IMG/VR virus record: IMGVR_UViG_3300045125_000168
Span: 172,431-236,430 of that record
Length of the DNA: 64,000 bases
Reading direction: 5' to 3' (one strand)
Shown: positions 1-64,000 of the stretch, one piece after another
How the letters are laid out: every line of letters begins with the position of its first letter
Numbering within the stretch: the first letter of the stretch is position 1
Made by a program: the position numbers and the translations under genes
The notes under the pieces: generated by a model
The model's input: the letters and a program-made list of their open reading frames with translations, nothing else
Databases searched by the model: none
What the model was told of the DNA's origin: nothing

Positions 1-1475
1 ATTTTTTGGCCGTGGAGAGACAGCCAGTGGATACCTGCGAGCAGGCTGCGGCCTTCGCTCACAAGGCTACGACGCTCGGAAGCGGTGACTTGTTTACGGT
101 CGAGGGAGTGAACGTCTTTGAGAGCGGCAGCCACTTCTTTTTCGAGGTTTTCAAGACGTTTTGCAGTAGCAAGAGCCGCCTTGAACTTTCCTGCGCGAGC
201 CAAAGCACGAACCTTGCGGAACATGGCTTCTGCTTTCGCAGCTTCGTCTTTGTCACTGTCGATCGATTCTTGAGCGGCCTGAGGTAATTTCATTTCTTCG
301 TCCTCCGAGTCTTCGTCATGGCTTGCGTCTTCTTCGTTAGCGAAACCCGCGTTCTTCTCTTCGTCATCCGCTGCTTCGGGAAGAGGAGCAGCGTGTTCCT
401 CACTGGCAAGAGCCGCGAGTCCTTCGCGAGCCAGTTCAAAGTCACCTTTTTTGAGCAAAGCAGCGACCGTGCGGGTAGCCTTCAGGCGTTCTGCTTTTTT
501 GAGGCAAGCGGTAGCCTTGGCGATATCACCTTGGCGAGCGGCAGCTTCCGCTGCGCTTTGAGCCTCTAGCTCGTCATGGCTTGGATCTTCAACCACCAAT
601 TCTTCTTTACCAGCTTCGGCTTCGTCTTCCAAAATCTCGTCAGAGGCTTCGCAGTGCTCTTCCCCTGGCGCACATTCTTTGGCTTTTGCCATCATGTCTT
701 CGGCAGCTTTCATCATGCTTGCAGCTTTGGACTGATCGGCAGTCGGGTCTTTCATCATTTCTTCGGCAGCTTTCATCAGGTAGCAGGCTTTTTCAGCCTC
801 AGCCTTTTTGCCTTCATCAGCGATAGCTTTGGCTTCTTCTTCCATCACTTCACTTTTGCAGACTTCACCTGATTTCTCATCGCACTCTTCAAGATCCGCT
901 AGGATCTCTTCGAGGGCGCGAGCGCGAACGAGGTCGCCTTTTTTCTTAAGATTTGCCTTGAGCGTGGCCAAGGCTTCGCGTTGCGAGACCTTCATATCGT
1001 TATCCTCATCTTGTGGCTCTTGCGACATATTATAAGCCGTTAGGTACTTCCGAGCTTCAACAATGTAACCACCGTTGAGCAACACGTTCGCAAGAATCGA
1101 AACTGTTTCGTTGCTTGCATCCGCGAAGTCTGCGTGGTCCTCTGGTGACTCCAGATAATCTCCACCAGCCGTAAAAGCTGCATCAGGCGCACCTGTCGGT
1201 GGCAATTCAGCAATCACGCTTGCAGCGATCTGCACAGATTCACCGTCTCGTTCGTGAACAAACGCTTCGACCGCAGCACCAAGATAGGTGTGAGCCAAAG
1301 TGTAGTTCGGTTTTTCCTCACGAAGTAGCTTGGCCGCATGAGCTAAAAGTCTATGAGCCACAGGTTTTGATGGGGCTTTGTTGTGATTTAAAACCTTTTC
1401 CAAGGCTTCCACTTCAGCCAATAAAACTGTGTCCCCACGATTTTTTAGCTCGCGCAGCGCATTTTTCAATGTCAT
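1..1475 (-). CDS. Acidic Ala/Glu/Lys-rich helical protein, scaffold-like; frameshifted and runs off the window edge
   Basis: Hand translation, mostly absent from the ORF track: MTLKNALRELKNRGDTVLLAEVE...EEEAKAIADEGKKAEAEKA...KAAEEMM...KAAEDMM...DEDSEDEENE. Two apparent indels (about 1230 and about 290). The scaffold call is inference from composition and phage context. Confidence 0.6.
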   Translation of the reverse strand, partial: MTLKNALRELKNRGDTVLLAEVEALEKVLNHNKAPSKPVAHRLLAHAAKLLREEKPNYTLAHTYLGAAVEAFVHERDGESVQIAASVIAELPPTGAPDAAFTAGGDYLESPEDHADFADASNETVSILANVLLNGGYIVEARKYLTAYNMSQEPQDEDNDMKVSQREALATLKANLKKKGDLVRARALEEILADLEECDEKSGEVCKSEVMEEEAKAIADEGKKAEAEKACYLMKAAEEMMKDPTADQSKAASMMKAAEDMMAKAKECAPGEEHCEASDEILEDEAEAGKEELVVEDPSHDELEAQSAAEAAARQGDIAKATACLKKAERLKATRTVAALLKKGDFELAREGLAALASEEHAAPLPEAADDEEKNAGFANEEDASHDEDSEDEEMKLPQAAQESIDSDKDEAAKAEAMFRKVRALARAGKFKAALATAKRLENLEKEVAAALKDVHSLDRKQVTASERRSLVSEGRSLLAGIHWLSLHGQK

Positions 1476-1579
1476 GACGGATCTCCTGGAGAAATAAGTT
1501 CGCGCTGCTCAACACCTAATGGTAATAATGACGACAACCTCGTGGAGGAGGTTAGAAACTGAAATCGAATATTGAATCT

Positions 1580-1849
1580 TTACGCTTTAGCTTGTCCTTG
1601 CATCCGAGCTTGTTGCGACTTCAGGGCTTCTGAAAGACGCAGGGGTCGCCCACTCACTTCTTTACCTTGCATCTCTTGCAAGGCCAGTTCTCCTTCTTTG
1701 ACCTCGATAAAGCCATACCCTTTTGACCGACCAGTTTCGCGGTCTTTGATGATACGGATTGACCCAGGGCGAACACCATAAGGTTGGAATGCTGCCTCTA
1801 GTTCTTGTTCCGTAACCTTCCATGCTAAGTTTCCCAGATAAAGGCGCAT
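1580..1849 (-). CDS. Single-RRM RNA-binding protein
   Basis: RNP2-like LYLGNL and RNP1-like KGYGFIEV; ends GRPLRLSEA, typical of bacterial RRM proteins. Confidence 0.9.
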   Translation of the reverse strand: MRLYLGNLAWKVTEQELEAAFQPYGVRPGSIRIIKDRETGRSKGYGFIEVKEGELALQEMQGKEVSGRPLRLSEALKSQQARMQGQAKA

Positions 1850-1997
1850 CACTGTGGGCTCCTGACTCCGTGTTTGTTGAAGTAACAAACAAAAACCCTT
1901 TAAATATCCCTAAAAGGGTTTGGAGTAACCGACCCACACCGATCTGGGGTGGGCTAAAAATTAAAAATCTCTTTTTTAATCTTGGACATGATTCTCT

Positions 1998-2387
1998 TTA
2001 GGTAATTTCGCTCCGCAGCAGTGACACCAGAAGTCCCGATCCTTTCAAAATCAGATGCATATTCTGCATCGTTTCGGAACCACATTGCGGGCATTCTACT
2101 TTTTGCAAATAGTCTTTTTTGAGATCATCCCTCAGCAGGCGCTCAAGCTGCATCGGGGTAAGCTCTTCAATAAAACGCGCATACTTGCCCGAGAGAGGGC
2201 TGAAAGGATCAAGCCCCATCTCGGCATAGTATTGCTTCCCAGTCTCTGGGTCTTCATAAAGCCCGTAAGAAAACCCGCATCCGGTGGTGGTCCTCGAAAG
2301 AGATACACCGGACGATATGGCTGGTAATCGGTGGGTTTCTGGGTGTAAGGAAGTAGGCCCCCCACCAAATCCTAAAATTAGTTTCAT
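1998..2387 (-). CDS. Hypothetical protein with a CPQC motif
   Basis: 129-aa ORF in a co-directional run; the C-terminus is probably frameshifted. Confidence 0.5.
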   Translation of the reverse strand: MKLILGFGGGPTSLHPETHRLPAISSGVSLSRTTTGCGFSYGLYEDPETGKQYYAEMGLDPFSPLSGKYARFIEELTPMQLERLLRDDLKKDYLQKVECPQCGSETMQNMHLILKGSGLLVSLLRSEIT

Positions 2388-3153
2388 GACGGGCGACTCA
2401 TGGTTTTAACATAATCCGAGCCTAGAATCTGCGTGACCGCACCCAACGCCCATTTTTCCCAGGTTTTCTGCGATTTCGTCGGAGCGAGACTGCTCGTGAC
2501 TTCCAGAACGCGAAGATCGGACACATCCTTCGCGGCTTTGGCCAAGGTCACAATCTTTTCTCGGGGTAGTTCATAACGACTCCATGCGAGAGCAGATCCT
2601 GCATGGTCCAAGACCTCTTCGGCAATCGTTAGAAGCTCACGACGCAAACCCAAGTGGCAAGCGTCTTCACTTGCAGAAGCCACGACAGGGGCTGGAAGCT
2701 CCAAGTCACCGACCGTCCAGTCCTGCTTCAGGTTGTAAGTGCAGATCACCGAGGCTTGGTCTTTCTGGGCGATCGCGACTTTCGCGTTCAACTCTTCAGC
2801 ACCGATGGTGAACTCGCCAAGCGGAACAGCCGCGCCTTTGGTTTCCATCAGAAGAGCGTTGATCTCGTCTTGGAACGCTTTGAAAGCCGGGTTCAAATCT
2901 TGCTCTAGCTTGGTCAAAGCCGCTAAAATGCGCGATTTCGGGTCGATCGGTGCGGCTTCTTCTGGCGCAGGCGCAGCTTCTTCCTCAGCTTGCTCCTCGG
3001 CCTCTGGCGCTTCCTCGGGTTCCTCAGCAGGGGCCTCGGCAACCTCTTGGAGTGCGATCACGGCGAGGCGTTCCGCATCTTTTTTGAGATCGATCCTGCC
3101 TCAACCTTTTTTCTTAATTCAGACAAAAACGCTAGAGTATGAGCGCGTTGCAT
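2384..3153 (-). CDS. Hypothetical protein with an acidic Ala/Glu/Pro linker, possibly virion-associated
   Basis: ORF 2384-3061 extends to ATG 3153 (MQRAHTLAFLSELRKKVEAG) if one A is added in the homopolymer near 3085. Confidence 0.6.
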
Positions 3154-3165
3154 ACCACCGTCTCC

Positions 3166-3647
3166 TTAGAGTTCGTTGCGCAGAAGGGATTGAAGCTCGT
3201 GCGTGTGTTCCTGCTCTTTGGCCAGGATGTTTTCTAATTCTATTTTAAGGGGGAGTCTTCGCCAAGCTGCGAAATGATCTTCCCGTATAAGGCAACAGCC
3301 TCTTGCTCAAACTTGAGTTGCAACCGAATCAGGTCTTCAATCTTAGACCCCTTCGGAAGCTCGGGAATGATGTGGCGCTTGACCGTAGGTCGTTCACCCA
3401 TTCCGACGATGTAGCGTTGCAGGAGAGAAATATGCGAGGCTTCTTCTCCGGCATTTTCCTCGAAATCCGCAGCAATCGCTGGGCTACAAAGACCGAGGAG
3501 CGATTCTTTATAGGCGTAGTAAAGATCCCACTGCCTAAATTCGCCCATCAAGGCTTCTTGCAAAAGTCCAAGAACCCCCACGTCCTGAGCCGATAAGAGA
3601 TCGGCAGGAGTAGCGGCTAAGACATATAATTTGCGCAAGAAAGACAT
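3166..3647 (-). CDS. Ferritin-like (bacterioferritin/Dps-type) diiron protein
   Basis: ALMGE...Y, EEASHISLL, LKFEQEAVALY and, after a homopolymer indel near 3245, LENILAKEQEH: paired ExxH helices. Confidence 0.8.
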
Positions 3648-3682
3648 AAGCTCTACCTTTATCAATATAAATCTTGCCCGAC

Positions 3683-3958
3683 TTATTTTTTCAAACTGCT
3701 GAGATACAACCACTTCGCAAGAGCCGTGCGAATCTGTTTTTTGACGACCGCGAACTGCTCGGCGTTCTGAGCTTTTTCCAACTCTGTTTTAACTTTGTTC
3801 TCAATGCGAGATAAGTGACCAGCAAAGTCACTGCGCATTTTGTCTAAATCTTGGTTGACCACTTTCCACGCCTCTTCACCCAAAAACTCTTTGGTCGCGG
3901 GCGATAAGGTCGAACCAAGCGCCTTTTTGCGGTTGACTTTTTTCAAGAATGAAACCAT
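3683..3958 (-). CDS. Small helical hypothetical protein
   Basis: MVSFLKKVNRKKALG..., an open frame between the ferritin-like gene and rmlC. Confidence 0.55.
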   Translation of the reverse strand: MVSFLKKVNRKKALGSTLSPATKEFLGEEAWKVVNQDLDKMRSDFAGHLSRIENKVKTELEKAQNAEQFAVVKKQIRTALAKWLYLSSLKK

Positions 3959-3987
3959 ACGGTGCCCCCTTCGCAAATCGATCAAAG

Positions 3988-4515
3988 CTAAATCTTGATG
4001 AGAGGCCAACTCTGATCGCGGGGATTGACTAAGAGAGGAGTCTCAGGCCATTCGATACCAAGCGCAGGGTCATCCCACCGGAGACCGTCTTCGGCACTTT
4101 TTTCATAAGGGTAATCGACTTTGTACTGAACGATCGCCGTTTCAGACAGAACTAGAAAGCCGTGGGCCAAACCTTTGGGGACATAAAGACTCCAGTGGTT
4201 GTCCTCATTAAGATGAAACCCAGCCCATTTCAGATAGCTCGGGGAGTCAGGTCGAAGGTCCACAATCACGTCATAGATGGAACCCGCAACACACCGCACG
4301 AGTTTCGCCTGAGCCGATCCACCTTTTTGAAAGTGCAAGCCTCGCAAGGTGCCTTTCATGCTTTTGGACTGATTGTCTTGAATCCATCTCTCGTGGATGC
4401 CTGCGGAGCGGAAGTCTGACAGATTGTACGGGACCAAAAAATGTCCTCGGTCATCCGAAAAAACATCAGGCTTAAAGATGCAGGCTTGATAGACAGAAGT
4501 TGTCAACTTTTCCAC
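3988..4515 (-). CDS. rmlC: dTDP-4-dehydrorhamnose 3,5-epimerase
   Basis: DDRGHF, QDNQSKS..GTLRGLHFQ, QAKLVRCVAGSIYDVIVDLRPDSP, VPKGLAHGF, YKVDYPY, WDDPALGIEWP. Confidence 0.95.
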   Translation of the reverse strand: MEKLTTSVYQACIFKPDVFSDDRGHFLVPYNLSDFRSAGIHERWIQDNQSKSMKGTLRGLHFQKGGSAQAKLVRCVAGSIYDVIVDLRPDSPSYLKWAGFHLNEDNHWSLYVPKGLAHGFLVLSETAIVQYKVDYPYEKSAEDGLRWDDPALGIEWPETPLLVNPRDQSWPLIKI

Positions 4516-5396
4516 AAGCGACCCTTTTCTTGGAGTTCCTCTAAGTGTTCGACTAACCTAATCTTCCAATCGACGATATGCTGCGGAGCTAGGGCTTGTG
4601 CCTTGGTGGTGTCCAGGGCCGAGAAGGTCGGACGCAAGGCGCGGGCGCGGTGCTCATCACTACTTAAAAACGGCTTGACTTTCAGATCGATATTCACCAC
4701 GGCACTGAGATAGGACGCAATCACCTGAGCCTGATCGCAGCGCGAGGGCACCGTCGTCGCAGAACCCGAAACATGGATTAGACCCCGAAGCCGAGCGTCA
4801 CTGAGCGCCTGGACAATAAAGCCTGCGACATCCTGAGCGTGAGTTGGAAAGCCAAATTGATCGGATACCACGGGTATAGAGTTTGAGTTCTTTAAATTGC
4901 GGACAATCGCTTCCGGGAACGACGCCCGTGCTCGACCGTACACCCAACTGGTGCGCACCAAAAGAAAAGGTTTTAAACAGTGCCTGAGAAATAGCTCTTC
5001 CCCGAGTAATTTGGTCAGACCATAGACCTGAATCGGCCCCGCTTGGTCGTCCTCACGGTAAGGGATGTGGTGCTCTTTGCCACCAAAGATATAGTCCGTC
5101 GAGATATGCACCACGAGCTTACAGGCTTGAAGCTCCGAACAGACCTTGGCTACCCGTTCGGCAAGAGCCGCGTTGAGTAGGAAGGCTTGGTGCAAATGCT
5201 GCTCGGCCTGATCGACGTTGGTGTAGGCCGCAGCATTGATGACCACTTCAGGGTTCACCGACCGCAGATAGAACTCCAGGGCCTCTAGGTTCGAGAGGTC
5301 ACACTCCTGTCTCGTGGGGGCTAAGACAGGGTAGCCGTGCAAAAGTCGCCTAAGCTCCGTGCCGATCAGCCCTGAGCCACCCAGAATCACGATCAT
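4503..5396 (-). CDS. rmlD: dTDP-4-dehydrorhamnose reductase
   Basis: ILGGSGLIG, VINAAAYTNVDQAE, HISTDYIFGG, YGLTKLLGE (YxxxK), VRTSWVYG, DQFGFPT, RPTFSALD. Confidence 0.95.
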   Translation of the reverse strand: MIVILGGSGLIGTELRRLLHGYPVLAPTRQECDLSNLEALEFYLRSVNPEVVINAAAYTNVDQAEQHLHQAFLLNAALAERVAKVCSELQACKLVVHISTDYIFGGKEHHIPYREDDQAGPIQVYGLTKLLGEELFLRHCLKPFLLVRTSWVYGRARASFPEAIVRNLKNSNSIPVVSDQFGFPTHAQDVAGFIVQALSDARLRGLIHVSGSATTVPSRCDQAQVIASYLSAVVNIDLKVKPFLSSDEHRARALRPTFSALDTTKAQALAPQHIVDWKIRLVEHLEELQEKGRLWKS

Positions 5397-5417
5397 GTCG
5401 AACCTCGCTTGGATTGC

Positions 5418-5456
5418 TTGACAAACATCTTAGCTTGCTTTTAATTTGTAGACAAA
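5418..5456. promoter_or_regulatory. Overlapping divergent sigma70-like promoters between rmlD and NUDIX
   Basis: Plus strand TTGACA-17-TTAATT; minus strand TTGTCT-17-TAAGAT; located in the gap between divergent genes. Confidence 0.55.
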
Positions 5457-5550
5457 TCGCTAAAGCTACTTTGTGTACGGTAAAAAGGTGTTCTCATGGA
5501 GGGCACCTTTTTTGTCCCAAAAGATTCAACACGACCTAGAGGAGTCTTTC

Positions 5551-6041
5551 ATGCAGACCTTCCTGAAACGTGTTGCTGATAGATATAGTGTCGTGGCTGA
5601 GATTGGCTCGGGCAAACACGCCCTGACAACCGACGAGAGCGGGAAGTTTTGGGGGAACGCAGGTGCAGGGGGAGTGTTTTGGGCTAAGGAGACGGGCCGT
5701 ATCCTTCTAGCGTACCGCAGCGCCTTGGTGAATGAGCCGCACACTTGGGGTGTGTGGGGTGGGGCCGTGGACAAGGGCGAATCGCCAGAAGATACCGTGA
5801 GACGAGAAATCAAAGAAGAGACCAAGTACGCTGGGGCCTATCAACTCAAGCCGCTCTACGTCTACCAAAACGGCAACTTTCGTTATCACAATTTTCTTAT
5901 TACCGTGCCAAAAGAGTTTGACCCGATCCTCTGCTGGGAAACCGAAGACTTTGGATGGTTTGACTTAGGGGCTTTCCTAAGCCGCTGCACTTCGGTCTCA
6001 AAGCTCTTTTGCCGCACTTAGAAAAAGAAATCAAAAGGTGA
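5551..6041 (+). CDS. NUDIX hydrolase
   Basis: Nudix box GGAVDKGESPEDTVRREIKEET; the last ~20 codons need a frameshift (FPKPLHFGLKALLPHLEKEIKR*). Confidence 0.9.
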
Positions 6042-6046
6042 CCCCT

Positions 6047-6637
6047 ATGTTGTACAGCTTCCTTGAACAGGTATCGGCAAAGTACGCCGTGATTGCTGAA
6101 CCCACCCTGACCCTGTGGCATGGTGGTAACCTGGAGTTTTCCTCGGAAAGCATCTCACATCGGGGTGGTAGATGGGAGCACGGTCCTGGCCTTTATCTCA
6201 CCACGCACTATGATACAGCAAAAAAATATGCCAAAGGGTCTCGCAAGCTCTATCAAGTTGTCGTTCGGGAGGGAAAAGATCTTTCCGACGTGAACTTACC
6301 GATCGATGCTGTTCATGCTTTTATAGATGAGTATTTTATTCGAGCGCGTAAGCGAGACTTGTTAGCGCGAATCGAAAAGCATGTGGTGAATAACAAAATC
6401 AACGCCGAGACTTTTTTGAATATTACGATCAATGAAAATGGCATCAGAAACACGGATACCGATCGGTTGAGAAATTTTTTAGTCCAGCAAGGAGCCGACT
6501 ATCTGGTTGTGGATAACCCTTTTGGTTGGGGCGAAAGAATGCTTGTGCTTTTCAACATGAAAAACATGGTTAGTAAGAAAAGAATAACGCCAAAAGACAC
6601 TATTGAAGTGTTTGATCTGCCGAAAGAGTTTGCCTAA
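6047..6637 (+). CDS. ADP-ribosyltransferase-fold protein (H-Y clade-like)
   Basis: LWHGG...HGPGLYLTTHYDTAKKYA...LYQV matches the HG / G.G.Y.T / A..YA signature of ART-fold phage proteins. Confidence 0.65.
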   Translation: MLYSFLEQVSAKYAVIAEPTLTLWHGGNLEFSSESISHRGGRWEHGPGLYLTTHYDTAKKYAKGSRKLYQVVVREGKDLSDVNLPIDAVHAFIDEYFIRARKRDLLARIEKHVVNNKINAETFLNITINENGIRNTDTDRLRNFLVQQGADYLVVDNPFGWGERMLVLFNMKNMVSKKRITPKDTIEVFDLPKEFA

Positions 6638-6665
6638 TTTCGCAGATGATCTTTTTTGCGGTCCC

Positions 6666-8521
6666 TTAGTCCTCTGCGGCCTCGGGTTTTACCAGGATCT
6701 TCTTGATCTCGTCGGCGGCTTCGTTGATAAAATCCTCGTCATCAACGTCGATAGCGTAAAGTGTCCGCTCTTCATCTTCGTCCTCGACTTTATAAACGTA
6801 CTTGATAACCCAACCATTACCGTCATGTTCAGGTTCGATGATCTCCGTGATGTTATCCTGCTCAATTTTTTCTTTGATATTGTCCTCTAGCTCGGACTCT
6901 AGTTGACCTTTTAAAAGATCGCGGACGGTTTCGTTTAACTTATCTTCGTCGATAACTAGAGCGAGACCAGCATCAACCTCAAAGTAAACATAGCCACTTC
7001 TCACAGATCCGCGTGATAGGTGTCTATTCACTTTATCTTGTTGCTCTTCCGAGAGGCTTTCCCACTCTTCTGCAAGGTCTTCTGGTAACTCCGTTTCTGT
7101 TTCACCTTGATGGTAATAGGCGAGAGCATAGTTTGGTGGATAGGACTCTTCATAAGTTTCAACCTGACAGCACTTAAAGAGACTTTCTTTTCTAACACAT
7201 CCAAGACGTATCGGACTTTATCTTCGACATCGCTATCCACTTTATCTAAAATTTGCCTTTCAGCTAGATCGTTAAAACTCTCTTCCAATATATATTCATA
7301 CTCTCCGAGCCAGTCTTCACTAGAATAGTGTTCTTCTTCTCCTTCAATATATTCATCAATTCTCTGAGCCAAATCCTCCAGATCAACCCCTGATGGAGCC
7401 AATTCAGGACGTTTTTCGATCAGCTTATCTTTTAAACCCTCGTCTAAGTCTGAGATCCTAAAATTGTTTTGAGCCGCGTACCCGCCCCCTTTGAGCTTGG
7501 TGATTTTGTCATCCTCTAAGAGCTTGACGATATAAGGATGCAGGTTCTCTTTGGGCTTCTGGTTGCTAAACCCCTTCATTTCGCCAAGAGAGCCATCGGA
7601 GTTCCAAATAAAGGTCGCGTGGGGCTTCCACATTTTTTTGCCTTTTTTGGTCGTAATCGGCTCGCGCAAAGAGAGGATTCTTTGTCCCTTCCTGGCTGAA
7701 GGCACGTTGCCGCAGTGACGCATGGCGGCTCCCTCTTTCTCACACCCAGCACGGTCCAAAAGATGCCACTGCCAACCATCTTCAAACTTAAGGAAGGTCT
7801 TGTCGGCCCCTTGCTCAACCAAGCGGGCTTTTTCTTTTTGCAAAGACTCTGACTTTTCCGTGAGACTTTTAAGGTCTTCAAGCAGCTTATCGGACTTTTG
7901 GTCCTTAAATGTATAATTCAGAACAGGCTGATAATTATTGACCTCAGCGTTGCCAAGATAGTGGGTGATGTCAGTGAGCAGTTGGTCGATGTCTGAGGAC
8001 TTTAAGGGATCTGGTGGCTCTTTACCTTGAAAGGCGGGCCGAGTGCCCCGTGCCTTCTTTAAGAACCACACGATCCGATCCTCTCTTTTGAGATTCTTGA
8101 TCGACTTAGCAATAAGAGCATCCCAATACTCCGGTTGGTCCAACCGATTGGAACCTGGATTCTCGTAGAACGGTTTCAGCATCATCTTCAGCCGTGGCTT
8201 GCGACTAGCTAGGACTTCAATTCTTTGCAAAAACTCAAGTTCATTTGGATTTTCCTTTTTTGCAGCTTGCGGCTTGAGTAGAAGAGGTTCAATTTGCTTC
8301 TTCACGTCTCGAAGGAACTTTTTGTCATCTAACGGGATTTCAAAAAGGACTTTTTCTGCACCATCAACTTTGTAGTTGAGTTGCCAGGATTCTACATAGT
8401 CTTCATTTTCTCGCTCATTCGGACCGTAAATTTTACTTATCTTCTCCGATTTAATTTTCTTTTTGATCGTGGGCATCTCATCTGCATCGGCATCTCCTGG
8501 CAACTTTTGGGATTCATTCAT
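6666..8521 (-). CDS. PcfJ-like domain protein with an acidic C-terminus (ORFs 7028-8569 and 6666-7031 joined)
   Basis: EKEGAAMRHCGNV...ILSLR...PHATF...GEMKGFSNQKP. A frame change near 7190 gives continuous ...QDKVNRHLSRGSV into the downstream ORF. Confidence 0.65.
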
Positions 8522-8525
8522 AATC

Positions 8526-8945
8526 TTACTTTGGAAGCCTAACCATCTCAGCGGACCCCCGCAAAACAAACCCGTGGCGTCCGTAGAATTTCTTGAGCCT
8601 GCCTAGTGGAGTGCTCCCTTGGCGTCGTGGTCCCACACCGACATGAAGCTGCAAGACCACTTGGTACTTGTCAGCAAGCTCCGTCAGGTATCGGAGAGCC
8701 TCAGTCCCCGCACCTGAGCCTTTCTCAGCGGCACTGAGCCAGGAGATATAGACCGTGGGCTTGGTCCTCTCCTTCGTCTCAAGATCTAAAAAGGCACCGC
8801 CCTTGGAGGTCTGCAAAGCGTACCCCAGACCTCGGAAGTAACCCTTGGCCTTGGTTTTGAACTCGTCTACCAGCTTTTGCGCTGGGGCATCCTCGGCACA
8901 TAACACGGGATATTTGCGCTGCACGGAAGAAAAAACATGCCGCAT
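8526..8945 (-). CDS. GNAT-family acetyltransferase-like protein
   Basis: Motif A-like EKGSGAGTEALRYLTELAD and motif B-like RLKKFYGRHGFV. Confidence 0.75.
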   Translation of the reverse strand: MRHVFSSVQRKYPVLCAEDAPAQKLVDEFKTKAKGYFRGLGYALQTSKGGAFLDLETKERTKPTVYISWLSAAEKGSGAGTEALRYLTELADKYQVVLQLHVGVGPRRQGSTPLGRLKKFYGRHGFVLRGSAEMVRLPK

Positions 8946-9060
8946 CCTCTGTAGTCTCGTGAGCTAGATAAATCTTGCTCAAACGACTTCGTGAGGTGCA
9001 AGTTGCATTTTGTCTTTGTTCATATTATATCATCATTCGGTCCAAGGGGAGACAACCATC

Positions 9061-9275
9061 ATGGTCGAAAAATGGATAGGCATCAAAGAGATCGCGGAGC
9101 ACCTGGGCATTTCCGTGGTGACGATCTATAGATGGGTTGAAAATGGAAAAATCCCTTGCCACAGGGTCGGCAAACTCTGGAAGTTCAAACCTTCAGAGGT
9201 CGATGCCTGGGTGAGCAGCGGGCAGGCTTCGGGAACGAGTAAGACGAAAAAGAAAAAGAAGAAAAAAGCTCTAAA
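9061..9275 (+). CDS. Excisionase/MerR-type helix-turn-helix DNA-binding protein
   Basis: IGIKEIAEHLGISVVTIYRWVENGKIPCHRVGKLWKFKPSEVDAWV; stop position uncertain in the A-rich tail. Confidence 0.85.
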
Positions 9276-9278
9276 TAA

Positions 9279-9752
9279 TTATTTTACCTTAAAACCTTCA
9301 CCCATCATCTCTTCTTTGAGAATTTCAAGCATATTGTCAGCAGCATAGTCGATCTCCGGGTTCACAATACCGTCTGCGTTTTTCTTTTCACCCGTTTCGA
9401 TATTGGTCGTAAGATCACCCACCCGCGTAATTTTTATACCTCGGGCCGAACCGTCCTCACACTTATAGGTGATCGAAACGGTGAAAACCTTGTCGTTCAC
9501 CTTTTTCAGTTTCGCATCGACCTTGCACTCGACACCCGCATCCTGAAAAACTTTGGTCACGTCTTTGGCAAACGTATCCAACTTTTTGTCCGAAAACGTC
9601 ATGCCGTGGGCAAAGGTGCTAAAAAGTCCTGTTCCGACGAGAACAGTGACCGTTTTTTTCAACTTATTCAAAAAGTCAAATTTGGCTTCAATCCTAGAAC
9701 AATAGGAATAGGAGATTTTTTTGGCTTGGACTTTTTGAATATAACTGGCCAC
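9279..9752 (-). CDS. Hypothetical protein
   Basis: 157-aa ORF beginning MASYIQKVQAKK; no family recognised. Confidence 0.55.
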   Translation of the reverse strand: MASYIQKVQAKKISYSYCSRIEAKFDFLNKLKKTVTVLVGTGLFSTFAHGMTFSDKKLDTFAKDVTKVFQDAGVECKVDAKLKKVNDKVFTVSITYKCEDGSARGIKITRVGDLTTNIETGEKKNADGIVNPEIDYAADNMLEILKEEMMGEGFKVK

Positions 9753-9779
9753 TTGAAATCTCCTTCGATTGCCGCTGAA

Positions 9780-10514
9780 TTATCTGGAGCCGATTTTTTC
9801 CGCAATCTCAAAGAAGTTAGAACCATCCTTTTTCAGTAAAGGTATCTTGCTACGATCAATCCGCCACATCTGTGATGGCATCAGGATGCCTTCATGCGCG
9901 ATGTTACCGTACTCATCTATAAGCTCAAGTTTCTGCTTGTCTGAAAGCAAAGGAAGAAGGATCTTTCCTGCTTTTATCCAAGCATCATAACACCCTTGAA
10001 TAACTTCTTCGAGAAGAGTGGCGTTGTATTCTTCAACAGGTTCTACTTCAAGGTAGTCTTCCGCTAAATCTCTGAGCCACTTCCTCTTTTTCTTATCGAA
10101 GGCATCACGCGCAGCTTCACCGATCTGATCCTCGTCAGGATGGATATTCTGTAGTTCTTTACCAGAAATAACAAACATGAATCCATAACGACCGCGTTTC
10201 TTTATCAAATCATATATGTATTCACTGTTAGTTCCTGCTACTGCCGCACCGAGAGCATAATGAAGTGCATAGCCGACATTTTTGCTGATATATACCCTGT
10301 CATCTACTGCTCGGCTAAAACCTTTAGTGCGTGACATATTTGGTTTGATGCCATGCTTCCATATTTTTTGCGCTTTTCTCTCGGTGGTGGTCCCATGGTA
10401 ATAAAAAGCGTTTTTTATTGCGTCATGTGGCAAGGCACTTTCGCAAACATCAACGTCTTCGTTGAGTGAATATTTGGCCAATACTTTTGTGAAAAAGTTC
10501 ACAAAATACTCCAT
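9780..10514 (-). CDS. ADP-ribosyltransferase-fold protein
   Basis: FYYHGTT...IWKHGIKP...RVYIS...YALHYA...PDEDQ, an HGT / VY / A..YA ART-like pattern. Confidence 0.55.
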   Translation of the reverse strand: MEYFVNFFTKVLAKYSLNEDVDVCESALPHDAIKNAFYYHGTTTERKAQKIWKHGIKPNMSRTKGFSRAVDDRVYISKNVGYALHYALGAAVAGTNSEYIYDLIKKRGRYGFMFVISGKELQNIHPDEDQIGEAARDAFDKKKRKWLRDLAEDYLEVEPVEEYNATLLEEVIQGCYDAWIKAGKILLPLLSDKQKLELIDEYGNIAHEGILMPSQMWRIDRSKIPLLKKDGSNFFEIAEKIGSR

Positions 10515-10538
10515 GAAATTTGTATACCAGGAAAGATC

Positions 10539-11051
10539 CTACTTCGACTTCATGATATAACGAGTCTGCACTGTACCCGGTAAGACTATGACCTCTTTTT
10601 CTTCGAGGACATCCTGCCGCAAAGCACTGTCAATGCCAGAGACTCTCGTTATATCGACAAGTATTAATGATGGAGGAACTATGGCTTCCAGAACAATACC
10701 CTTCGTATGTGACTTAATATATCCACCAGAGTATGGGAAAAAGGCGAAACTCCGGGCTGCGTCTAGATCTTTGGACCAAGATGAAAGCTGGTCCGAGTGC
10801 AAAGAGAAGCTCTCACCTAACTCCAGTTTTTTGCCTGCTAAAGCTCGGATTAGTTTTTCAGGAGTTTTGTAATTACCTACCGAGATACCGCGATATAGCT
10901 TAAGAGAACGCTTGGGACTGGCTTCTTTTAAGCTCTCAATGATGTCAGGAGATGGTGGATCTTTGATATCAGAAATCCATTCTTCCAGCCATTCAATGGC
11001 ATCATACCCCGGCCAAGTTTTTGCGATGATTTGTTTTAAAAAACTTTTCAT
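10539..11051 (-). CDS. R-S-E clade ADP-ribosyltransferase-like protein
   Basis: LYRGI (Arg), SSWSKDLDAARSFA (Ser motif), EEKEVIV (ExE). Confidence 0.7.
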   Translation of the reverse strand: MKSFLKQIIAKTWPGYDAIEWLEEWISDIKDPPSPDIIESLKEASPKRSLKLYRGISVGNYKTPEKLIRALAGKKLELGESFSLHSDQLSSWSKDLDAARSFAFFPYSGGYIKSHTKGIVLEAIVPPSLILVDITRVSGIDSALRQDVLEEKEVIVLPGTVQTRYIMKSK

Positions 11052-11057
11052 GTTTAT

Positions 11058-11862
11058 CTAAACCTCAAAAATACCAGAGTTGATGCGATTCCGCAGAAAC
11101 GTCGGCTGGGCTTTCAACGGAACTCGTCTCAAAAAGTCTACACCGGAACATAAACTATAAGACAATATTCCGTCGTGAATAGATCCAGGAGGATACTTCA
11201 CAGGCTTGTTGCCGTTGCTGATTTGTCCGGTGATAGAGTTGATGAAGCTGGAAACCCAGGCTCCCATGGAGTATCCGCGACGTTGCCCGCGCTCGATCTT
11301 GTTTGCTAGTGTGGGATCTTTTGTCGGCAATAACCGAGGAGCACATAGATCTTCCACACGTCCCAACCTGGAACCTTGCGCAAGGTTGCGTCGAAGTGAA
11401 TGCCTTTGGCCTTGGTGAAGTCGCGGTTATCGTGATCGGCAAAAGTCGGTTTACCACTGAATGTTTGGTAAATAAATTTTCCGAAGCGTGGGTCAAAGTA
11501 CGAAATCTCAGAATATGGAAAACAGTGCAAGTTGCGATTGGGGTACTCTACTGTTACGATCGGAACTTCTGTAAACAAGTAATCGTTTATATTTGCACTG
11601 ATCTGATAGGTTTCACTCGCGCCCTTGAGCCAAGAATAGTCGATGGCATGACCGTTGACTTTAGCTACACACTTCTTGGTATCTTTGTCTTCGATCTTAC
11701 GGAGGCGTTCCTTGGCGACTTCTTTTTTTGAGGAAACTCTTGAGGTGCGGCATCAGCGTAAACCTTAAACCGTCCTTCGTGATGACGGGGTAGGCTTAGA
11801 TGCGCGTGTGTGGGAAACCGCATACTTTGGTCCTTTTTTAGACTTCTAAAAGGTCGGAGCAC
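11058..11862 (-). CDS. Prohead (capsid maturation) protease, assemblin-like; frameshifted
   Basis: Three fragments join as ...PNRN...F...TFSGKPTFADHDN..AKGIHFDA...VLLG..DPTLANKIERG..GYSMG, the His and Ser-Met-Gly layout of large-phage head proteases. Confidence 0.75.
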
Positions 11863-11965
11863 GATGTTCTATTTGATGAATCTTATAGACAATTCGGGGT
11901 ACTAAAGCGTGTGCTAAACACCCTTGTAGTGCTTAACCTTTTAGAAGCGTCTTTTGGCCTGATTC

Positions 11966-12319
11966 CTAGCAGAGGGTACCAACGTCTGGGATTTTATCTT
12001 CACCATCGTCCTCATCGTCATCTTCTTCATCATCAAAGACTTTTCGTTCCTTGCGGATTGTATACACGGCAGAAACTAGCTGGTAATAAGCCTCTTCAAG
12101 ATCGTTTCTCTTACTGCCGTGAAGGGCATTGTATAATAGGAGGACGTCATTGAGGCTACATGAGTAGAAATTAAGCTCTCGCAGAGCATCGAGCAGATAA
12201 TCGACCTCTTCTTCCGAGAGGCCATTCTCGTGACAAAAAGTTGCGATTTTGAGTTCCGCGCTATCGCTCATTTCATCATAACGACGAAGAGCAGCTTCTT
12301 TCGGGTCGAGTATCGTCAT
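11966..12319 (-). CDS. Acidic hypothetical protein
   Basis: 117-aa ORF with an acidic tail; its start overlaps the upstream stop. Confidence 0.55.
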   Translation of the reverse strand: MTILDPKEAALRRYDEMSDSAELKIATFCHENGLSEEEVDYLLDALRELNFYSCSLNDVLLLYNALHGSKRNDLEEAYYQLVSAVYTIRKERKVFDDEEDDDEDDGEDKIPDVGTLC

Positions 12320-13109
12320 GCTAAAACCTCGCGGTAGTGAAGCGTCAGTTGGGGATTTGTCACAGGTTGAGCTAGAGGACTCAGGCGCACGGCTAAAAGT
12401 TCGGTGCCTGCTGGGAAGTAGGTTGGAGCGAAGCTCTCACTTGAAAGTTGGACCTCACGGGTGACCGGATCGATCAACTCGAAGGCAATTCCAGCCGAGC
12501 CTTCGAGCTTGGTGACCAGAAAGGGAGTTGGGAAAACCAAAGAGCCCATCTCAACTTTTTTAGCCGAAGCGATCCCCTCTTTTTTCCATTCCTTGGTGAT
12601 GACACTAACCGAGACCCAGAGATCAGAGGCTGGGTCATGAAAGAAAAGTCCACCCCCTCGAATACAAGGGTCTGGTAAGGATCAGGGTTAGGTGGAAGCA
12701 GAGAGGGGTCGGTAATGGTTTCCCAGGCGAGACTGACTCGCGCCCGCCCATGACTCTCTTGGTCTTCACGAGATTCGACTTTGAAGTTGCCAACAAAGTT
12801 GAGGGATGAAGTTTTATCGACCTTAACGACATAGTTTTCTTCAAGCCCAATGACCCCTGCTTCCATCTCAGGGTATCGAATGATTTTAAGAACTTTTCTT
12901 CGTTCAAGGTCGAGAACTTCAGCTAGTACAGCACGGAAATCCCGGTATTCAAGCTCAACATCTGTGTTAGGTGGGAGGGTGATGGTTCGAGACGCAAGGT
13001 CTTGCTTCTTGTCGATACCAACATCCCCAGGGATTCTTAGCTTGAATGCCTGCTTGAGCAGGTTACGGATAACCCCTGTGCTAACTACAGTTGTGAGCTT
13101 GTGTGACAT
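12316..13109 (-). CDS. Hypothetical protein, possibly structural; two fragments
   Basis: ORFs 12474-13109 and 12316-12549 overlap in different frames. Confidence 0.5.
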
Positions 13110-13112
13110 ACG

Positions 13113-13595
13113 TTAGATTTTCTTTTTCTTTTTGGGTGCGGGTGCTGCCTCCACAGGGGCTGGTGCAGCAACAGGCGCTGGTTTTGGTGGAGGAATCTGA
13201 TCGACGATAAACTCTAGTTGGAGCAGATCATCCACGGTGATGGAAGTCATATCTCCGAGTTCATCGAGAAGCACATACGGGATGTCTATCTCCATATCGA
13301 GGAGTTCGCGCATATCGCGGTTAAAAAGTTCTTTGTTGGCATCAGTAATAGAAAACTGAGTGTAAAGCATTCCGCGTTCATCGCGCTTCTCTTCACAGAT
13401 CGCGTTGCCGTTTGCATCTTTATCAGCATAAAAACGCGCTTTCTCTGAGCGCATTTCTTCGAAGATTTTGGTCTCGTCACGAACTTTAGACACGACCTGC
13501 CTGAGCTTATAGCTGGTGCGGATGGGCAAGTGCAGGCCCGTGAGCTTATTCAGACTCTTTTGAAAACTCATGTTCACGATCTTTTCTAGTTTCAC
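13113..13595 (-). CDS. DUF1617-like phage protein
   Basis: LNKL..LHLPIRTSYKL...E.KIFEEMR....YADKDANG...F..DM.ELLDMEIDI pattern; lies directly downstream of a fibre-like gene. Confidence 0.55.
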   Translation of the reverse strand: MKLEKIVNMSFQKSLNKLTGLHLPIRTSYKLRQVVSKVRDETKIFEEMRSEKARFYADKDANGNAICEEKRDERGMLYTQFSITDANKELFNRDMRELLDMEIDIPYVLLDELGDMTSITVDDLLQLEFIVDQIPPPKPAPVAAPAPVEAAPAPKKKKKI

Positions 13596-13625
13596 AGTAG
13601 CCTCCTGGTGTTAGATAAGACTAAG

Positions 13626-13649
13626 GTGGTTCCCCTTGCGGGGAACCAC
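13626..13649. terminator. Perfect GC-rich hairpin between genes
   Basis: GTGGTTCCCC-TTGC-GGGGAACCAC; the U-tract is weak, so terminator function is uncertain. Confidence 0.5.
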
Positions 13650-13657
13650 AGAAAAAA

Positions 13658-15622
13658 TTAGGCGACTTTGATATACGTTACACGGATCACGTCACCAGAA
13701 GCTAGTTCTTCTGGTTGCCCAAGTGCAACGCTACCTGCGAAAGTCAAGCGGGTGATTCCACCGACCAAGGACACGGAATAGTCAGACCCTGCGTGCAAGG
13801 CAAGACGATCTACGAAGGCACAGATGCTAAACTCGTGTGCTTCAAAGGCGAGGTCGATATAGCCTTGCGAGACTTCGGTTGAGGTGAGAGTAAAAACTTC
13901 TTTTTGGTAGTTGTCTGCTAAGTAAGACTTGACTGCGCTGACGCTTGGAGCTTGATCCGTTTCCAGACCGCTCATCGAGTCTACTACGGCAGCGTCTCTA
14001 GCTCTCTCGACCGTAAAATATTCGTTAGAGCCTTCAGCGATATCGCTGGTCGTGAGGATGACTGTTCCTGTGTAGCCGTTGACCGAATCAACCATATCCC
14101 CGTCGTTTAGGATCTGATAAGCCGAGCCATCCCAAATGTAGGATTTGCGGTTACCCTCGTAGTTATCATCGTCAAGGACGATTACCACGTCACCAATTTG
14201 GACCTGATTATCTTCGGTGCCGATAGTCAAGGCATCGCGAGCCGCGATATCAGCAACCACGATGACATCCGTGATCGAGATCGCGGGCAGTTGGTTGGAG
14301 GGAATCAGACCATTGGCGTCGAGGGTGGCAACACCGTTAGCAGCGGCCTTCTCGGATAAGCGGATACGTGCGTCTACACCATCAGCCAACTCATCCAAAG
14401 CGGTTTTAGCAGAAATCAAGGCACCGCTGTACAGCGCAGGTGTTTTTGGGATGTACTGTGCATCGGCCACGGTCGCACCGAGTTTGAGGCGCGTGCCGTT
14501 CAGGGTGTCGGAGCTTTCGGAACGAATGACGTTAGAAAGAATGTAGCCGCAGGAACCGGATTTGTTAAAGGCCGCGTAAGCAGCGCCCGTCCAAAAGGTT
14601 ACATCCGCCAACAAAAGAGCACCGCTGCTTGCGGTCGAGACGAGGCCCGCTACGTTTTCAAAACCGCAGGCAGACAAACTAACCGTTCCACCTGAATGAG
14701 TGATGGAGTGGATACGGGAGCAGTTCACGGCTCTAAAGATACCAGAAGAGATCGAAGATTGGCCGAAGCAGTAAACGTCGTTTAAAACGACTGCGGCACT
14801 GCCTACAGGCGAGCCTTCCATCACGATACCGTTGTTGCTACCGTTGCGAAAGTCATGCCAACGCTGATAAGAGCCTTGGAATTTGATCTTTCCGACAAAC
14901 ACGCAGTTATCGAAGTAGTGACGACCAGCCGATCCGTCGATGGTCATACAGACGTTGGCAGATCCACCAACGGCTTCGATAAAGATGTTGCGCATCTTAA
15001 CGCGGGTGGTCAAAGCACCGGAGATAGTGATCGAACCCACGATCTTGATTGGGATCGCATCGGTGCTGCCAACTTCGGTCATAAGAGTGATTTTGCCACC
15101 CTCTGCCGTGAGAGCACTTTTGCCGTTGGCAAGACGAGTCGCATTTGGATCAAACGTCAAGTTGACCGGGGTCGCGTTGTTGCCGTATTGCGGGGAATCC
15201 GATTGCTTGATGATAACCACAAAGTCGGAATTGGCGTTACCATACATATCCGACAAATAAGCGGCATCAATACCAGCCTGAATCGTTTTATAAGGACGAT
15301 ACAAGGAACCATCAGACGCACCGTGAAGTGTGTCGTCGTAATTTTGATCGACATAGACCACGCGAGTCATGGTCGAGAGGTCGATCAGGTTGGTGATCTC
15401 GTCGTCCACGTATTTTTTACGAGTTAGATCATCATCAGAAGACGGTGTGAATGCGGCTTTTGGAAGGATTTGAAAATCCAAACTGTCTGCCGAAGACAAC
15501 TTAAAAAGGCTAAGATCGCTCCCCTCCGAGTCTTTAGCTACAAGGCTTTGCTCATTGAGCAGGCGGATTTTATCGCCATCAATTGCCTCGTTAAGAACAA
15601 ACTTCTTTTTTAACTGAGTCAT
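13658..15622 (-). CDS. Fibre/spike-like virion protein with a probable beta-helix core
   Basis: VYVD...DGSLYRPYKTIQAGID, repetitive beta-rich core, and fibre modules NGVATLDANGLIPSNQLP and VDSVNGYTGTVILTTSDIAEGSNEYFT. Confidence 0.7.
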   Translation of the reverse strand: MTQLKKKFVLNEAIDGDKIRLLNEQSLVAKDSEGSDLSLFKLSSADSLDFQILPKAAFTPSSDDDLTRKKYVDDEITNLIDLSTMTRVVYVDQNYDDTLHGASDGSLYRPYKTIQAGIDAAYLSDMYGNANSDFVVIIKQSDSPQYGNNATPVNLTFDPNATRLANGKSALTAEGGKITLMTEVGSTDAIPIKIVGSITISGALTTRVKMRNIFIEAVGGSANVCMTIDGSAGRHYFDNCVFVGKIKFQGSYQRWHDFRNGSNNGIVMEGSPVGSAAVVLNDVYCFGQSSISSGIFRAVNCSRIHSITHSGGTVSLSACGFENVAGLVSTASSGALLLADVTFWTGAAYAAFNKSGSCGYILSNVIRSESSDTLNGTRLKLGATVADAQYIPKTPALYSGALISAKTALDELADGVDARIRLSEKAAANGVATLDANGLIPSNQLPAISITDVIVVADIAARDALTIGTEDNQVQIGDVVIVLDDDNYEGNRKSYIWDGSAYQILNDGDMVDSVNGYTGTVILTTSDIAEGSNEYFTVERARDAAVVDSMSGLETDQAPSVSAVKSYLADNYQKEVFTLTSTEVSQGYIDLAFEAHEFSICAFVDRLALHAGSDYSVSLVGGITRLTFAGSVALGQPEELASGDVIRVTYIKVA

Positions 15623-15648
15623 GGTTAAAGCTCCTTTGTCTGGGTTTT

Positions 15649-16113
15649 TTAGCTTCCGTAAATAACGCGAAGAGTGTCACCAGTTTCAAGTAGAGCATCC
15701 ATACCCAAAGTGTCCCAAGATAATTCACGGCCTGTAACGATAAAATCAGTGTCTGGAAATTGTGCTATACCACCAAGAATATCAACAGCAAGCAGGTCTT
15801 TGTTCGGTGTTTCTTTGAGCACAATTTTTTTATTATCAATTTGGTCTTGTGTGAGTGTGATATATTCTATGCGTGGGGAAGAGAGTCGCCAAACAGGATC
15901 TTTGTATCCGATATTAGGTTCTATTAGTTCAAGGATGCCAGACCGTAGCGCATCTCCGAGCGCACCTTCGGTATAGTACATCGATTTGTGCAGTTGCTCA
16001 TAGGTCCATATCGTTTCAAGATCGATCGACTCATTGGCTGCAAAAGGCTGCGAGATATAAGAATCCTGAAGCAAAAAGTCGAAAGCAGTTGTGTTCCTTA
16101 CTGTAAAAGCCAT
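15649..16113 (-). CDS. Probable structural protein sharing its C-terminal domain with the adjacent fibre-like protein
   Basis: EYITLT..IDNKKIVL...DFIV...L.TGDTLRVIY resembles EVFTLT..VSQGYIDL...DYSV...LASGDVIRVTY. Confidence 0.6.
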   Translation of the reverse strand: MAFTVRNTTAFDFLLQDSYISQPFAANESIDLETIWTYEQLHKSMYYTEGALGDALRSGILELIEPNIGYKDPVWRLSSPRIEYITLTQDQIDNKKIVLKETPNKDLLAVDILGGIAQFPDTDFIVTGRELSWDTLGMDALLETGDTLRVIYGS

Positions 16114-16135
16114 AAGAAACCTTCAATGGTAAAGT

Positions 16136-16162
16136 GGGGGTTTGTTCGCCAAACCCCCTTTA
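16136..16162. terminator. Hairpin downstream of the actin-like gene
   Basis: GGGGGTTTG-TTCGC-CAAACCCCC with T/A runs on both sides. Confidence 0.6.
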
Positions 16163-16199
16163 GACGCGCAATATAATCTTAATGAGAGGACTCTGTTTC

Positions 16200-17215
16200 T
16201 CATGAGGACAAGCAGTAGGTCAGAAGACCTCTAGCGACTGCCCCAAAAGGATCTTTGGCCATTCTTATTTCAGTGACCTTGAAGGGGAGGGGAGTTTTCT
16301 TTTTGAAACGATTGAGTTCTTCTTCCCAAAGGTCGCGGAAACCTTTGAGGCTTGCTGTTCCCCCGGAGAGAATGATCGGAATGGCGTCTGGAAAATCTAG
16401 TTGAGATTTCATCTTGGCCCACTGGGTCACAAGATGTTTGATCTCATAGCGGATCATTTCTTTGTAGTGGAAGAAAAGGGCTGGACCCATCTCGTCATCA
16501 AGCGCATCTGGTTTCATGAGATCAAACTCAGGGTTTTCTTTGAGCTTGAGAATCCGAGCGATGGACGTTCCCACAGAAGCCGCACTATGTTGGTCAATCC
16601 AGTCACCAGACCGAGCTACCGAGAACTCAATCGAAGCGATCAACTTATAGCTTGCCGCCACGTTGACCTGTCCTGCTCCGTGAGAGATAGCAATCCCGCA
16701 GTGGTCTTCGTTCGCGCACTCCGCGTAGACAATGGCCAAGGCTTCGTTCACAGGCTCGGGAACGTAACCCAGGTCTTCGAGGAGGTTGCTAAAAAACCCA
16801 GTGTGCCAGACGTTGTTGGCCTTAGGGTTATCAAGTGGCACTGCTGGGATGGAGAACGCACATTTTTCTTCCCCAAACTCACGGGGTTCACCCAGGAGAG
16901 TTTTTACGAGAGTCGAGATGATGGCTCTACCGTCTTTTCTTCAGGGTTCAGAACCCCAGAAGCCATGGGACGTCGGACTTCTTTGTTCAAGACGCGGGCG
17001 ATGCTGATGGCTTCGTCACCGACGATGTATGCTTTGTTATTGAGCATCACCGCATTAAGAGAACCAGCCGCGAGGCGAGACCTTTGCTCTTCGTCGATTT
17101 CCACAAAAGCGTTGCGAAGTCTTTTCACTTCGACCTCGTTTTTGCCTTCAACGCGAGCAACTAACAGGTTTGATGTTCCCACATCCAAACCAGCACCGAG
17201 GGTGACTTTTGACAT
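16200..17215 (-). CDS. Actin-superfamily ATPase, volactin-like; one frameshift near 16900
   Basis: Phosphate-1 GLDVGTSNL, connect-1 PVNEALA, phosphate-2 GIAISHGAGQVNV, adenosine IILSGGTA, C-terminal DPFGAVARGL. The join reads LNPEEK-DGRAIISTLVKTLLGEP...FSIPAVPLD. Confidence 0.85.
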
Positions 17216-17226
17216 GATCTTAACTC

Positions 17227-17535
17227 CTACGAGCTTTTGCGTTTCCGTTTCAGTTTCTCAACGTCTTCTGAATCATGAGCTTCGAGACTCGTCTTGACCT
17301 TCTTAAGCGAAGCCTCTCCTAACCGAGCTTTCGGAATAAACAGAGGGGCTTCTTCGGAGATTCCCACGTCTACCACATTCGGTTCGACCGCTACGGGCGT
17401 GGAGTACACTGCCGTAGGAGCTTGACCTTGTTTGTGGACATGAGCAGATAATATATCAATTTTTTTCTCTAAAGTCTGGACGTGTTCTAGCAGCTTGTCA
17501 ATCGGGGTCTCTCGGATAAAAAACTTTTTAGCCAT
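17227..17535 (-). CDS. Small protein upstream of the actin-like gene (coiled coil, linker, basic tail)
   Basis: LLEHVQTLEKKIDIL...PLFIPK...KLKRKRKSS. Confidence 0.55.
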   Translation of the reverse strand: MAKKFFIRETPIDKLLEHVQTLEKKIDILSAHVHKQGQAPTAVYSTPVAVEPNVVDVGISEEAPLFIPKARLGEASLKKVKTSLEAHDSEDVEKLKRKRKSS

Positions 17536-17568
17536 GGCGAGTACCTTTCTTATAAGGTTGAACATAGG

Positions 17569-17940
17569 TTAGTCGTTTTTCAAAAAACTGTAGCGGCTTT
17601 GGCACTGATTACATACGGCAACCACACGATATCCAGCAGGCACTAATTTGATATCATCCGACAGGCAATTTTCATTGCGGCAGCGTTCTTTGTGAGTAGG
17701 AGGCGTTTGTTTTTCTTGTATGGTAGTCTCGTTCCCCTGAAAAGCCAATGCCTCTTCGTCCTCATACAGGTCTCTTAAATCCTCCTCTCGCCTTTTTGCG
17801 TGATGTGCTTCTTTCCTTAAGCGACCTATTTTTCGATTTTGAGCTTTTAGCTGTTGTAACTCCCTTTGCATTTTTTTTAGTTTTTCTTCCAGCTCGTTGA
17901 TACGCCTTTTTGCTAGTCGCGTCTCGGCTGTAGCCCCCAT
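17569..17940 (-). CDS. Coiled-coil protein with a C-terminal zinc ribbon
   Basis: Heptad-rich N-terminus; CRNENC...CNQC. Confidence 0.6.
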   Translation of the reverse strand: MGATAETRLAKRRINELEEKLKKMQRELQQLKAQNRKIGRLRKEAHHAKRREEDLRDLYEDEEALAFQGNETTIQEKQTPPTHKERCRNENCLSDDIKLVPAGYRVVAVCNQCQSRYSFLKND

Positions 17941-18000
17941 CGGTATTTCACCTCATTTGCTTTTCGGGGTTGTAGAAAAACCTATGGAGTAACCCAAAGA

Positions 18001-19209
18001 TCAGTCTAACAGGCCGTAAAACAAAAGAAGCTGTTGAATATTCGAGCCGATTGGACCACGGCCTTTCTCGGCAAGAAACACGTTATTGGTGCGAAAGCGA
18101 TACGGTCGAGTCGCAATAGCTCCAGCAGTTTGACTGGCTCTTTGCAGGGATTGTTTCGCTTTGCCGACGTTACTATCCAGAAACTCTTTAAAACCACTCA
18201 AAATACTTTCAATATCGGCACCAGGGTTGTAATCGAGCGTCACGGATTGGCCAGAAAAATTGAGGTTGGTCTCCGCATAAAGAATACGCTGGGAAGACAA
18301 GGCCCACCATGCGGAACCTAGAACGATATAGCTTTCAATCGCGGCAGGAAAGCTCGCGGGCGTAAAGTTACTGGGAGGCCAATAGCTATTGACGATATTC
18401 GCGCCCTGCGTCACGGCCTCTAAAATATCTTCATTGGTGTAGGCGTAGACGAGTCCGAGTTTCTTTTGCAGCTTATCGATCAGCATTCGGACACTATTGA
18501 TAAGGTGCATGGTGGTCGTGCCGATCACATGGACCGACTGATGCTCAAACTCAAGCGGACTCGTGGCAGACTCCCGCATGGTCCAAAGGGCTGAGTAAAT
18601 GCCAATCTTGAGAGGGGGAGTGTCGGTGTAATAGATCAAACCCGTCCCGCTCTCAACCTCAGCGATCTTGTCCACGGTAAGGGGGTCGGGCACAGGAAAG
18701 GTGAGGGAGGCGGAGTGCATCAGGGTGTCCGTCCCCTTCATCGATAGGCCGAGAGAAAGCTGGTCTGGTCTTACAAGGTTTTTAAAGAAAAGCCGCACAG
18801 GTTGATTGGCAAAAGTCATCACTTTTTGTAATTCGGGCTCTTGCGCAGGCACTCGGTCTTCCACTACATCAAAGTGGAAGGATGCTTCAAACTGCCTGCC
18901 CTGCTCATCGACCATCATAGCTTGAAGGGCGTATCGTCGGGTCGGGCTGGTGAGTTCGATATTTTTGGGAACCACCCAACCGCACTTCCAAGCTCCAGGC
19001 TGAGGTCCAGCTACAGCGACCCCCTGAGCTACGATGGAACCGGAAGGGCTGAGAATCCGGTAGTTCGGGTAGACTTGAGGGTCACTAGGGGTGACGGGCT
19101 GAGTTTTATTGGTGTCGTAATAAAAATTAAAGAAAAAATATTCTAACCTTCCCCGTGTCAAGACACGAGAGGTCTCTTGGCTTATGGCTTGATACCCTGG
19201 AGCTTGCAT
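18001..19209 (-). CDS. Putative head-tail adaptor/neck protein
   Basis: C-terminal VRMLIDK...NSYWPPSNF...FP...IVLGS...L...NFSGQSVTLDY resembles large-myovirus adaptor proteins; N-terminus is Ig-like. Confidence 0.5.
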   Translation of the reverse strand: MQAPGYQAISQETSRVLTRGRLEYFFFNFYYDTNKTQPVTPSDPQVYPNYRILSPSGSIVAQGVAVAGPQPGAWKCGWVVPKNIELTSPTRRYALQAMMVDEQGRQFEASFHFDVVEDRVPAQEPELQKVMTFANQPVRLFFKNLVRPDQLSLGLSMKGTDTLMHSASLTFPVPDPLTVDKIAEVESGTGLIYYTDTPPLKIGIYSALWTMRESATSPLEFEHQSVHVIGTTTMHLINSVRMLIDKLQKKLGLVYAYTNEDILEAVTQGANIVNSYWPPSNFTPASFPAAIESYIVLGSAWWALSSQRILYAETNLNFSGQSVTLDYNPGADIESILSGFKEFLDSNVGKAKQSLQRASQTAGAIATRPYRFRTNNVFLAEKGRGPIGSNIQQLLLFYGLLD

Positions 19210-19223
19210 AACGACCTCGTTTT

Positions 19224-19529
19224 TTAACGTCGCCTTGACATTCGGTCTTCGTGTATTCTAAGCATAGTTTTAAGAGTTTTGTTCATGTAAGCACGGACCT
19301 GGGATGTCGGACCTAACGAGAAGATAAGTAACCAGTTGGGCGGTCTATAAAAGTAGGAGCGTCGTCGGTAGATCTCCTGCATGATGCGACCTTGCCGCCA
19401 CAATTTAAATAAATTCATATAAAGAGGGTTCCTCGCCTCCTTATAAATCTCAGGCTCGATGAGAGAGTAGTCGGGAATCATCTCTTTGATTTTGACAAAA
19501 TGTTTTAAATCGTCTCCCGAACTACTCAT
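19224..19529 (-). CDS. Hypothetical protein
   Basis: 101-aa ORF in a co-directional run. Confidence 0.45.
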   Translation of the reverse strand: MSSSGDDLKHFVKIKEMIPDYSLIEPEIYKEARNPLYMNLFKLWRQGRIMQEIYRRRSYFYRPPNWLLIFSLGPTSQVRAYMNKTLKTMLRIHEDRMSRRR

Positions 19530-19545
19530 GACGCTTTCGCCTTTT

Positions 19546-19801
19546 ACTTATTTTGGTCTTTTGGTCGCGAGAAAAGACTAAGGCGGTCGGCAAAAGCCCG
19601 AGTATCTTCCCAAACAGATTTGGTGATTTCCCACTATTTTGCAACACCTTGAGAAAATCTGTCATCTCTTTGAGAGACTGTTTTCTCTGCAACCTTTTGG
19701 AGAGTGGCGACTAGAAAATCACCAGTCATGACGATAACAAATGAAGACGCGCTGATAAGGCCAATGCCGTATAAAATTTTATCCAATAATACCTGATCCA
19801 T
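19546..19801 (-). CDS. Small membrane protein; frameshifted, not in the ORF track
   Basis: AAGGAGG RBS, then MDQVLLDKILYGIGLISASSFVIVMTGDFLVATL (hydrophobic helix). Confidence 0.45.
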
Positions 19802-19920
19802 GGTAATAACCCTCCTTATGATTTTGTTTAATTAAGGGAAGGGCACTTAGGGCTTGATAATTTTAAGATACAGGGTCACAAGCGCATTTTCTGCGAGAAA
19901 ACCGTTATTCGATATCCCCT

Positions 19921-20567
19921 TTAAATAAACTGATACGGCATCATTTTTTTGAAGACTAGATCATTCTGAAAGTTCAGACCCTGTGTCTTAGCTTGGACAA
20001 CAGAGAAATCCTGAAACAGATTTAGGTCTGTTGTACCGTTCTTATAGATACAAATGGACGCGGACACGTCGTCCTGAGAGTTTGAAAAGCCAAGACCGAC
20101 TAAGTGGCAAAGCTCAAAGGGGATGATGGCAGGAACTTTTTGGAGTCGATCGCGGCATGATGCGATAGCCACTGGCTTCCTGCAAGGCCCTCACCCTGGA
20201 ACTGCATTTGAAAAAGACAGTTGCTGACAGGGTTATGCGAGACAGAAAAAAGGCTTTTCAGCCAATCGCCTTTGGGTGACGAGTTGTCGAGGCAAATGAC
20301 CTCCAGCCTCTCGTCCGTTTCCAGCCGCCCCATTTGATTGCCAACAAAATCACGGACGATCACAGGCTTCATGCTGCTATTGGTGATGATATAGATCCAT
20401 CCTGTCTTGAGCGTGAGGGCGCTTGGAAGCGCCACCACTTGCCCACTGCTTGAGCCTTTGAGAATCAAATGTACAGGAGAAAGCACCGTCAACTGATGCT
20501 TTGCTTGTCCAGTGGTAAGTACCTGAGAAGAAAGTTTCAGGCGGTCACCCTCAAGCAAAGTCGTCAT
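19921..20567 (-). CDS. Probable virion structural protein; two fragments
   Basis: GQVVALPSALTLKTGWIYIITNSS module resembles DQVLRLPDATKLQPGVRY at 30.7 kb. Confidence 0.5.
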
Positions 20568-20596
20568 CGGGTATGTCCTTTTAGGTTTTCAAGTGT

Positions 20597-21937
20597 TCAA
20601 GAACCTTTAAGGGCCGTTTTTCGAGCTAACGATTTAGCTAGGATCGGTTGCTTCACTTCACCCTCATTGAGATAGATGCGCTCGGTCTTGGAAAGACCGA
20701 TACGTGGCTCGAAAACATGCAGGACTTGGATGGGTGGAGATGAGGCAACCATTTGGGTAGCACTGAAGTTCGATGTCCCTATGAAGCTACCGTTGATGAG
20801 TATCTGACTCATATTGAAACTTAATTGCCAGTCGTTATGAAAATGCCCGCAGTGCAGAAAATGAATCTGTTGCTGGAGCATCTGATTGTAGCGTGTGATA
20901 CCTTTTTCAAGACCGTTCACGGTCGGTCTTGAAGACCAAAGAGAACTCATCCCTTGGTCACCGTGCAACAGGAGATGATTCCACCCGTAGGTTTCGACCA
21001 AATAGAACCACGCCTCATTCTGATGATAGGTATAGTTCTTGAGGTCTTTCACGGCTCTTAATTGAAGCTCAAGCATCCTTTGGTACACTTTGTCCATCGA
21101 GCAACTAAAAGGATGCTCGCCTTTGCGACCTGTGCGACCGTGGTTGCCGAACACTTCTAGGATATCGAAGTGAAGATCTGGGTGAGTCATGAATATTTCA
21201 ATAAACGCAGAGGCCGTGTCATTCGCTCCGAATATTGCTTGATCGACCACATGACGATCGATTTGCCAAAGCTGTCCACGGAAGATGTCTTGACCCTCGA
21301 CCATATCTCCGAGACAGGCAATCACCACATGATCGATATGGTATTCGTCTTTATACTGGGTCAATTTTTCGATGACGTTTTGCTTCCAGACGTTGAGCTT
21401 ATCCTTCCAAATAATCCAATTATGCTTGTTAAGACCGCCCATCTCTTGAGAGGTCATCAGGGTTCCAAGCTGAAGGTCTGAAAATTCAAACCAGAGAGTG
21501 CAGTGCTTCTTCCCGCTCTTTTTAGGAGCTTTTGGATCAGGCTTGATAATCATCACATCGACGACAGGAGGCTCGGCCTTGGCCAAAGTCTCTTCTAAGA
21601 ATTGCTTGAAAAACTCCAGCTTTTGGACCTGCTCTCGCCACCATTGGAGCTTTTTCTGCTGCTCTTTTTCTACGAGCTTTTTCTTTCTCTCTTCCCACTC
21701 TTTCTTCATCTCTGCTGAAGCATCGTGGGTGTCGATCTCTTTTTTGATCTTCTTATGTTCATCAAAAGACTTGGAAAGACCAGACTCCTGGAGCGCACCG
21801 TTCCAAGTTTTGAAGGATTTTTCTATGGATCGCGAGTGGATATTTGCGACCTCATCGTATTCTCTGCGTGTGAAAGGTTTTCCCAGGACAGAATATACTC
21901 GTTTCAGTTCGCGGATAATTTCCACCTTAGTCGCCAT
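20597..21937 (-). CDS. Calcineurin-like metallophosphoesterase with an N-terminal homing-endonuclease-associated-repeat-like domain
   Basis: SDLQLG, LGDMVEG, GNHG, LLHGD, CGHFH; N-terminus EIIRELKRV...LGKPFTRREY...FKTWNGALQESGL. Confidence 0.8.
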   Translation of the reverse strand: MATKVEIIRELKRVYSVLGKPFTRREYDEVANIHSRSIEKSFKTWNGALQESGLSKSFDEHKKIKKEIDTHDASAEMKKEWEERKKKLVEKEQQKKLQWWREQVQKLEFFKQFLEETLAKAEPPVVDVMIIKPDPKAPKKSGKKHCTLWFEFSDLQLGTLMTSQEMGGLNKHNWIIWKDKLNVWKQNVIEKLTQYKDEYHIDHVVIACLGDMVEGQDIFRGQLWQIDRHVVDQAIFGANDTASAFIEIFMTHPDLHFDILEVFGNHGRTGRKGEHPFSCSMDKVYQRMLELQLRAVKDLKNYTYHQNEAWFYLVETYGWNHLLLHGDQGMSSLWSSRPTVNGLEKGITRYNQMLQQQIHFLHCGHFHNDWQLSFNMSQILINGSFIGTSNFSATQMVASSPPIQVLHVFEPRIGLSKTERIYLNEGEVKQPILAKSLARKTALKGS

Positions 21938-21968
21938 GAAAAAGCCCTCTAAGTGAAGTTCACGTAGT

Positions 21969-22466
21969 TCAAACTTTGTGGTCGTCGTGGAGTTTTTCTA
22001 GGATGATGTCGAGTTCTGCTTTCAAGGTTGCGATAAAGTTGCGAGCTTCCGCTCCATATCCAGAGTTCTCAAGATCGATAAAACTCTGTTTCAGTCCTTT
22101 GAGCAGGGTCTCGGTTTCGTCAACGGTGTTGGAGGGGCTGACTTCAAACGCAATGAAGTCCTCAATCAAATCCTGAACCCATCCTTGGGTTTGTTCTCCA
22201 GGGTTTGATTTTGCCATGTTGTCGAGGGTTTCTTGGAATTTGTCTTGCCAGCGAACCGCCTCTGTGACATCGGCAGTGATCTGACTTGGAGCGATTCCCC
22301 GTCGATGCATCTCCGCAAGCTCTTGCGAGATAGCGGCAGGATCTAAAAGAGCGTCCAGTTCTTCTTCAGTTAATTTGAGGGCTTCGGGGCTTGATTTTTC
22401 CGATAAAATGAGCTTTTTTTCGCTTTTTTTGTTTCTTCCCCGACTTGACGGTACTTGTGGCAGCAT
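21969..22466 (-). CDS. Hypothetical protein
   Basis: 165-aa acidic helical ORF. Confidence 0.5.
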   Translation of the reverse strand: MLPQVPSSRGRNKKSEKKLILSEKSSPEALKLTEEELDALLDPAAISQELAEMHRRGIAPSQITADVTEAVRWQDKFQETLDNMAKSNPGEQTQGWVQDLIEDFIAFEVSPSNTVDETETLLKGLKQSFIDLENSGYGAEARNFIATLKAELDIILEKLHDDHKV

Positions 22467-22968
22467 GTTGCAATTTCCCTATAAGAGATGCCCTGATTCT
22501 TTCGAGATCCTTTATTTCAATCTTTAGGTCCGAGGCGATCTGCTCATGAGTCGCATCATTTAGGATGCAACAGAAAACATACTTTTCTTGAAACGTAAGA
22601 GACAGGTGGGCCAAAACATAGATGGTATCTAAATCTCTTTGAGCTTCTTGCTGACTTGAAGGATAGCTTAAATCATCTAAAGGCGACCACCTCTGAGACA
22701 TGTAGTTTTTCGTCTCTACTGCTTCGTGAGCCGCCATTTCCAGCGAATAAAAGATATTTTTGGTAACTTTCATAATATAAATTTCCAGTACCAAATGAGC
22801 TATGTCTTCAAGATCGTGTAGATATATTTGATCTTGACACACTTTTTTCAAAATAAAAAAGCGCCTCTGTGTAAAGCGCATCGTACTGATCTTTTTTAAG
22901 GGTTTTGAGCGGCATCGTGTCGGCCCCATACATTGTTCCTCGGTGTAGGGCCTGCTTGAGCTTTTCAA
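22366..22968 (-). CDS. Divergent ECF sigma-like / region-4 HTH protein
   Basis: DLEDIA (region-2-like) and LTFQEKYVF...ATHEQIASDLKI....I...L..KL (region-4-like); ends uncertain. Confidence 0.4.
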   Translation of the reverse strand: MKSSSRPYTEEQCMGPTRCRSKPLKKISTMRFTQRRFFILKKVCQDQIYLHDLEDIAHLVLEIYIMKVTKNIFYSLEMAAHEAVETKNYMSQRWSPLDDLSYPSSQQEAQRDLDTIYVLAHLSLTFQEKYVFCCILNDATHEQIASDLKIEIKDLERIRASLIGKLQHAATSTVKSGKKQKKRKKAHFIGKIKPRSPQIN

Positions 22969-23579
22969 GACCCTGAGTTGTTCAACCCTATGTTGATTCT
23001 AGCTCGCGCATCTGGTCCGACACCTAATACATCACCCAGGTCTTCTCTGGACTTGCGGTAGCACTCTTGAAACCTTTTGCCGATATTTAACGAGAACTTT
23101 GTCAATTCTTCCTCAAACTTCTTGGGCTGAGAAATATCTTTTCTTTTAAGCTGGGCAACCTCATTCAACAGCACTTTGACCATCTCACGGCAGAAAACTT
23201 CTAAAACTCGCTGGACAATCTGTTTGTAGGTCTCTTCTTTGGTTTTGAGATTGTAAATCTCATTGATGAGGTTACGAGCCGTGTCGATGAAACCTGTCAA
23301 AGAACTCGCGTTGAAGCCTACGGGAGCGGCTCGGTAAGTCGCATCCGCTAACGGAATCAGAGAGACCACTGTCTTCAGACATTCCTGCAAGATATCTTCG
23401 GGAGATCCTAGTTGTACTTTTTCCTGAAGGAGAAGGTTGATCTGATCGGTCGTATAACCAAGGGCCGATGCAATTTCCGAATTGGTGAAACCATCTTCGC
23501 GCATCTTTAGGGCCGTGGCCTGCTGTTCCGAGGCCGTGGCCTTGATTGCTGCTAAATCAGCTTTGGGATTGGAACTCAA
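22965..23579 (-). CDS. HTH-containing helical protein
   Basis: ALKMREDGFTNSEIASALGYTTDQI. Confidence 0.5.
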   Translation of the reverse strand: MSSNPKADLAAIKATASEQQATALKMREDGFTNSEIASALGYTTDQINLLLQEKVQLGSPEDILQECLKTVVSLIPLADATYRAAPVGFNASSLTGFIDTARNLINEIYNLKTKEETYKQIVQRVLEVFCREMVKVLLNEVAQLKRKDISQPKKFEEELTKFSLNIGKRFQECYRKSREDLGDVLGVGPDARARINIGLNNSGS

Positions 23580-24093
23580 AGTTTTCCTTCGGCGGCAAGG
23601 TCGAAAACTTCATCGGTTTCTTTCGCACAGAATTGATGACCAAACGCAACACCCACATGAGCGGAATCGCTGCTAGAATAGGTTTGAGCAGGTTTTTAAG
23701 GGTGCGAAGAAAGGTGGCGAGGTTCCAGACTTTCCGATAACCCTGTTGGTTTGCAAGTTTGATGAATCGTGTGCTATCCGAGCGACGAAGTTGATTCCGA
23801 TTTTTGACCCGGTACACCACTTCTTTTGTCGTCGGAAGCACACGCACCACTTCGATTTCAGATGGCCCAGAACGCAGCTTGAGCCCAGGTAATAAGTCTT
23901 TTACCGTCAATTTCGAGTGAAAAAGACCCGCCTGTACTTTATGTTGATTTTGAGAAGAAATATATTCAAGTGGGGTAGGTAGGGGCAACCTATTTTCTTT
24001 AATATATTTCTCTGCCGTCAATAAAGCGGCAAGAGGAGTCTCTTGACCGTCAGGACTTACGCCCTCGGCCCATGTCATGCGTTCTGTTTTCAC
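23557..24093 (-). CDS. Hypothetical protein with a possible SH3/KOW-like segment
   Basis: LLPGLKLRSGPSEIEVVRVLPTTKEVVYRV; 3' end probably frameshifted. Confidence 0.45.
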   Translation of the reverse strand: MKTERMTWAEGVSPDGQETPLAALLTAEKYIKENRLPLPTPLEYISSQNQHKVQAGLFHSKLTVKDLLPGLKLRSGPSEIEVVRVLPTTKEVVYRVKNRNQLRRSDSTRFIKLANQQGYRKVWNLATFLRTLKNLLKPILAAIPLMWVLRLVINSVRKKPMKFSTLPPKENFEFQSQS

Positions 24094-24105
24094 ACCCGTC
24101 CTCGC

Positions 24106-24939
24106 TTATCCAATATAACTTACAAGTTTTTCCAACTCGGCGTCATCGTAGCCGTAGGCTTTACGATAGTATTCTTTCAAGGCTTCTTTGTTCCATTTCT
24201 TAGAGGCATCCGCAGCTTCGACGAGCTTATGGATAGCACCAGAGGAAACAAGAGCTTGAGCACCATCGCGGAAGCGAACGTGAGCACCACCTTCAGCCAT
24301 GCCCAAAATCTCTCCGGTCTTGAGCTTGCCACCGTGAGTTGCTTGCACCCAGTCCCCAACAGTGTAAAGGCTGCTGGGGATCGAGGCTTCCACACGAGCC
24401 AAAGTTAAAGATGCCCGCCCAGCATGGACGCGGAAGCTATGAGCTTTAGAACGCTCACGCAGAATTTTCTCGATGTCGTCACGCTCAACGCGCTCGATGT
24501 AGATCGCGTTGTCATCGCCTTTTGCTACCGTCCAGGTGTCGGACACGTCTTCACCAAGGTAGACGGTTCCGGCAACAATCGGCTTCATACGGAAGCGTTC
24601 GATGTCGCTGTAAGGACGACGAATGACAGGAATGGCAACCGTGCAAGCAACAGCTTGAAACTTCGGATACACTTGGACCGAAGCAGGATCGACCATAACA
24701 CGGGGACGCTCGGTGCGAGTGTCTCGGTAAAGCGTGTTCAAGGTTGAGATCACTTCTTCTTTGCTTGGGACGCCAAACGCTTCTTCATCATACTGAATCA
24801 AAACCTTCGCTGTTTTGCTCTCTGTTCCTGGCAAAACTCTATAGTCTGCCACGACAAAATCAGAGCGCATGGTGCCACCGCGCTTGGCCAACTTTTGACC
24901 AAGACGACTGGCAAGCCTTTCGGCAATCGACGTTTGCAT
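24106..24939 (-). CDS. Hypothetical protein, probably virion-associated, with an SH3-like C-terminal segment
   Basis: Clean 277-aa ORF with its own RBS and AT-rich leader; YTVGDWVQA...KTGEILG...VRFRDG. Confidence 0.6.
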   Translation of the reverse strand: MQTSIAERLASRLGQKLAKRGGTMRSDFVVADYRVLPGTESKTAKVLIQYDEEAFGVPSKEEVISTLNTLYRDTRTERPRVMVDPASVQVYPKFQAVACTVAIPVIRRPYSDIERFRMKPIVAGTVYLGEDVSDTWTVAKGDDNAIYIERVERDDIEKILRERSKAHSFRVHAGRASLTLARVEASIPSSLYTVGDWVQATHGGKLKTGEILGMAEGGAHVRFRDGAQALVSSGAIHKLVEAADASKKWNKEALKEYYRKAYGYDDAELEKLVSYIG

Positions 24940-25310
24940 GAATGATACCCCTTTTAATTTCCCCAGTTAGGTATTAGTCCCCGAGATAATCTTAATAACC
25001 ATTTAAAATTTCTTTTAGGTCAAAGGTACGCCAGTGAATAACCAATAAGCTAAGAGAGGAACCGATCCCCTTTTGAGGGCTTGTGCTAAATCTTGGTGCT
25101 CTACTAAAAGTCGAAAATCGACATCTAAAAGTTCCTCAAGAATCAGCACAGGCGGGGGCTTTAGTTGATAACAGTTCCAGGAGCAATAACCATAGCCGTG
25201 CGGTAAGGCACCGCCTTTGGGGTAAAAAACTCTGGTTGGTCCTCATCGTCCATCGCGCCACAGACAGCGCACTGACGAAAGGGAACAGGTTTCAAAACTC
25301 CCTTGGAACC

Positions 25311-25697
25311 TCAAGCAAAATGTCTTGAATCAAAATGGAAAAAAAGAGAGATAAAAAGTTCTTTGAGCATGATCGAGGTCGGATTCCTGCACTTGAAAAA
25401 GGCTTTTAAAAGAGATTTCTTTTGACACGGGGAGAGCTTGGAGAACTGCGCCTGCTCAATGCTCGCTAAGTGATTCGGGTTTTGAATGCCTTTTTCCACA
25501 TAGTTCAGAAAACATCGTCGGTAGTATTTGGAAAGGTTAGACTCCCCAGGCAAATTAAAAGAACAAGACGAAACCTCACAGGCCCTGGTTAAGGGAGCTT
25601 GAGCATAAGGACACTCAAAGACCTGCTTCGACATGTCTATTCCAGTCGTCTTGGGAAGAAAAGATGTGTTATGAGAAAGTCTCCTGCTAACATACAA
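25311..25697 (-). CDS. Cys-containing hypothetical protein; frameshifted
   Basis: FECPY...ACEVSSCSFN; the continuation downstream is unresolved. Confidence 0.4.
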   Translation of the reverse strand: MYVSRRLSHNTSFLPKTTGIDMSKQVFECPYAQAPLTRACEVSSCSFNLPGESNLSKYYRRCFLNYVEKGIQNPNHLASIEQAQFSKLSPCQKKSLLKAFFKCRNPTSIMLKELFISLFFHFDSRHFA

Positions 25698-26288
25698 GTT
25701 CTTTCAACCCTTCGGGTAGACAATTTATTTTCTTCTCAAACCGCCAATAGTACCAACCGATCGCACAGGCATCTTGGATGTGCCGCTCACACGACTTGCT
25801 TCGCTTTAAATCCCATTGAGGTATGAGGTAAGCATAATAGTCTTCCCACCAATTTTCAAACGCTTGCTCGTGGTCAAAGCAATAATTGTTGTTCCATTTC
25901 TTGGCTTTGAGCTTCCATTGAGACGCCATAATCGCCCGAAACCCGCCTGCACCAAGGGATAGCCAATGGGAGGCCCAAAAGCCTAAATGAAAGGGGATCA
26001 TCTCATTTAAAGATCCAGTGTGGCCACGACCCACATACCGTTCGGCTACAAGGTCACAGGAGTAGATGCTTGCGATACCCCACCTGGAACAAAGTTCTTT
26101 GGAAAAAGATTTCATGCCCTCAAAGTTAGGACGAGCAAGATCATCTAAGACAGGAACAAAACCAGTTTCTAAAACCCCAAAAAAGGGACTTCAGTATCGC
26201 GAAAACGCACGGAAGAAAGCGCGTAAGCCCAAGAGCGAGCACTGCCCCCTGGGTCAAAGCTCAAAACGTAATCAAGATCAGCTTCCAT
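25687..26288 (-). CDS. ruvC: RuvC-like Holliday junction resolvase; frameshifted
   Basis: Hand-translated N-terminus MEADLDYVLSFDPGG, then VAERY, ASQWK, HIQDACAIG. Confidence 0.75.
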
Positions 26289-26643
26289 AGAACATGACTT
26301 GCTCGGGAGTCATAGCTACCCCGTCTTTTTCGATGACGATAAAATTTTTACGGATGAGATCAATCAGCATACTCTTAATTTCAATGCCCATGTAAGGACT
26401 TTCGTGATCGCCCAGAAAACGGAAATCAGAATCCTCAATATAAAGATCAGAAGCACCACCCACTTCCAACCATCGCGACACCGAGGAGTTCACATCACCC
26501 ATCTGGTTGATGTCTTTGCTCACAGGTGGGTGGGCACGGGGCAGGAAGAAAGGTTGTCTCAGAGGAGCAATCACAAACCGGACTTTTTTCGGGTTCTGTC
26601 CCGCTAAGTCTGGATGGCTCATGTTCACGGAAATGCGAATCAT
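26278..26643 (-). CDS. Hypothetical protein
   Basis: 121-aa ORF whose stop overlaps the ruvC-like start. Confidence 0.5.
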   Translation of the reverse strand: MIRISVNMSHPDLAGQNPKKVRFVIAPLRQPFFLPRAHPPVSKDINQMGDVNSSVSRWLEVGGASDLYIEDSDFRFLGDHESPYMGIEIKSMLIDLIRKNFIVIEKDGVAMTPEQVMFYGS

Positions 26644-26733
26644 AGAGGGTCTCCTGGTTCTCGAAGATTATAAAAATGCAGAGACAGATAGGCACTGAAT
26701 CTTGTTTCGTTATTTTCTTTAGGGAGATTCGCC

Positions 26734-27722
26734 ATGGCCATTCGCGGTCCACGAGTTCGCAACACCTCACACAACTCCCCACGAGCAGGCGATCCCTCTA
26801 ACTCTAGGTCTCACGGTGATCCCAGTGATATGGTGGGTGATACGTTCAATAAATTGGCCAAGGAACAACTGATCCCGCAGATCGCCAACCGCACACGCAA
26901 CGCGATTGCAGTTGATCGACGGGAGATCTTTTTCTACTCCAGGCTGAGGGCTGGGGCTCGCTGCTCCTGTTTTAATTCGGGAGAAGGCAGCCCCCATGGG
27001 CTTTGTCAGGTCTGTTGGGGAACTGGGTTCGCAGGGGCTACCATAAGTACGGGACCGAGATGTATCTCTTCGACCCATCGAGGCAGTGGTGGGGCGTCAA
27101 CGTGCAGATCAACCCTTTGGTGGGCCTTCCCCCTTGGTTTACCTTAGAGCCTGAGGCGACCTTCGGGTATTTAGAGTGGGACGAGATTCTGCATCGCTCG
27201 ATGTACTACGGCCTTGATAGCTCCCGTTTTGAGTACCGCAGTGGGGATGGCAAGATCACCTTTGAAATGATGCTCGACGGTTTTGATGCGGGTTTTGTTC
27301 CCTACTCCGAAGAAGCCTTGAAGACCCGTGCTATGACTAATGCTGGAAAGAAGCTCAGGTTCCGTATCACCATGCAGCGTAGTACGGTCCAGGACCGCTC
27401 ACCGATGTTTCTTCAACACTGGTATCGACTCTTGGTCAATAGCGCCGAACCGCCGATGCTTTTTGTGGACATTCCGCGACGAAACGAGTCGAATGTTTTG
27501 GCTGAGTACGGCGTGATCGAGAGCTTTCAACCGATTCAGTTTGTCTTTTCGGACGAGATCCAACAGGTCAACCTGGAGGATATTGTCGTCCGTCTTTTTG
27601 ATAACACCCGTTGGAAGGTGATTGAGACATCGCCCAATGATCCGCAAAATATCCTGACAAGCCATGACGTGCAGGCGCGTAAGGTCTTTTCGCATGAGAT
27701 TTTGTGGCAGGTTCCGTTATAG
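26734..27722 (+). CDS. Putative head-closure/neck protein; two fragments
   Basis: GARCSC...LCQVCWGTGF-(G)GY zinc knuckle followed by ...EDIVVRLFDNTRWKVIET, typical of large-myovirus neck proteins. Confidence 0.6.
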
Positions 27723-27773
27723 TTTAAGTTGTCTGGCCAAAGTCAAAATCTTGCTTTCATAGGATTAGAAAAG

Positions 27774-28243
27774 ATGCTTTTTTTCAACCAAAAAGTCAAA
27801 AGTAAGTATGTCTTAGTTATGGCAGAGTCTGGATCAGAAAAAGAGCAAAATCTGATTAAGGCTCTTAATGCTGTAGCCAAAGAAGCGAAGTTGCACGATC
27901 CAAAGTTCGCTTATTGGGAATGTAACAATTTTTCGAGAGCGGCTCATCGAGCAGCTAAAGAGATGGGTGTAAGTTCTGAAGTATGGTCTTGTGAATTAAA
28001 ATACGAGCGTGGTCTTGGAGAGATCGAGGCTGGAGAGAAGGTGGGTCATACCTTTTGAAAATCGGACATAAGTTCTACGACTACACGGGAAGGCAAGCGA
28101 CTCCCAAAATACCTCCAGCATATGTGGCAGATACGCCCCACAAACTTCATGAAGGTGCGCATAAAGATCCCAATCAAGACTATTACGATCGGGATGGTAG
28201 CGACTTTTGGTACGAAAAAATAACTCAAAAAATGGCTATATGA
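27774..28243 (+). CDS. Papain/transglutaminase-fold protein with a Cys-His-Asp pattern; two fragments
   Basis: WECNNFSRA...GHTF...YDYTGRQ. Confidence 0.5.
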
Positions 28244-28271
28244 GGAATTATTCTAAAAAGGGCAGATAACC

Positions 28272-29434
28272 ATGGGCGGTTTTTTCAAACAGGTGATCGC
28301 TAAATATACTCTTGTGACCTCGGACTTCAAAACGGTCGAGAAAAAGTTTCTTGACCTCGGTGCTGAGAAAGCCAAGGTCAAAGACTATCTCGACCGTTTT
28401 AAGAAATTAAGGGACAGAAATAAGCTCAAAGATGACGAAAAGAACATCGACCTTTGGGGCTCTAAGCCTTTTCAAGAGTTTCAAGAAAGAATTGAAGAGT
28501 TAGAAAAGGCTAAAACCAGGACCGAAAAGAAAAAGGGCAAAGTTGATTTGAGAGAAAACATCCCAGGAGCAAAATTAATTACTGAGAACGAAGAGTGGAC
28601 GGTGTTTGAGATCACGACTAATGAAGCATCCCATAAATTAGGGCAAGGTACGGAGTGGTGTATCAAGCACGATAAAAGTGAACAATGGGATCACTATGAC
28701 AGAAGTAATACGATTTACTTTTTTATTTCAAAGACGAGAGACCAGAAAGACCCCTGGTCTAAACTAGCCCTTCTTATTGACCTTCAAGGAAAGAAAACCT
28801 ACTGGGACCGTCGTAATAAGGCTCATAAAAGGGTGCCAACAGACTTAAAATTACCGAGGTTTAAAGTTATAATTCCAAAGTTTAAGTGGAAGGCCGATAG
28901 TAGCGGAGATATTGATGTATCTGAGGAAGGTCTCACCTCTCTTGAGGGAGCCCCTCAGACGGTCGATAGGAATTTTAATTGCAGAGACAACAAACTCACC
29001 TCTCTTGAGGGAGCGCCTCAAACGGTTGGTAAGGATTTTTATTGCAGCAGCAACCGACTTACCTCTCTGGAAGGAGCGCCTCAAAAAGTTGGTGGTTTTT
29101 TTATATGCAATAGCAACCGACTCACCTCTCTTGAGGGATCGCCTCAAGAGGTTGGTGGGTGCTTTGATTGCAGTGACAACAAACTAACCTCTCTTGCGGG
29201 AGCGCCTCAAAAGGTTGATGGGTATTTTAGTTGCCGCGGCAACCAACTCATATCTCTTGAGGGAGCGCCAAGAGAGGTTGTTGCGAGTTTTGATTGCAGT
29301 AACAACCAACTCACCTCCCTTGAGGGAGCGCCTCAAACGGTTGGTGGGAATTTTTTTGCACCAGAAACGGAAAAAAATTCACTGAGGAAGAAGTCCGTGC
29401 GGTCAGCAAAGTCGGCGGCAAAGTCTATGTTTAG
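28272..29434 (+). CDS. GTxWC-domain plus leucine-rich-repeat protein
   Basis: ASHKLGQGTEWCI...IYFF...K domain followed by 7 LRRs; the true end KFTEEEVRAVSKVGGKVYV* needs an indel in the T-run near 29350. Confidence 0.75.
28932..29360 (+). repeat. Seven tandem 63-bp coding repeats (21-aa LRR, LTSLEGAPQxVggxFxCxxNx)
   Basis: CTCACCTCTCTTGAGGGAGCGCCTCA recurs with a 63-bp period. Confidence 0.9.
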
Positions 29435-29921
29435 CCTCAGGATATGGCTTACTCAAGCGAGATCTTATTTTATCAATAGGTTCATCGATAAAACCCATGC
29501 TTTAACGTCTTCATCTCTTAAGCGTGGTCAGTTCCATGAACTCGACACGCGTATCCTTCACTGCCTTTTCGATTCGCTAGTAGACTACATTGAAAAAGAA
29601 CTCGCTTGGATGCATGTGATTTGCACAGAGGCAAACCCAAAGCGACGTGGTTTTGGTTGGCGTTCGCGTCACGAGGGACTTGCTCATTTGGACTGGGAAA
29701 GTGAGTTGATGGATGACCATGGCCAACCGACCAGTCAGGCTCTTTCAGCGAGAGAGATCAAGGCACTTTATTTGTGGTGGACGGAAGAAAGACCTAAGCG
29801 TCAAGACCCTTTCATGGTCAGTTCTATGGAAAGATTTTTCGCACTTGAGAGACAATTCACTAACGAAGATGGTGAAATGCTCATAAGGTTAATGAAAATA
29901 AGATCTAACCTTTGGACCTAA
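29427..29921 (+). CDS. Conserved phage hypothetical protein, falsely fused to the LRR gene in the ORF track
   Basis: RILHCLFDSLVDYIE...GLAHLDWE...EIKALYLWWT...EMLIRLMKIRSNLWT; sequence style is unrelated to the LRR. Confidence 0.6.
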   Translation: MFSLRIWLTQARSYFINRFIDKTHALTSSSLKRGQFHELDTRILHCLFDSLVDYIEKELAWMHVICTEANPKRRGFGWRSRHEGLAHLDWESELMDDHGQPTSQALSAREIKALYLWWTEERPKRQDPFMVSSMERFFALERQFTNEDGEMLIRLMKIRSNLWT

Positions 29922-30078
29922 AGCTATGGGCAAGATTCTAGTGCGAAACATGATAGGCGACGAAAAAATATATGCGACAGAGGCTTCAGACCCAGAGGTC
30001 ATCAAAGCCGAGGTATTCCGTTGGTGGGCTATGCCCGGAGTCACAAAAGTCCAGGTCTTAGATGACGAGGAGTAGGTG

Positions 30079-30545
30079 ATGTTTTTGAAAAGGCTTGCGA
30101 TGAAAATCATCGCTATGGATTTTGGAGCGTATCTCGACCCACTCACGAAGCATAGCCTTATCAATGCACCCCTTTGTCCGACTATGTAAAAAATTTAACG
30201 CCCGATCAATTTGCCAAAGACTCGTATGCCGAAAAGGTATCGAGATATCCTAAAAATAAGAAAACCAAGCATAAGGGAGACTCGTACATTATATACGAGG
30301 CGGGCCAAAGAGATCCCATGGACCCTTTTTCCAAGAAAAGTTTTGACCGACTGGTGGAAGAGACGGAAGGGCCGACAGAAAACTCTTTAGTGTCAACCTT
30401 GAGCTTCTTGAGCCCGTGGATAATCCATCCGAGCCTAGTGGTGAGAATCCATCGTATCCGCAAGCGGCTTTGTGGTGGCAAAAGGGTCTCTCTTAAGGAA
30501 TCGAACTTGACAGATGACAACTTAGCTTGTTCAATTAAAAATTGA
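30079..30545 (+). CDS. Hypothetical protein; frameshifted
   Basis: MFLKRLAMKIIAMDF... joins ORF 30174-30545. Confidence 0.45.
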
Positions 30546-30595
30546 TCCCAAAGATTTAATACTCGTTCTTTTCAGACCAAAAAAGGTTTAATGAT

Positions 30596-32113
30596 ATGTC
30601 GGGTTTTTTGTCTACTGGTGCTCTCCTTGAAGATACAGGCGCTCTCGTTGCTTCAGAAACACCGATTGTTCTGACGCCTCAAAGTGCGACGATTCTGCAT
30701 CTATCAGGTGAGGGTATTGTAGGCACCGATCAGGTCTTGCGCCTACCCGATGCAACAAAACTACAGCCTGGGGTCCGTTACACGTTGCCAACCGTTCCGG
30801 TGTGGCGGCTGAGGTCCAAAACAATTCCTCTGAGAGTTTTGCCAAGATTGAGCCTGGGATGCAGGCGGAGTTTCGTCTACTCGATGGGGATACCTCAGCG
30901 GGACTTTGGGATGCCTCTATTTTCCCTAGCGTCAAGGTGGGAATTGAAGACCTTAACCTTTCTCTTCTCAAGGGTGGAACTTGGTCCTGGTCGGAGGGGA
31001 AACTTTCCATTACAGCAGATGCGTTTGTCCAGATTCCTGGACTTCCGCTTTCAGTGAACCGGATTGCTAAGTTTCCAGATGTTGCCGCGACAGAGTACAC
31101 GCTGCTCGGTGATGTTTCGGGCTCTCTGAACAATAAATATGTGACTATCAAACGACCCAGTGGGTCGGGATATTACTTCTGGTTCAACGTCAATGGCCTG
31201 GGGTCGGACCCTGGACCTTTTACCTCTTTATCTGGCGTAGAAGTTCCGCTTTCGACAAACGCCAACCTCATAACGGTGTTGACCTCTCTGAAAAGTGCGA
31301 TCGAGGGATCTCAAGCCAACGCCTACTTTACAGTGACGCAAAATCCTTCGACTCTGACGATTGAAAATAAAGAGGCTGGTAAGATTATTCTCCCGAAGTA
31401 TCTGCAAATTTCTCTTGTTCTTTTCTTAACAGTGGACAGGATAGCATCGCTCTCCCTAGTGAAGGTTATGCAGCGTACACTAAGATTAGAAGAAGTGAGA
31501 ACATCGCAGTTTCTGGAACGCCTTTGACCGTTGAGATCGTCTCATCGCCTGAGTTGCTGGATGCGAGTGATGCTGATTTATGGATACTGGCTCAAAACAT
31601 CGGATCGAACAGAGTCCTGGTTGGCAATTCTTTTCGGTTAGTGGATGGTCAATCAGACGAACTTTTTCCGCAGGTGCTGCGAAAGGGAGTATTTTAGGTT
31701 CTGTTCAATATAACGATGGAAAGGATTTACTGAGTGGTGATACTTCTTTAGTTTGGAATCCCATACAGAAGACGCTTCGTTTAGGTGACCTTCATGTTAC
31801 CAGTTTGACGCCTACCCTTACGCTACTTGATAACCAGTCTACTCCCGTACAGATCGCAACATTTGATCCGTCCGCTTACAAAAACCTAGTCTTAGAATAC
31901 TCTTTGATCCGCAACGGCAAGCCTCAGATGGGGCAACTTTTGATTGTTCATGACGGAGTTACTGCATCGCTTGCGGATAATTTCGTCGCGATCAATTCTG
32001 TGGGGATTGAGTTTCTAGCAGGTATCGAAGGTTCCTCTCTAGTGCTTGCCTACCAATCGACCTCTACAGGTCATGACGCTACTCTTCGTTACTCCATGCG
32101 CTACTGGTCTTAA
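30596..32113 (+). CDS. Virion structural protein; three fragments
   Basis: C-terminal domain LEYSLIRNG...QMGQLLIV...L.Y.ST is homologous to the C-termini of the five downstream fibre paralogs. Confidence 0.6.
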
Positions 32114-32199
32114 AAAAGACCGCAAAAATCAGCAACTCCTAAGTCGCTTTTAGAACTGCGCTTCTAAAAACATTTACATTTTTTTTGGAGTTAAAACGC

Positions 32200-34427
32200 A
32201 TGAGTAAGAACGTCTTAAAACACAACGTACCCCTCCGCTTTGGCACCGCTTCCTCTGACCCAGCCCAGACAGAAAACGGCGTTATCTACTATAACACAAC
32301 AGACAACCTTTTCAAGGTTTATGAAAACTCCCAATGGGTGAAGCTCGCAAGCCGCACCTATGTTGACTCCGTGGCCGCAGGTTTCGACCCGAAAGAAAGC
32401 GTCGTCGCTTCTTCGACCGCTAACCTCGCAAGCCTTGCTTCCATCGGGTCCTCTTTGGACGGCGTTTCGCTTTCCAACGGTGACCGCGTTCTTTTGAAAG
32501 ACCAGTCCACTGCGTCTCAAAACGGTATCTACGTTTACACCAGTGGTTCCTTGGCTCGTTCTGTTGACTTCAACGATAGCACGGAAGTCAACGGTGGTGA
32601 GTATGTGTTCGTGAAGGGCGGTTCTCTTTGGGGTGCAACCGCTTGGGTTGTGACCAACGCTCCTGCCACCATCGGTGTTAGCGACATCGTTTTCACGCAG
32701 GTTGCTGGTGCAGGCAAGTCCTTGAACAGCGCCTACCTCACGGGCAACAGCATCTCCACTAGCGGTGGCAACAACGTCATCATCGCTGGTACGGAGAAAC
32801 TGCAAGTCACGGCAAGCAGCGGCGTGTCCATCACCAACGCTCTTACCGCAGGCGCTACGGTTTTGACCAGTGCTTCCGTTACCGGAGCTTTGAGCGTTGG
32901 CGCTGGTAAGTTGATCGTTGATAGCAACGGTAACCTCACCAAGATCAACAACGTCTCCTATAGCTTCCCTGCAACGCAAGCCTCTGGTTCCAACTACGTT
33001 CTCCGTAACGATGGCTCGGGCAACCTCACCTGGAACAGCCTGCGTCTCGATAACATGAACGACCTGCTCTTGACCAGCTTGTCTGATAAGCAAATCCTCC
33101 GTTATGACTCGGCTTCCTCTAAGTGGAAGAATGAGTCTGCTATTTCCTCGACCTCTGGCTCTGCTTCTGCGTCCAAAATCATCATGACCAACTCTAGCGG
33201 TCTGTTGGACACCTCCTTCCTGCAATACAACGTCAACCTCGGCAACAACATTCTTTCTGGTGTCGCAACCCCAGTGGCTTCTACTGACGGTGCGAACAAG
33301 GCTTACGTTGACGCCTTGACCCTCAACACTGTTTACGGTCAAGACCCCGATGGTAGCGGTGCAACCATCACCACCAACTCGACCGATGGTGACGTGATTA
33401 TCGCTGGTACGCAAAAGCTGCAAGTCACGGCTTCTGGCGGTTTGGACGTGACCAACTCCATGACCGTTGGTAGCAGCGCCTCGATCGCTCAGTCCTTGAG
33501 CGTGGCGGGTGCTAAATTTGTGGTTAGCTCCACGGGGACCTGACCAAGATCAACAACGTCTCCTACTCTTTCCCGTCCGCTCAAGCAAGCGGTGCTAACT
33601 ACGCTCTCGTGAACAACGGCAGCGGAACCTTGACCTGGAACACCTTGTCCCTGTCTGGGTTGAGCGACGTCGCCCTTGCAAGCCTTGCTGATAAGCAAAT
33701 CCTGCGTTATAGCTCCACTGCTGGTAAGTGGGTGAACGAAAGCCCGATCGGTTCTACCACTGGTATCGCCGATGCGAGCAAGATCATCATGACGGATGCC
33801 TCTGGCAAACTTGATAGCTCGTTCCTGCAATACAATGTCAACTTCGGTGGTAACATCCTTTCTGGTGTTGCAACCCCAGTTGCCTCTAACGATGCCGTCA
33901 ACAAAGCCTACCTTGATTCCATCGTGGCTAACGCTGTTGCTGGTGTAACTCTGCAAACCGTGTACGAGCAAGACACCAACGGTGGTGACGTTCTCATCAC
34001 CACGAACTCTGTGGACGGAAGCCTTGTCATCGCTGGTTCCGAAGCCCTGAAAGTTTCGGCTGCTGGTGGTTTCAAACTGGCTGATAGCTCCGACGCAACC
34101 AAGTTCGTCCAGTCTATCTACAAAGATAGCTTGGCTCTTTCCGTTGGCTCTAGCGTTCTTTCCGCTCTCACCTACCCTGCTGCATCCATCGGCGGGATGA
34201 TGGTTGAGTACCGTGTGAAAGAAGCTGCTTCGGGTCGCGTTCGCGTTGGTACACTCCTCGTAACCAGCACCAGTGCTGATGTCTCCGTTTCCGATACCTT
34301 CGTTGAAACTGCTGATTGCCGACTGTCGTGGTCCGGTGCCATCAACGCTGGAAACGTGGAATTGTCCTACACCAAGACATCTGACTCCGCAAGCATGAGC
34401 GTCGAAGTTAAGAAGTTCATGGCCTAA
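32200..34427 (+). CDS. Fibre-like virion protein, paralog 1 (no variable insert, internal duplication)
   Basis: LKHNVPLRFG..ENGVIYY..FKVYEN, DGV.L..GDRVLLKDQ..QNGIY, EVNGGEYVFVK; one indel near 33540; strong codon bias. Confidence 0.8.
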
Positions 34428-34438
34428 TTTTTGATTTA

Positions 34439-34474
34439 GATAGCATAAGGGTTTCGGCCCTTATGCTATCTTTC
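34439..34474 (+). terminator. Intrinsic terminator-like hairpin after paralog 1
   Basis: GATAGCATAAGGG-TTTCGG-CCCTTATGCTATC followed by TTT. Confidence 0.75.
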
Positions 34475-34535
34475 CGCCCCTCTTTTGCTCCTAGACCTCT
34501 TTATTAAAACAATAATCCCCTTAAGGAGTATAAAA

Positions 34536-37350
34536 GTGAGTGACATAAAACTTATTAAGCACGGTGTACCCGTGCGGTTCGGGAAGGCAGGCGAAGCCCC
34601 TCCTCTCCCGAAAATGGGATGATATACTACGACACCTCTGAAGAACTTTTCAAAGTTTATGAAAATAGTGGATGGCAGATCCTTTCCTCCCGCGACTATG
34701 CGGATTCCCGTGTTGCTGGTTTTGACATCAAAGAAAGCTGCGCAGCAGCGACGGTCGAAGGACTTACAGCCACCTATGCTAATGGCACCTCTGGCGTTGG
34801 CGCGACCCTCACGGGTGCTGGGGCGCTTCCCTCCATCGATGGTGTCAGCCTTGCTCTCAATGCTAGGGTTTTGGTCCGTGCGCAAGGTGATGCGGCTCAA
34901 AACGGTGTCTATAAAGTTACGGCTTTGAGCCCTTTTGTTCTCACTAGAGCCGTAGATTTTGATGATTCTACTGAAGTGAACGGTGGTGAGGTCGTTTTCA
35001 TCAAAGAAGGAACGACCTTCGGAAACTGTTCTTTTGTGTGCCTCAGTTCCTCCGTTACCTTCGGCACCACTGCCATCAGCTTCACGCAGATCAGTGGTAC
35101 CGCAAGAACCTTGCAACAATATTACGCCACAGGGAACCAGATCACGACTGGTGACTCCCGTGACGTTATCATCGAAGGCTCCGAAAAACTTGAAATCACT
35201 GCCTCTAACGGTATGGAGATTTCTGGTTCGTTGTCCGCAGGTGAGACGCTGCTTTCTAGCGCAAGCGTCACCAATGCTATGGACGCAGCCGCAGCAAAGT
35301 TCTCCATCAGCAATGCTGGTAACATCAAAAAGTTGAATAATGTTTCGGTCAGCTTCCCAACATCTGCTTCCCAAGAAAACTTTGCGCTCGTCAATGACGG
35401 TTCTGGCACACTCTCTTTCGGTAACCTAGCTGTTAGCAATCTGAATGATGTCGGCCTAGCTAGTCTAAGCAGTGGTGAATTTCTTGAATACGATGCTGCA
35501 ACTAATTCCTGGGTCAATGACAATCCTGCTACCACCGCTTCCGGCTCTACATCGGTTGACTATTTACGATTGCCACCTGGCATGAGTGAAGATCCCGCAA
35601 TTTATAATGGTTACGCATTCGGTCTGATAGGTGATGGCTTACTAGGAGGACAGCAGATTGGTGGTGTATCTGGTCCACTAACGCAAGCATTTTTTTTGGT
35701 TCAAACACCATACAACGCAAGTCCATTACCTACGGGAACTATCCAAGTTGAGCTTTATGCAACGTCCAGCCAAAATGGACAGCTATTACCCACAGGGTCT
35801 CCTCTTGCTGTTTCTAACACTTATGATGTGTCCCAAATTGTGCCTGGGTACGTGCGAAATGAAGCCTCTTTTACTTTTTCATCTCCCGCACTATTGTCTA
35901 GTGAAAACGTCTATGCATTGATGATTCGCAGTAACAACGTGGCACAGGAAAGTTGGCAAAGCCCTGGCGTTTTGCAAGATCATAACGACTTTTTATACAC
36001 GCCATACTTAGCTATTCAATACGATGGTATGAGTATGAGTCTAGTTACTATGCAAAGTAGGAACCTTTTTTTCAAGATTGTTTTGGGTGGCACTGTTTCT
36101 GACAGTCTTGTCACAACAGACACAAATGGAAAAATTGATAGTAGTTTTCTGCAATTTAGTGGCCTGAGTTTGGGTGGTCACGTCATCTCTGGCATTGCAA
36201 GCCCAAGCGTTTCGACTGACCTTGCGAACAAGGCTTATGTTGATAGCGTGAGCTTGCAGGCTCTTTATAATCAGGACACCGATGGTCTTGGTGCCATCAT
36301 CACGACCGATGCTTCGGACGGTGATCTTATCATCGAAGGAAGTGAGAAATTGCATATTACCGCTGATAGCGGTCTTGACCTCGCTCAGATCCTTTCGGTC
36401 TCCGGTTCCATGGTTGCTGGAAGCCTTGTTGCCGGAAACGGCAGCATGAGCGTCTCTGCTTCGGGAGACCTTGGGAAGATCAAGGGCGTGTCTTATGTCT
36501 TTCCCGCCAGTCAAGCCACGGGTAGCAACTATACCCTGGTGAATGACGGTTCTGGGAACCTTAGCTGGGGTCAGCTAAAAGTTTCCGAAATGAACGACGC
36601 CCTTGTTTCCACGGCTTCCAACCAAGAGATCATTCAATGGAATGGCTCTAACTGGGTGAACGTCAGCGCCGTGACCTCTGGTAGTTCTAGCCGTATGTTC
36701 ATGACAACACCGAACGGTCGTCTCGACACGGTGGCATTGCAGCATAATCTCGATTTCGGGGTAAATGTTTTATCTAACATTCTTGCCCCAGTTGCCAGTA
36801 CCGATGCTGTTCCTAAATATGTTGCTGACGATAAAGCTGCGGACTCTTCTTCCGGTACGGGTTCGGTCACTCTACAATTATCTTACGGTCAAGATGTAGA
36901 TGGTAGTGATGTTCTTATCACAACTAACTCCGTAGATGGAATCCTTGAAATTGCAGGTTCTGAGGCTTTCCTCGTCAGTGCTGGAAAAGGATTCTTGCTC
37001 GCCGATAACGCCGATGCTTCTAAGTTTTCTAAGGTGATTTACAAGCATGAACTCGCCCTTTCGGCAAATCAAAGCAACGTCGCTTTAGCCGATGTGACTT
37101 TCGATTCCACAGTTCATCAGGGATGTTTGATCGAATATCGTATCAAAGATGATACCTCGGGTGCCTCTCGTATCGGTCTTCTTCTTGTTTCGACAGATGG
37201 AACGAACACGACGATCTCCGATTCCTTTGCAGAAACGTCTCCTCTTGGTGTTTCCTGGTCTGTTGGCCTTGCAGATGGAGATGTCGAGGTTCGTTATACA
37301 ACGAACTCTACCTCCAAAAGATGTCTGCAAAAATAAAATATTTTGCTTAG
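34536..37350 (+). CDS. Fibre-like virion protein, paralog 2
   Basis: GTG start after AAGGAG; same N- and C-terminal modules as paralog 1; unique insert about 35520-36100; indels near both ends. Confidence 0.8.
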
Positions 37351-37357
37351 TGTCTGT

Positions 37358-37384
37358 GGGGTTCCCCTCAAGGGGAACCCTTTT
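37358..37384 (+). terminator. Intrinsic terminator after paralog 2
   Basis: GGGTTCCCC-TCAA-GGGGAACCC followed by TTTT. Confidence 0.75.
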
Positions 37385-37388
37385 AAAA

Positions 37389-37459
37389 GAAACTATAGAT
37401 ACCTTTCATACGATCATTTCAGTTAAAAACCCGATGAAAGGATTGCGATATGACCGATA
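37389..37459 (+). promoter_or_regulatory. Conserved 5' leader with a stem covering the RBS (copy 1)
   Basis: CCTTTCAT...ATGAAAGG inverted repeat includes AAAGGA; nearly identical to 40352-40422. Confidence 0.6.
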
Positions 37460-40309
37460 TTTTATTACTTAAGCACGATGTTCCCCTGCGTTTTGTTCAG
37501 TCTAGTGCGGCACCAGCATCACCAGAAAACGGGATGATCTATTACGATACGACCCTGAACCTCTTTAGGGTCTATGAAAACGGTCAATGGCAAGCCCTTT
37601 CGTCAAGGGACTATGCCAAAAATTCAGTCGCCAGTTTTGATGTCAAAGAAAGCTGCGAAGTTGCAACCATCGCAAGCATCACTGCGACTTACGATAACGG
37701 GTCTGCTGGGGTCGGTGCGACCCTAACAGGAGCAGGGGCTCTCGGCTCGATCGACGGTGTGAGCCTTTCCGTGGGCGACCGAGTTTTGGTGCGTTCCCAG
37801 GCTAATGCTGCGGAAAACGGTATCTACAAATTGACGGCAGCAAGCCCTTTTGTACTGACACGAGCCGTAGACTTTGATGACTCCATCAAAGTGAATGGTG
37901 GAGAGTTTGTCTTCGTTAAGAATGGCACAAATTACGGTAATTGTGCTTTTGTATGTATCAATTCCTCTGTGACCTTCGGTTCCACGGCCATCAACTTTAC
38001 ACAGATCAGCGGTACAGCAGCGACCCTGCAACAATATTATGCGACCGGAAACCAGATTAACACGAGTTCTGGACGTGACGTTATTATCCAAGGTTCTGAA
38101 AACTCGAAATCACGGCTTCTGATGGCATGGAAATTTCTGGGTCTTTATCTGCGGGTCAGACCGTTTTGTCTAGTGCTAGTGTGACCAACGCTATGGACGC
38201 AGCAGGTGCTAAATTCGAGATCAATGACGCTGGTAACATCAGAAAGCTAAATAACGTACCCGTCAGCTTCCCGATCTCTGCATCTCAAGCCAACTATGCT
38301 CTTGCGAACGATGGTTCGGGGACATTGAGCTTTAGCAATCTTTCTGTTGCCAACCTTAATGATGTTGACGTTAGTGGTGCAACATCAAATTCGATGCTCC
38401 GGTATGACTCGCTTTCTTCCAAATTTGTGATGAGCGATGCAATTCTCGCTGGTGGGATGGGTGCTCCAACAAATTCTTTGCTGCTAAACGGTCTCGAATC
38501 ATCGTTTGCGACTTCGAGTACGTTAGAAAATTACCCATACATGGTTTCCGGCGAAAATATAGCCCAAGGGATCTCGGGATATTATTCTGTCGGACATGCT
38601 ACAGGAGCGCGGTTTGAGGTAACATCATCAACTTCGATTTCAAGTATTGATCTGTGGTTGCATACTTTAGATCAAGGCCCTGGTCAATTTCGCATCGCTA
38701 TCTTTAATTTTAATCCTGTAAATAGAACAGTAGGTAGTGAAATTGCTACGACTGCTGTTTTTGGTCAAAGCACTATTTACTTGCCTTGGCCACAGTATAC
38801 TTATGATATCAAAGGGAACAGCAGCACTCCTTGGCCTGTTATTAACTTTTCTTTTACAACTCAACCTGTGTTGTCTCCAGGTTACTATGTTTTTGGTATT
38901 ATCATCGTTACTCAGCCTAACGCACCTATCGCTCTTGCAGGTATTTCAACAGGGTCTTTGATTGGTGAGACCTGGGAATCTGGTTTAGATGCCTCTAGCA
39001 ACGGTCTTGGTTCAGGGTATGTTGCGGCACGAATCAATCAAAGCGTGGCTGACACTTCGACTGTGAATGTCCTGATGAGGACTAATGTTGCTGGAAAGAT
39101 CGACAGCAGTTTTCTGCGAAACGTCAACCTCGGTGGCAACATTCTTTCGGGAGTGGCTAGTCCCTCTGTGTCTAGCGACCTAGCAAATAAGGCATACGTT
39201 GATAGCGTGAGCTTGCAGGCTCTTTATACTCAAGATGTTGACGGGCTTGGAGCAATCATCACCACCGATGCTTCGGACGGTGATCTTATCATCGCAGGTA
39301 GTGAGAAATTGCACATCACTTCCGATAGTGGGCTTGATTTATCGGAAATCCTTTCGGTGTCCGGCTCTATGGTTGCAGGAAGCCTGGTTGCCGGGAACGG
39401 TAGTATGAGCGTCTCTGCTTCGGGAGACCTTGGTAAAATCCAAGGTATTTCATACTCCTTCCCTGCAAGCCAAGCCCCTGGCAGCAACTATGCCTTGGTT
39501 AATGATGGCTCAGGGAACCTTAGCTGGGGTCAGCTAAAGTTTCTGAAATGAGCGATGCGCTCGTCTCCACGGCCTCCAACCAAGAGATCATCCAGTGGAA
39601 CGGTTCTAACTGGGTGAACGTCAGTGCGGTGACCTCTGGAAGCTCCAGCCGTATGCTGATGACCGATAGCAGCGGTCGTTTGGATACCTCGAACTTGCAA
39701 TACAACGTCGATTTTGGGGCGAATGTTTTATCTAGCATTCTCGCTCCAGTTGCCAGTACCGATGCTGTTCCTAAATATGTTGCTGACCAAAAAGCTGCGG
39801 ACTCATCTTCCGGTACAGGATCAGTCACCCTGCAATCATCATATAATCAAGATGTAGATGGTAGTGATGTTCTCATCACAACTAACTCCGTAGATGGAAT
39901 CCTTGAAATTGCAGGTTCGGAAGCACTCAAGATTAGTTCATCACAAGGCTTCTGCTTGCAGATAGTTCTGACACCACCAAATTTGTAAAAACTATCTATA
40001 AACATAGTCTTTCTCTTTCGGCAAGTCAGACCAACACGGCGTTGCCTGATCTTACTTTTTGACCCTTCGGTATATCAAGGTTGCTTAATCGAGTACCGCA
40101 TCAAGGACGACGATTCTGGTGCATCAAGACTCGGTACGCTCCTGGTTTCCTCCAACGGGACTTATACTGCGGCTTCTGACTCGTTCGCTGAAACATCGGA
40201 TCTCGGGGTGTCGTGGTCTGTTGCGCTCAATAGCGGGAATGTAGAAGTCCGTTACACAACGGATTCTACAACCAAGAAGATGTCCGCTCAAATTAAGTAT
40301 TTCGCCTAG
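37450..40309 (+). CDS. Fibre-like virion protein, paralog 3; several fragments
   Basis: MTDILLLKHDVPLRF...; unique insert about 38440-39060; ends KKMSAQIKYFA*. Confidence 0.8.
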
Positions 40310-40322
40310 AGGTATCTATAAA

Positions 40323-40345
40323 CAGGGGCTTTTTTGAAGCCCCTG
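40323..40345 (+). terminator. Hairpin after paralog 3
   Basis: CAGGGGCTT-TTTTG-AAGCCCCTG. Confidence 0.6.
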
Positions 40346-40351
40346 CACAAA

Positions 40352-40422
40352 GAAACTATTGATACCTTTCATACGATAATTTCAGTTAAAAACCCGATGA
40401 AAGGATTGCGATATGACCGATT
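40352..40422 (+). promoter_or_regulatory. Conserved 5' leader with a stem covering the RBS (copy 2)
   Basis: GATACCTTTCATACGAT..TTTCAGTTAAAAACCCGATGAAAGGATTGCGATATG, as upstream of paralog 3. Confidence 0.6.
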
Positions 40423-43373
40423 TTTTATTACTTAAGCACGATGTTCCCCTGCGTTTCGGCACATATAGCGAGGCACCACAGTCGCCTCAAAACGGGATGA
40501 TCTATTATGATACGACCCTAAACCTTTTCAGGGTCTATGAAAACGGTCAATGGCAAGCCCTTTCTTCAAGGGACTATGCAAAAAATTCGATCGCAAGTTT
40601 CGATGTCAAAGAAAGCTGCGAAGCTGCAACCACTACCAACCTTTCTGCGACCTACGCCAACGGCACCTCAGGTGTCGGTGCGACCCTAACGGGCGCGGGG
40701 GCTCTTCCTTCCCTCGATGGGGTGAACTTATCAGTTGGAAAAAGAGTTTTGCTTCTTGGGCAAACGGCAGCGAAAGAGAATGGTGTCTACACCGTCACTG
40801 CTCTCAACCCTTTTGTTTTAACCAGGGCCGTAGACTTCGACGAATCCGAAGAAGTGAATGGCGGTGAGTTCGTTTTTGTTAAAAACGGAACGAACTACGG
40901 AAATTGTGCATTCGTTTGTACAAACTCTGGGCCAGCGACCATCGGGACAACAGCGATTGTCTTTACTCAGATATCAGGTAATGCAAGAACACTTCAGCAG
41001 TATTATGCGACGGGCAACCAGATTGATACCGCTTCAGGAAGAAATGTTATCATTGCTGGAACAGAAAAATTAGAAGTCACCAGTTCTGGAGGTGTGGAAA
41101 TCACCGGAGCGTTGTCAGCGGGCGCAACAATTCTATCGACAGCATCTGTTCCTGAAGTGATGAGTGTGGCGAGCGGCAAGTTGGCAGTCAACTTGAATGG
41201 TGACATTACAAAATTAAATAATGTTGCAATTACTTTCCCATCTTCAGCCTCGATGGCAAACTATGCACTCACCAACAATGGTTCGGGTAGTCTGCGTTTC
41301 AGTAATTTATCCGTTCAAAACATGAATGATGTAACACTAACATCATTATCGAATGGCGATTATCTTCAATATACAACTAATGGAAATTGGTTAAATAAAT
41401 TTGCTCTTGAAACCGGGAACCGAAATGTTGTCGTAGCCACATCGTCCTCAATACCAATCGGTGTTAATAGTGCTTGGGCTGGTGACAACGCGATACTTGA
41501 CAATATTAACAACGCCAACTTTGTTCAATGTCAATCCATCTCGAACGCCTCTTGGTTATCTTGAATCGATTGATTATTGGATACAAAGACTCGGCAATTT
41601 TACGTCTTCTGGGACTATTCATGCGTGTATCATGGAATATCTAGGTGGTGGATCTAGTGTTTTAACCAACTTTGTTCCACCAAGCCAACTTTTGACCCCA
41701 CCCCCAAAATAGAAAATGCACTAGCTGTCAGTGCTCCTTTTGATGTTACAACTATCCCATCAGGATATTCAAGTAACCCTTTCGAGGTATAGATTTTATT
41801 TTACAGGTGCCAATCAAATCCAGTTAAATCCTGCTAAGACTTATCTTATCTGGCTTATAAAGTCCACAGGACTTGAATATGTCGCGGATCTATATAATGG
41901 AAATACATTTTCCGTTCACTACACATTGCTTTCCGACAATCCATACGCAAATGGGAAAATGATTACTTTCGCTTTTCAGAGACAGTATGACTATACGATT
42001 TCGAGTGCAATCTGGTTTGATCCCGCTCGCATAGGGGCGGGGACGACCACTTATCCGAATTATGATATTAAAATGCAAGTCAATACACTGTCGGCTACTA
42101 AGAACTCCGTAATGTATTCAGGTGTCTTCAAAACTAATGCCGCGGGTCTTTTAGATAATTTCTTCCTCGAATCAAATCTCAATTTGAAGAACAATGTTAT
42201 TTCTGGAATTTCCAATCCATCGGTCTCAACAGATCTTGCTAATAAAGCCTATGTTGATGCAGCAGTTACTCTTCAATCCCTTTACAACCAAGATCCTGAT
42301 GGTTCCGGTGCGACTATCACGACAACTACCACAGATGGTGCGCTCATTATCGGAGGAACGGAAAGGTTACAGGTCACCGCGTCCAGTGGTGTTTCTGTCA
42401 GCCAAATTCTTTTGGTATCTAGCTCAATGACGACAGGAACCTTGACCGTTGGCAACGGTGGTTTGGTCGTGTCCTCTGCGGGAACACTTACAAATATAAA
42501 AGGTGTTTCGTACAACTTCCCAGCAACCGATGCTGCTAGTGCCAATTTAGTTCTTTTCAATGATGAAGCTCGGGAAATTTAAGTTGGAGCGATCCTCAGC
42601 TTGCAAAGTCTGCTGTGATGACGAGCTTATCTAATGGTGACGTACTCGTTTACAACGGGACGAGCACTAAATTTGTGAATAAAGCACCAGTTACCAGCGG
42701 AACAGCAAGAACCCCTCTGAGGTCTGACGCCTTGGGTTTTGTTTCTTCCTCGGCACTCCAGTATAACGTCAATTTTGGAACCAACATTCTCTCCAGCCTC
42801 AGTTCGGCTGTTCAAAGTAGTGACGTGGTAACGAAGGCTCAGGTTGATGGACAAACGATCGATCCTAGTGCAGGTATCGGTTCGCTGACGCTGAAAGTTC
42901 TATACGACCAAGACACTGAGTTCACACCGAATGTCGTTATAACTACATCCTCTAGTATGGGTGCGCTTGAAATCGCAGGAAGCGAAGACTTTAAAGTCTC
43001 GTCGAATCAAGGGTTTTTACTAGCCTCCAGCGTTTCTGACGACAAGTTCACGAAATCTATATACAAACATGGCCTGACGTTATCTGCAAATCAAACCGAT
43101 ACCAGCGCTTTCAGCCCTTACCTTCAGTGCTTCATCCTATAAGGGCTGCGTCATAGAGTACCGTATTAAGGACACAGATGGCGTTTCCAGAGTCGGGACC
43201 ATTCTGGTGTCAGCGGATGGTAGTACAGACGTTGACCTGTCTGATAGCTTTGTTGAGACATCACCTCTTGGTCTCACTTGGGATGCTGTAGTGTCGGGGA
43301 CAAACGTAGAAATTCATTATACAACCAATTCTCGGCAAAAACCATGAGCGCGGTCATCAAGTATTTCATGTGA
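40413..43373 (+). CDS. Fibre-like virion protein, paralog 4; several fragments
   Basis: Same scaffold modules; unique AT-richer insert about 41400-42110; ends MSAVIKYFM*. Confidence 0.8.
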
Positions 43374-43393
43374 AGGGATTGATGGCTACTATT

Positions 43394-43441
43394 GGATACC
43401 TTTCATATTACACTAAAATGCTGAAAGGATTTGCATATATG
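43394..43441 (+). promoter_or_regulatory. Diverged copy of the RBS-covering leader
   Basis: GATACCTTTCA-tattacactaaaatgc-TGAAAGGAT: the stem is kept while the loop differs. Confidence 0.55.
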
Positions 43442-46400
43442 GCCAGCAAAAAATTATTAAAGCACGGTGTTCCGGTTCGCTTTGGCACTTATGACGCGCC
43501 ACCGCCTAACCCTGAAAATGGGATGATCTATTACGATACATCGTTAGGTTTTTTCAAAGTTTATGAGAATGGGTCATGGCAGTCCCTTTCTTCCAGGAAT
43601 TATGCAAAGTCGATCTTTGCAGGTTTTGATATTAAAGGAACATGCAAGGTTGCCTCGGTTGAAAATATAGATTTAGCAGGTGGAAGTCTTACGTTTAGTC
43701 GTATCTACACAACGCAAAATGGTGGCGGAAGTAACGCGGCTGCTGGTATCGGTTTTAATCGATACGCTTTTTCTGTGCCCTCTGGGCAGACATATTCTAT
43801 TGGTAAATTCAGTGTTTGGATGGCTAAAGTTGACAACCCTGGCCAACCTGATGCCTTTTTGAGAATATATTCTCAATCATCTGGTGGCAGTCTTCTAGGG
43901 ACATCGGCCACAGTTGCAGCTAGTACAATTCCTCTAAACACTCAGCAGTGGTCGTTTATTGATTTTATCTTTCTCAACACCAGTAGTTCTTACATCTGGG
44001 ACGTACTACTTCAGTGTTCAAGACTTTTCTGATCCAAATAATGGAATACCTTACTACGGTGTTCAGTTCTTCTGGAATCCGCCTACGGATTGGAATGCAG
44101 GGCCAAACTATAAAATATGGGGTGCGCAGCCCCCATCAACCATTGACGGATACAATCTATCAAATGGTGATCGAATCCTTTTGAAGGATCAAACTAACGC
44201 CGCGCAAAATGGCATATATGTGTACTCCGCTCAAACTCTGACTCGCTCCGCTGATTTCTCTGATGGTGATATGGTCAATGGTGGTGAATATGTTTTGGTT
44301 TCAAATGGTAGCAACACATTTTAGCAGCGTTTTTATATGTACAAATTCATCTCAAGCTACTATAGGCACAACTCCGATCACATTCACACAGTATACGAGC
44401 CCTGCTCGGTCCCTACAGCAACACTATTCTGTTGGTGGCCAAATTACGACAAGTGGTGGTAGAGATGTAATAGTTGCAGGTACTGAAAAGCTACAGATCG
44501 AAGCCGCAGGTGGTTTGCAGATTACAAACTTCTTATCCGCAGGTCAAACTCTTGTCCCAACGGCGAGTGTCTCTGGAAGTGCAAACGTCGGTGCTGGAAA
44601 ACTTGTTATTGGTTCCGATGGTAATATTTCTAAAATTCGTAACGTAACCTCTATCTTCCCAACTTCTGCCTCGCAAGCAAATTACGCGCTGACAAACAAT
44701 GGTGCAGGAACTCTGAGTTTTGCCAACCTCGCTGCTTTCCAATCTAAACGATGTGACGCTCACGTCTACATCGAGCGGTGACTTTTTACGATATGATAAT
44801 GCAACAGCTAAATGGGCGAATAGGATTCCATTGAAAAAATGCTACCGTTTCTCTGCAAAACGTAGTTAATTACTATAACACAAACGGTACATCAGGTTCT
44901 AACTCATATTATGCTATCAACTCACCATATTCCCCGAACATCTATTCATCAATTGCAGCGCGAATCTGGTATGTCGAAGGATACCTTAAAAGCGTGAAGG
45001 TAACAGTTCGGGTGAATAGTCCTAACTATGATACTGCCGTTTACGCTTATATTACGGAATGGACCGGAACATCGACTAGCGAGCCACCAACGGGGGCTCT
45101 TGCAAAAGTATCAACTACCTGTCCCCATCTACAGACAATGTGGTTGTTGGTTCCGACTATATTAAGACGTTTAATTTTCCAGAAACATATCTCAGTAACA
45201 CGAAAGAATATCTCATAGTCCTCGTCAGTAATTACAACCCCAGTGCATATCAAATCAAGCTCAACGCTCTCGGGGACTTGTATGGCGGTCAAGGTATGTG
45301 GCTTAAAAAGTCAGTCTGGACTAAAGACATCGCAGGTTATCCAGTGATGCAATTAGTCGTGAACTCCGAGCCTTCTGCGGCCATCGATGTAATCCAGACC
45401 ACCGCCTCTGGTTTTTTAGATAAATCGTTTCTCTACAACGTAAATCTCGGAAATAACATTATATCAGGGATTTCATCTACGGCAGTTTCCACGGACCTTG
45501 CGAACAAGGCTTATGTCGATTCTGTCAAATTTCAAGATCTTTACAATCAGGACCCCGATGGCTCTAATGTAACTATTACGACGAATAGTATAGACGGTGC
45601 GCTTGTTATTGAAGGAACTGAGAAACTGCAAGTCACTGCGTCTAGCGGTGTTTATGTTAGTAACGCACTTACGGCTGGATCGTCTTTGAGTGCTGGAAGT
45701 CTGGTGGCAGGCAACGCAAGCATGAGCGTGTCCGCAGCGGGTAATCTCACCAAGATATCTGGGTGTCTTACAGCTTGCCCTCAAGTCAAGCTGCAAGCGA
45801 TAACTACCTAATGGTAAACGATGGCTCTGGGAATCTCAGTTGGGCTAACTTCAATTTCGACCAGATGAGTGACACGATTGTCACTGATGTTTCCGACTTC
45901 CAAGTCCTTCGTTTTGACGGAACTAACTTTGTCAACGTCAACACGGTTCTGAGTGGTGGCGCGAGTCAAATCCTCAGAACTGATGCGTCGGGTCATCTTG
46001 CTAGTGAAGCCTTGCAGTACCCATTGACTTTAGTGGGCAACACCCTGACGGGCGTTGGGATGGCTGTGGGCAGCAGCGACATGGTGTCCAGGGCGTATGC
46101 TGATGCAAACGCGATTGATACAGGGATCAACACAATCAACCTCAACTCGGCTTATCACTACGGTCCAGTTCTGACTACCAATTCCACCGATGGTTTCCTG
46201 GAGATTACGGGTTCGGAATCCCTTGAAAGTGTCTGCGAGCTTCTGCCTCTAGCAGATAGCAGCGACGACACCAAGTTTTCCAAGGTCTTCTACAAACACG
46301 GGATTACCCCTCTCGGCCAATATGACCTCGGCTATTCTGAACGACCTGACGTTCTCAAGCGCCCTCTATCAGGGCCGTGTCATCGAGTATCGCATGAAGG

Positions 46401-46604
46401 ACAATTCTCTGGGCGACTCTCGTGTGGGAACCTTGATGCTTTCTACCGATGGTACAAGCACCTCGATTTCTGAGCACGTTTGCTGAGACCGCACCGATGG
46501 GCGTGACCTGGGCCGCAACGATGGCTGAAAATGACGTCCAGGTGCTCTATACGACCAACTCGTCGTCCAAAATCCTGAGTGCTAAAATCAAGCTTTTTGC
46601 CTAA
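43439..46604 (+). CDS. Fibre-like virion protein, paralog 5 (two variable inserts); many fragments
   Basis: MASKKLLKHGVPVRFG...; inserts about 43670-44130 and 44820-45370; ends LSAKIKLFA*. Confidence 0.75.
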
Positions 46605-46622
46605 GCAAGTGAGCTCTGTGAC

Positions 46623-46656
46623 AGAGGTGACCTACAACGGTAGGCACCTCTTTTTT
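46623..46656 (+). terminator. Intrinsic terminator closing the fibre array
   Basis: AGAGGTG-ACCTAC-AACG-GTAGG-CACCTCT followed by TTTTT. Confidence 0.75.
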
Positions 46657-46728
46657 GAGTGACGTTTTGTAAAGATCGGTCTAAGCTCTAATCCAGACCA
46701 TTCCAAAAAACTTCAAAGAGACTACTCC

Positions 46729-47650
46729 ATGGGCGTTATCGACCTTGAGAATTTTGATAAATTGCCACCTGACATGCAGGAACAGTTTGCCGAACTCTTG
46801 AAGCAACATCCACACCTAGACTCTAAGCTCAAGAGTCCTGCTCATGAACTTAATACTCCAACGAAGCTCGCTGAAGACGACGAGAACGAGATCGACTACA
46901 GCAACATGAGCTTGGACGATATTCCCCAACCCCAGTCCTCTCGCCCCAAAACCCCGACCCTCAGGTTTCAACGGGAGTATGATGAGGAAGCGGAGGCTCA
47001 AAAAGTCGAAGCGGAAACGAAGAAAAGTCAACAGCAAAAGAAAGAAGTGCCTCCTCCTCAACCACCGCATGTGGCGAATTTTTCACCAGTAGGCAAACAG
47101 CACCCCGTCCTGAAAAAGCTCAGGGCGTCCTTGGGGCTGGGAGTCTATCAAAAGTCTTTCGTTGCCGAGGTTGGTGGCCTCAGCTATGAGATGCTGCCAC
47201 TATCACGGGATGCGATGACCCAGCGGTCACCCTTGCCGCAACCAATAGCGTCAATGACACTGAATTTCGGGCCAACCAGGACGTGGCCATTATCGCTTTT
47301 TCGATCCAAAAATAGATCAGGTTCCTCTCGTGGACGTTTTCTCGATTGCCGATCATGAATTTGACCAAAAGGGAACTCCATCCCCTTGACCTCTTGGCAA
47401 CGCAAGAAAAAGCCGCCAACCCTTCTTCTACGAGTTGAAAGATAGCCCTCCAGAGTTGGCCGATGCGCTTATCAACTATTATCAACAAGAGTTTCCACCT
47501 AAAAACCTGTTGGCCGAAAACAAGATTACCGCTTACTGCCCTGAGGCAAACTGCACCTATCAAAGAATCCTGGACGAGGAAGAAGAGGGCTTCTGCCCCT
47601 ATCATGGTACTCAGTTAGCGAAGGAGTCGGATTTACCGAACCCTTTTAGT
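46729..47650 (+). CDS. Putative tail assembly chaperone; frameshifted
   Basis: Acidic/Pro-rich N-terminus, helical core and C-terminal CP...C...CPYHG; located upstream of the tape measure. Confidence 0.45.
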
Positions 47651-47855
47651 AGACCCCCTAAGAGCTTAATTATCATGACCCGGCTCTTGCTCGTCGCCTA
47701 CTCATCATGGCGCACTGGGGTCTAACACCAAAAGAGGTCGGTGATCTGTCTGACGCTGATATAGAGGTGTTGGAATACAGCTTCCTTTGCATGAAAGACG
47801 TCAAGCTGAGACCTAAGCGATATCAATCGGTTCACTCACCGGAACGTCCTGGCCT

Positions 47856-48158
47856 GTGGAGTCTCTTCTGAATGAAGGGAACCCGGATTTACAAAAGCCA
47901 AGATTCACTTGGAGCTTAAGACCTCCCAGGCAAAGAGTCTCAGCACCCCTGACCGTCGTCATGGCGGGAGGTCAACTGATCGCGGATCTGAAGAAGCAAG
48001 CCAGTGCAATCAATCTCAAGAATCGTGAGAATCCTGCAATCCTGTCTCGTCCTGTTGGTGACCTTCTCAAGAAGGGTGAAAAGATTGAAATAGTTGAACT
48101 AGGGATGAAGTCGAAAGAAGAGTTCCTTGGGTTCATTCGCTCTCATAACTTGGGATAA
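47856..48158 (+). CDS. Hypothetical protein
   Basis: 100-aa ORF immediately before the tape measure. Confidence 0.45.
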   Translation: MESLLNEGNPDLQKPRFTWSLRPPRQRVSAPLTVVMAGGQLIADLKKQASAINLKNRENPAILSRPVGDLLKKGEKIEIVELGMKSKEEFLGFIRSHNLG

Positions 48159-48167
48159 CCAGAACCT

Positions 48168-51100
48168 ATGGCTGACGACAATAACAAGACCAAGGAAATA
48201 CTCCAAGAGATTGAACAAAAGACGAAGGAGACGGGCAAAGAGGTTGGCAAGCTCGAATCGAGGATTCGACGCCTTCCCTCGGCCCCCTCACTCGGTTTGC
48301 TAAGGCCATGGGTCTTGCCGCTGACAATTCCAAACGCGCTGCGGGACAACTAGAAACCTTAAATACAACTCTTGCCAAGACAAATGAGCTTGAGAAGGCT
48401 CTTGGTATCAGCTTGCAGACTGGTAGCAAGACTCTTGTTGTCAACACCATCAATCTGGCTAAGTGGAGTGCTCAAGCCAGTCGAGCCCAACAAGAAATGG
48501 ACTCACTAGGCACTGCAATAGATGAAGCTGCTGAAGGTATGAAAAAAATACCTCAGCCATTATCGATGCGGAAAAAGAACTAAAAAGATTGCAGCAAACC
48601 ACAGGTGATACGTCAGAAGAGCAAAAACAGACAAAAATTATCGCCGAAAATAAAGCGGAACTAGATGCGCGTAAGGCTTCGGTTATCAAAAACACCGAGG
48701 CTTTTCAAAAGATGCAAGCGCAGGTCGTTGAAAGTAAGAATAATGCGCTTGCCGATGCTAAAGCTGTTGCTATGCAAGCCGCCGAATACGATGCTTTAAA
48801 GGTGGGACTTAAAGGATTACAGGGTAATCTCAGAAAGATCGCTACGGAAAAATATTTCGATTGGATTAACAAAATTGTTAGCGGCGCTAGTTCTATGGCG
48901 CTCTTTGCCCTAGCTACCGCTAAATTTAATAATGCCATCGCTGAAACAGCCGATTACCTTCAAAGCCACTCGCAGTGTTGGTCTTGGTCTCGGACAAGAC
49001 GTGACCTCAGGTTGGAGTGGTTTCGGTCAAGCCTTTCACGATGCTTCTAATGAGTCCGCAGCCCTAGCCAAAACTTCGGCTGATCTTGGTATGAAATTGG
49101 AAGAGCTATCTGAAGCGGCCAATAAGGTCCGTCTCGGTATTCGTGTAGACCGAGAGGGTAAACTTTCTTCCAAAGCTATAGCGGATTTGACTGTTGAAGC
49201 CGCCAAGTTTTCTAAAGTGGCTGGGATAGATATCGGCACGTCCGTTGAAATGCTTGATAAACGCATGAAGCGGTTCGGTATGAGTGCGCAAGAGGCGACC
49301 ACTGATTTGTCGAATATGCGCATCGTTCTTGGGCAAATGTCTGCGGGAAATAAGGCCAACTCTGTCAGTATCGGTGAGATGGTTGAGATCCTCGAAGAAG
49401 CGAGTGCGGCATCACAAAGCTATGTGGTGGACACCAGGATTATGACTCAGGCCCTGAGAGGGGCCGTCAATCAAGCGCAGCTTCTCGGGGCATCTCAAAA
49501 GAATCCAAAGACATCGCAAAAGCTACCGCAAAGGTATTCGGGTCGGCCCCTGACTGGGTGAGAAGTTCCTGCGGCTCAAAATCTTTTGAGCCAACTTCTT
49601 GGCGCAGATAGTGACAAATTCATCGGCAAGTTCAACAAGGCAACACGCGAAAGGCTCAAGGGTCTTCGCAATGCCGTTCGTGCTGGTGAAGTTGGGCAGG
49701 CATCCGCAGCGCGAGAGCTTTTGCTCTCATCGGTAACTCCGAAGCGGGGATGGACGCCTCAGTTCGATCAAATGAAAAAACTTCTTTTGATGTCGATGAA
49801 TCCACTGGCCGTATCCTTCGTCGAAATAACGAAGCCGCGCTTGTGTCGTTATGAAACAATTTGGCGTCGAAAATGAAGCAGTCGCAGGCATGATGACGAG
49901 GATCGATGCAGGACGCTGCGGAACTTCAGCAGGATATGTTCGACGACGCCTCTAAAACCATGTCCCCACAAGCAGCAAAAGACTTTGCTAAGAAAATGGT
50001 GCCTTTGTCCGCAGGTATTGCCAAGCAAACGGCAACCTTCAATGAGTCCATAAAAGAAGCTCTATCTGATGGTAAAAATGCCATCGACGTTCTTGTCAAA
50101 CAAGGCATGTCAAAAGAAAAAGCCGAAGAATACTTTAAATTCTATCAGCAGAACGCTCAAAAAGCGGAGGAGTATGAAAAGGCTCGACAGGCAATTATAG
50201 ACGATAATTTCAAGAGTGAGTCGGACAAACAAAACGAACTCGCTCTCCTGCGCAAAAGCATTTCAATGAATACACGGCTTACCAACTCAAAATGGTTAAG
50301 CTCGGTACTGATCCTGTTGCTGCTTTACTCGACCGTTTAAATGTTGATGGAGAACAGGTCGAAATCGATGTCGAGCAATTCAAGAAAGCTGGGATTAAAA
50401 ATGCCGATGAGCTTGCAAAGGCTCTTGGCATCACCAATGAGAAGCAAAAAAGGAATTAGCGGAAACTTGGGAAAAAGAGAAAAAGTTTAAAGGAGACCAG
50501 CTTCGGGACTCTTTCAATAAAAGTTCTGCCGAAGCTGAGAGGCAGAAAAAACCTTGAAGACGCTATGAACAAGTTTTCTGGCGGCTTTTTGGCTGGGATG
50601 AAGTCTGCCCTGACCTCATACATCGCAGATATGGAAATTTTTGGCACCAAACTCGGTGGTCCGATGGCAAATGTCGTAACTGCCGTTCTAGCATTAGTGG
50701 GTTCCATTGGTGCATTTTGGATTGGTGGCAAAATATTCCGTAAATATGCCAAAGAGGATATTCGAGAAGCAGTTAAAGATGGCGTTCAACAAGGCATGGG
50801 AAAAGGGCCTGAAGCGGTCCTCCGGGAGGAGATGATACCCCACCAGGAGATGGATCTGACGGAGACGGAAAAGATAAAGGTAAAGGCAAGCGCAAAGGTA
50901 AAAAATATAAGAGAAATAAAGGCCGAGAGTCCGGTGAGAGCAATAAGACGCCAGAATCTGGGACACCTGATTCTGAAAAACCAAGAGACTCCTCCAATAG
51001 ACAAAAAAATCGTCAAACTAATCGACGAGGGCGGAGAAATTTACCTCGCTATCGTCGTCCCAGCTTAGGTAGAGCCGCGAAAGCAGGTGGGGCTGGATCT

Positions 51101-51767
51101 CGCATGATGTCCAGTGTTGCTGGAAAAGTTTTTACGCCAAAAAATATGTCTTTGGTCGGAGGTCTCGGCAAAAAAGCACTGGGCAAGGTTTTTGGTGCTC
51201 GATGGCCCTATACGATCTGTATAGTGAGATGAAGGCCATCGACGAAGATCCCAATCTCTACGCCTCGAACAAAAGTCAGCCGCAAAAAAGAAGCTCATGG
51301 TTTCTAAAGGAGCTTCGGTGGTCGGTGGTGCGATTGGGGCTATGGCTCCCATTCCCGGTGGTTCCATGCTTGGTTCCATGGCTGGCGAGTATCTAGGTGG
51401 AAAACTAGCAGATTCCACTATTACGGCTGATCCTGCGAATATTGCAGAAGCCAAGCCGATGACCACACCCGTTGTCACACCCCCAGCGGGCACGATAACT
51501 GGGACCGATAATGGTATGATCGTTCCGCAACCCTCTTGGGCTGATTCCAAGCAATCGGGCATGGGTGGTGCAAATGTCGGAGCAACACAAATCGCTCAAG
51601 CTCTGCGCACTGGAGGCAATCTGAGTGAACTGGTAGCGCGACCACAAATAGGTGGCGTTGGAACAGATGGCTCGGTTACTCTCAAAATAGAAAATTTCAT
51701 CGGTCTACTCTCTGATGTTAAACAAACTGCCGCAAGGTCTAACCAGCCAAGCCTTTCGGCAACATAA
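48168..51767 (+). CDS. Tail tape measure protein; at least 8 fragments
   Basis: About 3.6 kb of Ala/Lys/Glu-rich coiled coil and Gly/Ala-rich hydrophobic helices (FGTKLGGPMANVVTAVLALVGSIGAF; VGGAIGAMAPIPGGSMLGSMAGEYLGG). Confidence 0.75.
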
Positions 51768-51783
51768 AACGAGGGACATCTTT

Positions 51784-52038
51784 ATGCGAAGCGTTCGCCT
51801 CTCTAAAGCTCTAACCAAAGGTAAAGTTCTCGTTCGCAACACCAGAACAGGCCAAGTCTTGCTCAAATTTCGCAGTTCTGGTGTCACAGACAGGATCATT
51901 CCTCCCTATAACTTAGCGGATGTCAACTCTCGTGGGAGCTTTACAAATCTTTCACAGATCTATTCCCAAGAACAACTCAAGGCGAGCAATCTTGAAGACC
52001 TGATCGTGCGAGGCGATCTGGAAATGTTGGCCGAGTAA
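51784..52038 (+). CDS. Small hypothetical protein, possibly structural
   Basis: VLVRNTRTGQVLL...NLSQIYSQEQLKASNLEDLIVRGDLE. Confidence 0.55.
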   Translation: MRSVRLSKALTKGKVLVRNTRTGQVLLKFRSSGVTDRIIPPYNLADVNSRGSFTNLSQIYSQEQLKASNLEDLIVRGDLEMLAE

Positions 52039-52053
52039 AAGTAGAGGGTCGCC

Positions 52054-52586
52054 GTGGGTGTTTTTCTTACAGGAGCAAAACCTTTAGACCAATTTAAGTG
52101 CGACCTTTGCGGTCAAATTTTCGTGAAGGCCGCAATTCATGAACACCATTTGGTCAAAAGGGCGTCGGGCGGGCAGGATACCTTAGACAACATTGCTCGC
52201 CTTGATGCCTACTGCCATCATGCTTTGCATCAGGTGGAGTCGGCTCTCAAACACCCTAAGAAAGGCATCACGGCATCCGATCTAGCCTCTGGCCTTTATC
52301 CAAATAACCAAATGGCCCAGAGAAAAGTTTTGGAACTCGCAGCCGTTGCTGCGCACTAGGCCGAGACCCAACGGAGAACGTCGCAAGTTCTTATGACACG
52401 GATGATCTCGTGTCTTTGCCCGTGGTCAAAGTGCATCCAAAAATCCGTAAGCAAGTAAAGATTGTGGCTAAAGAACTTAAGAATCCCAAAACAGGACGCG
52501 CCATAGGCGTCAGTGGTTATTTGGAAATGCTTTTACTCTCCGATCTTAAAAAACGTGGCTTTGATATTCGTGTCGAAAAAGATTGA
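52054..52586 (+). CDS. HNH endonuclease-like protein; frameshifted
   Basis: CDLCG...HEHHLVKRASGGQDTLDNIARLDAYCHHALH. Confidence 0.75.
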
Positions 52587-52689
52587 CAACTCGGTTCCTT
52601 TGCCATTACCGCTTTTTTATACCATAAAAAAATTTTGGCGGTTGGGGCAGGGGGCTAGTCTCGGGGTGGACTCTTGTTTACTTTAGACG

Positions 52690-53331
52690 ATGCATTTCAA
52701 ACTCTGGGGAATTAAAGCCTTTTGTTTGTGGTCAAATCCGTCGCAGTTATTCTGCAAGAGTATCGCAAGTATCATAACTTGCGGCACCTGGAAAATATGC
52801 TGCGCTGGGTTCCAGAAGCCAAGGCTGACTTGAAAGACTATGAGCTTCCCATTCTGGTGAACGGGATTCTCTTTCATGACCTCGTATACCTGCCCAAGCC
52901 TGTTGCTCCAGGTTATAATGAGAGTCCTCTCTGCGGTCGAATATGTCGTGCAAGAGTATTGGCTCAAGACACCGTTTGCGGAAGATCAGCTTTATCCCCG
53001 AGTTGGTAGCACGATGTTTGAGGCCCTTGTGATCGAAGGGATCAACGCAACCGCACATCACCGTGTCATGCAGAATCACTTGCAATCAACGTCGCAATGG
53101 CTCTTAGATTTTGACTTGCAATCGTTTGCCCAAGATTGGGATGAATACGAGCAAGATAATATTGCCGTGCAAGAAGAGATGAAAATTATCGGTGTACCTG
53201 ATCGTCAGAAGCAGTTTCTAAAAGATTTAATAAAGAGAAAGAGAATTTATTATAAAATGACCAAATGGGAAGAGAAGGCTCGGGAAAATATTAAAAGACG
53301 CCTTAGTCTTCTAGGTCGGTCAAGACGCTAA
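52690..53331 (+). CDS. HD-superfamily phosphohydrolase (COG4339-like); frameshifted
   Basis: RKYHNLRHL, LFHDLVY, NATAHH, LLDFDL. Confidence 0.75.
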
Positions 53332-53340
53332 GAGAAAATA

Positions 53341-53604
53341 ATGACCCTCGAAGATTTAACCTATGTCGGCTTCAAAGATTTAGACCTTTTAGCAGGCAAA
53401 CCACGAGGGTATTTCGGCCATCCGAAACGCACTGACGAAACGGACGATGCACTTCTGGACGCAGTGAATCAACTGGAATTAAGCGTTGTGGACCTCTCCG
53501 ATTGGGCCTACAGTTTCAAGGCTATAGAGTTCATGGATACCTGGGCAGATTACGAGGTAACTGCTGGAGATTTCATGGAAGCTCTCAAAGGGTTCTCCGC
53601 TTGA
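53341..53604 (+). CDS. Acidic hypothetical protein
   Basis: 87-aa ORF with clean boundaries. Confidence 0.5.
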   Translation: MTLEDLTYVGFKDLDLLAGKPRGYFGHPKRTDETDDALLDAVNQLELSVVDLSDWAYSFKAIEFMDTWADYEVTAGDFMEALKGFSA

Positions 53605-53776
53605 ACCGTTTTGCAAAAAAAGGATGACGTGTTTAGTCCAGAACAACTGAAGAAGGCGTCTGAGTTAGCCGAGGAACTAGAAAAGTCACCTTGGCACGTT
53701 GGAATAAGCCGAGACAAACGGAAAGCCCAAATTTTAGACCCCTGAAGGACAGTCTGTCTTTGGGGGCTCTTGGGTT

Positions 53777-53995
53777 TTGTCTCCGAACGAAGCCGAGAAA
53801 CTCGTGGCGGTTCGAGAGCTATTTCCAAAGGTTTTAGAAACACTCCTAGCCCAAGAACAACAACTGGGTGAGATACTAGAGCTTCTAAGCAATTTAAAGA
53901 ATGTATTTTCTGAATTGCAGAATTATGATGAACTACAAACATGGTCCGAAAAAGGTTTAGAGCTACTTAATGCTATTAAGAAGGCGCGACGATGA
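53777..53995 (+). CDS. Small helical hypothetical protein
   Basis: Leu/Glu-rich ORF; start uncertain. Confidence 0.4.
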   Translation: MSPNEAEKLVAVRELFPKVLETLLAQEQQLGEILELLSNLKNVFSELQNYDELQTWSEKGLELLNAIKKARR

Positions 53996-54232
53996 GTAAG
54001 AAGAAGACCTACATTCTATTACACTACCGATGGAAGTATCGAGAAGACGTCCTTGCTTGATGAGGATATCTACGAGGGATTTGACTCAGGTTCACTCAAA
54101 ATCGTAGATCCAAAAAACTGGACGTTCTTAAACGAAGATTCCGAGTGGAAGAGATACCAGTAAGAGAGGCAATCGAAGAAGAACTCGAAGACGAAACCAT
54201 CGAAGATGATGATGACCTCTAGGACAACAAAC

Positions 54233-54900
54233 ATGGCAAATTCAGCTTAAAAGTTGCGTCAAGCGAGTCAGACTAGATCGGTACGTACATTGCCGATTGC
54301 CGAGCTTATCACCCAGCACGGAGAGTTCTTCAGCACTGTATCAACCTTTGTGAATTTCGCCAAGTGCTAAACTTCTCTGACGCACTTCGACGCCAGAACC
54401 GCAAGATCCGTTTGTCGTGTCAATCCCACCAATCGACTCTGCATCGAAGAATACTCACACTTTATGGTGCAAGACGTCTAGCCGACTATGTAAGCACAGA
54501 GTTTGTTCTCGTCGCGCAAGCCGATGGTTTTATCATGAACCCTTGGGCCTGGACTGATGAGTTTCTATGATTATGACTACATCGGTGCTCCCTGGCACGT
54601 TCATCAACTGCAAACCAGGCGCACGACCCCGTCGCACCTTAGTTGGCAACGGAGGGTTCTCCCTGCGAAGCAAAAGACTGTGCGATTTTCTCCGTGACGA
54701 TCCCGACCATTCAAGGAGACGCATCCTGAAGATGTCGTGATATGTCAAAAGCAAAGATTCTATTTAGAAGAGCATGGCTTCAAGTTTGCTCCAGTCGAAT
54801 TGGCGTACCGTTTTCTTGTGAAAATTATTTGTGGAACGGAGCTTTCGGTCAACACGCCTACTTCTTATTGCACCCATGCCGCTGAAAAAGACCAAACAGG
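54233..54900 (+). CDS. DUF5672-like (glycosyltransferase-like) protein; many fragments
   Basis: [31 protein letters not shown]...[11 protein letters not shown]...PEDVVIC...GFKFAP.ELA.RF, assembled across frames. Confidence 0.7.
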
Positions 54901-54911
54901 AGAACCAGGAT

Positions 54912-57290
54912 ATGCCGAAAAAAACGGATGAGTTTATTAGACTACCACTTATGCCGCTGCGCGATATCCTCGTGTTTCCAACCACGGTCGTTCCTCTCTT
55001 CGCAGGTCGATCCAAATCGATCAAAGCCCTTGAAGATGCTATGGCAACCGACAAGCAAGTTATGCTTGTCGCGCAGAAAAATTCTAAATTGTCAGATCCT
55101 CAACCAAGTGACCTGCATCTTGTTGGTACGATCTGCAAAATTCTCCAGTTTTTGCGGCTTCCTGATGGTAATGTCAAAGTCCTGGTGGAAGGTGGAGCTA
55201 GAGCCAAAGTCGTAGACTTCCTCGACGAAGGATGATTATTTCCTCGTGGACGTGGAAGAGCTTGAGGAAGAAAAACTTAACGAAGTCGAAAGCGAAGCCA
55301 TTAGCCGCACGGTCAAAATTGCGTTTGATAACTACGTTCGTCTCAATAAGCGCATCCCACCGAAATGCTGCTTTCCATTTCGCAAATCGAAGACGAGTCA
55401 AAATTGGCAGATTCCATTGCCTCGCATTTGACCAACCTAAAATTGGACGATAAGCAGCTTCTCCTTCAACAAACCAACCCTAGTGCGCGTCTTGAAAAAA
55501 TTTACGGCATGGATTCAAAGCCGAAATTGAAATCATGCGCGTTGAGAAAAAATTCGGTCCCGTGTCAAGAGACAGATGGAAAAGGCTCAAAAGAGTATTA
55601 TCTCAATGAGCAAATGAACGCGATTCAGAAAGAACTCGGTGACAAGGACGACTCCGAGAGCCGAGTTCATGGAGCTTGAGCGGCAGATCAAGGCTAAGAA
55701 ACTTAGCGATGAGGCCTGAGAAAAGCTCAACAAAGAACTGAAGAAGATCAAAAACATGCCACCGATGAGCGCAGAAGCACGGTGGTGACGCAACTATATT
55801 GATACCTCTTCTATCCCTCCCTTGGAATGAGTATTCTAAGGAGAAAAAAGATATTGTCTTCGCCGAAGATGTTTTGAACAAGGATCACTTCGGGTCTTGA
55901 AAAGGTCAAAGACCGAATCCTCGAATTACCTCTCGGTTAGGCTCTTGGTCGAAAACCCGAAAGGACCAATCTGTGCCTGCGTCGGACCCCCAGGGGTTGG
56001 TAAAACCTCTTTGGCCAAAAGCATTGCTGAGGCCACGGGTCGCAAGTTTGCTCAGTTGCGCTCGGTGGGTGTGCGGGATGAAGCCGAAATCCGAGGGCAC
56101 CGTCGAACCTATATCGGGTCCATGCCAGGACGCATCATCAACGCCATTAAAAAAGTAGGCACGTCTAACCCAGTCATCCTCCTCGATGAGGTGGACAAAC
56201 TCGCGGCAGATCACCGGGTGACCCCACCGCAGCGATGCTCGAAGTCCTGGACCCGGAGCAAAACTTTGCGCTCGTGGATCTACTACCTTAGCCCTCGACT
56301 ACTGACTTGTCCAAAGTTCTCTTCATGGCAACGGCCAACACCCTCCTCGACCATCTTCGACCCCTGCTGGACCGGATGGAGATCATCCAGCTATCAGGGA
56401 CTACCGAAGAGGAAAAGAGTCGCTAATCGCCAAGCAATACCTCGTCCCGAAACAACTGAAGACCAACGGGTCAAAGAAGGCTCTTGAGCATGAACCCCAA
56501 CGCCATCAAGGAACTGGTCCGGTACTACACGAGAGAGTCTGGTGTTCGGAACTTAGAGCGAGAGATCGGTTCAGTGATTCGCAAAGTTGTTCGCAAAGCT
56601 CTACAAAAGTGCGGTTCTGAGCCCAGTAAGATGGAGTTTGAAGCCGAGACCATCACCGAAAAGGCAGTGCAAAAATATCTTGGTGCAAGACGCTATAACA
56701 TTGGCCTCGCCAATCACCAGCATGGAAATCGGCCTTTGTACGGGCCTCGCATGGACCGAAGTGGGCGGGGACTTGCCCGTCACCGAGGTCACCATGCCCC
56801 TGGTAAAGGCAAGGTCACTTGCACAGGCAAGCTCGGCGAAGTCATGCAGAGTCGGCCAAAGCCGCGTTATCCTATGTGCGCTCCCGCTCTAAGGCGCTAG
56901 ACCTGCCGATGACTTTTATGAGAAAATCGACCTGCATATCCACGTCCCCGCGAAGGCCGTTCCAAGGACGGTCCTTCAGCAGGGATGTTATGGCCACGGC
57001 TCTCACCAGTGCCGTGACCAAGCGGACCTGTGAACCGCGAAGTCGCCATGACAGGCGAAGTCACGCTGCGTGGGCGCAGTACTGCCGATCGGTGGTCTGA
57101 AAGAAGAAGCTCATCGCAGCAGCACCGAGGCGGAATCAAGAAGTCTTGATCCCCAAGGAGAACGAAAAGACCTTGAGGGACGTGCCCAAAAGCGTCCTTA
57201 AAGAAGTCGAAATCGTCTGCGTGGAGACACATGGACGAAGTTCTCCATCACGCCTTGGTATGGGAAGGCTCTGAGCCCAAAATAGGCTAG
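54912..57290 (+). CDS. lon: Lon ATP-dependent protease, full length but heavily frameshifted (assembly error or pseudogene)
   Basis: [13 protein letters not shown], Walker [19 protein letters not shown], Walker [25 protein letters not shown], and PKDGPS / PIGGL remnants across frames. Confidence 0.9.
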
Positions 57291-57388
57291 GGCGAGTAAG
57301 ATTATTCTGCTACAGGGTAAGGGTTTGAGGGGGACGTGATCCGCTCAAACGAACCTATTTCATTTTTTAGACTTTTTAGGGAAACAAA

Positions 57389-58040
57389 ATGAGCTTTCTC
57401 TCAAACTTGAAGTTCTCGCAGGCGATGTGCTTAAGTTCCGAACCAAGAAAGACCTCGAAGCACTCAGGCGAAAAAAGAAACTCGGTCGTTCATCAAAAAT
57501 TTGAAGAAAGAAAAAGAGAGAGAAACGAGAAGGCTACGATGAACATGCAGCGGACAGTCTCCATAAAATTTCAAAATTGGTAACGTGACGGATCTCGGGC
57601 GTCGTGGTTTTGGCTGTAGGACCGGGAAGATGATTTTTTGGGTATACAGCTTGAGTTTGAAGACGAATTAGAAGAGAAGGATATTAGAGATCGCCCCAAA
57701 AGCCATCAAATTGGCAAAAGAGTACAAACTCCGCTACCCGAAGGAAAGTCGCAATGTTAGAGATTTTGAAGAGAATTTAGTAAAAATCTTGGACGAGGGT
57801 GTCGATACGGTTGATTACTACGAATATCAATTTTATCTCTTGCCTGAAGCTCTTTTTGGCAAAGCGGATATCGGCAGGTCTAGTAATTTACTTAATCCCG
57901 ATGAAAGGGACATTTACGACAAAATGAGAAATGAAATACCTTTTTACGTCATCGCCATTTATTCCGACGATCAAAAGAAATACAAGAAAATCGTCGATGA
58001 AATCCGCAAAGAGTCCGAATCAAGAGTAAGTTATCGTTGA
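57389..58040 (+). CDS. Hypothetical protein; frameshifted fragments probably one gene
   Basis: With one added A the start reads MSFLSNLKVLAGDVLKF; the 3' part is ORF 57711-58040. Confidence 0.4.
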
Positions 58041-58445
58041 CTCAGTGATAAGGGGCAACACCCGACTAGACGTGGCTGAGGATCGCGAAAAACCGTCACT
58101 CTGAGCGTGCAACCATGATGCCGCCTACGAGTTCGGATGAAGATATTTTAGCGAGAGATTTTTCGACGAACTCTCCTGAGTGCTGACGCTAAGATTCGTC
58201 GCTCAACAGAAGCTGAGAGCCATCTATAGTTTCGTGATATAACCAATCAGGCACGTCGTACACGATGCCGTCTTGGTTGTCCTCTAACATTTTTACGATT
58301 TCGTCGTACAATTTTAGCTTGCCGGGAATCACTTGGACGCCCACGGGACTGGAGCGGATGCTCGCCTCTCTTCCACAACTTAACATCGCGCTCAAACCGG
58401 AGTTCGCTCCCGATCGAGATGGCCCAGTTGAAAGGGCCGTCCCAC

Positions 58446-58778
58446 TCAATCGGTAACGCCACGTCCTAACCACTCACTGGCATCTTCCGGTGTACCGACG
58501 CGAGCGGGAGAATAACGCCCAGCAAACTTTTTGTTCAGGACTGAGACGATCTTGTTGGCCGCAGCTACTAACTCAAGGTGTCTGTTTGGAACTTTGTTGT
58601 CCGAGGGCTCTTGGTTCTGACTAAGAACTTGAAGCGCATGGAACCAGTCCCGATACCGCAGTTCCTGCGCCAGAGCTTCCTGAGCGTCCGAGAGCTTCGG
58701 GAACTTATCGCGTTCCTTTTTGTGCTTGAGCTTGGCGAGGGTCTTGAGTTGAGCGATCGAGGAGACGTGCAGAGCCAT
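58446..58778 (-). CDS. Small protein with a 'glyoxalase superfamily protein' N-terminal-like helical domain
   Basis: QLKTLAK.....KLSDAQEALAQELRYRDWFHAL. Confidence 0.5.
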   Translation of the reverse strand: MALHVSSIAQLKTLAKLKHKKERDKFPKLSDAQEALAQELRYRDWFHALQVLSQNQEPSDNKVPNRHLELVAAANKIVSVLNKKFAGRYSPARVGTPEDASEWLGRGVTD

Positions 58779-58966
58779 GAAAGTCCTACCTTTCGTTAGA
58801 CCTTGTGACGCTGGTGTTCGCTGCGCAAGCTCAAGGCCGTGAAAGTTAGACCATTGGCTTATAGAGGCTACGGCTGCTGATTTGCTTCCCCAGTGGCGAA
58901 CCGGACGGGTGCGCGTACCCGATGACATCTAGTCGCGGGTCGTTTAGCAAACTCCAGGTCGCGTTG

Positions 58967-59555
58967 TCAAGCCCATAACTCGGAGTGACAGATGGCGATT
59001 TTTTTGCTTGGAATTTGGGATCGTCGCCCCACCACTGATCTGCCATTTCTAAAAATTCGTCTGGTGTTTGCAGCCTTTGTTTTGTGCGCTTGTTCTGATC
59101 GATCAAATAGACAGGAAGCCCACGGCTGAAAGCATCGTAGATTCGTAGCTCCCAAAAGGAGCGGCCATAGTCGGTTTGTTGGCCGTCTGACACTATACAA
59201 TCGGCTTGAGGCAGAAGAAATTCAAAAAATATCTGCTCGGCCAAGCCTTTCGTGATTGTCTCTGTCTTGTCTCGCCACACCTTGACTTGGGTAATAGCAC
59301 GTTTGCCAAAAACCATTTTTGTTATGAATTGGACCAAGTAAATTACTTTCTCACTCTCTTCATTCAAAGCAACGATCTTATCAGGTAAAGAGTAGAGGTT
59401 GAGTATTCTCGCCAAGCTGCGTTAAGAGCTTCTTTCTCTTGTCGGAGATGAGCTTCACATACATAACCGCATTCATCTGTTTTAGGCTTGTAGCCTTCCC
59501 AAGAGACGTTTTGCGGAGCCGCGAGAATTTTGAGCTTTTCAAGGAACATGTTCAC
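58967..59555 (-). CDS. Hypothetical protein with a possible degenerate GNAT-like fold; fragments joined
   Basis: MFLEKLKILAAPQ... joins ...QVKVWRD...GLAEQIFFEFLL...IVSDGQQTDYGRSFW. Confidence 0.5.
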
Positions 59556-59736
59556 CTCGGATTTTACCTACTCACCCCTAACAGAATCGGCACAAAAAGC
59601 CAATTTCTTTAGGCGAAAAATATCTCAATAAAGTCATATTCTTACCCAAATGCTAGGCGGTGCCGACCCTTTTGGCTTTGAGGTGGCTTTTCGCCTTCCC
59701 ACACGCCAAAAAGTTTCGTTTCGAGCGTCAGGGTTT

Positions 59737-60066
59737 TCATCGTCCGTCCACTTCAAGGTTGGACACCACGCCAAACCCTTCGACTTCACACGTCTCCCCA
59801 TCGTCCTCTTTGTAAGAGAAGTTGCAGCGGATTTGATCGCCTGCTTTTAGCTCGCGCAATTCGTCCCGAAGCTCAGGGTATTCGTCAAGATTCGGAAGCC
59901 TGAGTTTTGTGATCTTATATACCCGTGACGGTGCCCAGGCTGGTTCCTCCCACGAGCCCTCAGTCCCAGGCTCGTCCTCAATCAGGACGCTGCGCACCAC
60001 ATCCGGTCTGTAGTCTGCAAGGTCTACGGTTCGGCTCGCCACACTCAAACGCTTCAAGAAAGACAT
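59737..60066 (-). CDS. Acidic hypothetical protein
   Basis: 109-aa ORF with an RBS (AAGGGGG), starting MSFLKRLSVA. Confidence 0.6.
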   Translation of the reverse strand: MSFLKRLSVASRTVDLADYRPDVVRSVLIEDEPGTEGSWEEPAWAPSRVYKITKLRLPNLDEYPELRDELRELKAGDQIRCNFSYKEDDGETCEVEGFGVVSNLEVDGR

Positions 60067-60203
60067 AGTTTTCCCCCTTGAAATTTGAATCTTTTAAGCG
60101 CCCCAAAAACCAATTTAACCTTTTGTATTTATTGGTATTTATAATTTATTAAAGAAATTTTCAAAACGTGACGAAAAGAGCCTCGCTTTTTAGGGAGGTA
60201 CTC

Positions 60204-61614
60204 ATGTCTTTCTGTCCCGCATGTTTCCGAAACGTAAAAAAAAGCCCACTGAGTCTCTTGTGCCCAGAGTGTGAACTGAAGGCGACCGTGAGTAAAGAGG
60301 CGGAGACCACACGGCGTCTTATGCGGGACCAAGAAAAAGACAGCAAAAATGGAATCCATGAAGGCCCAGGAAGACTTCTCGACAAAAATTGAAAGCCGAA
60401 AGGGAGCGTAGTAGTCGTGACGATTCTTCAAGAGAAAATCCTGCGAACCTGGATCTTCTCCTGGTCAAACCTCAAGAGTTGAAGGATTTTAATACCAAAG
60501 CTACTAAGGCTCTTGCTACAAATGATCTGAAAGCTCTCAAAAAAATATTATACTTCTTCGGCTCAAAAATGGTCCTATCAGGATGTGCTAGTCTGTGAGA
60601 ACGAAATATGGAGAGGTTCAAATTCACCAGCTATTGAAGCGTTTGCTGCCGCCATCAGACAACACAAGGGTCTTAGGAGCGCGATAGTGCTCACGTTGCG
60701 ATCCCAACACATGATCCAAGATCTGGATGCGGAGGTACAAAGTTGGCTTTATCTCCCAGGCTCTAACTCTGACGAACACCGGGATTCCTTGATAAATTTT
60801 GTCAAACAGGAATCAGAAATATGTGAGGAATTTATTGATAATTACCCTTGGTTTTCATTGTCGGACGAAAACCTTGAAAAAGTTCTTCTCGAAATGATGT
60901 TGAAAGAGAATATCGATCGATGGGGCAGGGCCTGTAAGAATATTTTTGATTATCTAATTAAAGCAAATATGGTCAAAAGTATCAAATATGTCCCCACTCT
61001 ACTACTACTTGCTAGACGCGCTGTGGAAGAAGGACATCATGAAAAGGGCTTATTCGCACTCACGAGGTTAGCCGGTCGAAGTCAAGAATATATGGATATG
61101 CTGAAAGCCTTCAATTTAGACGAAACACTCGCAAAAATTATCGATGATAAAGAGTCTCTTGAAGATGGGCTTGGTGCGTACCAAGAATTTTTTCAAGAAT
61201 GGCGATCATACACCAGTGACCCTAAAGTTTTAGGATATATTGCAAAAGTTGAAGAAGGTTTGCGATCTTCGTTCAAAAAGAAGTTCAAAAAAACATAGAA
61301 GAAAGCAATACTCTTCTACACCAAAAAACAAAAGAATTTCAGACATGCTCTAAAGAAGAGGCTATCAACTTACAAAAGAAATATCAGAATGCTCCTTTCT
61401 ATCTTCGTTACGGAGGGATTACATACAACCAATTAGTAAACTACCAGAAGAACTCGAAAAAATATTCGATTACATACTGAAAAACCAATCTCGCGTGAAA
61501 ACCTGTGTTACAGCACCATCCGCCATGTTCGGGCTTCTCAATGTTGTTATTTTTATATTAAGTAGGATTTCTCGATTGATCGGAGGCTTTACAGGAGGTA
61601 TTGTTGTTTACTGA
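60204..61614 (+). CDS. Large helical protein with an N-terminal zinc ribbon; fragments probably one gene
   Basis: CPAC...CPEC; ORFs 60168, 60389 and 60585 and a 3' tail connect through A-run indels. Confidence 0.45.
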
Positions 61615-62243
61615 TGATTACTATCAGTGGTCCAAAACTATCTACAAAAGGTCGAGCCTATTTTATCTTTTTGGGGCGACCCTATTTGCTTGCTCTGCCT
61701 GGTATTTAGGCCGCTCTTCTTTTGGACCATGACAGTCATATCCTCGTGGTACAGCTTAAAGTGGTTTTTGATCGCTCGTGCTGCCTATGCACTGCGAAAC
61801 ATGGAAAAGATCGAGGACATGAGGTTTAAGTCTCATGCACTATCCTCGAAATTTATGACATTCAGGCTGAATCTTCGGCTCTAAAAAGTTTTGAACAGTC
61901 ATTTGACAAAAAAAAATCGGCTAAAGCCGCTTAGTCGCACGATCGAACTTCGGTCGCGGTCGATCCCTCTGCTTTGCGCTCGGCATGTAACCCAAAGTTA
62001 CTTGGCCAAGGCTTAAAAAATATTCATAAAAATCATGTGATTAGCTTATGGGCTAAATAGTCCGAGAGGCTATTTTTCCTTTGTTTTTTACAATATGTTG
62101 TTTTCATTGGTTTAAATACTGCTTGAAAAATAGGCAGCGTTGGACTATTAGAAGGGCCGAGGCCATTTAAAAAGAAATTTAAAAATTAAAGAAAGACACT
62201 AGAGCAAATAAGCTCACTGGTCATATTTTAAAAGGATTCTGTT

Positions 62244-63092
62244 ATGCCAAGAGAGATCGATCAAATTCATTCAACCCTCGATGAAAAGCTGCGCTGGTCT
62301 GACTTAGTGCAGCCCTTTGAGTTCACATCTACAGACTGGCATCTTGTGCGGCCCTTCGGACAAGTGTGGACGGACTTCCGACACATTATTACGACTAAGA
62401 CAGGCAAGAAGTATTATGAATACTGCCTCGCCTTTGATGAGTCCGAACCAAATCAAAACCGTAATGACCCCAATCGTCACGCCAAGTGTGAATGTTGTCG
62501 GCTTGAGTTCGAGCAAAAAGTCGGCTTCGGTGGCTCTCGTATTGTGAGTCACTATCGCTACTTTATGAATGTCGTCCTCTACGAAGAGGTCAATAAGACG
62601 TATCAGGCTAAAGGTGTCTATCTCTTGGAGATGGCCAATTCGCTCTTCAAAAAAATCAAAGAGCTAAAAAGTGCCAACGGTGGCATTTCGGTGACGCATC
62701 CGAAAAACGGGGCATTTATTCAAATCAAGTATGATCGGAATGAGAGCCCATCCTCCATGTATTCCGCATCGCTGGACACCAAAAATACACCGATTCCTCA
62801 AGACGCCCTTGAGCTTATAATCAAACAAAAATATCCAGGCGGCACGACCAAAGAGATCAAAGGTAAAAACGGTCTTCCCCTCAATTTGAATATATCCGTG
62901 GGGTATCGTCCGAGGAAGAGATCATCAAATCTCTCAGGACGCACGGCTACTATCAAGCAACAAATTGAGAGGGCTCCTCTACAGCAACAGCAGCAGTTCA
63001 GACCCAGGCCAAAGATGTACGGAGATATTCCACCTCCGAGTGCGAGAGATATGTACATTCCAGAAGCTAACGACAACATGATGCCATATTAA
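62244..63092 (+). CDS. Single-stranded DNA-binding protein, T4 gp32-like
   Basis: H..YC...CECC cluster, RYFMNV, LFKKI, VTHPKNGAFIQIKY; sits next to an annealase. Confidence 0.55.
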   Translation: MPREIDQIHSTLDEKLRWSDLVQPFEFTSTDWHLVRPFGQVWTDFRHIITTKTGKKYYEYCLAFDESEPNQNRNDPNRHAKCECCRLEFEQKVGFGGSRIVSHYRYFMNVVLYEEVNKTYQAKGVYLLEMANSLFKKIKELKSANGGISVTHPKNGAFIQIKYDRNESPSSMYSASLDTKNTPIPQDALELIIKQKYPGGTTKEIKGKNGLPLNLNISVGYRPRKRSSNLSGRTATIKQQIERAPLQQQQQFRPRPKMYGDIPPPSARDMYIPEANDNMMPY

Positions 63093-63103
63093 GGAGAACA
63101 ATT

Positions 63104-63415
63104 ATGAGCTTATCAAATTCATACTTAGAGCACTCTAATGCTTGGGACTTTCTCCCTTCGGAAGTCAAAACAATTTTGGTAGATAAAGGCTACAAAAAAT
63201 CCTACTTCCGAGCATCCGTGAACATAACACCGGAGGGTAAACGAAGTGCAATTTTAAGATGCACACAAATCCCGGATGGTGCTTGGGCGTTTTTAACTCA
63301 CTATAACATTCGCGACATAAGCGAATATCAAGTAGGCGTTGTCTTCCTGAATGGAGTTCTTTCTTTGCATTTAGACCTTGAAGACTATTACCAGATATAT
63401 GAGTTGCGAGCATGA
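63104..63415 (+). CDS. Hypothetical protein
   Basis: 103-aa ORF with a GGAG RBS. Confidence 0.55.
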   Translation: MSLSNSYLEHSNAWDFLPSEVKTILVDKGYKKSYFRASVNITPEGKRSAILRCTQIPDGAWAFLTHYNIRDISEYQVGVVFLNGVLSLHLDLEDYYQIYELRA

Positions 63416-64000
63416 GTAACTTGACTAGCTTGATGCTAAAGGATCTGGAAGCCGCAAAAATCTTGATTCGATCAGGCTTAATCCCCAAATACTTGAAAAA
63501 GCCCCGAACAGGTTGTTGTGGTCATGGCTAAAGGCCGTGAATTACGCTTGGGGCCGATGCAGTCTCTCGAACAAATATATGTCGTCGATAACGTGCCTGC
63601 GCTGCGTGGTCAGTTGATGTTAGACCTCATAAGACGCTCGTTTCCCAACGCAAGAATTTATTATGACTGGAGCAAGGCACCACAAAGGGTGTCTGTCCAC
63701 GCGGCCCGTTCTAAGCATGATGATCTCCAAGTGTTTACTTGGGACCTGGACATGGCTACTCATCTGTTGCAAAAGCCATGCTGGAAACACTATCCGAGAA
63801 CGATGTTGACGTGGCGTTGTGTTGCGGAGATGGCACGGTTCCTCTTTCCAGATGCCTTGAACGGGTGCCTTTACACTCCCGAAGAGCTTGGGGCAGACAC
63901 CGACATTGATGGCATCCCTACGGATATTGATGTCCCCACTCGGCTCAAATCTGCCAGACCCAGCGGGGACGTTCCTTTTTCGGTGGGATGGATAGTCTGA
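63412..64000 (+). CDS. RecT/Red-beta-like single-strand annealing protein; frameshifted, end at window edge
   Basis: SGLIPK...EQV...KGRELRLGPMQSLEQIYVV...PAL..LML.LI...YPRTML..RC....ARFLFPDALNG.YTPEEL. Confidence 0.7.

What the first reader, a model, noticed from the sequence alone, without database searches (positions are those of the whole stretch)
3166..60066. Shared N-terminal leader on many unrelated proteins: candidate capsid-targeting, protease-cleaved signal for a packaged effector set
Seen in the sequence, long form: NUDIX 5551 MQTFLKRVADRYSVVA-E; ART 6047 MLYSFLEQVSAKYAVIA-E; GNAT 8945 MRHVFSSVQRKYPVLCA-E; ART 10514 MEYFVNFFTKVLAKYSLN-E; ART 11051 MKSFLKQIIAK; papain-like 27774 MLFFNQKVKSKYVLVMA-E; LRR 28272 MGGFFKQVIAKYTLVTS-D. 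Short form: ferritin-like 3647 MSFLRKLYVLA-A; 30079 MFLKRLAMKIIA-M; 57389 MSFLSNLKVLA-G (needs one indel fix); 59555 MFLEKLKILA-A; 60066 MSFLKRLSVA-S. Weaker matches at 3958 and 9752. RmlC, RmlD, RRM, Lon, RuvC and the SSB lack it. Established: T4 internal proteins and Alt carry a short N-terminal capsid-targeting peptide that the head protease removes, and assemblin-type proteases cleave after Ala. Inference: this phage uses a portable leader to load diverse enzymes into heads for injection, with the protease at 11058-11862 cleaving after [VI][VIL]A.
Basis: partly seen in the sequence, partly recalled or inferred. Interest (0 to 1): 0.88.

Follow-up and report, generated by a model that had tools for sequence, protein, structure and literature searches.

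The report
Portable head-targeting leader on phage proteins
A 350-kb uncultivated phage puts the same 10-19-residue N-terminal tag on about a dozen mostly unrelated proteins; the tag is most likely an address label, cut off by the head protease, that loads them into the capsid for injection, as phage T4 does with its internal proteins.

Summary
Twelve ORFs in the window, plus two weak ones, begin with M-x(0-3)-F-[LF]-x-[KRQ]-[VIL]. Six have a long form that continues ..[KR]-Y-x-hydrophobic-hydrophobic-Ala-Glu. Six have a short form that ends hydrophobic-hydrophobic-Ala. Codons vary synonymously, and past residue 20 the proteins show no BLAST similarity.

A profile built only from other metagenomic contigs ranks five window leaders as its top five six-frame hits, all at ORF starts.

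Three cargo families (DUF3990/ART-like, NUDIX, the 10514 family) show the same pattern. Close relatives carry this leader. Distant relatives in T4-like phages carry a T4-type capsid-targeting sequence (hydrophobic-x-Glu at residues 8-10) on the same domain.

The broken gene at 11058-11862 belongs to a prohead-protease family with no Pfam or PDB sequence match. A model of a 59%-identical relative matches only T4 gp21.

Best reading: a distant variant of the T4 capsid-targeting and propeptide system. Packaging and cleavage are inferred. The cut site is unresolved; Ala/Ser is more conserved than the following Glu.

This is a new variant of a known kind, of moderately high interest.

The parts
5551..6021 (+). 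NUDIX hydrolase with a long leader (5551-5601, MQTFLKRVADRYSVVAE)
   Evidence: Translation. Pfam NUDIX, E 5.7e-13. Best hit of the relatives-only leader HMM, 16.9 bits. Homologues carry lineage-specific leaders.
6047..6637 (+). DUF3990/ART-PolyVal-like protein with a long leader (6047-6100, MLYSFLEQVSAKYAVIAE)
   Evidence: Translation. Pfam hits are below threshold. 256 homologues, nearly all with a 12-28 aa extension before the conserved WHGG strand. In the AF2 model the leader is a helix at 5-12 plus an extended stretch at 13-19, and the domain starts at residue 20.
8526..8945 (-). 139-aa protein of unknown function with a long leader (8892-8945, MRHVFSSVQRKYPVLCAE)
Evidence: Translation. 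No Pfam hit. It hits part of a 3925-position PHROG family of unknown function.
9780..10514 (-). 244-aa protein with a long leader (10458-10514, MEYFVNFFTKVLAKYSLNE)
   Evidence: Translation. HMM hit, 7.8 bits. 34 homologues carry KY-type, T4-like or no leader. Distant profile match to the 6047 family, E 3.9e-5.
10539..11051 (-). 170-aa protein of unknown function with a short leader (11022-11051, MKSFLKQIIA)
   Evidence: Translation. No family hit. Lies directly downstream of the protease.
27774..28058 (+). ORF with a long leader (27774-27827, MLFFNQKVKSKYVLVMAE), probably continued in 28055-28243
   Evidence: Translation. HMM hit, 11.5 bits. No family hit. 'Papain-like' is not confirmed.
28272..29921 (+). 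549-aa protein with a long leader (28272-28325, MGGFFKQVIAKYTLVTSD)
   Evidence: Translation. HMM hit, 7.2 bits. LRR_4 is below threshold. PHROG families of unknown function.
3240..3647 (-). Ferritin-like protein with a short leader (3615-3647, MSFLRKLYVLA)
   Evidence: Translation. Pfam Ferritin, E 4.9e-7. Its homologue on L004 carries the long form instead.
30079..30189 (+). Short ORF with a short leader (MFLKRLAMKIIA), probably the 5' end of the gene in 30174-30545 after a frame change
   Evidence: Rank 8 of the short-form HMM.
57389..57583 (+). ORF starting MSFLSNLK, then out of register
   Evidence: Rank 2 of the short-form HMM.
59364..59549 (-). 61-aa ORF with a short leader (MFLEKLKILA)
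   Evidence: The Met is at 59549, not 59555.
59737..60066 (-). 109-aa ORF with a short leader (MSFLKRLSVA)
   Evidence: Best hit of the short-form HMM.
3683..3958 (-). Probable leader protein (MVSFLKKVNRKKA), weaker
   Evidence: Rank 8 and rank 6.
9279..9752 (-). Doubtful leader (GTG start, ..SYIQKVQAKK..)
   Evidence: Not among the best HMM hits at its start.
11058..11862 (-). Prohead (head maturation) protease, read in three frames in this assembly
   Evidence: The pieces hit phrog_18299 at E 1e-20, jumbo-phage head proteases at 40-45% identity, and 351 proteins in 1.84 billion. Invariant His and Ser. A model of a 59%-identical relative matches only T4 gp21, 5JBL, E 1e-4. Its true N-terminus lacks the leader.

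Best explanation
The leader is a capsid-targeting propeptide.

Its first part, M-x-x-F-L-x-K-hydrophobic, is predicted to form a short amphipathic helix. This part would bind the assembling prohead core. Any protein carrying it is therefore built into the head.

The extended tail of the leader ends in hydrophobic-hydrophobic-Ala, often followed by Glu. Here the phage's gp21-fold prohead protease (11058-11862) would cut, most likely right after the Ala/Ser. The cut frees the mature enzyme inside the capsid, and it then enters the host with the DNA.

Shown:
- a shared, translated, cargo-independent and lineage-specific N-terminal module;
- a prohead protease of T4 gp21 fold encoded next to several of these genes;
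- the same cargo domains sitting behind canonical T4-type targeting sequences in T4-like phages.

Inferred: binding to the core, cleavage and its exact site, and injection.
For: 1. Twelve to fourteen ORFs share the leader. Outside the first 20 residues they are not similar to each other.

2. Leader profiles built only from other contigs recover the window's leaders at ORF starts. The reverse search finds Met-anchored ORF-start hits mainly in clade relatives L004, L005 and L009, and not in four control loci.

3. Related contigs carry the leader on other neighbours: 8 genes on L004, 5 on L005, and 1 beside the protease on L009. One of these is a genuine ART-PolyVal protein.

4. Three cargo families each show the same domain behind different leaders, according to lineage. 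In T4-like contigs (T4 neck protein, gp32, gp13) the extension is about 10 residues and ends hydrophobic-x-Glu. Fifteen of the 38 genes on L007 share it. This matches the published T4 capsid-targeting sequence and the gp21 motif L/I-x-E (PMC9026906, PMC3012670).

5. On a tree of the cargo domain alone, leader class changes 4 times, against 19.4 (minimum 14) for shuffled labels.

6. The protease family has invariant His and Ser, and its only structural match is T4 gp21.

7. A hydrophobic(3)-Ala-small motif is the only conserved feature of the protease's own N-terminal 60 residues; Ala is present in 24 of 40. It resembles the end of the leader.

8. In the AF2 model the leader is a low-confidence helix plus a linker, detached from the domain.

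9. ART and NUDIX domains are documented or predicted virion-delivered cargo elsewhere (PMC5512222). PHROG families fuse NUDIX to portal or protease.
Against: - There are no virion, proteomic or expression data, because the phage is known only from a metagenome contig.
- The protease gene is out of frame twice in this assembly.
- No major capsid, portal or scaffold protein with a mapped propeptide was available to calibrate the cleavage motif.
- gp21 relatives with known specificity (T4, phiKZ, SPN3US) all cut after Glu (PMC9026906, PMC10052503). The window's short leaders have no conserved Glu.
- The Ala motif in the protease N-terminus is modelled as a beta strand and may be structural only.
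- Distant jumbo phages with the same protease family show no such leader within 24 kb of the protease.
- A degenerate DNA pattern found no other genome in IMG/VR.
Confidence: 0.58

Rival explanations
1. The targeting role is the same, but the protease follows the T4 rule and cuts after Glu in hydrophobic-x-Glu (VAE, IAE, CAE, MAE, LNE). The short leaders are then cut elsewhere or not at all.
For: All six long leaders in the window end in hydrophobic-x-Glu/Asp. The protease's only structural match is gp21. Every characterised gp21 relative cuts after Glu (PMC9026906, PMC10052503).
Against: In homologues of the same clade the Glu is replaced by Asn, Ser, Ala, Gly, Asp or Gln, while the preceding Ala/Ser stays. 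The six short leaders and the protease N-terminal motif lack Glu.
Confidence: 0.2
2. The leader is an amphipathic N-terminal helix for some other destination, not the capsid. Candidates are membrane binding, a phage-built compartment, or a degradation tag read by the phage-encoded Lon protease.
For: The mean helical hydrophobic moment is 0.58, against 0.40 +/- 0.15 for other N-termini. A Lon gene lies in the window.
Against: This does not explain why the same cargo domains carry canonical T4 capsid-targeting sequences in T4-like phages. It also does not explain the clustering beside the prohead protease, or the conserved small-residue end of the leader.
Confidence: 0.12
3. The shared 5' ends are a by-product of gene-cassette recombination or of selection on translation initiation, and the peptide has no function.
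For: The leader genes sit in variable regions whose gene order differs between relatives.
Against: Codons vary synonymously while the residues are kept. The motif persists across contigs whose cargo is only 50-70% identical. Leader class follows phylogeny.
Confidence: 0.05

Closest known systems
T4 capsid-targeting sequence on internal proteins IPI-III and Alt, removed by the gp21 prohead protease
   Same: A short (10-19 aa) N-terminal propeptide is the only thing shared by otherwise diverse proteins. A gp21-fold protease is encoded nearby. The cargo includes ADP-ribosyltransferase-like enzymes. Homologous cargo in T4-like phages carries the T4-type sequence (PMC9026906, PMC3012670).
   Different: The leader sequence is different and comes in two lengths. 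It ends in hydrophobic-hydrophobic-Ala(-Glu) rather than L/I-x-Glu at residues 8-10. The protease has no detectable sequence similarity to Pfam or PDB entries. The set is larger: at least 12 in 64 kb.
Propeptides of phiKZ, 201phi2-1 and SPN3US head and ejection proteins, cut by gp175/gp245 at A-x-E
   Same: A giant phage in which many internal proteins lose N-terminal propeptides to a diverged gp21 homologue (PMC10052503).
   Different: Most of those propeptides are 111-254 residues long, and the pages read do not describe them as one shared portable sequence. Their motif has Ala at P3 and Glu at P1.
Polyvalent proteins and solo effector domains of phages (Iyer et al. 2017)
   Same: The same kinds of domain (ART, NUDIX, GNAT, peptidases) are predicted to travel in the capsid (PMC5512222).
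   Different: There the domains are fused into one giant polypeptide or to portal/MuF. Here each domain is a separate gene with its own leader.
Herpesvirus assemblin maturation sites (from my own knowledge; not checked here)
   Same: A hydrophobic residue at P3, Ala at P1 and a small residue at P1', with the same protease fold class as gp21.
   Different: Those sites lie at the C-terminal end of the scaffold, not on N-terminal cargo tags. Foldseek did not return assemblins.

Membership tests
T4-type capsid-targeting sequence / internal-protein system | A short N-terminal peptide shared by proteins that are otherwise unrelated | tested here: met
   One caveat: 6047 and 10514 are distant relatives.
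T4-type capsid-targeting sequence / internal-protein system | The phage encodes a gp21-family prohead protease | tested here: inconclusive
   Fold level only. A model of a 59%-identical relative matches 5JBL (E 1e-4, TM 0.6-0.65 on the target). There is no Pfam Peptidase_S77 hit and no PDB sequence hit. The window copy is frameshifted.
T4-type capsid-targeting sequence / internal-protein system | The leader ends in the gp21 motif L/I-x-Glu at about residues 8-10 | tested here: not met
   The window's long leaders end hydrophobic-x-Glu at residues 15-19, and the short leaders have no Glu. Homologues in T4-like contigs do meet this feature.
T4-type capsid-targeting sequence / internal-protein system | The leader is sufficient for packaging, is removed in the head, and the cargo is injected | not testable with these tools
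   Needs virions or reconstituted procapsids.
phiKZ/SPN3US-type propeptide processing | Cleavage motif Ala/Ser/Gly-x-Glu | tested here: not met
   In the window, P3 relative to Glu is Val/Ile/Cys/Met/Leu, not Ala. A few homologues have Ala-Gly-Glu or Ala-Ser-Glu.
ADP-ribosyltransferase (ART-PolyVal / DUF3990) for the 6047 protein | Significant match to the family model or fold | tested here: inconclusive
   DUF3990 scores 23.9 bits (cut-off 32.2) and ART-PolyVal 20.4 bits (cut-off 31.2). Several homologues carry a precomputed PF13151 hit.

The most novel reading that the evidence does not exclude
A clade of huge uncultivated phages uses a capsid-import code that has not been described. Its gp21-fold protease family, invisible to sequence searches, has moved its P1 preference from Glu to Ala/Ser. 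The address peptide has been swapped between lineages on the same cargo domains. If so, the whole injected proteome of such phages could be read from sequence alone, by scanning for the leader that matches each lineage.
Probability: 0.4. Interest if true: 0.75.

Novelty: new variant of a known kind. Interest (0 to 1): 0.62.

Why it matters
Proteins that a phage injects with its DNA are its first weapons against host defences, yet outside T4 and a few giant phages they can be found only by virion proteomics of cultured isolates. A sequence tag that marks them would allow the injected set to be predicted for uncultivated huge phages. Here that set includes a NUDIX hydrolase, ART-like proteins, a ferritin-like protein and many unknowns.

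The parallel leader classes on the same cargo domains suggest that tag and head machinery co-evolve. This is a testable rule for phage engineering, where proteins are to be loaded into capsids. It also bears on how prohead proteases change specificity.

Tried and rejected
- **Stop-codon recoding as the cause of the broken genes.** No single reassignment restores the genes. The breaks look like assembly indels, and the same breaks are present in the 351-kb JGI contig.
- **A leader on the protease itself** ('MPHLKSFLKK' at 11753). Rejected. Relatives show that the true N-terminus is in another frame and has no leader.
- **A DNA-level motif** (promoter or translation signal). Rejected, because the codons vary.
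- **Close relatives among isolated phages.** None were found by megablast, or by tblastn with the 6047 protein. Only the connector gave a hit, at 22% identity, to Pseudomonas phage PaBG.
- **A degenerate leader pattern scanned against IMG/VR.** Of 18 hits, all but the window's own contig were out-of-frame or internal chance matches.
- **Leaders near the protease in distant jumbo phages** (Rhizobium RHph_I42, Yersinia fHe-Yen9-02). None found.
- **The 497-aa protein at 7031-8521 as the major capsid protein.** Its sequence is charged and it has no family hit, so I did not pursue it.
- **Function of the 10514 and 11051 proteins.** No Pfam or PDB hit.
- **Crude all-against-all N-terminus similarity test.** Only weakly positive, because paralogous tail-fibre genes inflate the control.


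Full report
**What the window is.** The window is the last 64 kb of IMG/VR contig UViG_3300045125_000168 (236 kb). That contig is part of a 351,605-bp JGI metagenome contig. The window uses the standard genetic code and has no close relative among isolated phages. Its head-tail connector is 22% identical to that of the jumbo Pseudomonas phage PaBG. Several genes are read in more than one frame: the protease, Lon, 27774/28055, 30079/30174 and 57389. The same breaks are in the JGI contig, so they are probably assembly errors.

The Met of the '59555' ORF is at 59549. The 30079 ORF is on the + strand. The 57389 ORF loses register after eight codons.

I count six long leaders: 5551, 6047, 8945, 10514, 27774 and 28272. 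They have the form M-x(1-4)-F-[LF]-x-x-V-x-x-[KR]-Y-x(1-2)-hydrophobic-hydrophobic-Ala/Ser-Glu/Asp. I count six short leaders: 3647, 11051, 30079, 57389, 59549 and 60066. They have the form M-(x)-(S)-F-L-x-[KRN]-[LI]-x(0-3)-hydrophobic-Ala. Two more are weak: 3958 and 9752.

Codons for the conserved residues differ between genes, and most of the start codons are preceded by a Shine-Dalgarno-like purine run, some of them weak (none at 10514), as read by eye. The peptide is therefore what is conserved, and it is translated. With the first 20 residues removed, the proteins do not hit each other. The one exception is that the 6047 and 10514 families are distant relatives at profile level.

**It is not chance.**
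- A core regex hits 29 times in six frames. Eleven hits lie within five residues of a Met, where 1.8 are expected. That regex was written after seeing the data.
- I therefore built profiles only from sequences outside the window. The long-form profile gives five window leaders as its five best of 782 hits, each at the start of a long ORF. Only 84 of 1476 six-frame Met are such starts.
- The short-form profile ranks 60066, 57389 and 3647 first.
- Profiles built from the window find Met-anchored ORF starts in related contigs L004, L005 and L009, but not in four control loci.
- A crude all-against-all N-terminus comparison was only marginal.

**Relatives.**
- The 6047 protein has 256 homologues. 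Nearly all are about 195 aa long, with a 12-28-residue extension before an invariant W-H-G-G strand.
- On the contigs of two close homologues, unrelated neighbours carry the same leader. There are eight on L004, including a ferritin-like protein that has the long form where the window's ferritin has the short form. There are five on L005, including a protein that passes the Pfam ART-PolyVal threshold.
- On L009, a leader gene sits back to back with the protease.

**The key comparison.** In more distant homologues, the same domain is preceded by a different peptide of about ten residues that ends hydrophobic-x-Glu. Two such contigs are T4-like: one has the T4 neck protein and a large terminase, the other has gp32 and gp13. 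On one of them, 15 of the 38 genes in 20 kb begin this way.

This is the published T4 capsid-targeting sequence. It is 10-19 residues long, with residues 4 and 7 needed for targeting, residues 8 and 10 needed for processing, and the gp21 motif L/I-x-E. It is described as the only thing that the diverse T-even internal proteins share (PMC9026906, PMC3012670).

The NUDIX family and the 10514 family repeat the pattern. Each has the window-type leader in near relatives, a second Ala-ending type ('..AL-x-K-V-I-A') in others, the T4 type in distant ones, and a few members that start exactly at the domain. On a tree built from the cargo domain alone, leader class changes 4 times, against 19.4 (minimum 14) for shuffled labels. 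The N-terminal peptide is thus a module tied to the phage lineage, not to the cargo.

**The protease.** The pieces of 11058-11862 match PHROG 18299, 'head maturation protease'. They also match proteases of Erwinia, Yersinia, Rhizobium and Xanthomonas jumbo phages and 351 proteins in an exhaustive search. The family has no Pfam or PDB sequence match, but it has invariant His and Ser. An AlphaFold model of a 59%-identical relative (pLDDT 86.6) has a single significant structural match, T4 gp21. The protease itself has no leader; an apparent one at 11753 is out of frame.

**Where the cut might be.** The window's long leaders fit the T4 rule of hydrophobic-x-Glu. Across homologues, however, the Glu is often Asn, Ser, Ala, Gly, Asp or Gln, while the preceding Ala/Ser is kept. 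The short leaders have no Glu. The only conserved feature in the first 60 residues of the protease family is a hydrophobic(3)-Ala-small motif, which may be an autoprocessing site. All gp21 relatives with mapped sites cut after Glu (PMC9026906, PMC10052503). In the model of the 6047 protein, the leader is a helix (residues 5-12, lower confidence) followed by an extended stretch, and the domain begins at residue 20.

**Cargo.** NUDIX and ferritin-like are solid. The 6047 family is DUF3990/ART-like below threshold. The other cargo proteins have no assignable function. ART, NUDIX and GNAT domains are known or predicted capsid-delivered effectors (PMC5512222), and PHROG families fuse NUDIX to portal or protease.

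**Verdict.** The finding is a real, portable, lineage-specific N-terminal module. It is best explained as a distant variant of the T4 capsid-targeting propeptide system. Packaging and cleavage remain untested.

Noticed in passing
window 32185-46473 (+): At least five tail-fibre-like genes (32185, 34485/34619, 37450, 40413, 43370) share a different N-terminal module (..LLKH-x-VP-[LV]-RFG..NG-[MV]-IYY-[DN]-T..). They hit head-decoration and tail-fibre PHROGs. This looks like a paralogous fibre family with a common attachment domain.
   Followed up: partly
window 7031-8521 (-), residues 96-106 (8204-8236): A 497-aa charged protein between leader genes has an internal leader-like stretch (EFLQRIEVLAS). 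It may mark the end of a long propeptide or a fused gene.
   Followed up: no
L009:4587-5726 and P0122, P0125, P0127, P0129 and others: Several homologues of the prohead protease are 380-1180 aa long. One has Hint/intein Pfam hits, so inteins appear to be inserted in prohead protease genes of this family.
   Followed up: partly
L029:2627-2734 (-), about 1.2 kb upstream of the window start: Another ORF starts with a long-type leader (MASLTQLLEKVAERYAVLG), so the set extends beyond the window.
   Followed up: no
window 54831-56900 (+): A Lon protease gene (substrate-binding and AAA domains) is split over several frames. This phage-encoded Lon gene is broken in the assembly.
   Followed up: partly
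window 3988-5396 (-), 1580-1888 (-): dTDP-rhamnose pathway genes RmlC and RmlD, and an RRM-domain protein, are encoded by the phage among the leader genes.
   Followed up: partly
window 16200-16841 (-): The precomputed Pfam annotation of the JGI contig gives 'Volactin' (PF25216) for this 213-aa ORF. The surrounding 16.2-17.6 kb region is fragmented on both strands.
   Followed up: no
window 52054-52359 (+): An HNH endonuclease gene. No tRNA genes were found anywhere in the 64 kb.
   Followed up: no

Follow-up and report, generated by a model that had tools for sequence, protein, structure and literature searches.

The 64-kb window analysed here (64,000 nucleotides) forms the end of the 236-kb virus record IMGVR_UViG_3300045125_000168. 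The same proteins are borne by a 351-kb contig, which points to a huge phage and, this being the parent contig, means that the 236-kb record is incomplete. The interval 5551-11051 of the window, both ends of which are gene ends in the ORF list, holds nine genes arranged as converging transcription units, not as one operon. Five of them, already singled out in the initial annotation, code for a NUDIX hydrolase, three ADP-ribosyltransferase (ART)-fold proteins (ART1, ART2 and ART3) and a GNAT-like acetyltransferase, identities that are well supported by family matches, motifs and predicted folds. The four others, absent from that annotation, code for an HTH_17 protein and for three proteins of 121 (acidic), 497 and 157 aa. 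The cluster is flanked on both sides by virion structural genes; just upstream, on the same strand, lie genes resembling those of a head-tail connector and of a virion or tail protein. Of four ART-like genes detected in the whole 236-kb record, three fall within this 5.5-kb interval, as does the record's sole NUDIX gene.

The NUDIX hydrolase (5551..6021, + strand, 156 aa), whose ATG is preceded by GAGGAG, was confirmed by a Pfam NUDIX score of 49.5 bits (cut-off 21.1; E 5.7e-13) with an intact Nudix box, and by phrog_1198 (E 1.9e-21). Concerning ADP-ribose, no ADP-ribose-specific subfamily was matched, every NCBIfam equivalog scoring far under its cut-off. A proline located 16 residues past the Nudix box is the marker of ADPRases; judged by eye, it is absent from this protein.

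ART1 (6047..6637, + strand, 196 aa), an H-Y-E ART-fold protein, starts 25 nt downstream of the NUDIX gene, in agreement with the initial annotation, and only a few of 46 related loci show the same adjacency. Its matches to DUF3990 and ART-PolyVal are both under the Pfam cut-offs; among 30 homologues, 27 match DUF3990 and 13 ART-PolyVal. The AF2 model (pLDDT 89.5) has almost exclusively ART-fold structural matches. By VIA, the best solved match is 9k3a_B, which aligns over 160 of the 196 residues at Z 9.6 (Foldseek E 2.4e-4); cholix toxin, diphtheria toxin, PARPs, 6kyf, RES and ParT come next. The PDB title of 6kyf reads 'anti-CRISPR protein'; this entry (Foldseek E 4.8e-3, prob 0.99; VIA Z 5.7; 10-15% identity) is presumably AcrIF11, an ADP-ribosylating anti-CRISPR which, like ART1, is a small stand-alone phage ART fold.

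Chain B of 9k3a (gp27 by residue numbering) is a pre-ejectosome protein of cyanophage A4, held inside the capsid and ejected (PMC12002296). Unlike ART1, the matching part is a single domain within a podovirus protein of >1,700 residues; it shares 12-16% identity with ART1, and no ART activity is described for it in the structure paper. Since enzyme structures reach a Z of 6.0 or less against ART1, this match could mean that ART1 at least uses its ART fold for a structural rather than a catalytic role, within an ejection or inner-capsid complex. This seems improbable, as H25 and Y50 are invariant and Y61 and E163 nearly so in an alignment of 30 diverse homologues (A2), H25, Y50 and E163 being placed in the model on the strands where H-Y-E ARTs have theirs, and as most homologues have Pfam ART-clan matches.

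ART2 (9780..10514, - strand, 244 aa), an H-Y-(D/E) protein, has no Pfam match and belongs to a family without a Pfam model. In the alignment A1, H40, T42, Y75, Y86, D127, E128, D129 and a C-terminal GSNFF are invariant, 33 homologues having been identified. Nearly all the top 50 PDB matches of its AF2 model (pLDDT 89.4) are ART folds, with Z values up to 6.8 (Foldseek, VIA). ART1 and ART2 are, as first annotated, two H-Y-type ARTs; they are unrelated to each other. As for ART3 (10539..11051, - strand, 170 aa), for which no Pfam model was matched, an exhaustive HMMER search found 16 relatives, and their alignment (A3) shows the R-S-ExE motifs YRG, SW and E-x-E, with Y53, R54, G55, S91 and W92 invariant and E153 near-invariant. 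Its Atlas model (pTM 0.81) has a TM of 0.57-0.66 to DRAT, ADPrib_exo_Tox and ART clusters. The structural check proposed for the ARTs, run with Foldseek and VIA for ART1 and ART2 and with the Atlas for ART3, returned ART-like folds for all three. The GNAT-like protein (8526..8945, - strand, 139 aa) has no Pfam match but has ESM Atlas feature scores of 0.94-0.96 and a structure TM of 0.58-0.74 to Acetyltransf_1/GNAT clusters, together with a match to phrog_10691 (E 1e-5; profile of 3925 positions). For ART3 and for this protein, which was also first annotated as a GNAT, the identification is based on structural neighbours in the ESM Atlas and on conserved motifs.

Concerning the other four genes, the HTH_17 (excisionase/MerR-like) DNA-binding protein (9010..9348, + strand, 112 aa) matches Pfam HTH_17 (E 2.1e-16) and phrog_66, and the three remaining proteins have no Pfam, PHROG or NCBIfam match. 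The acidic 121-aa protein (6666..7031, - strand, pI 4.2) has no leader of the kind described below, and its gene overlaps the upstream one by 4 nt. Residues 238-395 of the 497-aa protein (7028..8521, - strand) are 40% identical to gene 31 of Salicola phage SCTP-2, which carries SCTP-2's own shared leader. The 157-aa protein (9279..9752, - strand) has a weak leader-like N-terminus followed by a hydrophobic stretch.

About 12 otherwise unrelated proteins of the phage start with a common leader, which in the five enzymes is amphipathic and 17-20 residues long. Its core is [FL]-x3-[VIL]-x2-[KR]-Y, after which hydrophobic-A-E usually comes; in the enzymes, hydrophobic-A/x-E stands a few residues past the core. 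This leader is conserved as a peptide and not as nucleotides, and is therefore a peptide signal rather than a repeated DNA element. The strict motif occurs nine times in the 97,254 ORF residues of the genome, six of these at N-termini, a strong enrichment there, and a looser core gives about nine genuine N-terminal matches on unrelated families. The initial annotation had placed the leader on all five enzymes: the strict core was found in NUDIX (aa 1-17), ART1 (aa 1-18) and ART2 (aa 1-19), whereas the GNAT-like protein (aa 1-18), with its F displaced by one residue, and ART3 (aa 1-20), with K-T replacing K-Y, carry variants only. The residues directly past the ART3 leader are conserved along with the domain, so that this N-terminus may belong to the fold. 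In the AF2 models, the leader is a separate short helix with a confidence below that of the domain (ART1 residues 5-12, block means 67; ART2 residues 7-14, block means 46-49). The position of the glutamate past the core varies, and it is absent from some leader-bearing proteins. Outside the interval, the leader is found on a 94-aa protein without Pfam match (27774..28058, + strand), where the core directly follows the ATG, and on a 549-aa leucine-rich-repeat protein (28272..29921, + strand) with LRR_4 and internalin-like matches.

This distribution bears on whether the ARTs could belong, as toxins, to defence or toxin-immunity modules carried by a prophage (abortive infection, superinfection exclusion), with small neighbouring ORFs, such as the acidic 121-aa one, as immunity proteins. 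The record is labelled provirus by IMG/VR, ART folds are common among toxins, DarT, RES and ParT-type toxins are present in the structural match lists of ART1 and ART2, and the NUDIX domain and the N-terminal region of ART1 have weak matches to PADLOC candidate systems. We nevertheless regard such modules as highly improbable, since the leader is also present on non-toxin proteins (the leucine-rich-repeat protein and NUDIX), phage structural genes lie on either side, the relatives are huge-phage contigs, and neither a known defence-system architecture nor a Macro or DarG-type antidote was found.

The leader is restricted to a subgroup of phages, in which it heads runs of adjoining genes. At locus L007 it is present on 7-8 neighbouring genes, whose products include one with a PARP domain (E 2.5e-22) and one resembling ART-PolyVal (E 4e-6), and at L002 Baseplate_J is preceded, five genes upstream, by two adjacent ART genes that both carry the leader. 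In fused relatives (P0003, P0037, P0123 and P0157), the leader stands between domains and marks module boundaries: the order is leader, domain, leader, ART2 in P0003, and GNAT, leader, ART3 in P0157, an ART3 relative. An N-terminal extension is nearly constant among ART1 homologues: 114 of 120 have a WHGG motif within their first 60 residues, preceded there by a median of about 21 residues, and at least 27 of their N-terminal extensions resemble the N-termini of T4 IPI, IPII and IPIII, MKT[YF][QK]EF (from the T4 record).

The leader resembles a capsid-targeting propeptide; entry into the virion followed by injection, as for T4 Alt and the internal proteins, is therefore the probable fate of the enzymes. 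Starting from the observed folds, catalytic motifs, family-independent leader, leader at fusion junctions and virion-gene context, we lean, with some reserve, towards a huge tailed phage whose enzymes are packaged in the head, trimmed by a protease and injected along with the DNA, the leader being a lineage-specific capsid-targeting propeptide. The detachable leader would carry the enzymes into the assembling prohead, where the prohead protease would remove it by cutting after glutamate, and the mature enzymes would be ejected together with the DNA. In the first minutes in the new host, the ARTs and GNAT would ADP-ribosylate and acetylate host macromolecules, while NUDIX would hydrolyse an NDP-X compound. 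If so, the injected enzymes would serve takeover and/or counter-defence.

The underlying theme is already known from T4 Alt and internal proteins and from polyvalent proteins. T4 internal proteins have only a CTS in common (PMC3012670), and giant-phage head proteins have short N-terminal propeptides cleaved after x-x-E (PMC10052503). As with IPI, IPII, IPIII and Alt, unrelated effectors here have no more than a short N-terminal peptide in common, which ends in hydrophobic-x-E; the ART1 leader of the window ends in I-A-E, like that of IPII and IPIII, and many ART1 homologues have a start close to that of the T4 internal proteins. The leader of the T4 CTS-bearing proteins is cut by the gp21 prohead protease. 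Alt is a packaged and injected R-S-E ART, and the T4 gene nudE lies beside ipII and ipIII. Unlike in T4, the leader has the F-x3-V-x2-K-Y core and 17-20 residues instead of about 10, H-Y-type ARTs and GNAT are not among T4 proteins, and packaging is here predicted.

Another difference from T4 is that the incomplete 236-kb record yielded neither a Peptidase_S77/S78 prohead protease nor a capsid protein or portal of T4 type. This would suit unpackaged, cytoplasmic takeover or counter-defence enzymes made during infection, like T4 ModA and ModB, with the leader helix serving, for example, to dock onto a shared partner or chaperone, to direct the enzymes to a phage compartment or the membrane, or to regulate their turnover. 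The strand of NUDIX and ART1, opposite to that of the structural genes, the HTH regulator within the cluster, and the ART1 homologues located among metabolic or auxiliary genes at L006 and L008 point the same way. We find this rather unlikely in view of the leader at domain junctions of fused relatives, the T4-CTS-like N-termini of ART1 homologues, the capsid-internal ejection protein as top structural match of ART1, and the leader-tagged ART genes adjoining baseplate genes at L002.

ART, Nudix and GNAT domains were predicted to be virion-packaged in earlier work (PMC5512222, PMC9503650), and the putative toolkit of writers and trimmers proposed in the initial annotation, for host takeover or for countering defences, fits this comparative work. 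In the myovirus virion-associated NAD+/ADP-ribose systems (Iyer et al. 2022, PMC9503650), genes of ART, Nudix and related domains similarly lie beside morphogenesis genes, their products being predicted as packaged and deployed early. There, the packaging cue is MuF/portal fusions and gene neighbourhoods, whereas here it is a shared N-terminal peptide, and the present NUDIX belongs to no assigned ADP-ribose clade. Polyvalent proteins, which occur in phages and conjugative elements (Iyer et al. 2017, PMC5512222), with their H-Y-D ART-PolyVal domains and neighbouring GNAT, have the same repertoire of ARTs, GNAT and, in relatives, ParB-like domains. However, the domains are here separate genes with their own leader each, ART1 is under the ART-PolyVal and DUF3990 cut-offs, and ART2 and ART3 have no Pfam match. 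Polyvalent-like fusions are found in P0157 and in gp205 of Tunturiibacter phage Tunturi_5, in which an ART2-family domain is fused with GNAT. By eye, gp205 also contains a second H-Y-like segment and a ParB-like segment.

The interval 5551–11051 of the window comprises nine genes, and its ends coincide exactly with gene ends. On the plus strand, the NUDIX hydrolase gene (5551–6021) is followed 25 nt downstream by the gene of a first ADP-ribosyltransferase (ART), ART1 (6047–6637), and an HTH_17 gene lies at 9010–9348. The remaining genes, all on the minus strand, code for an acidic 121-aa protein (6666–7031; pI 4.2, 35 D+E), a 497-aa protein (7028–8521), a GNAT-like protein (8526–8945), a 157-aa protein (9279–9752), ART2 (9780–10514) and ART3 (10539–11051). 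The 121-aa, 497-aa and GNAT-like genes lie close together (one 4-nt overlap, one 4-nt gap) and converge on the NUDIX–ART1 genes; the cluster is not a single operon. Scans for consensus promoters and terminators gave counts at or below the shuffled expectation, while the Rfam search returned no family and the tRNA search no tRNA. No family matched the acidic protein, whose gene is flanked by ART1 and the 497-aa gene, and a role as an inhibitor or DNA mimic is only a guess. Directly upstream of ART3, 915 nt (11052–11965) with no convincing ORF, Rfam match or consensus promoter lie between the ART genes and those further upstream on the same strand (11966–15622), among which is a virion-structural-like gene.

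The initial annotation had read these genes as a NUDIX hydrolase with an H-Y-type ART just downstream, and both identities held. The hydrolase scored 49.5 bits against Pfam PF00293 (gathering cut-off 21.1) and matched phrog_1198 (E 1.9e-21), the Nudix box GX5EX7REUXEEXGU is intact in its translation, and it is the sole NUDIX in the record. Concerning its substrate, it fell far below the cut-off of every NCBIfam equivalog (e.g. 19.9 vs. 169 for NudE), and so matched no curated ADPRase, NudE or NudF model. ADPRases are marked by a proline about 16 residues after the Nudix box, and by eye no proline was found at +15/+16 here. ADP-ribose, NAD or NAD-capped RNA are possibilities for its substrate, not findings. 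A conserved NUDIX–ART1 pair was also considered and rejected, given the few recurrences among 46 loci: a NUDIX is adjacent to an ART1 homologue in one related locus (L042) and about 4 kb away in another (L040), and three loci have a Nudix box within 1–7 kb. In L042 (IMGVR_UViG_3300001605_000195, 9025–11303), the NUDIX homologue (51% identity) lies directly after the ART1 homologue; its 863-aa and 648-aa neighbours are alike by eye, and the C-terminus of a 295-aa neighbour is GNAT-like (weak tblastn match, E 6e-4).

ART1 itself scored below the Pfam cut-offs for both DUF3990 (23.8 bits vs. 32.2, E 3.9e-5) and ART-PolyVal (20.4 vs. 31.2, E 9.6e-4), but DUF3990 was matched by 27 of the 30 aligned homologues (E ≤ 0.01), ART-PolyVal by 13 and PARP by 3, which places ART1 at the fringe of the family. 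Its homologues number 256, some with a precomputed PF13151 assignment. In their alignment (A2), H25, G26, G27 and Y50 are invariant, Y61 and E163 nearly so, and the Y50-x10-Y61 spacing is present. In the AlphaFold2 model (pLDDT 89.5), H25 and Y50 belong to the first two strands (20–27 and 49–52, respectively), and E163 stands at the start of a later one, just before residues 164–168. On this predicted fold and the placement of the His, Tyr and acidic residues, ART1 is assigned to the H-Y-E/D clade (diphtheria toxin/PARP/ART-PolyVal).

Structure prediction followed by Foldseek, the check suggested with the initial annotation, gave for ART1 a best match at E 2.4e-4, then 6kyf at 4.8e-3, in agreement with an exhaustive fold comparison against the PDB. 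In the latter, the best match was chain B of 9k3a, from the pre-ejectosome of cyanophage A4 (Z 9.6, 160 residues aligned), followed at Z 5–6 by cholix toxin, diphtheria toxin, tankyrase, PARPs, 6kyf, RES, NatT and ParT; ARTs occupied ranks 2–7 and most of the top 32. When solved structures were searched by sequence, whether with single sequences or with the profiles of A2 and of the ART3 alignment (A3), no ART was returned, and fold comparison alone found them. By its residue numbering, chain B must be gp27, of the outer pre-ejectosome layer of A4. No enzyme matches the ART1 model as well as the domain at residues about 959–1605 of this chain. ART1 could on that account be a structural module of an ejection complex instead of an enzyme, but set beside the conserved H25, Y50 and E163, such a role seems very unlikely. 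The match suggests at the fold level that a solved cyanophage ejection protein holds an unrecognised ART-like domain, and this structural tie, resting on a model of ART1, is new. The A4 structure paper does not mention ADP-ribosylation or similarity to an ADP-ribosyltransferase (PMC12002296). Among cultured phages, ART1 had no tblastn match.

The two other ARTs proposed at the outset, one with an HGT-type motif and one with an R-S-ExE motif, were likewise borne out in their predicted folds, as ART2 and ART3. ART2 is without Pfam, PHROG or NCBIfam assignment. Among its 33 homologues (alignment A1), H40 and T42 (in Y-Y-H-G-T), Y75 and Y86 (Y-x10-Y), D127-E128-D129 and a C-terminal G-S-N-F-F are invariant, and D127, E128 and D129 are candidates for the acidic catalytic residue. 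The leading Foldseek matches of its AlphaFold2 model (pLDDT 89.4) were all ARTs, with weak E-values from 4e-3 (pertussis S1, CARDS, TreX/TreTu, cholera toxin, Arr and KptA). In the exhaustive comparison, at least 47 of the top 50 entries have the ART fold at a Z of only 4–6.8, with KptA at 6.8, pertussis S1 at 6.5, TreX at 6.3 and DarT at 5.9; the assignment follows from matches almost exclusively to one fold, though each Z is middling. Profile–profile comparison of ART1 and ART2 was not significant, so that they represent distinct families. The only cultured-phage match to ART2 was in the jumbo Tunturiibacter phage Tunturi_5, where a domain of this family lies inside an 853-aa multidomain protein ending in a GNAT domain; inspection by eye shows another H-Y-like segment in the same protein, as well as a ParB-like motif.

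For ART3, no Pfam match was found and a word search retrieved nothing, while an exhaustive HMMER search gave 16 relatives. Two of the matches (P0163 and P0166) were discarded as spurious, being long proteins with Pfam matches mostly to coiled-coil or repeat families. Twelve relatives conserve Y53-R54-G55, S91-W92 (in S-S-W-S) and E153 of E-K-E, which correspond to the R, S-x-S and [QE]-x-E signature of R-S-E ARTs (Alt/VIP2/C3/DRAT-like). The ESM Atlas model (pTM 0.81) has as neighbours DRAT, ADPrib_exo_Tox and ART clusters, Mu-F and portal fusions among them, with a TM by query of 0.57–0.66; on this predicted fold and these motifs ART3 is placed among the R-S-E ARTs. Both ART2 and ART3 constitute ART families lacking a Pfam model, and are new here. 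No paralogues turned up elsewhere in the genome when it was searched with profile HMMs built on A1, A2 and A3, and the ADPrib_exo_Tox profile had no match in the 236-kb record.

The identity of the GNAT-like protein is the least secure of the five: it is likely a GNAT, for which the fold and the acetyl-CoA motif A (R/Q-x-x-G-x-G/A) are the defining features. No Pfam match was found at E ≤ 1, and a weak PHROG match involved a profile 3925 positions long. The model (pLDDT only 0.70) has Atlas neighbours in clusters with Acetyltransf_1/7/10 (feature scores 0.94–0.96, structure TM 0.58–0.74), and a G-S-G-A-G stretch is visible. By BLAST, it is not similar to the GNAT domains of Tunturi_5 gp205 or of P0157, an ART3 homologue.

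The five enzymes were also said to share a leader, and they do. When aligned on the K/R-Y pair, their N-termini show the core [FL]-x3-[VIL]-x2-[KR]-Y, with variants, usually followed 3–7 residues later by a hydrophobic-A/x-E triplet, namely V-A-E (NUDIX), I-A-E (ART1), C-A-E (GNAT), L-N-E (ART2) and A-I-E (ART3). A DNA repeat or a shared 5' UTR was rejected since the nucleotides are not conserved; the leader is thus a peptide. Its strict motif occurs nine times in the 97,254 ORF residues of the genome, six of them immediately after the start codon, and the looser core has about nine genuine N-terminal matches. Including variants, about 12 proteins carry it, among them an LRR protein of 549 aa along with several small ones, i.e. 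a short N-terminal peptide is common to otherwise unrelated proteins, as in T4-type internal proteins. In the AlphaFold2 models of ART1 and ART2, it forms a short separate helix predicted with lower confidence than the domain. One strict motif lies outside the window, near G000:C1 position 129,700 (minus strand), within a 205-aa ORF but some 20 residues from its C-terminal end; it may have arisen by chance, mark the boundary of a fused module or reflect a frame change.

Seven or eight neighbouring genes bear the leader in L007, the closest related locus; among their products are the ART1 orthologue, a true PARP-domain protein (E 2.5e-22) and a protein resembling ART-PolyVal (E 4e-6). In locus L002, a block of tail and baseplate genes contains two adjacent leader-tagged ART genes, with Baseplate_J five genes downstream of them. 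The leader also recurs at the domain junction of four fused relatives (P0003, P0037, P0123 and P0157); in P0157, a GNAT domain (Pfam E 3.5e-8) is followed by a leader-like segment and then by the ART3 domain. Most of the 43 more distant IMG/VR loci with ART1 lack the leader, which is therefore lineage-specific. As for the ART1 homologues, 114 of 120 have the WHGG motif within their first 60 residues, with a median of about 21 residues preceding it in these, and a large group opens with M-x-[ST]-[YF]-K-[QE]-F or something close to it. Four genes in a row in L042, one of them that of the NUDIX homologue, share a start of the form M-[KR]-x-x-E-[FI], which resembles the T4 capsid-targeting sequence. 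The T4 sequence itself is seen in the T4 record, where IPII and IPIII begin with M-K-T-Y-Q-E-F-I-A-E and IPI with M-K-T-F-K-E-F. The triplets that follow the core in the five enzymes are candidate prohead-protease sites; that of ART1, I-A-E, also ends the leader of IPII and IPIII. The T4 prohead protease cuts at L/I-x-E. According to a review, the capsid-targeting sequence is the sole conserved part of otherwise diverse injected defence proteins (PMC3012670), and in giant phage SPN3US, N-terminal propeptides of 20–24 residues, and longer, are removed after A-x-E (PMC10052503).

The protein folds, the motifs, a leader independent of protein family, its junction position in fusions and the gene context are all directly supported. 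The most economical reading is that the five enzymes would be head-loaded effectors, for which we infer packaging, cleavage and injection: the leader would take each enzyme into the prohead, the head protease would cut it off after the glutamate, and the enzymes would reach the next host together with the DNA. There, host macromolecules would be modified by the three ARTs and by the GNAT, while an NDP-X compound would be the substrate of the NUDIX hydrolase. This agrees with the T4 Alt precedent and with published predictions that virions commonly deliver domains of the ART, GNAT and Nudix kinds (PMC5512222, PMC9503650). Counting against packaging, no Peptidase_S77, Peptidase_S78, Gp23 or Portal_T4 was found in the 236-kb record (87% complete; parent contig 351 kb), and the N-terminus of ART3 may belong to its fold; since the record is incomplete, the absence of a prohead protease is not established. 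Unpackaged enzymes acting in host takeover, with another role for the common helix, would also fit the lack of such matches, but we consider this rather unlikely beside the leader's recurrence at domain junctions.

We tentatively propose, at slightly less than even chances, that an uncultivated lineage of huge phages uses the F-x3-[VI]-x2-[KR]-Y...A-E peptide as a signal for capsid targeting and cleavage that has not been described before. If true, the full set of injected effectors, about 12 here including the three ARTs, the NUDIX, the GNAT and the LRR protein, would be readable from sequence alone, a listing for which virion proteomics of cultured phages is otherwise usually needed. The leader at domain junctions would then imply that the head protease cuts polyvalent proteins into separate enzymes, and a tag at the domain boundaries of fused relatives would join T4 capsid-targeting sequences to polyvalent proteins. 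The latter carry several effector domains per polypeptide (Iyer 2017), whereas the window has separate genes, with fused versions in relatives. Each huge-phage lineage would have its own leader dialect, be it T4-like (MKT[YF][QK]EF), SCTP-2-type (MK[VI]KHITQYLFES) or that of the window. Such a tag could also load cargo into phage heads, for which the T4 capsid-targeting sequence is already used. This kind of system is already known; what is new is that, in an uncultivated lineage of huge phages, one distinct leader tags an entire set of effectors.

The second of these dialects comes from the cultured Salicola phage SCTP-2 (MF360958, 440 kb; L055, record positions 26.5–42.5 kb), in which MK[VI]KHITQYLFES-like residues stand at the start of nine genes within 40 kb, as would be expected of lineage-specific dialects, which these N-termini suggest. 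Gene 31, a homologue of the 497-aa protein, is among the nine, and in searches of cultured phages (tblastn and protein) the 497-aa protein matched only SCTP-2. At the DNA level, cultured phages gave no match to window positions 5000–12000.

Region 5551–11051 is surrounded by virion-type genes: a protein with minor-tail or virion-structural matches (13658–15622), a head–tail connector-like gene (18001–19209) and several tail-fibre or decoration-like genes (32185–41564). The record (236,430 bp; completeness estimate 87%), whose final 64 kb make up the window, is labelled a provirus in IMG/VR, and the same proteins are also recorded on a contig of 351,605 bp, which indicates a huge phage. A prophage toxin or defence module, with which the provirus label would fit, is very unlikely, as PADLOC gave domain-level matches only and no system architecture.

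Other observations concern neighbouring genes. Immediately upstream of the cluster (3988–5396, minus strand), two ORFs resemble by eye a dTDP-sugar epimerase and reductase (rmlC/rmlD-like), and would make a phage sugar-nucleotide module. At 16200–16841 (minus strand), a 213-aa ORF matches Volactin (PF25216, E 1.6e-33), an actin-like family, over profile positions 132–318 of 321 only; with the N-terminal half outside the ORF, the gene may be split, truncated or given a wrong start. Finally, outside the window (G000:C1:26424–27481, plus strand; L053:1034–2091), a gene for a 128-aa protein with the leader shares 4 nt with a 224-aa ART-PolyVal-like ORF (PF18760, E 5e-4) that has H-G-T and Y-L-A-S motifs. 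The latter is a fourth ART-like gene, without its own leader, and the two may form a pair of leader-carrying partner and enzyme.

What the first reader, a model, noticed from the sequence alone, without database searches (positions are those of the whole stretch)
16200..17215. Phage-encoded volactin-like actin homolog
All actin-fold motifs are present. The spacing and wording (GLDVGT; RNAFVEI; YIVGDEA...NKEVRRPM..GVL; EALAIVYAE...GIAISHGAGQVNV; FSVARSGDWID; SGGTA; AVARGLL) match my recollection of the haloarchaeal volactin family much better than MreB, ParM or FtsA. Established: some jumbo phages use tubulin (PhuZ) spindles. An actin of this clade embedded among virion genes suggests an alternative phage cytoskeleton for positioning DNA or capsids, or for altering host shape.
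Basis: partly seen in the sequence, partly recalled or inferred. Interest (0 to 1): 0.78.

Follow-up and report, generated by a model that had tools for sequence, protein, structure and literature searches.

The report
Jumbo-phage volactin-family actin gene
A giant bacteriophage carries a gene for an actin-like protein of the family first described in salt-loving archaea. The gene looks broken here, but the break is most likely a sequencing error. Intact copies are common in other huge phages, where they may build filaments during infection.

Summary
On the minus strand, 16200-17215 encodes one actin-fold protein split by a single missing base at 16934-16938. Both pieces match Pfam PF25216 (Volactin) end to end. 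No MreB, ParM/Alp or FtsA model reaches its threshold. The window is 100% identical to a 236 kb IMG/VR viral contig, and the gene sits among connector- and tail-fibre-like genes.

About 70 relatives at 59-91% identity are single intact proteins of 317-357 aa. Several lie on 100-275 kb phage-like contigs. The window copy keeps all 38 family-invariant residues.

The window holds 13-14 frame breaks in about 24 kb of comparable sequence. The actin break is therefore most likely an assembly indel, not gene death.

A model of the 91%-identical intact relative (pLDDT 94) is closest to filament-forming actins: MamK, BeeR, F-actin and MreB. Haloarchaeal proteins that score as core family members are 34% identical, but they form a separate clade. 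The phage protein is a family member, not an ortholog.

Some family members are fused to ParB-HTH or HU DNA-binding domains, and some carry inteins. The best reading is an ATP-dependent filament former that positions phage DNA or assembly sites. This function is inferred, not shown. I found no paper describing it.

The parts
16907..17215 (-). N-terminal piece of the actin-like gene. Residues 1-94 are in the true frame, followed by 9 out-of-frame codons and a stop at 16904-16906. An AGGAG ribosome-binding site lies 7-11 nt upstream of the ATG.
   Evidence: ORF list and translation. PF25216 profile positions 3-93, E 3.6e-16. Alignment with intact relatives.
16203..16940 (-). C-terminal piece of the actin-like gene. 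The true reading starts at the Asp codon 16934-16932. The stop codon is at 16200-16202.
   Evidence: Translation. PF25216 profile positions 91-318 of 321, E 6e-39. 91% identical to P0001.
16930..16942 (-). Frame-break site. The minus strand reads GAAGAAAAGACGG. The Lys codon AAG (16936-16934) of the N frame and the Asp codon GAC (16934-16932) of the C frame share one base. One base is missing relative to intact relatives, in or next to the A4 run at 16935-16938.
   Evidence: Codon-level comparison with L001, L002 and L003. Three-frame view.
17227..17565 (-). 112-aa ORF directly upstream. Its stop codon overlaps the actin gene's ribosome-binding site. It is conserved next to the actin gene in L001. 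Function unknown.
   Evidence: No Pfam or PHROG hit.
17569..17940 (-). 123-aa ORF with a basic coiled-coil N-terminus and a C-terminal Cys4 motif. It is conserved upstream of the actin gene in the window, L001, L002 and L003.
   Evidence: Only weak hits: phrog_1244 (E 5e-4) and FlaC_arch (below threshold).
18001..19209 (-). 402-aa head-tail connector-like virion protein. It is syntenic with the actin gene in the four closest loci.
   Evidence: phrog_17327, E 9.4e-15. tblastn hit to the phage PaBG head-tail connector. Synteny.
16136..16158 (.). GC-rich hairpin (9-bp stem GGGGGTTTG / CAAACCCCC) between the actin stop codon and the next gene. Possible terminator or processing site.
   Evidence: Read directly from the sequence. 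The terminator scan did not flag it.
15649..16113 (-). 154-aa ORF downstream. Its domain is also found in a paralog at 20100-20567 and in a giant (2120 aa) protein of L001.
   Evidence: Neighbour clustering.
13658..15622 (-). 654-aa tail-fibre or minor-tail-like protein.
   Evidence: PHROG tail families, best E 2.9e-9.

Best explanation
This is the gene for a Volactin-family (Pfam PF25216) actin-fold ATPase of an uncultured jumbo phage with a bacterial-type gene layout. The copy in the window looks split. The split is most likely a one-base assembly or sequencing indel in an indel-rich contig, so the phage probably makes a normal protein of about 338 aa. By inference, the protein binds ATP through the conserved phosphate-1, phosphate-2 and adenosine motifs and polymerises into dynamic filaments inside the infected cell. 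These filaments would position phage DNA or virion-assembly sites, as an actin-type counterpart of the PhuZ tubulin spindle.

Shown: the sequence, family membership, fold, phage context, and conservation in many huge-phage contigs.

Inferred: that the indel is an artefact, that the protein polymerises, and what the filaments carry.
For: Family and fold:
- PF25216 matches both pieces contiguously. The intact 91% relative P0001 scores 206 bits against a cut-off of 35, with no other family at E<=0.1.
- tblastn against plasmids hits only haloarchaeal replicons: 34% identity, 96-97% coverage, E 7e-54 to 3e-58. Those proteins score 437-466 bits on PF25216.
- The AlphaFold model of P0001 has pLDDT 94.1 and pTM 0.91.
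- Its best solved neighbours are all filament formers. Z-scores: MamK filament 28.0, BeeR filament 26.6, F-actin 25.0, MreB 25.0.
- Volactin forms dynamically unstable filaments in vivo (PMC10869688).

Phage context:
- The window is 100% identical over 21 kb to IMGVR_UViG_3300045125_000168, a 236 kb contig.
- Connector-, tail-fibre- and exonuclease-type PHROG hits lie around the gene.

Conservation:
- 237 hits were found. About 70 of them, at 59-91% identity, are intact proteins of 317-357 aa. Several lie on contigs of 100-275 kb.
- Synteny is conserved in the four closest loci.
- A profile search found 1383 cluster representatives.
- ESM Atlas clusters of this family are 51-79% viral.

Artefact reading of the break:
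- All 38 invariant and 40 of 41 near-invariant family columns are kept. There are only 29 differences from P0001.
- There are 13-14 frame-change junctions in about 24 kb of the window that has comparable sequence.

Link to DNA:
- Some family members are fused to HTH_ParB (P0157, P0182) or to HU.
- Some members carry inteins.
Against: - No reads were available, so a real recent frameshift cannot be excluded.
- The only other copy with the break (L004) is the same assembly, so it is not independent.
- Polymerisation, ATPase activity and cargo are untested.
- No ParR-like adaptor or centromere-like repeat array was found next to the gene.
- Neighbours are not detectably conserved between the window's clade and the next phage clade.
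- The family replaces the usual phosphate-2 Asp with an invariant Ser. Its effect on catalysis is unknown.
Confidence: 0.6

Rival explanations
1. The frameshift is real. This phage genome carries a freshly inactivated actin pseudogene, or makes only a 103-aa stub, possibly with a restarted 213-aa C-terminal fragment.
For: The sequence as given has the break. The identical IMG/VR record has it too.
Against: - That record is the same assembly.
- No second lesion is present, and all invariant residues are kept.
- All listed relatives on contigs long enough to judge are intact.
- 13-14 other frame breaks in conserved or paralogous genes point to a technical cause.
Confidence: 0.15
2. The break is bridged on purpose. 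A -1 ribosomal slip on A-AAG, or transcriptional slippage on the A run, would yield exactly ...NPEEK-DGR...
For: A -1 re-pairing of the Lys tRNA from AAG to AAA, followed by GAC GGT, reproduces the conserved peptide with no residue lost. A-AAG is a known slippery motif in bacteria (my own knowledge).
Against: - No relative needs it. L001, L002 and L003 are in frame at this site.
- There is no canonical X-XXY-YYZ heptamer.
- The many other frame breaks in the window make a special mechanism unnecessary.
Confidence: 0.03
3. The protein is intact and polymerises, but it acts on the host. It would remodel cell shape or block division rather than move phage DNA or particles.
For: The founding member, volactin, affects the rod-to-disk shape change in Haloferax (PMC10869688). 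The nearest solved folds include MreB.
Against: - Fusions to ParB-HTH and HU in the family point to DNA.
- No MreB-partner-like genes were recognised nearby.
- Nothing here tests this reading directly.
Confidence: 0.15
4. It is a non-polymerising actin-fold ATPase, for example a chaperone-like or kinase-like enzyme used in virion assembly.
For: The gene lies in a structural gene block. The phosphate-2 Asp is replaced by Ser. Hsp70-like proteins appear lower in the fold lists.
Against: - The top structural matches are all filament formers, with Z 24-28 over about 290-310 residues.
- No Hsp70, sugar-kinase or FtsA Pfam model reaches its threshold.
- The family's characterised member forms filaments.
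Confidence: 0.07

Closest known systems
Volactin (VolA, HVO_2015) of Haloferax volcanii and its haloarchaeal homologs; Pfam PF25216
   Same: - Same Pfam family over the full model length.
- Shared signature motifs: GLDxGT, RRP, NEA, SxGxGxxN, GDWID, SGGT, AVARG.
- 34% identity over 96-97% of the length to the Haloarcula, Halogeometricum and Natrinema proteins.
   Different: - Encoded by a phage with a bacterial-type gene layout, not by an archaeal chromosome.
- Sits in a separate, long-stemmed clade.
- Scores 206 bits against 437-466 bits for haloarchaeal members on the family model.
- Lacks the acidic C-terminal tail of the haloarchaeal proteins.
- Its function is untested.
PhuZ tubulin spindle of nucleus-forming jumbo phages
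   Same: A phage-encoded cytoskeletal NTPase in a genome over 200 kb. The proposed role is positioning phage DNA or capsids.
   Different: Tubulin/FtsZ fold and GTP, against actin fold and ATP. There is no homology. No chimallin or PhuZ gene was seen in this 64 kb window. Only part of the genome was examined.
Phage and prophage actin-like proteins: AlpC of Corynebacterium prophage CGP3, and ParM/Alp7A-type plasmid and phage-plasmid segregation actins
   Same: Actin-fold ATPases encoded by mobile elements. They form filaments that act on the element's own DNA (PMC4446434).
   Different: - Different sequence families. ALP_N scores E 0.13, below its threshold. A ParM structure appears only at rank 20 in Foldseek.
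- No downstream ParR/AlpA-like adaptor or repeat centromere was recognised.
MamK, BeeR and MreB (solved bacterial actin filaments)
   Same: Closest solved folds: Z 28.0, 26.6 and 25.0, with about 285-306 residues aligned.
   Different: Only 17-19% identity. The MreB_Mbl Pfam model does not match at E<=0.1. There is no magnetosome or cell-wall gene context.

Membership tests
Pfam PF25216 Volactin | Score above the curated gathering threshold (35 bits) over the whole model | tested here: met
   The N piece scores 60 bits (profile 3-93) and the C piece 134.8 bits (profile 91-318). The intact 91% relative P0001 scores 206 bits over profile positions 3-320 of 321.
Pfam PF25216 Volactin | Family-invariant residues, including the nucleotide-binding motifs | tested here: met
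   38 of 38 invariant and 40 of 41 near-invariant columns of an 80-sequence alignment are kept in the window copy. The motifs are shared with haloarchaeal members.
Pfam PF25216 Volactin | Direct full-length similarity to haloarchaeal members | tested here: met
   tblastn of P0001 against plasmids hits only Haloarcula, Halogeometricum and Natrinema: 33.6-34.4% identity, 96-97% coverage, E 7e-54 to 3e-58.
Haloarchaeal volactin clade (orthologs of VolA) | Groups inside the haloarchaeal clade in a family tree | tested here: not met
   The haloarchaeal trio forms its own clade (support 100). The window and P0001 lie in a separate 11-row clade (support 100, stem length 1.13) next to other phage-contig sequences. 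This is a quick, unrooted tree, and H. volcanii VolA itself was not available.
Filament-forming actins (functional class) | ATP-dependent polymerisation into filaments | not testable with these tools
   Indirect evidence only. The best solved neighbours are filament subunits, and volactin forms filaments in vivo.
Actin/ASKHA fold | Two RNase-H-like domains with four subdomains, and a confident structural match | tested here: met
   Model pLDDT 94.1. Z 24-28 to MamK, BeeR, actin, MreB and crenactin over 285-315 residues.
MreB/Mbl (PF06723) | Match to the family model above threshold | tested here: not met
   No MreB_Mbl hit for either piece at E<=1 or for P0001 at E<=0.1.
ParM/Alp segregation systems | ALP_N/ParM model match, plus an adjacent adaptor gene and a repeat centromere | tested here: not met
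   ALP_N scores E 0.13, 12.9 bits, against a cut-off of 26.3. No iterated repeats lie in 15600-19300. Neighbours have no DNA-binding domain hits. Adaptors are small and diverse, so failing to recognise one is weak evidence.
FtsA (PF14450) | Match to the family model above threshold | tested here: not met
   No hit for the window pieces or for P0001.

The most novel reading that the evidence does not exclude
A widespread lineage of huge phages builds its own actin cytoskeleton from a divergent volactin-type protein. The dynamic filaments would move or anchor phage genomes, replication centres or maturing particles. This would be an actin-based parallel to the PhuZ tubulin spindle, and it would make the Volactin family a cross-domain DNA- or cargo-positioning system.
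Probability: 0.35. Interest if true: 0.75.

Novelty: new member of a known kind. Interest (0 to 1): 0.5.

Why it matters
Phage cytoskeletons are so far known mainly from PhuZ tubulin in nucleus-forming jumbo phages, plus a few ParM/Alp-type actins. Here a different actin family turns out to be common and conserved in huge-phage contigs. Its only characterised member is an archaeal cell-shape factor. A profile search found 1383 cluster representatives. Some members carry inteins, and some are fused to ParB or HU DNA-binding domains.

In the searchable literature I found no paper that describes the phage members. If they polymerise, they offer a testable second model of how very large phages organise the infected cell. 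They would also shed light on what volactin-type filaments do in general.

A practical lesson also follows. This contig is full of indels, so its 'broken' genes should not be read as pseudogenes.

Tried and rejected
- A PDB sequence search with the C piece gave no hit at E<=10.
- blastn of the locus against GenBank phages gave no match.
- No PHROG family covers the actin gene.
- The search for related loci with an alignment that included the two window pieces failed for lack of a conserved block. I repeated it without them.
- L004 looked like an independent copy with the same frameshift. It is 100% identical to the window over 21 kb, so it is the same assembly.
- DNA of the closest intact relative, P0001, could not be fetched. 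The exact missing base could therefore not be named.
- I tested whether the frame breaks sit at homopolymers. Ten of the 13 junction windows examined contain a run of 4 or more, but such runs occur 18.5 times per kb, so this is what chance gives. The artefact argument therefore rests on the number of breaks, not on their sequence context.
- A search for centromere-like repeats around the operon found only short two-copy matches.
- The promoter scan found fewer sites than the shuffled controls did (5 against a mean of 7.3). The terminator scan found 14 against a mean of 8.6 (sd 3.0), which is not clearly above chance.
- Synteny between the window's clade and the next phage clade was not supported. 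The proteins of about 400-460 aa upstream in each clade show no BLASTP similarity.
- PHROG scans of neighbours in distant loci were empty.
- The first pdb_via job failed and was repeated.
- H. volcanii VolA itself was not obtainable. Haloarchaeal homologs from megaplasmid records were used in its place.

Full report
**What is there.** The minus strand of 16200-17215 holds two abutting ORFs. One runs 17215->16904 (103 aa) and the other 16841->16200 (213 aa from its first GTG). Translating all three frames shows that the second frame is open from 16940 (246 codons). The two frames are both open only in 16907-16942.

Pfam's Volactin model (PF25216) matches the N piece at profile positions 3-93 (E 3.6e-16). 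It matches the C piece at positions 91-318 of 321 (E 6e-39). The only other matches are below threshold: ALP_N at E 0.13 and an irrelevant PGM domain. So this is one gene interrupted by a single base.

**The break.** Intact relatives read ...RRPMASGVLNPEEK-DGRAIIS.... In the window the minus strand reads GAA GAA AAG ACG GTA. L001, L002 and L003 carry ...GA[AG] AA[AG] GA[AT] GG... in one frame. The Lys codon (16936-16934) and the Asp codon of the downstream frame (16934-16932) share a base. One nucleotide is therefore missing in or beside the A4 run at 16935-16938.

The IMG/VR locus L004 shows the same break. It is 100% identical to window 6209-27215 over 21,007 bases with no gap, so it is the same assembly and gives no independent support.

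**Is the gene dead?** Apart from the indel there is no damage.
- The window copy keeps 38 of 38 invariant and 40 of 41 near-invariant columns of an 80-sequence family alignment.
- It differs from the 91%-identical intact protein P0001 at 29 positions, mostly conservative replacements.
- Every listed relative on a contig long enough to judge is a single protein of 317-357 aa.

The window as a whole is full of frame changes. Comparison with ORFs of syntenic relatives shows two more broken genes, near 25214 and 26193. Comparison among the paralogous fibre-like genes at 32-47 kb shows colinear matches that jump frame at about ten more points. Examples are 38100, 33532, 42568, 44322, 44732, 45772 and 46302. 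An automated count gives 14 junctions in roughly 24 kb of comparable sequence.

At that rate, roughly four in ten 1-kb genes would be hit by chance. The break in the actin gene is therefore best explained as an assembly or sequencing indel.

I could not show a specific homopolymer bias. Runs of 4 or more bases occur 18.5 times per kb, so a run near each junction is expected anyway.

A programmed -1 slip on A-AAG would restore the exact conserved peptide. No relative needs it, so I rate it unlikely. Only reads can settle this.

**What the element is.**
- The window is identical to IMGVR_UViG_3300045125_000168 (236,430 bp). The window's own protein is recorded on a contig of 351,605 bp.
- Around the gene lie a tail-fibre or minor-tail-like protein (13658-15622) and a head-tail connector-like protein (18001-19209). 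The latter hits phrog_17327 at E 9.4e-15 and distantly resembles the connector of Pseudomonas jumbo phage PaBG.
- An HNH-repeat exonuclease lies nearby. A large array of fibre or 'head decoration'-like paralogs occupies 32-47 kb.
- The window contains no tRNA genes. GC content is about 47%.
- The gene has an AGGAG ribosome-binding site. It is packed directly behind two small ORFs of 112 and 123 aa.
- In the four closest loci the order is connector-like, then 123 aa, then about 110-130 aa, then the actin gene.

**Family and relatives.** A search of 5.8 billion proteins gave 237 hits, and the 120 listed all carry PF25216. About 70 are 59-91% identical (the window's clade). A second group is 38-45% identical. 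Several of these proteins lie on contigs of 100-470 kb.

Among GenBank phages only two records match, both uncultured huge-phage genomes. They are LR745208 (485 kb, 34.5% identity) and LR756511 (595 kb, 28% identity), and both are unannotated. Among species-representative genomes only five metagenome-assembled genomes (MAGs) match, at 32-38%: three Bryobacterales/Bryobacteraceae, one Halanaerobiaceae and one Hyphomicrobiales.

Among 72,556 plasmid records only haloarchaeal replicons match (Haloarcula pNG700, Halogeometricum pHBOR01 and a Natrinema replicon). The matches have 34% identity over 96-97% of the protein, with E from 7e-54 to 3e-58. Those archaeal proteins score 437-466 bits on PF25216. 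P0001 scores 206 bits, and the second phage group and the bacterial MAG proteins score 232-266 bits.

A profile search of 1.84 billion cluster representatives finds 1383 members at E<=1e-3 and 473 at E<=1e-30. The nearest ESM Atlas clusters are all 'Volactin domain' clusters, and the members with a taxonomic record are 51-79% viral.

In a quick maximum-likelihood tree, the window pairs with P0001 (support 100) inside an 11-row clade with a long stem (support 100, length 1.13). That clade sits next to the group containing LR745208. The haloarchaeal proteins form a separate clade. The tree is unrooted and lacks VolA itself.

In summary, the protein is a member of the Volactin family but not of the haloarchaeal volactin clade.

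**Fold.** AlphaFold2 on P0001 with the 80-sequence alignment gives pLDDT 94.1 and pTM 0.91. Foldseek against the PDB ranks the BeeR filament, the MamK filament, MreB, crenactin, actin/Arp and a ParM first, at 12-18% identity. Re-alignment gives these Z-scores:

| Solved structure | Z |
|---|---|
| MamK filament | 28.0 |
| BeeR filament | 26.6 |
| F-actin | 25.0 |
| MreB | 25.0 |
| Crenactin | 24.8 |

In AlphaFold DB the two best cluster representatives reach TM 0.81 at 22-24% identity. Both are long proteins, named 'FtsA' and 'chromosome segregation ATPase-like'. MreB-like entries follow at TM about 0.6.

The family shares the phosphate-1 (GLDxGT), connect-1 (NEA), adenosine (SGGT) and connect-2 (AVARG) motifs. 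It has an invariant Ser where most actins have the phosphate-2 Asp.

**Function.** Nothing here measures function. Five observations support a filament-forming role that acts on DNA or cargo.
- The characterised member, volactin, forms dynamically unstable filaments in vivo (PMC10869688).
- The closest solved folds are filament subunits.
- Some family members carry N-terminal ParB-HTH domains (P0157, P0182). An Atlas cluster from Acidobacteriota fuses HU to Volactin.
- Many viral members carry inteins (P0123, and an all-viral Atlas cluster). From general knowledge, inteins tend to sit in highly conserved, important genes.
- The gene is retained across many huge-phage contigs.

Three observations count against a ParMRC-like arrangement specifically.
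- There are no repeat arrays near the gene.
- No adaptor was recognised.
- No neighbour conservation is detectable between phage clades.

Host-shape manipulation, or a non-polymerising ATPase role in assembly, remain possible.

**Novelty.** Full-text searches for volactin, PF25216, phage-encoded actin, and actin-like proteins in jumbo or huge phages found no description of phage volactin-family proteins. Phage or prophage actins of other families are known, for example AlpC (PMC4446434). The sequences themselves are already in public databases with automatic Volactin-domain labels. I therefore file this as a new member of a known kind. The function is open and testable, and the case is of moderate interest.

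Noticed in passing
window 16958, 25214, 26193, 33532, 34606, 38100, 39536, 42568, 43106, 44322, 44732, 45772, 46302, 46475: Fourteen places where colinear homolog or paralog matches jump reading frame. The contig appears indel-rich, so many of its short overlapping ORFs are probably split genes. For example, 37450-38184 plus 38127-39551 looks like one gene.
   Followed up: partly
window 32185-46600 (+): Tandem array of at least six paralogous fibre or 'head decoration'-like genes (phrog_2647, 30390, 27782, 11518). They are 35-77% identical to each other.
   Followed up: partly
window 3240-6637: Cluster of host-like auxiliary genes. It holds a ferritin-like gene (3240-3713, -), dTDP-4-dehydrorhamnose 3,5-epimerase RmlC (3988-4515, -), the reductase RmlD (4503-5396, -) and a NUDIX gene (5473-6021, +). 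A weak DUF3990 / ADP-ribosyltransferase-like ORF follows (6038-6637, +).
   Followed up: no
L003:3917-6859: The homolog of the 402-aa connector-like protein is 980 aa here. An insertion of about 570 aa lies between the parts that match window residues 1-326 and about 320-402. It may be an intein or an inserted domain.
   Followed up: no
proteins P0123, P0157, P0182, P0184 (one search hits): Variant architectures in the Volactin family. P0123 has an intein with an HNH endonuclease inside the actin domain. P0157 and P0182 have an N-terminal ParB-HTH domain. P0184 has a C-terminal Wzz/GNVR/ParA-like tyrosine-kinase module. The ESM Atlas also lists an HU-Volactin fusion cluster.
   Followed up: partly
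window 20100-20567 and 19921-20172 (-): ORFs of 155 aa and 83 aa lie where the 91%-related contig has one 238-aa gene. This is probably another split gene. The 155-aa part is a paralog of the 154-aa ORF just downstream of the actin gene.
   Followed up: partly
L018:3992-5020, L019:4001-5188, L020:4001-5035: Haloarchaeal megaplasmid or secondary-replicon copies of volactin-family genes. They are annotated only as 'hypothetical protein' or 'cell division protein FtsA'. The Halogeometricum copy lies about 3 kb from an archaea-specific SMC-related gene.
   Followed up: no

What the first reader, a model, noticed from the sequence alone, without database searches (positions are those of the whole stretch)
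32200..46604. Five-gene tandem fibre array with constant ends and exchangeable central modules
All five paralogs share the N-terminal LKHxVPxRF/NGxIYY/EVNGGE block, the repeated LYxQDxDG...ITTxSxDG..IxGxExL shaft unit and the C-terminal EYRxK...GTLLV...Y domain. Paralogs 2-5 carry mutually dissimilar beta-rich inserts (two in paralog 5). Paralog 1 has none and shows the strongest codon bias. Inference: a modular adhesin system in which one abundant plain fibre is supplemented by variants with different specificities, possibly as mixed trimers or interchangeable occupants of one virion site.
Basis: partly seen in the sequence, partly recalled or inferred. Interest (0 to 1): 0.68.

Follow-up and report, generated by a model that had tools for sequence, protein, structure and literature searches.

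The report
Phage fibre array with swappable inserts
A large uncultured phage carries five neighbouring copies of a three-stranded fibre gene with the same two ends but different middle modules, which probably widens what the virus can stick to; the genes look broken only because of sequencing errors.

Summary
The five-paralog array is real and lies exactly at 32200-46604 on the + strand. None of the five is an intact reading frame. I count 21 single-base frame breaks (1, 2, 4, 6 and 8 in P1 to P5). They sit mostly at homopolymers, are half insertions and half deletions, and leave no in-frame stop once corrected. Neighbouring genes are broken the same way, and relatives have intact, colinear genes. 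I therefore read the breaks as assembly errors, not decay.

Each protein has a 50-aa N-terminal motif and a roughly 140-aa domain also found in the Legionella phage LME-1 tail fibre. About 2.3 copies of a ~190-aa shaft unit follow, then a C-terminal beta-sandwich knob. The knob is folded like the T4 gp9 C-terminal domain and is predicted to trimerise.

P2 to P5 carry orphan beta-rich modules at one fixed site, and P5 has a second. These modules are 8-25% identical to each other. Between P5 and its ortholog the flanks are 70-96% identical but the central module only 12-31%.

P1 has no insert. It shares the major head protein's codon usage and evolves slowest.

Tail or head location and binding function remain untested.

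The parts
30596..32113 (+). Upstream gene. It is 514 aa and intact in relative L002/L004, but split by 3 frame breaks here. Its last ~110 aa are homologous to the fibres' C-terminal knob; it lacks the fibre N-terminus.
   Evidence: tblastn of the L002 514-aa protein; alignments A2 and A5; domain HMM hit
32200..34427 (+). P1, the plain fibre, 742 aa, no insert. One frame break at 33538-33539. GC3 0.62, ENC 42.
   Evidence: ortholog P0123 is 742 aa, 82% identical and gap-free
34536..37350 (+). P2, 938 aa. GTG start behind an AAGGAG ribosome-binding site. Breaks at 34605 and 37319.
   Evidence: the 905-aa ORF 34619-37336 is the database protein P0001
37450..40309 (+). P3, 953 aa. Four breaks, near 38101, 39537, 39953 and 40057-40060.
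40413..43373 (+). P4, 986 aa. Six breaks. The three inside the insert (about 41520, 41683, 41778) were placed only approximately.
43439..46604 (+). P5, 1053 aa. Eight breaks plus two probable compensating ones at 46222-46250. Ortholog of P0004.
35543..36085 (+). P2 central insert (insB), 181 aa
   Evidence: alignment and domain map
38457..39050 (+). P3 central insert (insB), 198 aa. Orphan: no relative among 1.84 billion representative proteins.
41421..42102 (+). P4 central insert (insB), 227 aa
43688..44138 (+). P5 N-domain insert (insA), 150 aa. 45% identical to the same insert in ortholog P0004.
44847..45367 (+). P5 central insert (insB), 174 aa. Only 21% identical to that of ortholog P0004.
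34107..34424 (+). P1 C-terminal knob domain, 106 aa. Equivalent domains lie at 37028-37347, 39985-40306, 43050-43370 and 46279-46601.
   Evidence: AF2 model with pLDDT above 90 over the domain; T4 gp9 C-terminal domain Z 10.9; homotrimer prediction
32347..32718 (+). P1 copy of the widespread ~140-aa fibre domain (Ndom). Equivalent domains follow the 50-aa N-motif in P2 to P5.
   Evidence: profile A1 against PDB: LME-1 tail fibre 9EFK orf22 residues 236-385, E 1.3e-43
34438..34471 (+). Strong stem-loop after P1 (-23.6 kcal/mol). Similar ones lie at 37358-37381 (followed by U-tract), 40323-40345 and 46623-46651 (followed by U-tract). None lies between P4 and P5.
37395..37449 (+). Conserved leader upstream of P3, repeated at 40358-40412 (P4) and 43392-43438 (P5). 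It holds a 7-nt inverted repeat that can pair with the ribosome-binding site.
   Evidence: D5 repeat at 88% identity

Best explanation
The locus is the main cluster of a family of homotrimeric virion fibre genes. The host genome is a large (at least 236 kb) uncultured phage that probably has a contractile tail.

Architecture. All members share a 50-aa N-terminal motif (inferred to be the virion-docking end) and a ~140-aa fibre domain. A shaft built from ~190-aa repeat units follows, then a C-terminal beta-sandwich knob that holds the trimer together.

Variable modules. In one clade of the family (P2 to P5 here) a loop of the first shaft unit carries an extra beta-sandwich module. This module projects sideways from the shaft. 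It is replaced or diverges far faster than the rest of the protein. I infer it is the variable binding module, probably for surface glycans.

Roles. P1 has no such module and uses the codons of the major head protein. It is the abundant, conserved default fibre. P2 to P5 are lower-expressed variants that dock the same way and add specificities.

Frame breaks. The 21 breaks are errors of a long-read assembly. The real genes are intact.

Shown: the paralogy, the domain map, the intact orthologs and the insert replacement between orthologs. Predicted by models, not measured: the knob fold and the trimer. Inferred: docking by the N-terminus, binding by the inserts, relative abundance, and attachment to the tail rather than the head.
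For: Paralogy and domain map.

Frame breaks are errors:
- 18 of 21 lie next to a run of 3 or more identical bases, against 49% of random positions. 9 of 21 lie next to a run of 4 or more, against 15%.
- 11 are missing bases and 10 are extra bases.
- No in-frame stop remains in about 4,650 codons after correction.
- Alignments to intact relatives run straight across each break.
- The unrelated upstream gene and an HNH gene are broken the same way.
- The contig is number 066 of a JGI metagenome and is 351,605 nt long.

Intact relatives and arrays: the SRR19514065 contig carries five tandem called genes. Three of them are confirmed family members: P0123 (742 aa), P0002 (753 aa) and P0003 (950 aa). 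The 506-aa gene may be the counterpart of the upstream knob gene; it and the 931-aa gene were not compared. The ERZ27292242 contig carries a gene of more than 1014 aa followed by P0004 (1041 aa).

Insert replacement. Insert loss in P0002, inside the insert-bearing clade.

N-domain homology to the LME-1 tail fibre. PHROG tail fibre, head decoration and virion protein families.

Knob: AF2 pLDDT above 90 over the domain. T4 gp9 C-terminal domain Z 10.9, rmsd 2.2 A over 105 residues. Fri1 gp49 tailspike C-terminus Z 10.1. Cyanophage tail-fibre-like and virion proteins match in BFVD.

Trimer: ipSAE 0.95 against a best control of 0.00, in 3 runs with 97% contact agreement and pLDDT 94. In the tool's calibration this mark was reached by 20 of 30 proteins solved as pairs and 1 of 23 solved as single chains. 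Those counts hold only roughly here, because my own alignment and three copies were used.

P1 expression proxy: ENC 42.2 and GC3 0.62, against ENC 42.1 and GC3 0.61 for the major head protein.

Contractile tail: a Baseplate_J match in the genome.
Against: - No direct evidence of virion association, binding or expression.
- The insert fold is not established. AF2 gave mean pLDDT 45.7, and the best structural match, a CBM at Z 6.5, is within noise.
- No sequence family matches the inserts.
- The N-domain also occurs in a capsid decoration protein (9NX3, E 4.7e-7) and in PHROG head-decoration families. Codon usage like the head protein would fit a high-copy capsid fibre at least as well as a tail fibre.
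- A variable module in the middle with a constant distal knob is the reverse of the usual tail-fibre layout, where the tip varies.
- IMG/VR labels the record a provirus. That leaves a small chance that the breaks are real.
Confidence: 0.5

Rival explanations
1. These are the same proteins, but they are capsid or sheath 'hair' fibres rather than baseplate receptor-binding fibres. Many equivalent sites would be filled by whichever paralog is available, mostly P1. The insert-bearing variants would act as loose adhesins.
For: P1 codon usage is the same as that of the major head protein, as expected for a high-copy component. The N-domain matches a solved capsid decoration protein (9NX3) and PHROG head-decoration families. 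At least seven members share one N-terminal motif, which is many for six baseplate sites. Jumbo phages with capsid fibres (PTm1) or hairy tails (Y3) are known (PMC13282480).
Against: The best solved homolog of the N-domain is a tail fibre (LME-1, E 1.3e-43). The knob fold matches tail-fibre, tailspike and baseplate proteins. The array is not next to the head gene, which lies about 55 kb away.
Confidence: 0.3
2. The frame breaks are real. The array is a decaying set of pseudogenes in a defective prophage.
For: IMG/VR classes the record as a provirus cut from a 351,605-nt contig. Breaks increase along the array: 1, 2, 4, 6, 8.
Against: There are no in-frame stops and no larger deletions, and alignment to intact orthologs is colinear and gap-free. 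Breaks are enriched at homopolymers and split evenly between insertions and deletions. Other genes show the same defect. Break counts only loosely follow homopolymer density: 7.2 runs per kb in P1 against 12-15 per kb in P2 to P5. Codon bias is preserved in P1.
Confidence: 0.04
3. The paralogs co-assemble into mixed trimers. One fibre would then display up to three different lateral modules.
For: The constant parts are similar (34-88% identity). The knob, which drives trimerisation in the model, is 50-73% identical among P2 to P5.
Against: The paralogs are old: 66-77% DNA identity, and each is closer to its own ortholog than to its neighbours. P1's knob is only 34-45% identical to the others. 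The inserts differ in size at the same shaft position, which would strain a three-fold shaft. Known phage fibres are homotrimers (general knowledge). No heterotrimer was modelled.
Confidence: 0.08
4. The inserts are not binding modules. They could be structural spacers, assembly aids, or decoys under diversifying selection from host defence or grazers.
For: No binding family or fold was established. The conserved distal knob could be the true receptor-binding end.
Against: A fixed insertion site, a beta-rich composition and rapid replacement against conserved flanks are the pattern seen for carbohydrate-binding insertions in other phage tail proteins (general knowledge). The language-model neighbours of two different inserts are the same lectin-like and DUF4082 clusters, but both score below 0.9, so they are leads only.
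Confidence: 0.08

Closest known systems
Tail fibre of Legionella phage LME-1 (PDB 9EFK, orf22; PMC12407071)
   Same: It shares the ~140-aa domain that follows the N-terminal motif here (profile E 1.3e-43 to residues 236-385). It is a trimeric fibre, with six trimers per tail.
   Different: LME-1 is a T7-like podovirus with a single fibre gene and a T7-type N-terminal adaptor-binding domain. Here the domain sits right after a 50-aa motif. The rest of the protein (shaft units, inserts, knob) has no counterpart in the LME-1 match.
T4 gp9 C-terminal domain, and the C-terminal domains of Acinetobacter and Klebsiella phage tailspikes and fibres (1QEX, 6C72, 6E1R, 7XY1)
   Same: The C-terminal knob has the same eight-stranded beta-sandwich fold (Z 10.9, 10.1, 8.6 and 7.4). 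It sits at the C-terminus of a trimer.
   Different: There is no detectable sequence similarity (8-18% identity, and no PDB hit by profile). gp9 is a baseplate connector, not a fibre. The tailspikes carry enzymatic beta-helices that are absent here.
Multi-fibre jumbo phages such as Klebsiella phiKp24 with hyperbranched fibres (PMC9700779, cited in PMC13282480), and branched tailspike sets of CBA120 and G7C (my own knowledge)
   Same: Several receptor-binding proteins are encoded side by side in one large phage, presumably to widen host range.
   Different: Those sets use different N-terminal docking domains to build a branched hierarchy, and they vary in the C-terminal catalytic or binding part. 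Here both ends are constant and the middle varies.
'Evolved' Dit, Tal and BppA proteins of lactic-acid-bacteria phages, with carbohydrate-binding modules inserted in loops (my own knowledge)
   Same: A conserved structural scaffold carries beta-sandwich modules inserted at fixed loop positions. The modules differ between related phages.
   Different: Those are siphovirus baseplate proteins, not fibres. Their inserts belong to recognisable CBM families, whereas the inserts here match no family.
Hairy or capsid-fibred jumbo phages (Tenacibaculum PTm1, Erwinia Y3; PMC13282480)
   Same: Large phages with many copies of fibre-like appendages on the head or sheath. This would fit an abundant P1.
   Different: No sequence comparison with those phages was made. 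The location of the fibres here is unknown.
Bordetella phage BPP-1 Mtd and its diversity-generating retroelement
   Same: The first 50 aa resemble the motif found at the N-terminus of Mtd-type and HylP-type fibres (my recollection; not tested directly). Some proteins that share the N-domain carry PF18454. Both are variable receptor-binding trimers.
   Different: This genome has no reverse transcriptase and no template/variable repeat pair. Variation is by whole-module replacement, not mutagenic retrohoming.

Membership tests
Trimeric phage fibre or tailspike proteins with a gp9-C-like distal knob | C-terminal eight-stranded beta-sandwich domain of the T4 gp9 C-terminal type | tested here: met
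   AF2 model with pLDDT above 90 over residues 65-172. 1QEX residues 169-284: Z 10.9, rmsd 2.2 A over 105 aligned residues. 6C72 residues 642-772: Z 10.1.
Trimeric phage fibre or tailspike proteins with a gp9-C-like distal knob | Homotrimer | tested here: met
   Prediction only. Three copies of the last 172 aa of P1 scored ipSAE 0.95 against a best control of 0.00. Runs agreed in 97% of contacts, and pLDDT was 94. The shaft part is disordered in the monomer and becomes ordered and intertwined in the trimer.
Trimeric phage fibre or tailspike proteins with a gp9-C-like distal knob | Present in the virion | not testable with these tools
   Uncultured metagenomic phage. The only support is homologs and fold-mates annotated as tail fibre or virion protein.
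LME-1-type fibre domain (9EFK orf22 residues 236-385) | Significant profile match over the whole domain | tested here: met
   E 1.3e-43, profile positions 4-154 of 159.
Peptidase_S74 intramolecular chaperone C-terminus | PF13884 match at the C-terminus | tested here: not met
   No Pfam hit in any paralog fragment at E up to 0.1. The knob fold is a beta-sandwich, not the S74 fold.
DGR-diversified Mtd-type receptor-binding proteins | Reverse transcriptase plus a template/variable repeat pair | tested here: not met
   No RVT_1 match in the 236-kb record. The locus has no near-identical repeat pair; the best DNA repeats are 60-88% identical paralogous segments.
Invertible tail-fibre segments (Mu G, P1 C) | Inverted repeats flanking alternative C-terminal exons | tested here: not met
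   No inverted repeat pairs of 30 nt or more in 30000-48000. All genes are on one strand.
DUF4082 or lectin-like carbohydrate-binding modules (for the inserts) | HMM match, or a confident fold match | tested here: not met
   PF13313 finds nothing in the genome even at E up to 10. No Pfam hit. The language-model neighbours scored 0.83-0.86, so they are leads only. The AF2 model is too poor (pLDDT 45.7), and its best match is Z 6.5.
Branched multi-tailspike systems (CBA120, G7C, phiKp24 type) | Each receptor-binding protein has its own distinct N-terminal docking domain | tested here: not met
   The five N-termini are 48-84% identical over the first 83 aa.

The most novel reading that the evidence does not exclude
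This would be a fibre design in which host specificity is carried by orphan beta-sandwich cassettes plugged into one loop of a repeated shaft, not by the tip. The cassettes would be swapped between phages by recombination in the conserved flanks. All paralogs would compete through one shared N-terminal motif for the same virion sites. Each particle would then be a random mosaic dominated by the plain fibre, a built-in bet-hedging of adsorption specificity.
Probability: 0.2. Interest if true: 0.6.

Novelty: new variant of a known kind. Interest (0 to 1): 0.38.

Why it matters
Arrays of receptor-binding genes are how large phages widen or shift host range. Here the variable part sits at a fixed internal site between two conserved ends. 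That makes it a natural cassette system, and the recombination boundaries can be read directly from ortholog comparisons.

If the inserts are binding modules, they form a pool of new binding domains with no relatives among 1.8 billion representative proteins. The conserved scaffold could also serve as a chassis for swapping specificities in phage engineering.

The finding is also a caution. The public gene calls for this contig split each fibre into 2 to 5 pseudo-proteins because of homopolymer errors.

Tried and rejected
- Close relatives in cultured phages: none by DNA. By protein, only the N-domain matches.
- IMG/VR scans with one protein and with the C-terminal alignment: no relatives.
- Metagenome scan: four loci, two of them distant.
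- DNA of the two most informative relative contigs (SRR19514065, ERZ27292242) was not available. No dN/dS or breakpoint mapping at nucleotide level was therefore possible.
- P3 insert against 1.84 billion representatives: only itself and a chance hit to an Ig-repeat protein.
- hhalign between inserts, using tiny alignments: weak, best 38% probability.
- AF2 of the insert: pLDDT 45.7, unusable. The fold search on that model gave only generic jelly-roll and CBM matches with Z below 8.
- PDB profile searches for the shaft unit and the knob: nothing.
- Rejected after testing: Pfam S74, DUF4082, a DGR, invertible segments and Rfam elements.
- Recent gene conversion or assembly collapse between paralogs: rejected, because DNA identity is only 66-77%.
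- No alternative genetic code was used.
- Broken genes were joined only inside scripts, with X at each break. Only window references or intact database proteins were sent to remote tools.

Full report
WHAT THE SEQUENCE SHOWS

The window is the last 64 kb of a 236,430-nt IMG/VR virus record. That record was cut from contig Ga0494335_066, 351,605 nt long, of JGI metagenome 3300045125. PHROG matches in the genome include a major head protein, a head-tail connector, an exonuclease and a Baseplate_J wedge protein. Together they mark a large phage that probably has a contractile tail.

None is a continuous reading frame. The public gene calls split the region into 14 pieces of 35-905 aa. Following the homology from frame to frame, I find 21 single-base shifts. 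By gene they number 1, 2, 4, 6 and 8, with two further probable compensating shifts in P5 at 46222-46250.

THE BREAKS ARE ASSEMBLY ERRORS

- Of the 21 breaks, 18 lie next to a run of three or more identical bases, against 49% of random positions. Nine lie next to a run of four or more, against 15%.
- Eleven are missing bases and ten are extra bases.
- The three breaks inside the P4 insert were placed by eye at such runs, so they do not count as independent evidence.
- After correction no in-frame stop remains in about 4,650 codons. Real decay with this many indels would also leave nonsense substitutions.
- Alignments to intact relatives pass straight across each break. P1 aligns with its ortholog P0123 over 742 of 742 residues without a gap, at 82% identity.
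- The gene upstream of the array has 3 breaks and an HNH gene elsewhere has 1, relative to intact homologs on contig L002.

ANATOMY

Read through with X at each break, the proteins are 742, 938, 953, 986 and 1053 aa. Each has the following parts:

- A 50-aa N-terminal motif.
- A ~140-aa domain (Ndom).
- A first shaft unit of ~190 aa, a second unit, the first third of a third unit, and a 107-aa C-terminal domain.
- In P2 to P5, a 174-227 aa insert (insB) at one fixed point of the first unit.
- In P5, a second insert of 150 aa (insA) inside Ndom.
- P1 has neither insert.

The constant parts are 34-88% identical between paralogs, and P2 and P3 are the closest pair. The inserts are 8-25% identical to each other. 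At the DNA level the paralogs are 66-77% identical. They are therefore old duplicates, not recent conversions or assembly artefacts.

Strong stem-loops follow P1, P2, P3 and P5. P3, P4 and P5 share a conserved leader.

DOMAINS

Ndom is a widespread mobile domain of phage fibre proteins. It occurs at N-terminal, internal or C-terminal positions and sometimes two or three times in one protein. A profile of it matches residues 236-385 of orf22 of PDB 9EFK at E 1.3e-43. That protein is the tail fibre of Legionella phage LME-1 (PMC12407071). The profile also matches a solved capsid decoration protein, 9NX3, more weakly at E 4.7e-7. PHROG families hit by this part are annotated as tail fibre, head decoration or virion protein. 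No Pfam family matches any part.

The C-terminal domain folds confidently in AF2, with pLDDT above 90. Its best structural matches are the T4 gp9 C-terminal domain (Z 10.9, rmsd 2.2 A over 105 residues) and the C-terminal domains of Acinetobacter and Klebsiella phage tailspikes and fibres (Z 7-10). Among predicted viral structures it matches many cyanophage tail-fibre-like and virion proteins.

Three copies of the last 172 aa of P1 are predicted to form an intertwined trimer. The score was ipSAE 0.95 against a best control of 0.00, the runs agreed in 97% of contacts, and pLDDT was 94. In the tool's calibration that mark was reached by 20 of 30 proteins solved as pairs and 1 of 23 solved as single chains, counts that hold only roughly here. 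This supports a trimer but does not show one.

The shaft unit has no solved relative.

THE INSERTS

The P3 insert has no relative among 1.84 billion representative proteins, apart from a chance match to an Ig-repeat protein. Weak links connect the inserts to one another:

- P3 insB to P5 insA, E 1e-3.
- P0003 insB to P5 insB, E 5e-5.
- P0003 insB to P4 insB, E 1e-3.

hhalign on these tiny alignments reaches at best 38% probability. The AF2 model of the P3 insert shows strands only and has a mean pLDDT of 45.7, so I do not trust its fold matches. A protein language model places two different inserts nearest to the same two named clusters, lectin-like and DUF4082. The scores are 0.83-0.86, which makes them leads only. 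The DUF4082 HMM finds nothing.

My reading is that the inserts are beta-rich and probably share one very diverged origin. Their fold and function are not established.

RELATIVES

Full-length relatives are rare, on about seven short metagenomic contigs, and every relative gene recovered is an intact reading frame.

- One contig (SRR19514065) carries five tandem called genes of 506, 742, 753, 931 and 950 aa. The 742-aa gene, P0123, is the P1 ortholog. The 753-aa gene, P0002, is related to P2 and P3 but has no insert. The 950-aa gene, P0003, has an insert. The 931-aa gene was not recovered in either protein search. The 506-aa gene was not compared either, and I cannot say what either of them is.
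- Another contig ends with P0004 (1041 aa), the ortholog of P5. The two are 88% identical over residues 1-75 and 26-54% across insA. Identity then runs 62-96% up to the central insert, 12-31% across it, and 70-96% after it.

A tree of the constant parts has two well-supported clades. One holds only plain fibres. The other holds all the insert-bearing ones, with plain P0002 nested inside. The central insertion is therefore probably ancestral to that clade. It has since been replaced or has diverged beyond recognition, and it was lost once.

Between this genome and the SRR19514065 phage, P1 and P0123 are far closer (path length 0.11) than any pair from the insert clade (0.49 or more).

THE FAMILY IS LARGER THAN THE FINDING

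- The gene just upstream (30596-32113) ends in the same knob domain.
- An intact 944-aa plain fibre with 3.3 shaft units lies at genome 130385-133216 on the minus strand. A CAP-domain gene follows it, as in relatives P0125 and P0126.
- A further broken member lies at genome 125928-127911.
- More distant contigs carry tandem genes that combine the N-motif, Ndom and the knob with other middles.

EXPRESSION PROXY

P1 has GC3 0.62 and ENC 42.2. The only gene in the genome with matching values is the major head protein, at GC3 0.61 and ENC 42.1. P2 to P5 have GC3 0.41-0.44 and ENC 53-60.

INTERPRETATION

The evidence fits a family of homotrimeric virion fibres with a shared docking end, a modular shaft and a shared distal knob. 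One abundant plain member (P1) is accompanied by variants that display fast-changing lateral modules.

I commit to receptor or glycan binding by those modules as the most likely function, at about 0.5. The grounds are the fixed site, the beta-rich nature and the contrast between replaced modules and conserved flanks. This is inference.

Whether the fibres sit on the baseplate or decorate the capsid or sheath is open. I put the second option at about 0.3, because of the head-like codon usage, the capsid-decoration homolog and the number of members sharing one N-terminus. Mixed trimers are possible but unsupported.

A DGR, invertible segments and an S74 chaperone domain were tested and excluded.

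NOVELTY

Side-by-side receptor-binding genes in large phages are well known, for example phiKp24 in PMC13282480. Domain insertions into tail proteins are also known. The less usual features here are the constant knob combined with a variable middle, the orphan status of the modules, and the clear cassette behaviour between orthologs. I rate it a new variant of a known kind, of moderate interest, limited by an error-laden metagenomic contig and the lack of any functional data.

Noticed in passing
whole record; for example window 30596-32113 and genome 144780-146044: Frame breaks are not confined to the fibre array. The upstream gene has 3 and an HNH endonuclease gene has 1, relative to intact homologs on L002. 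The public gene calls for this contig are therefore fragmented throughout.
   Followed up: partly
genome 130385-133216 (- strand; L009:86-2917, L010:10383-13217): An intact 944-aa plain fibre of the same family with 3.3 shaft units and strong codon bias (ENC 47, GC3 0.58). A CAP-domain gene follows it. In relatives the positional counterpart (767 aa) follows an HSP20 gene.
   Followed up: partly
genome 125928-127911 (- strand; L010:5948-7912): Another broken gene with shaft-unit and knob homology. It is an eighth family member with a different N-terminus.
   Followed up: no
window 37395-37449, 40358-40412, 43392-43438: A conserved leader upstream of P3, P4 and P5 only; its 11-nt core occurs nowhere else in the genome. 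A 7-nt inverted repeat in it can pair with the ribosome-binding site, and the stem is kept in P5 although the loop differs. It may be a promoter or a translational control element.
   Followed up: partly
genome 148768-149904 (- strand; L008:69-1205): The major head protein gene (phrog_2522, E 7e-57). It is the only gene that matches P1 in codon usage.
   Followed up: yes
window end (64000), equal to contig position about 238,189: IMG/VR calls the record a provirus. About 113 kb of the 351,605-nt contig to the right of the window was excluded as host. Whether that is a true junction or a mis-trimmed jumbo phage was not examined.
   Followed up: no
window 32215-33423 and 33489-34460 (- strand): Long open frames (402 and 323 aa) lie antisense to P1. 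I take them for shadows of its strong codon bias, not genes.
   Followed up: no
L006 7238-15698 (ERZ1066132 NODE_4, 138,727 nt): A distant phage contig has four tandem genes (1048, 640, 689 and 303 aa). They mix the same N-motif, Ndom and knob with unrelated middles, so these end modules circulate more widely than the shaft units.
   Followed up: partly
L005 686-2845 and L007 3889-4572: Distant relatives carry a ~75-aa insertion at the same point of Ndom where P5 and P0004 carry insA. That loop is a recurrent insertion site.
   Followed up: no
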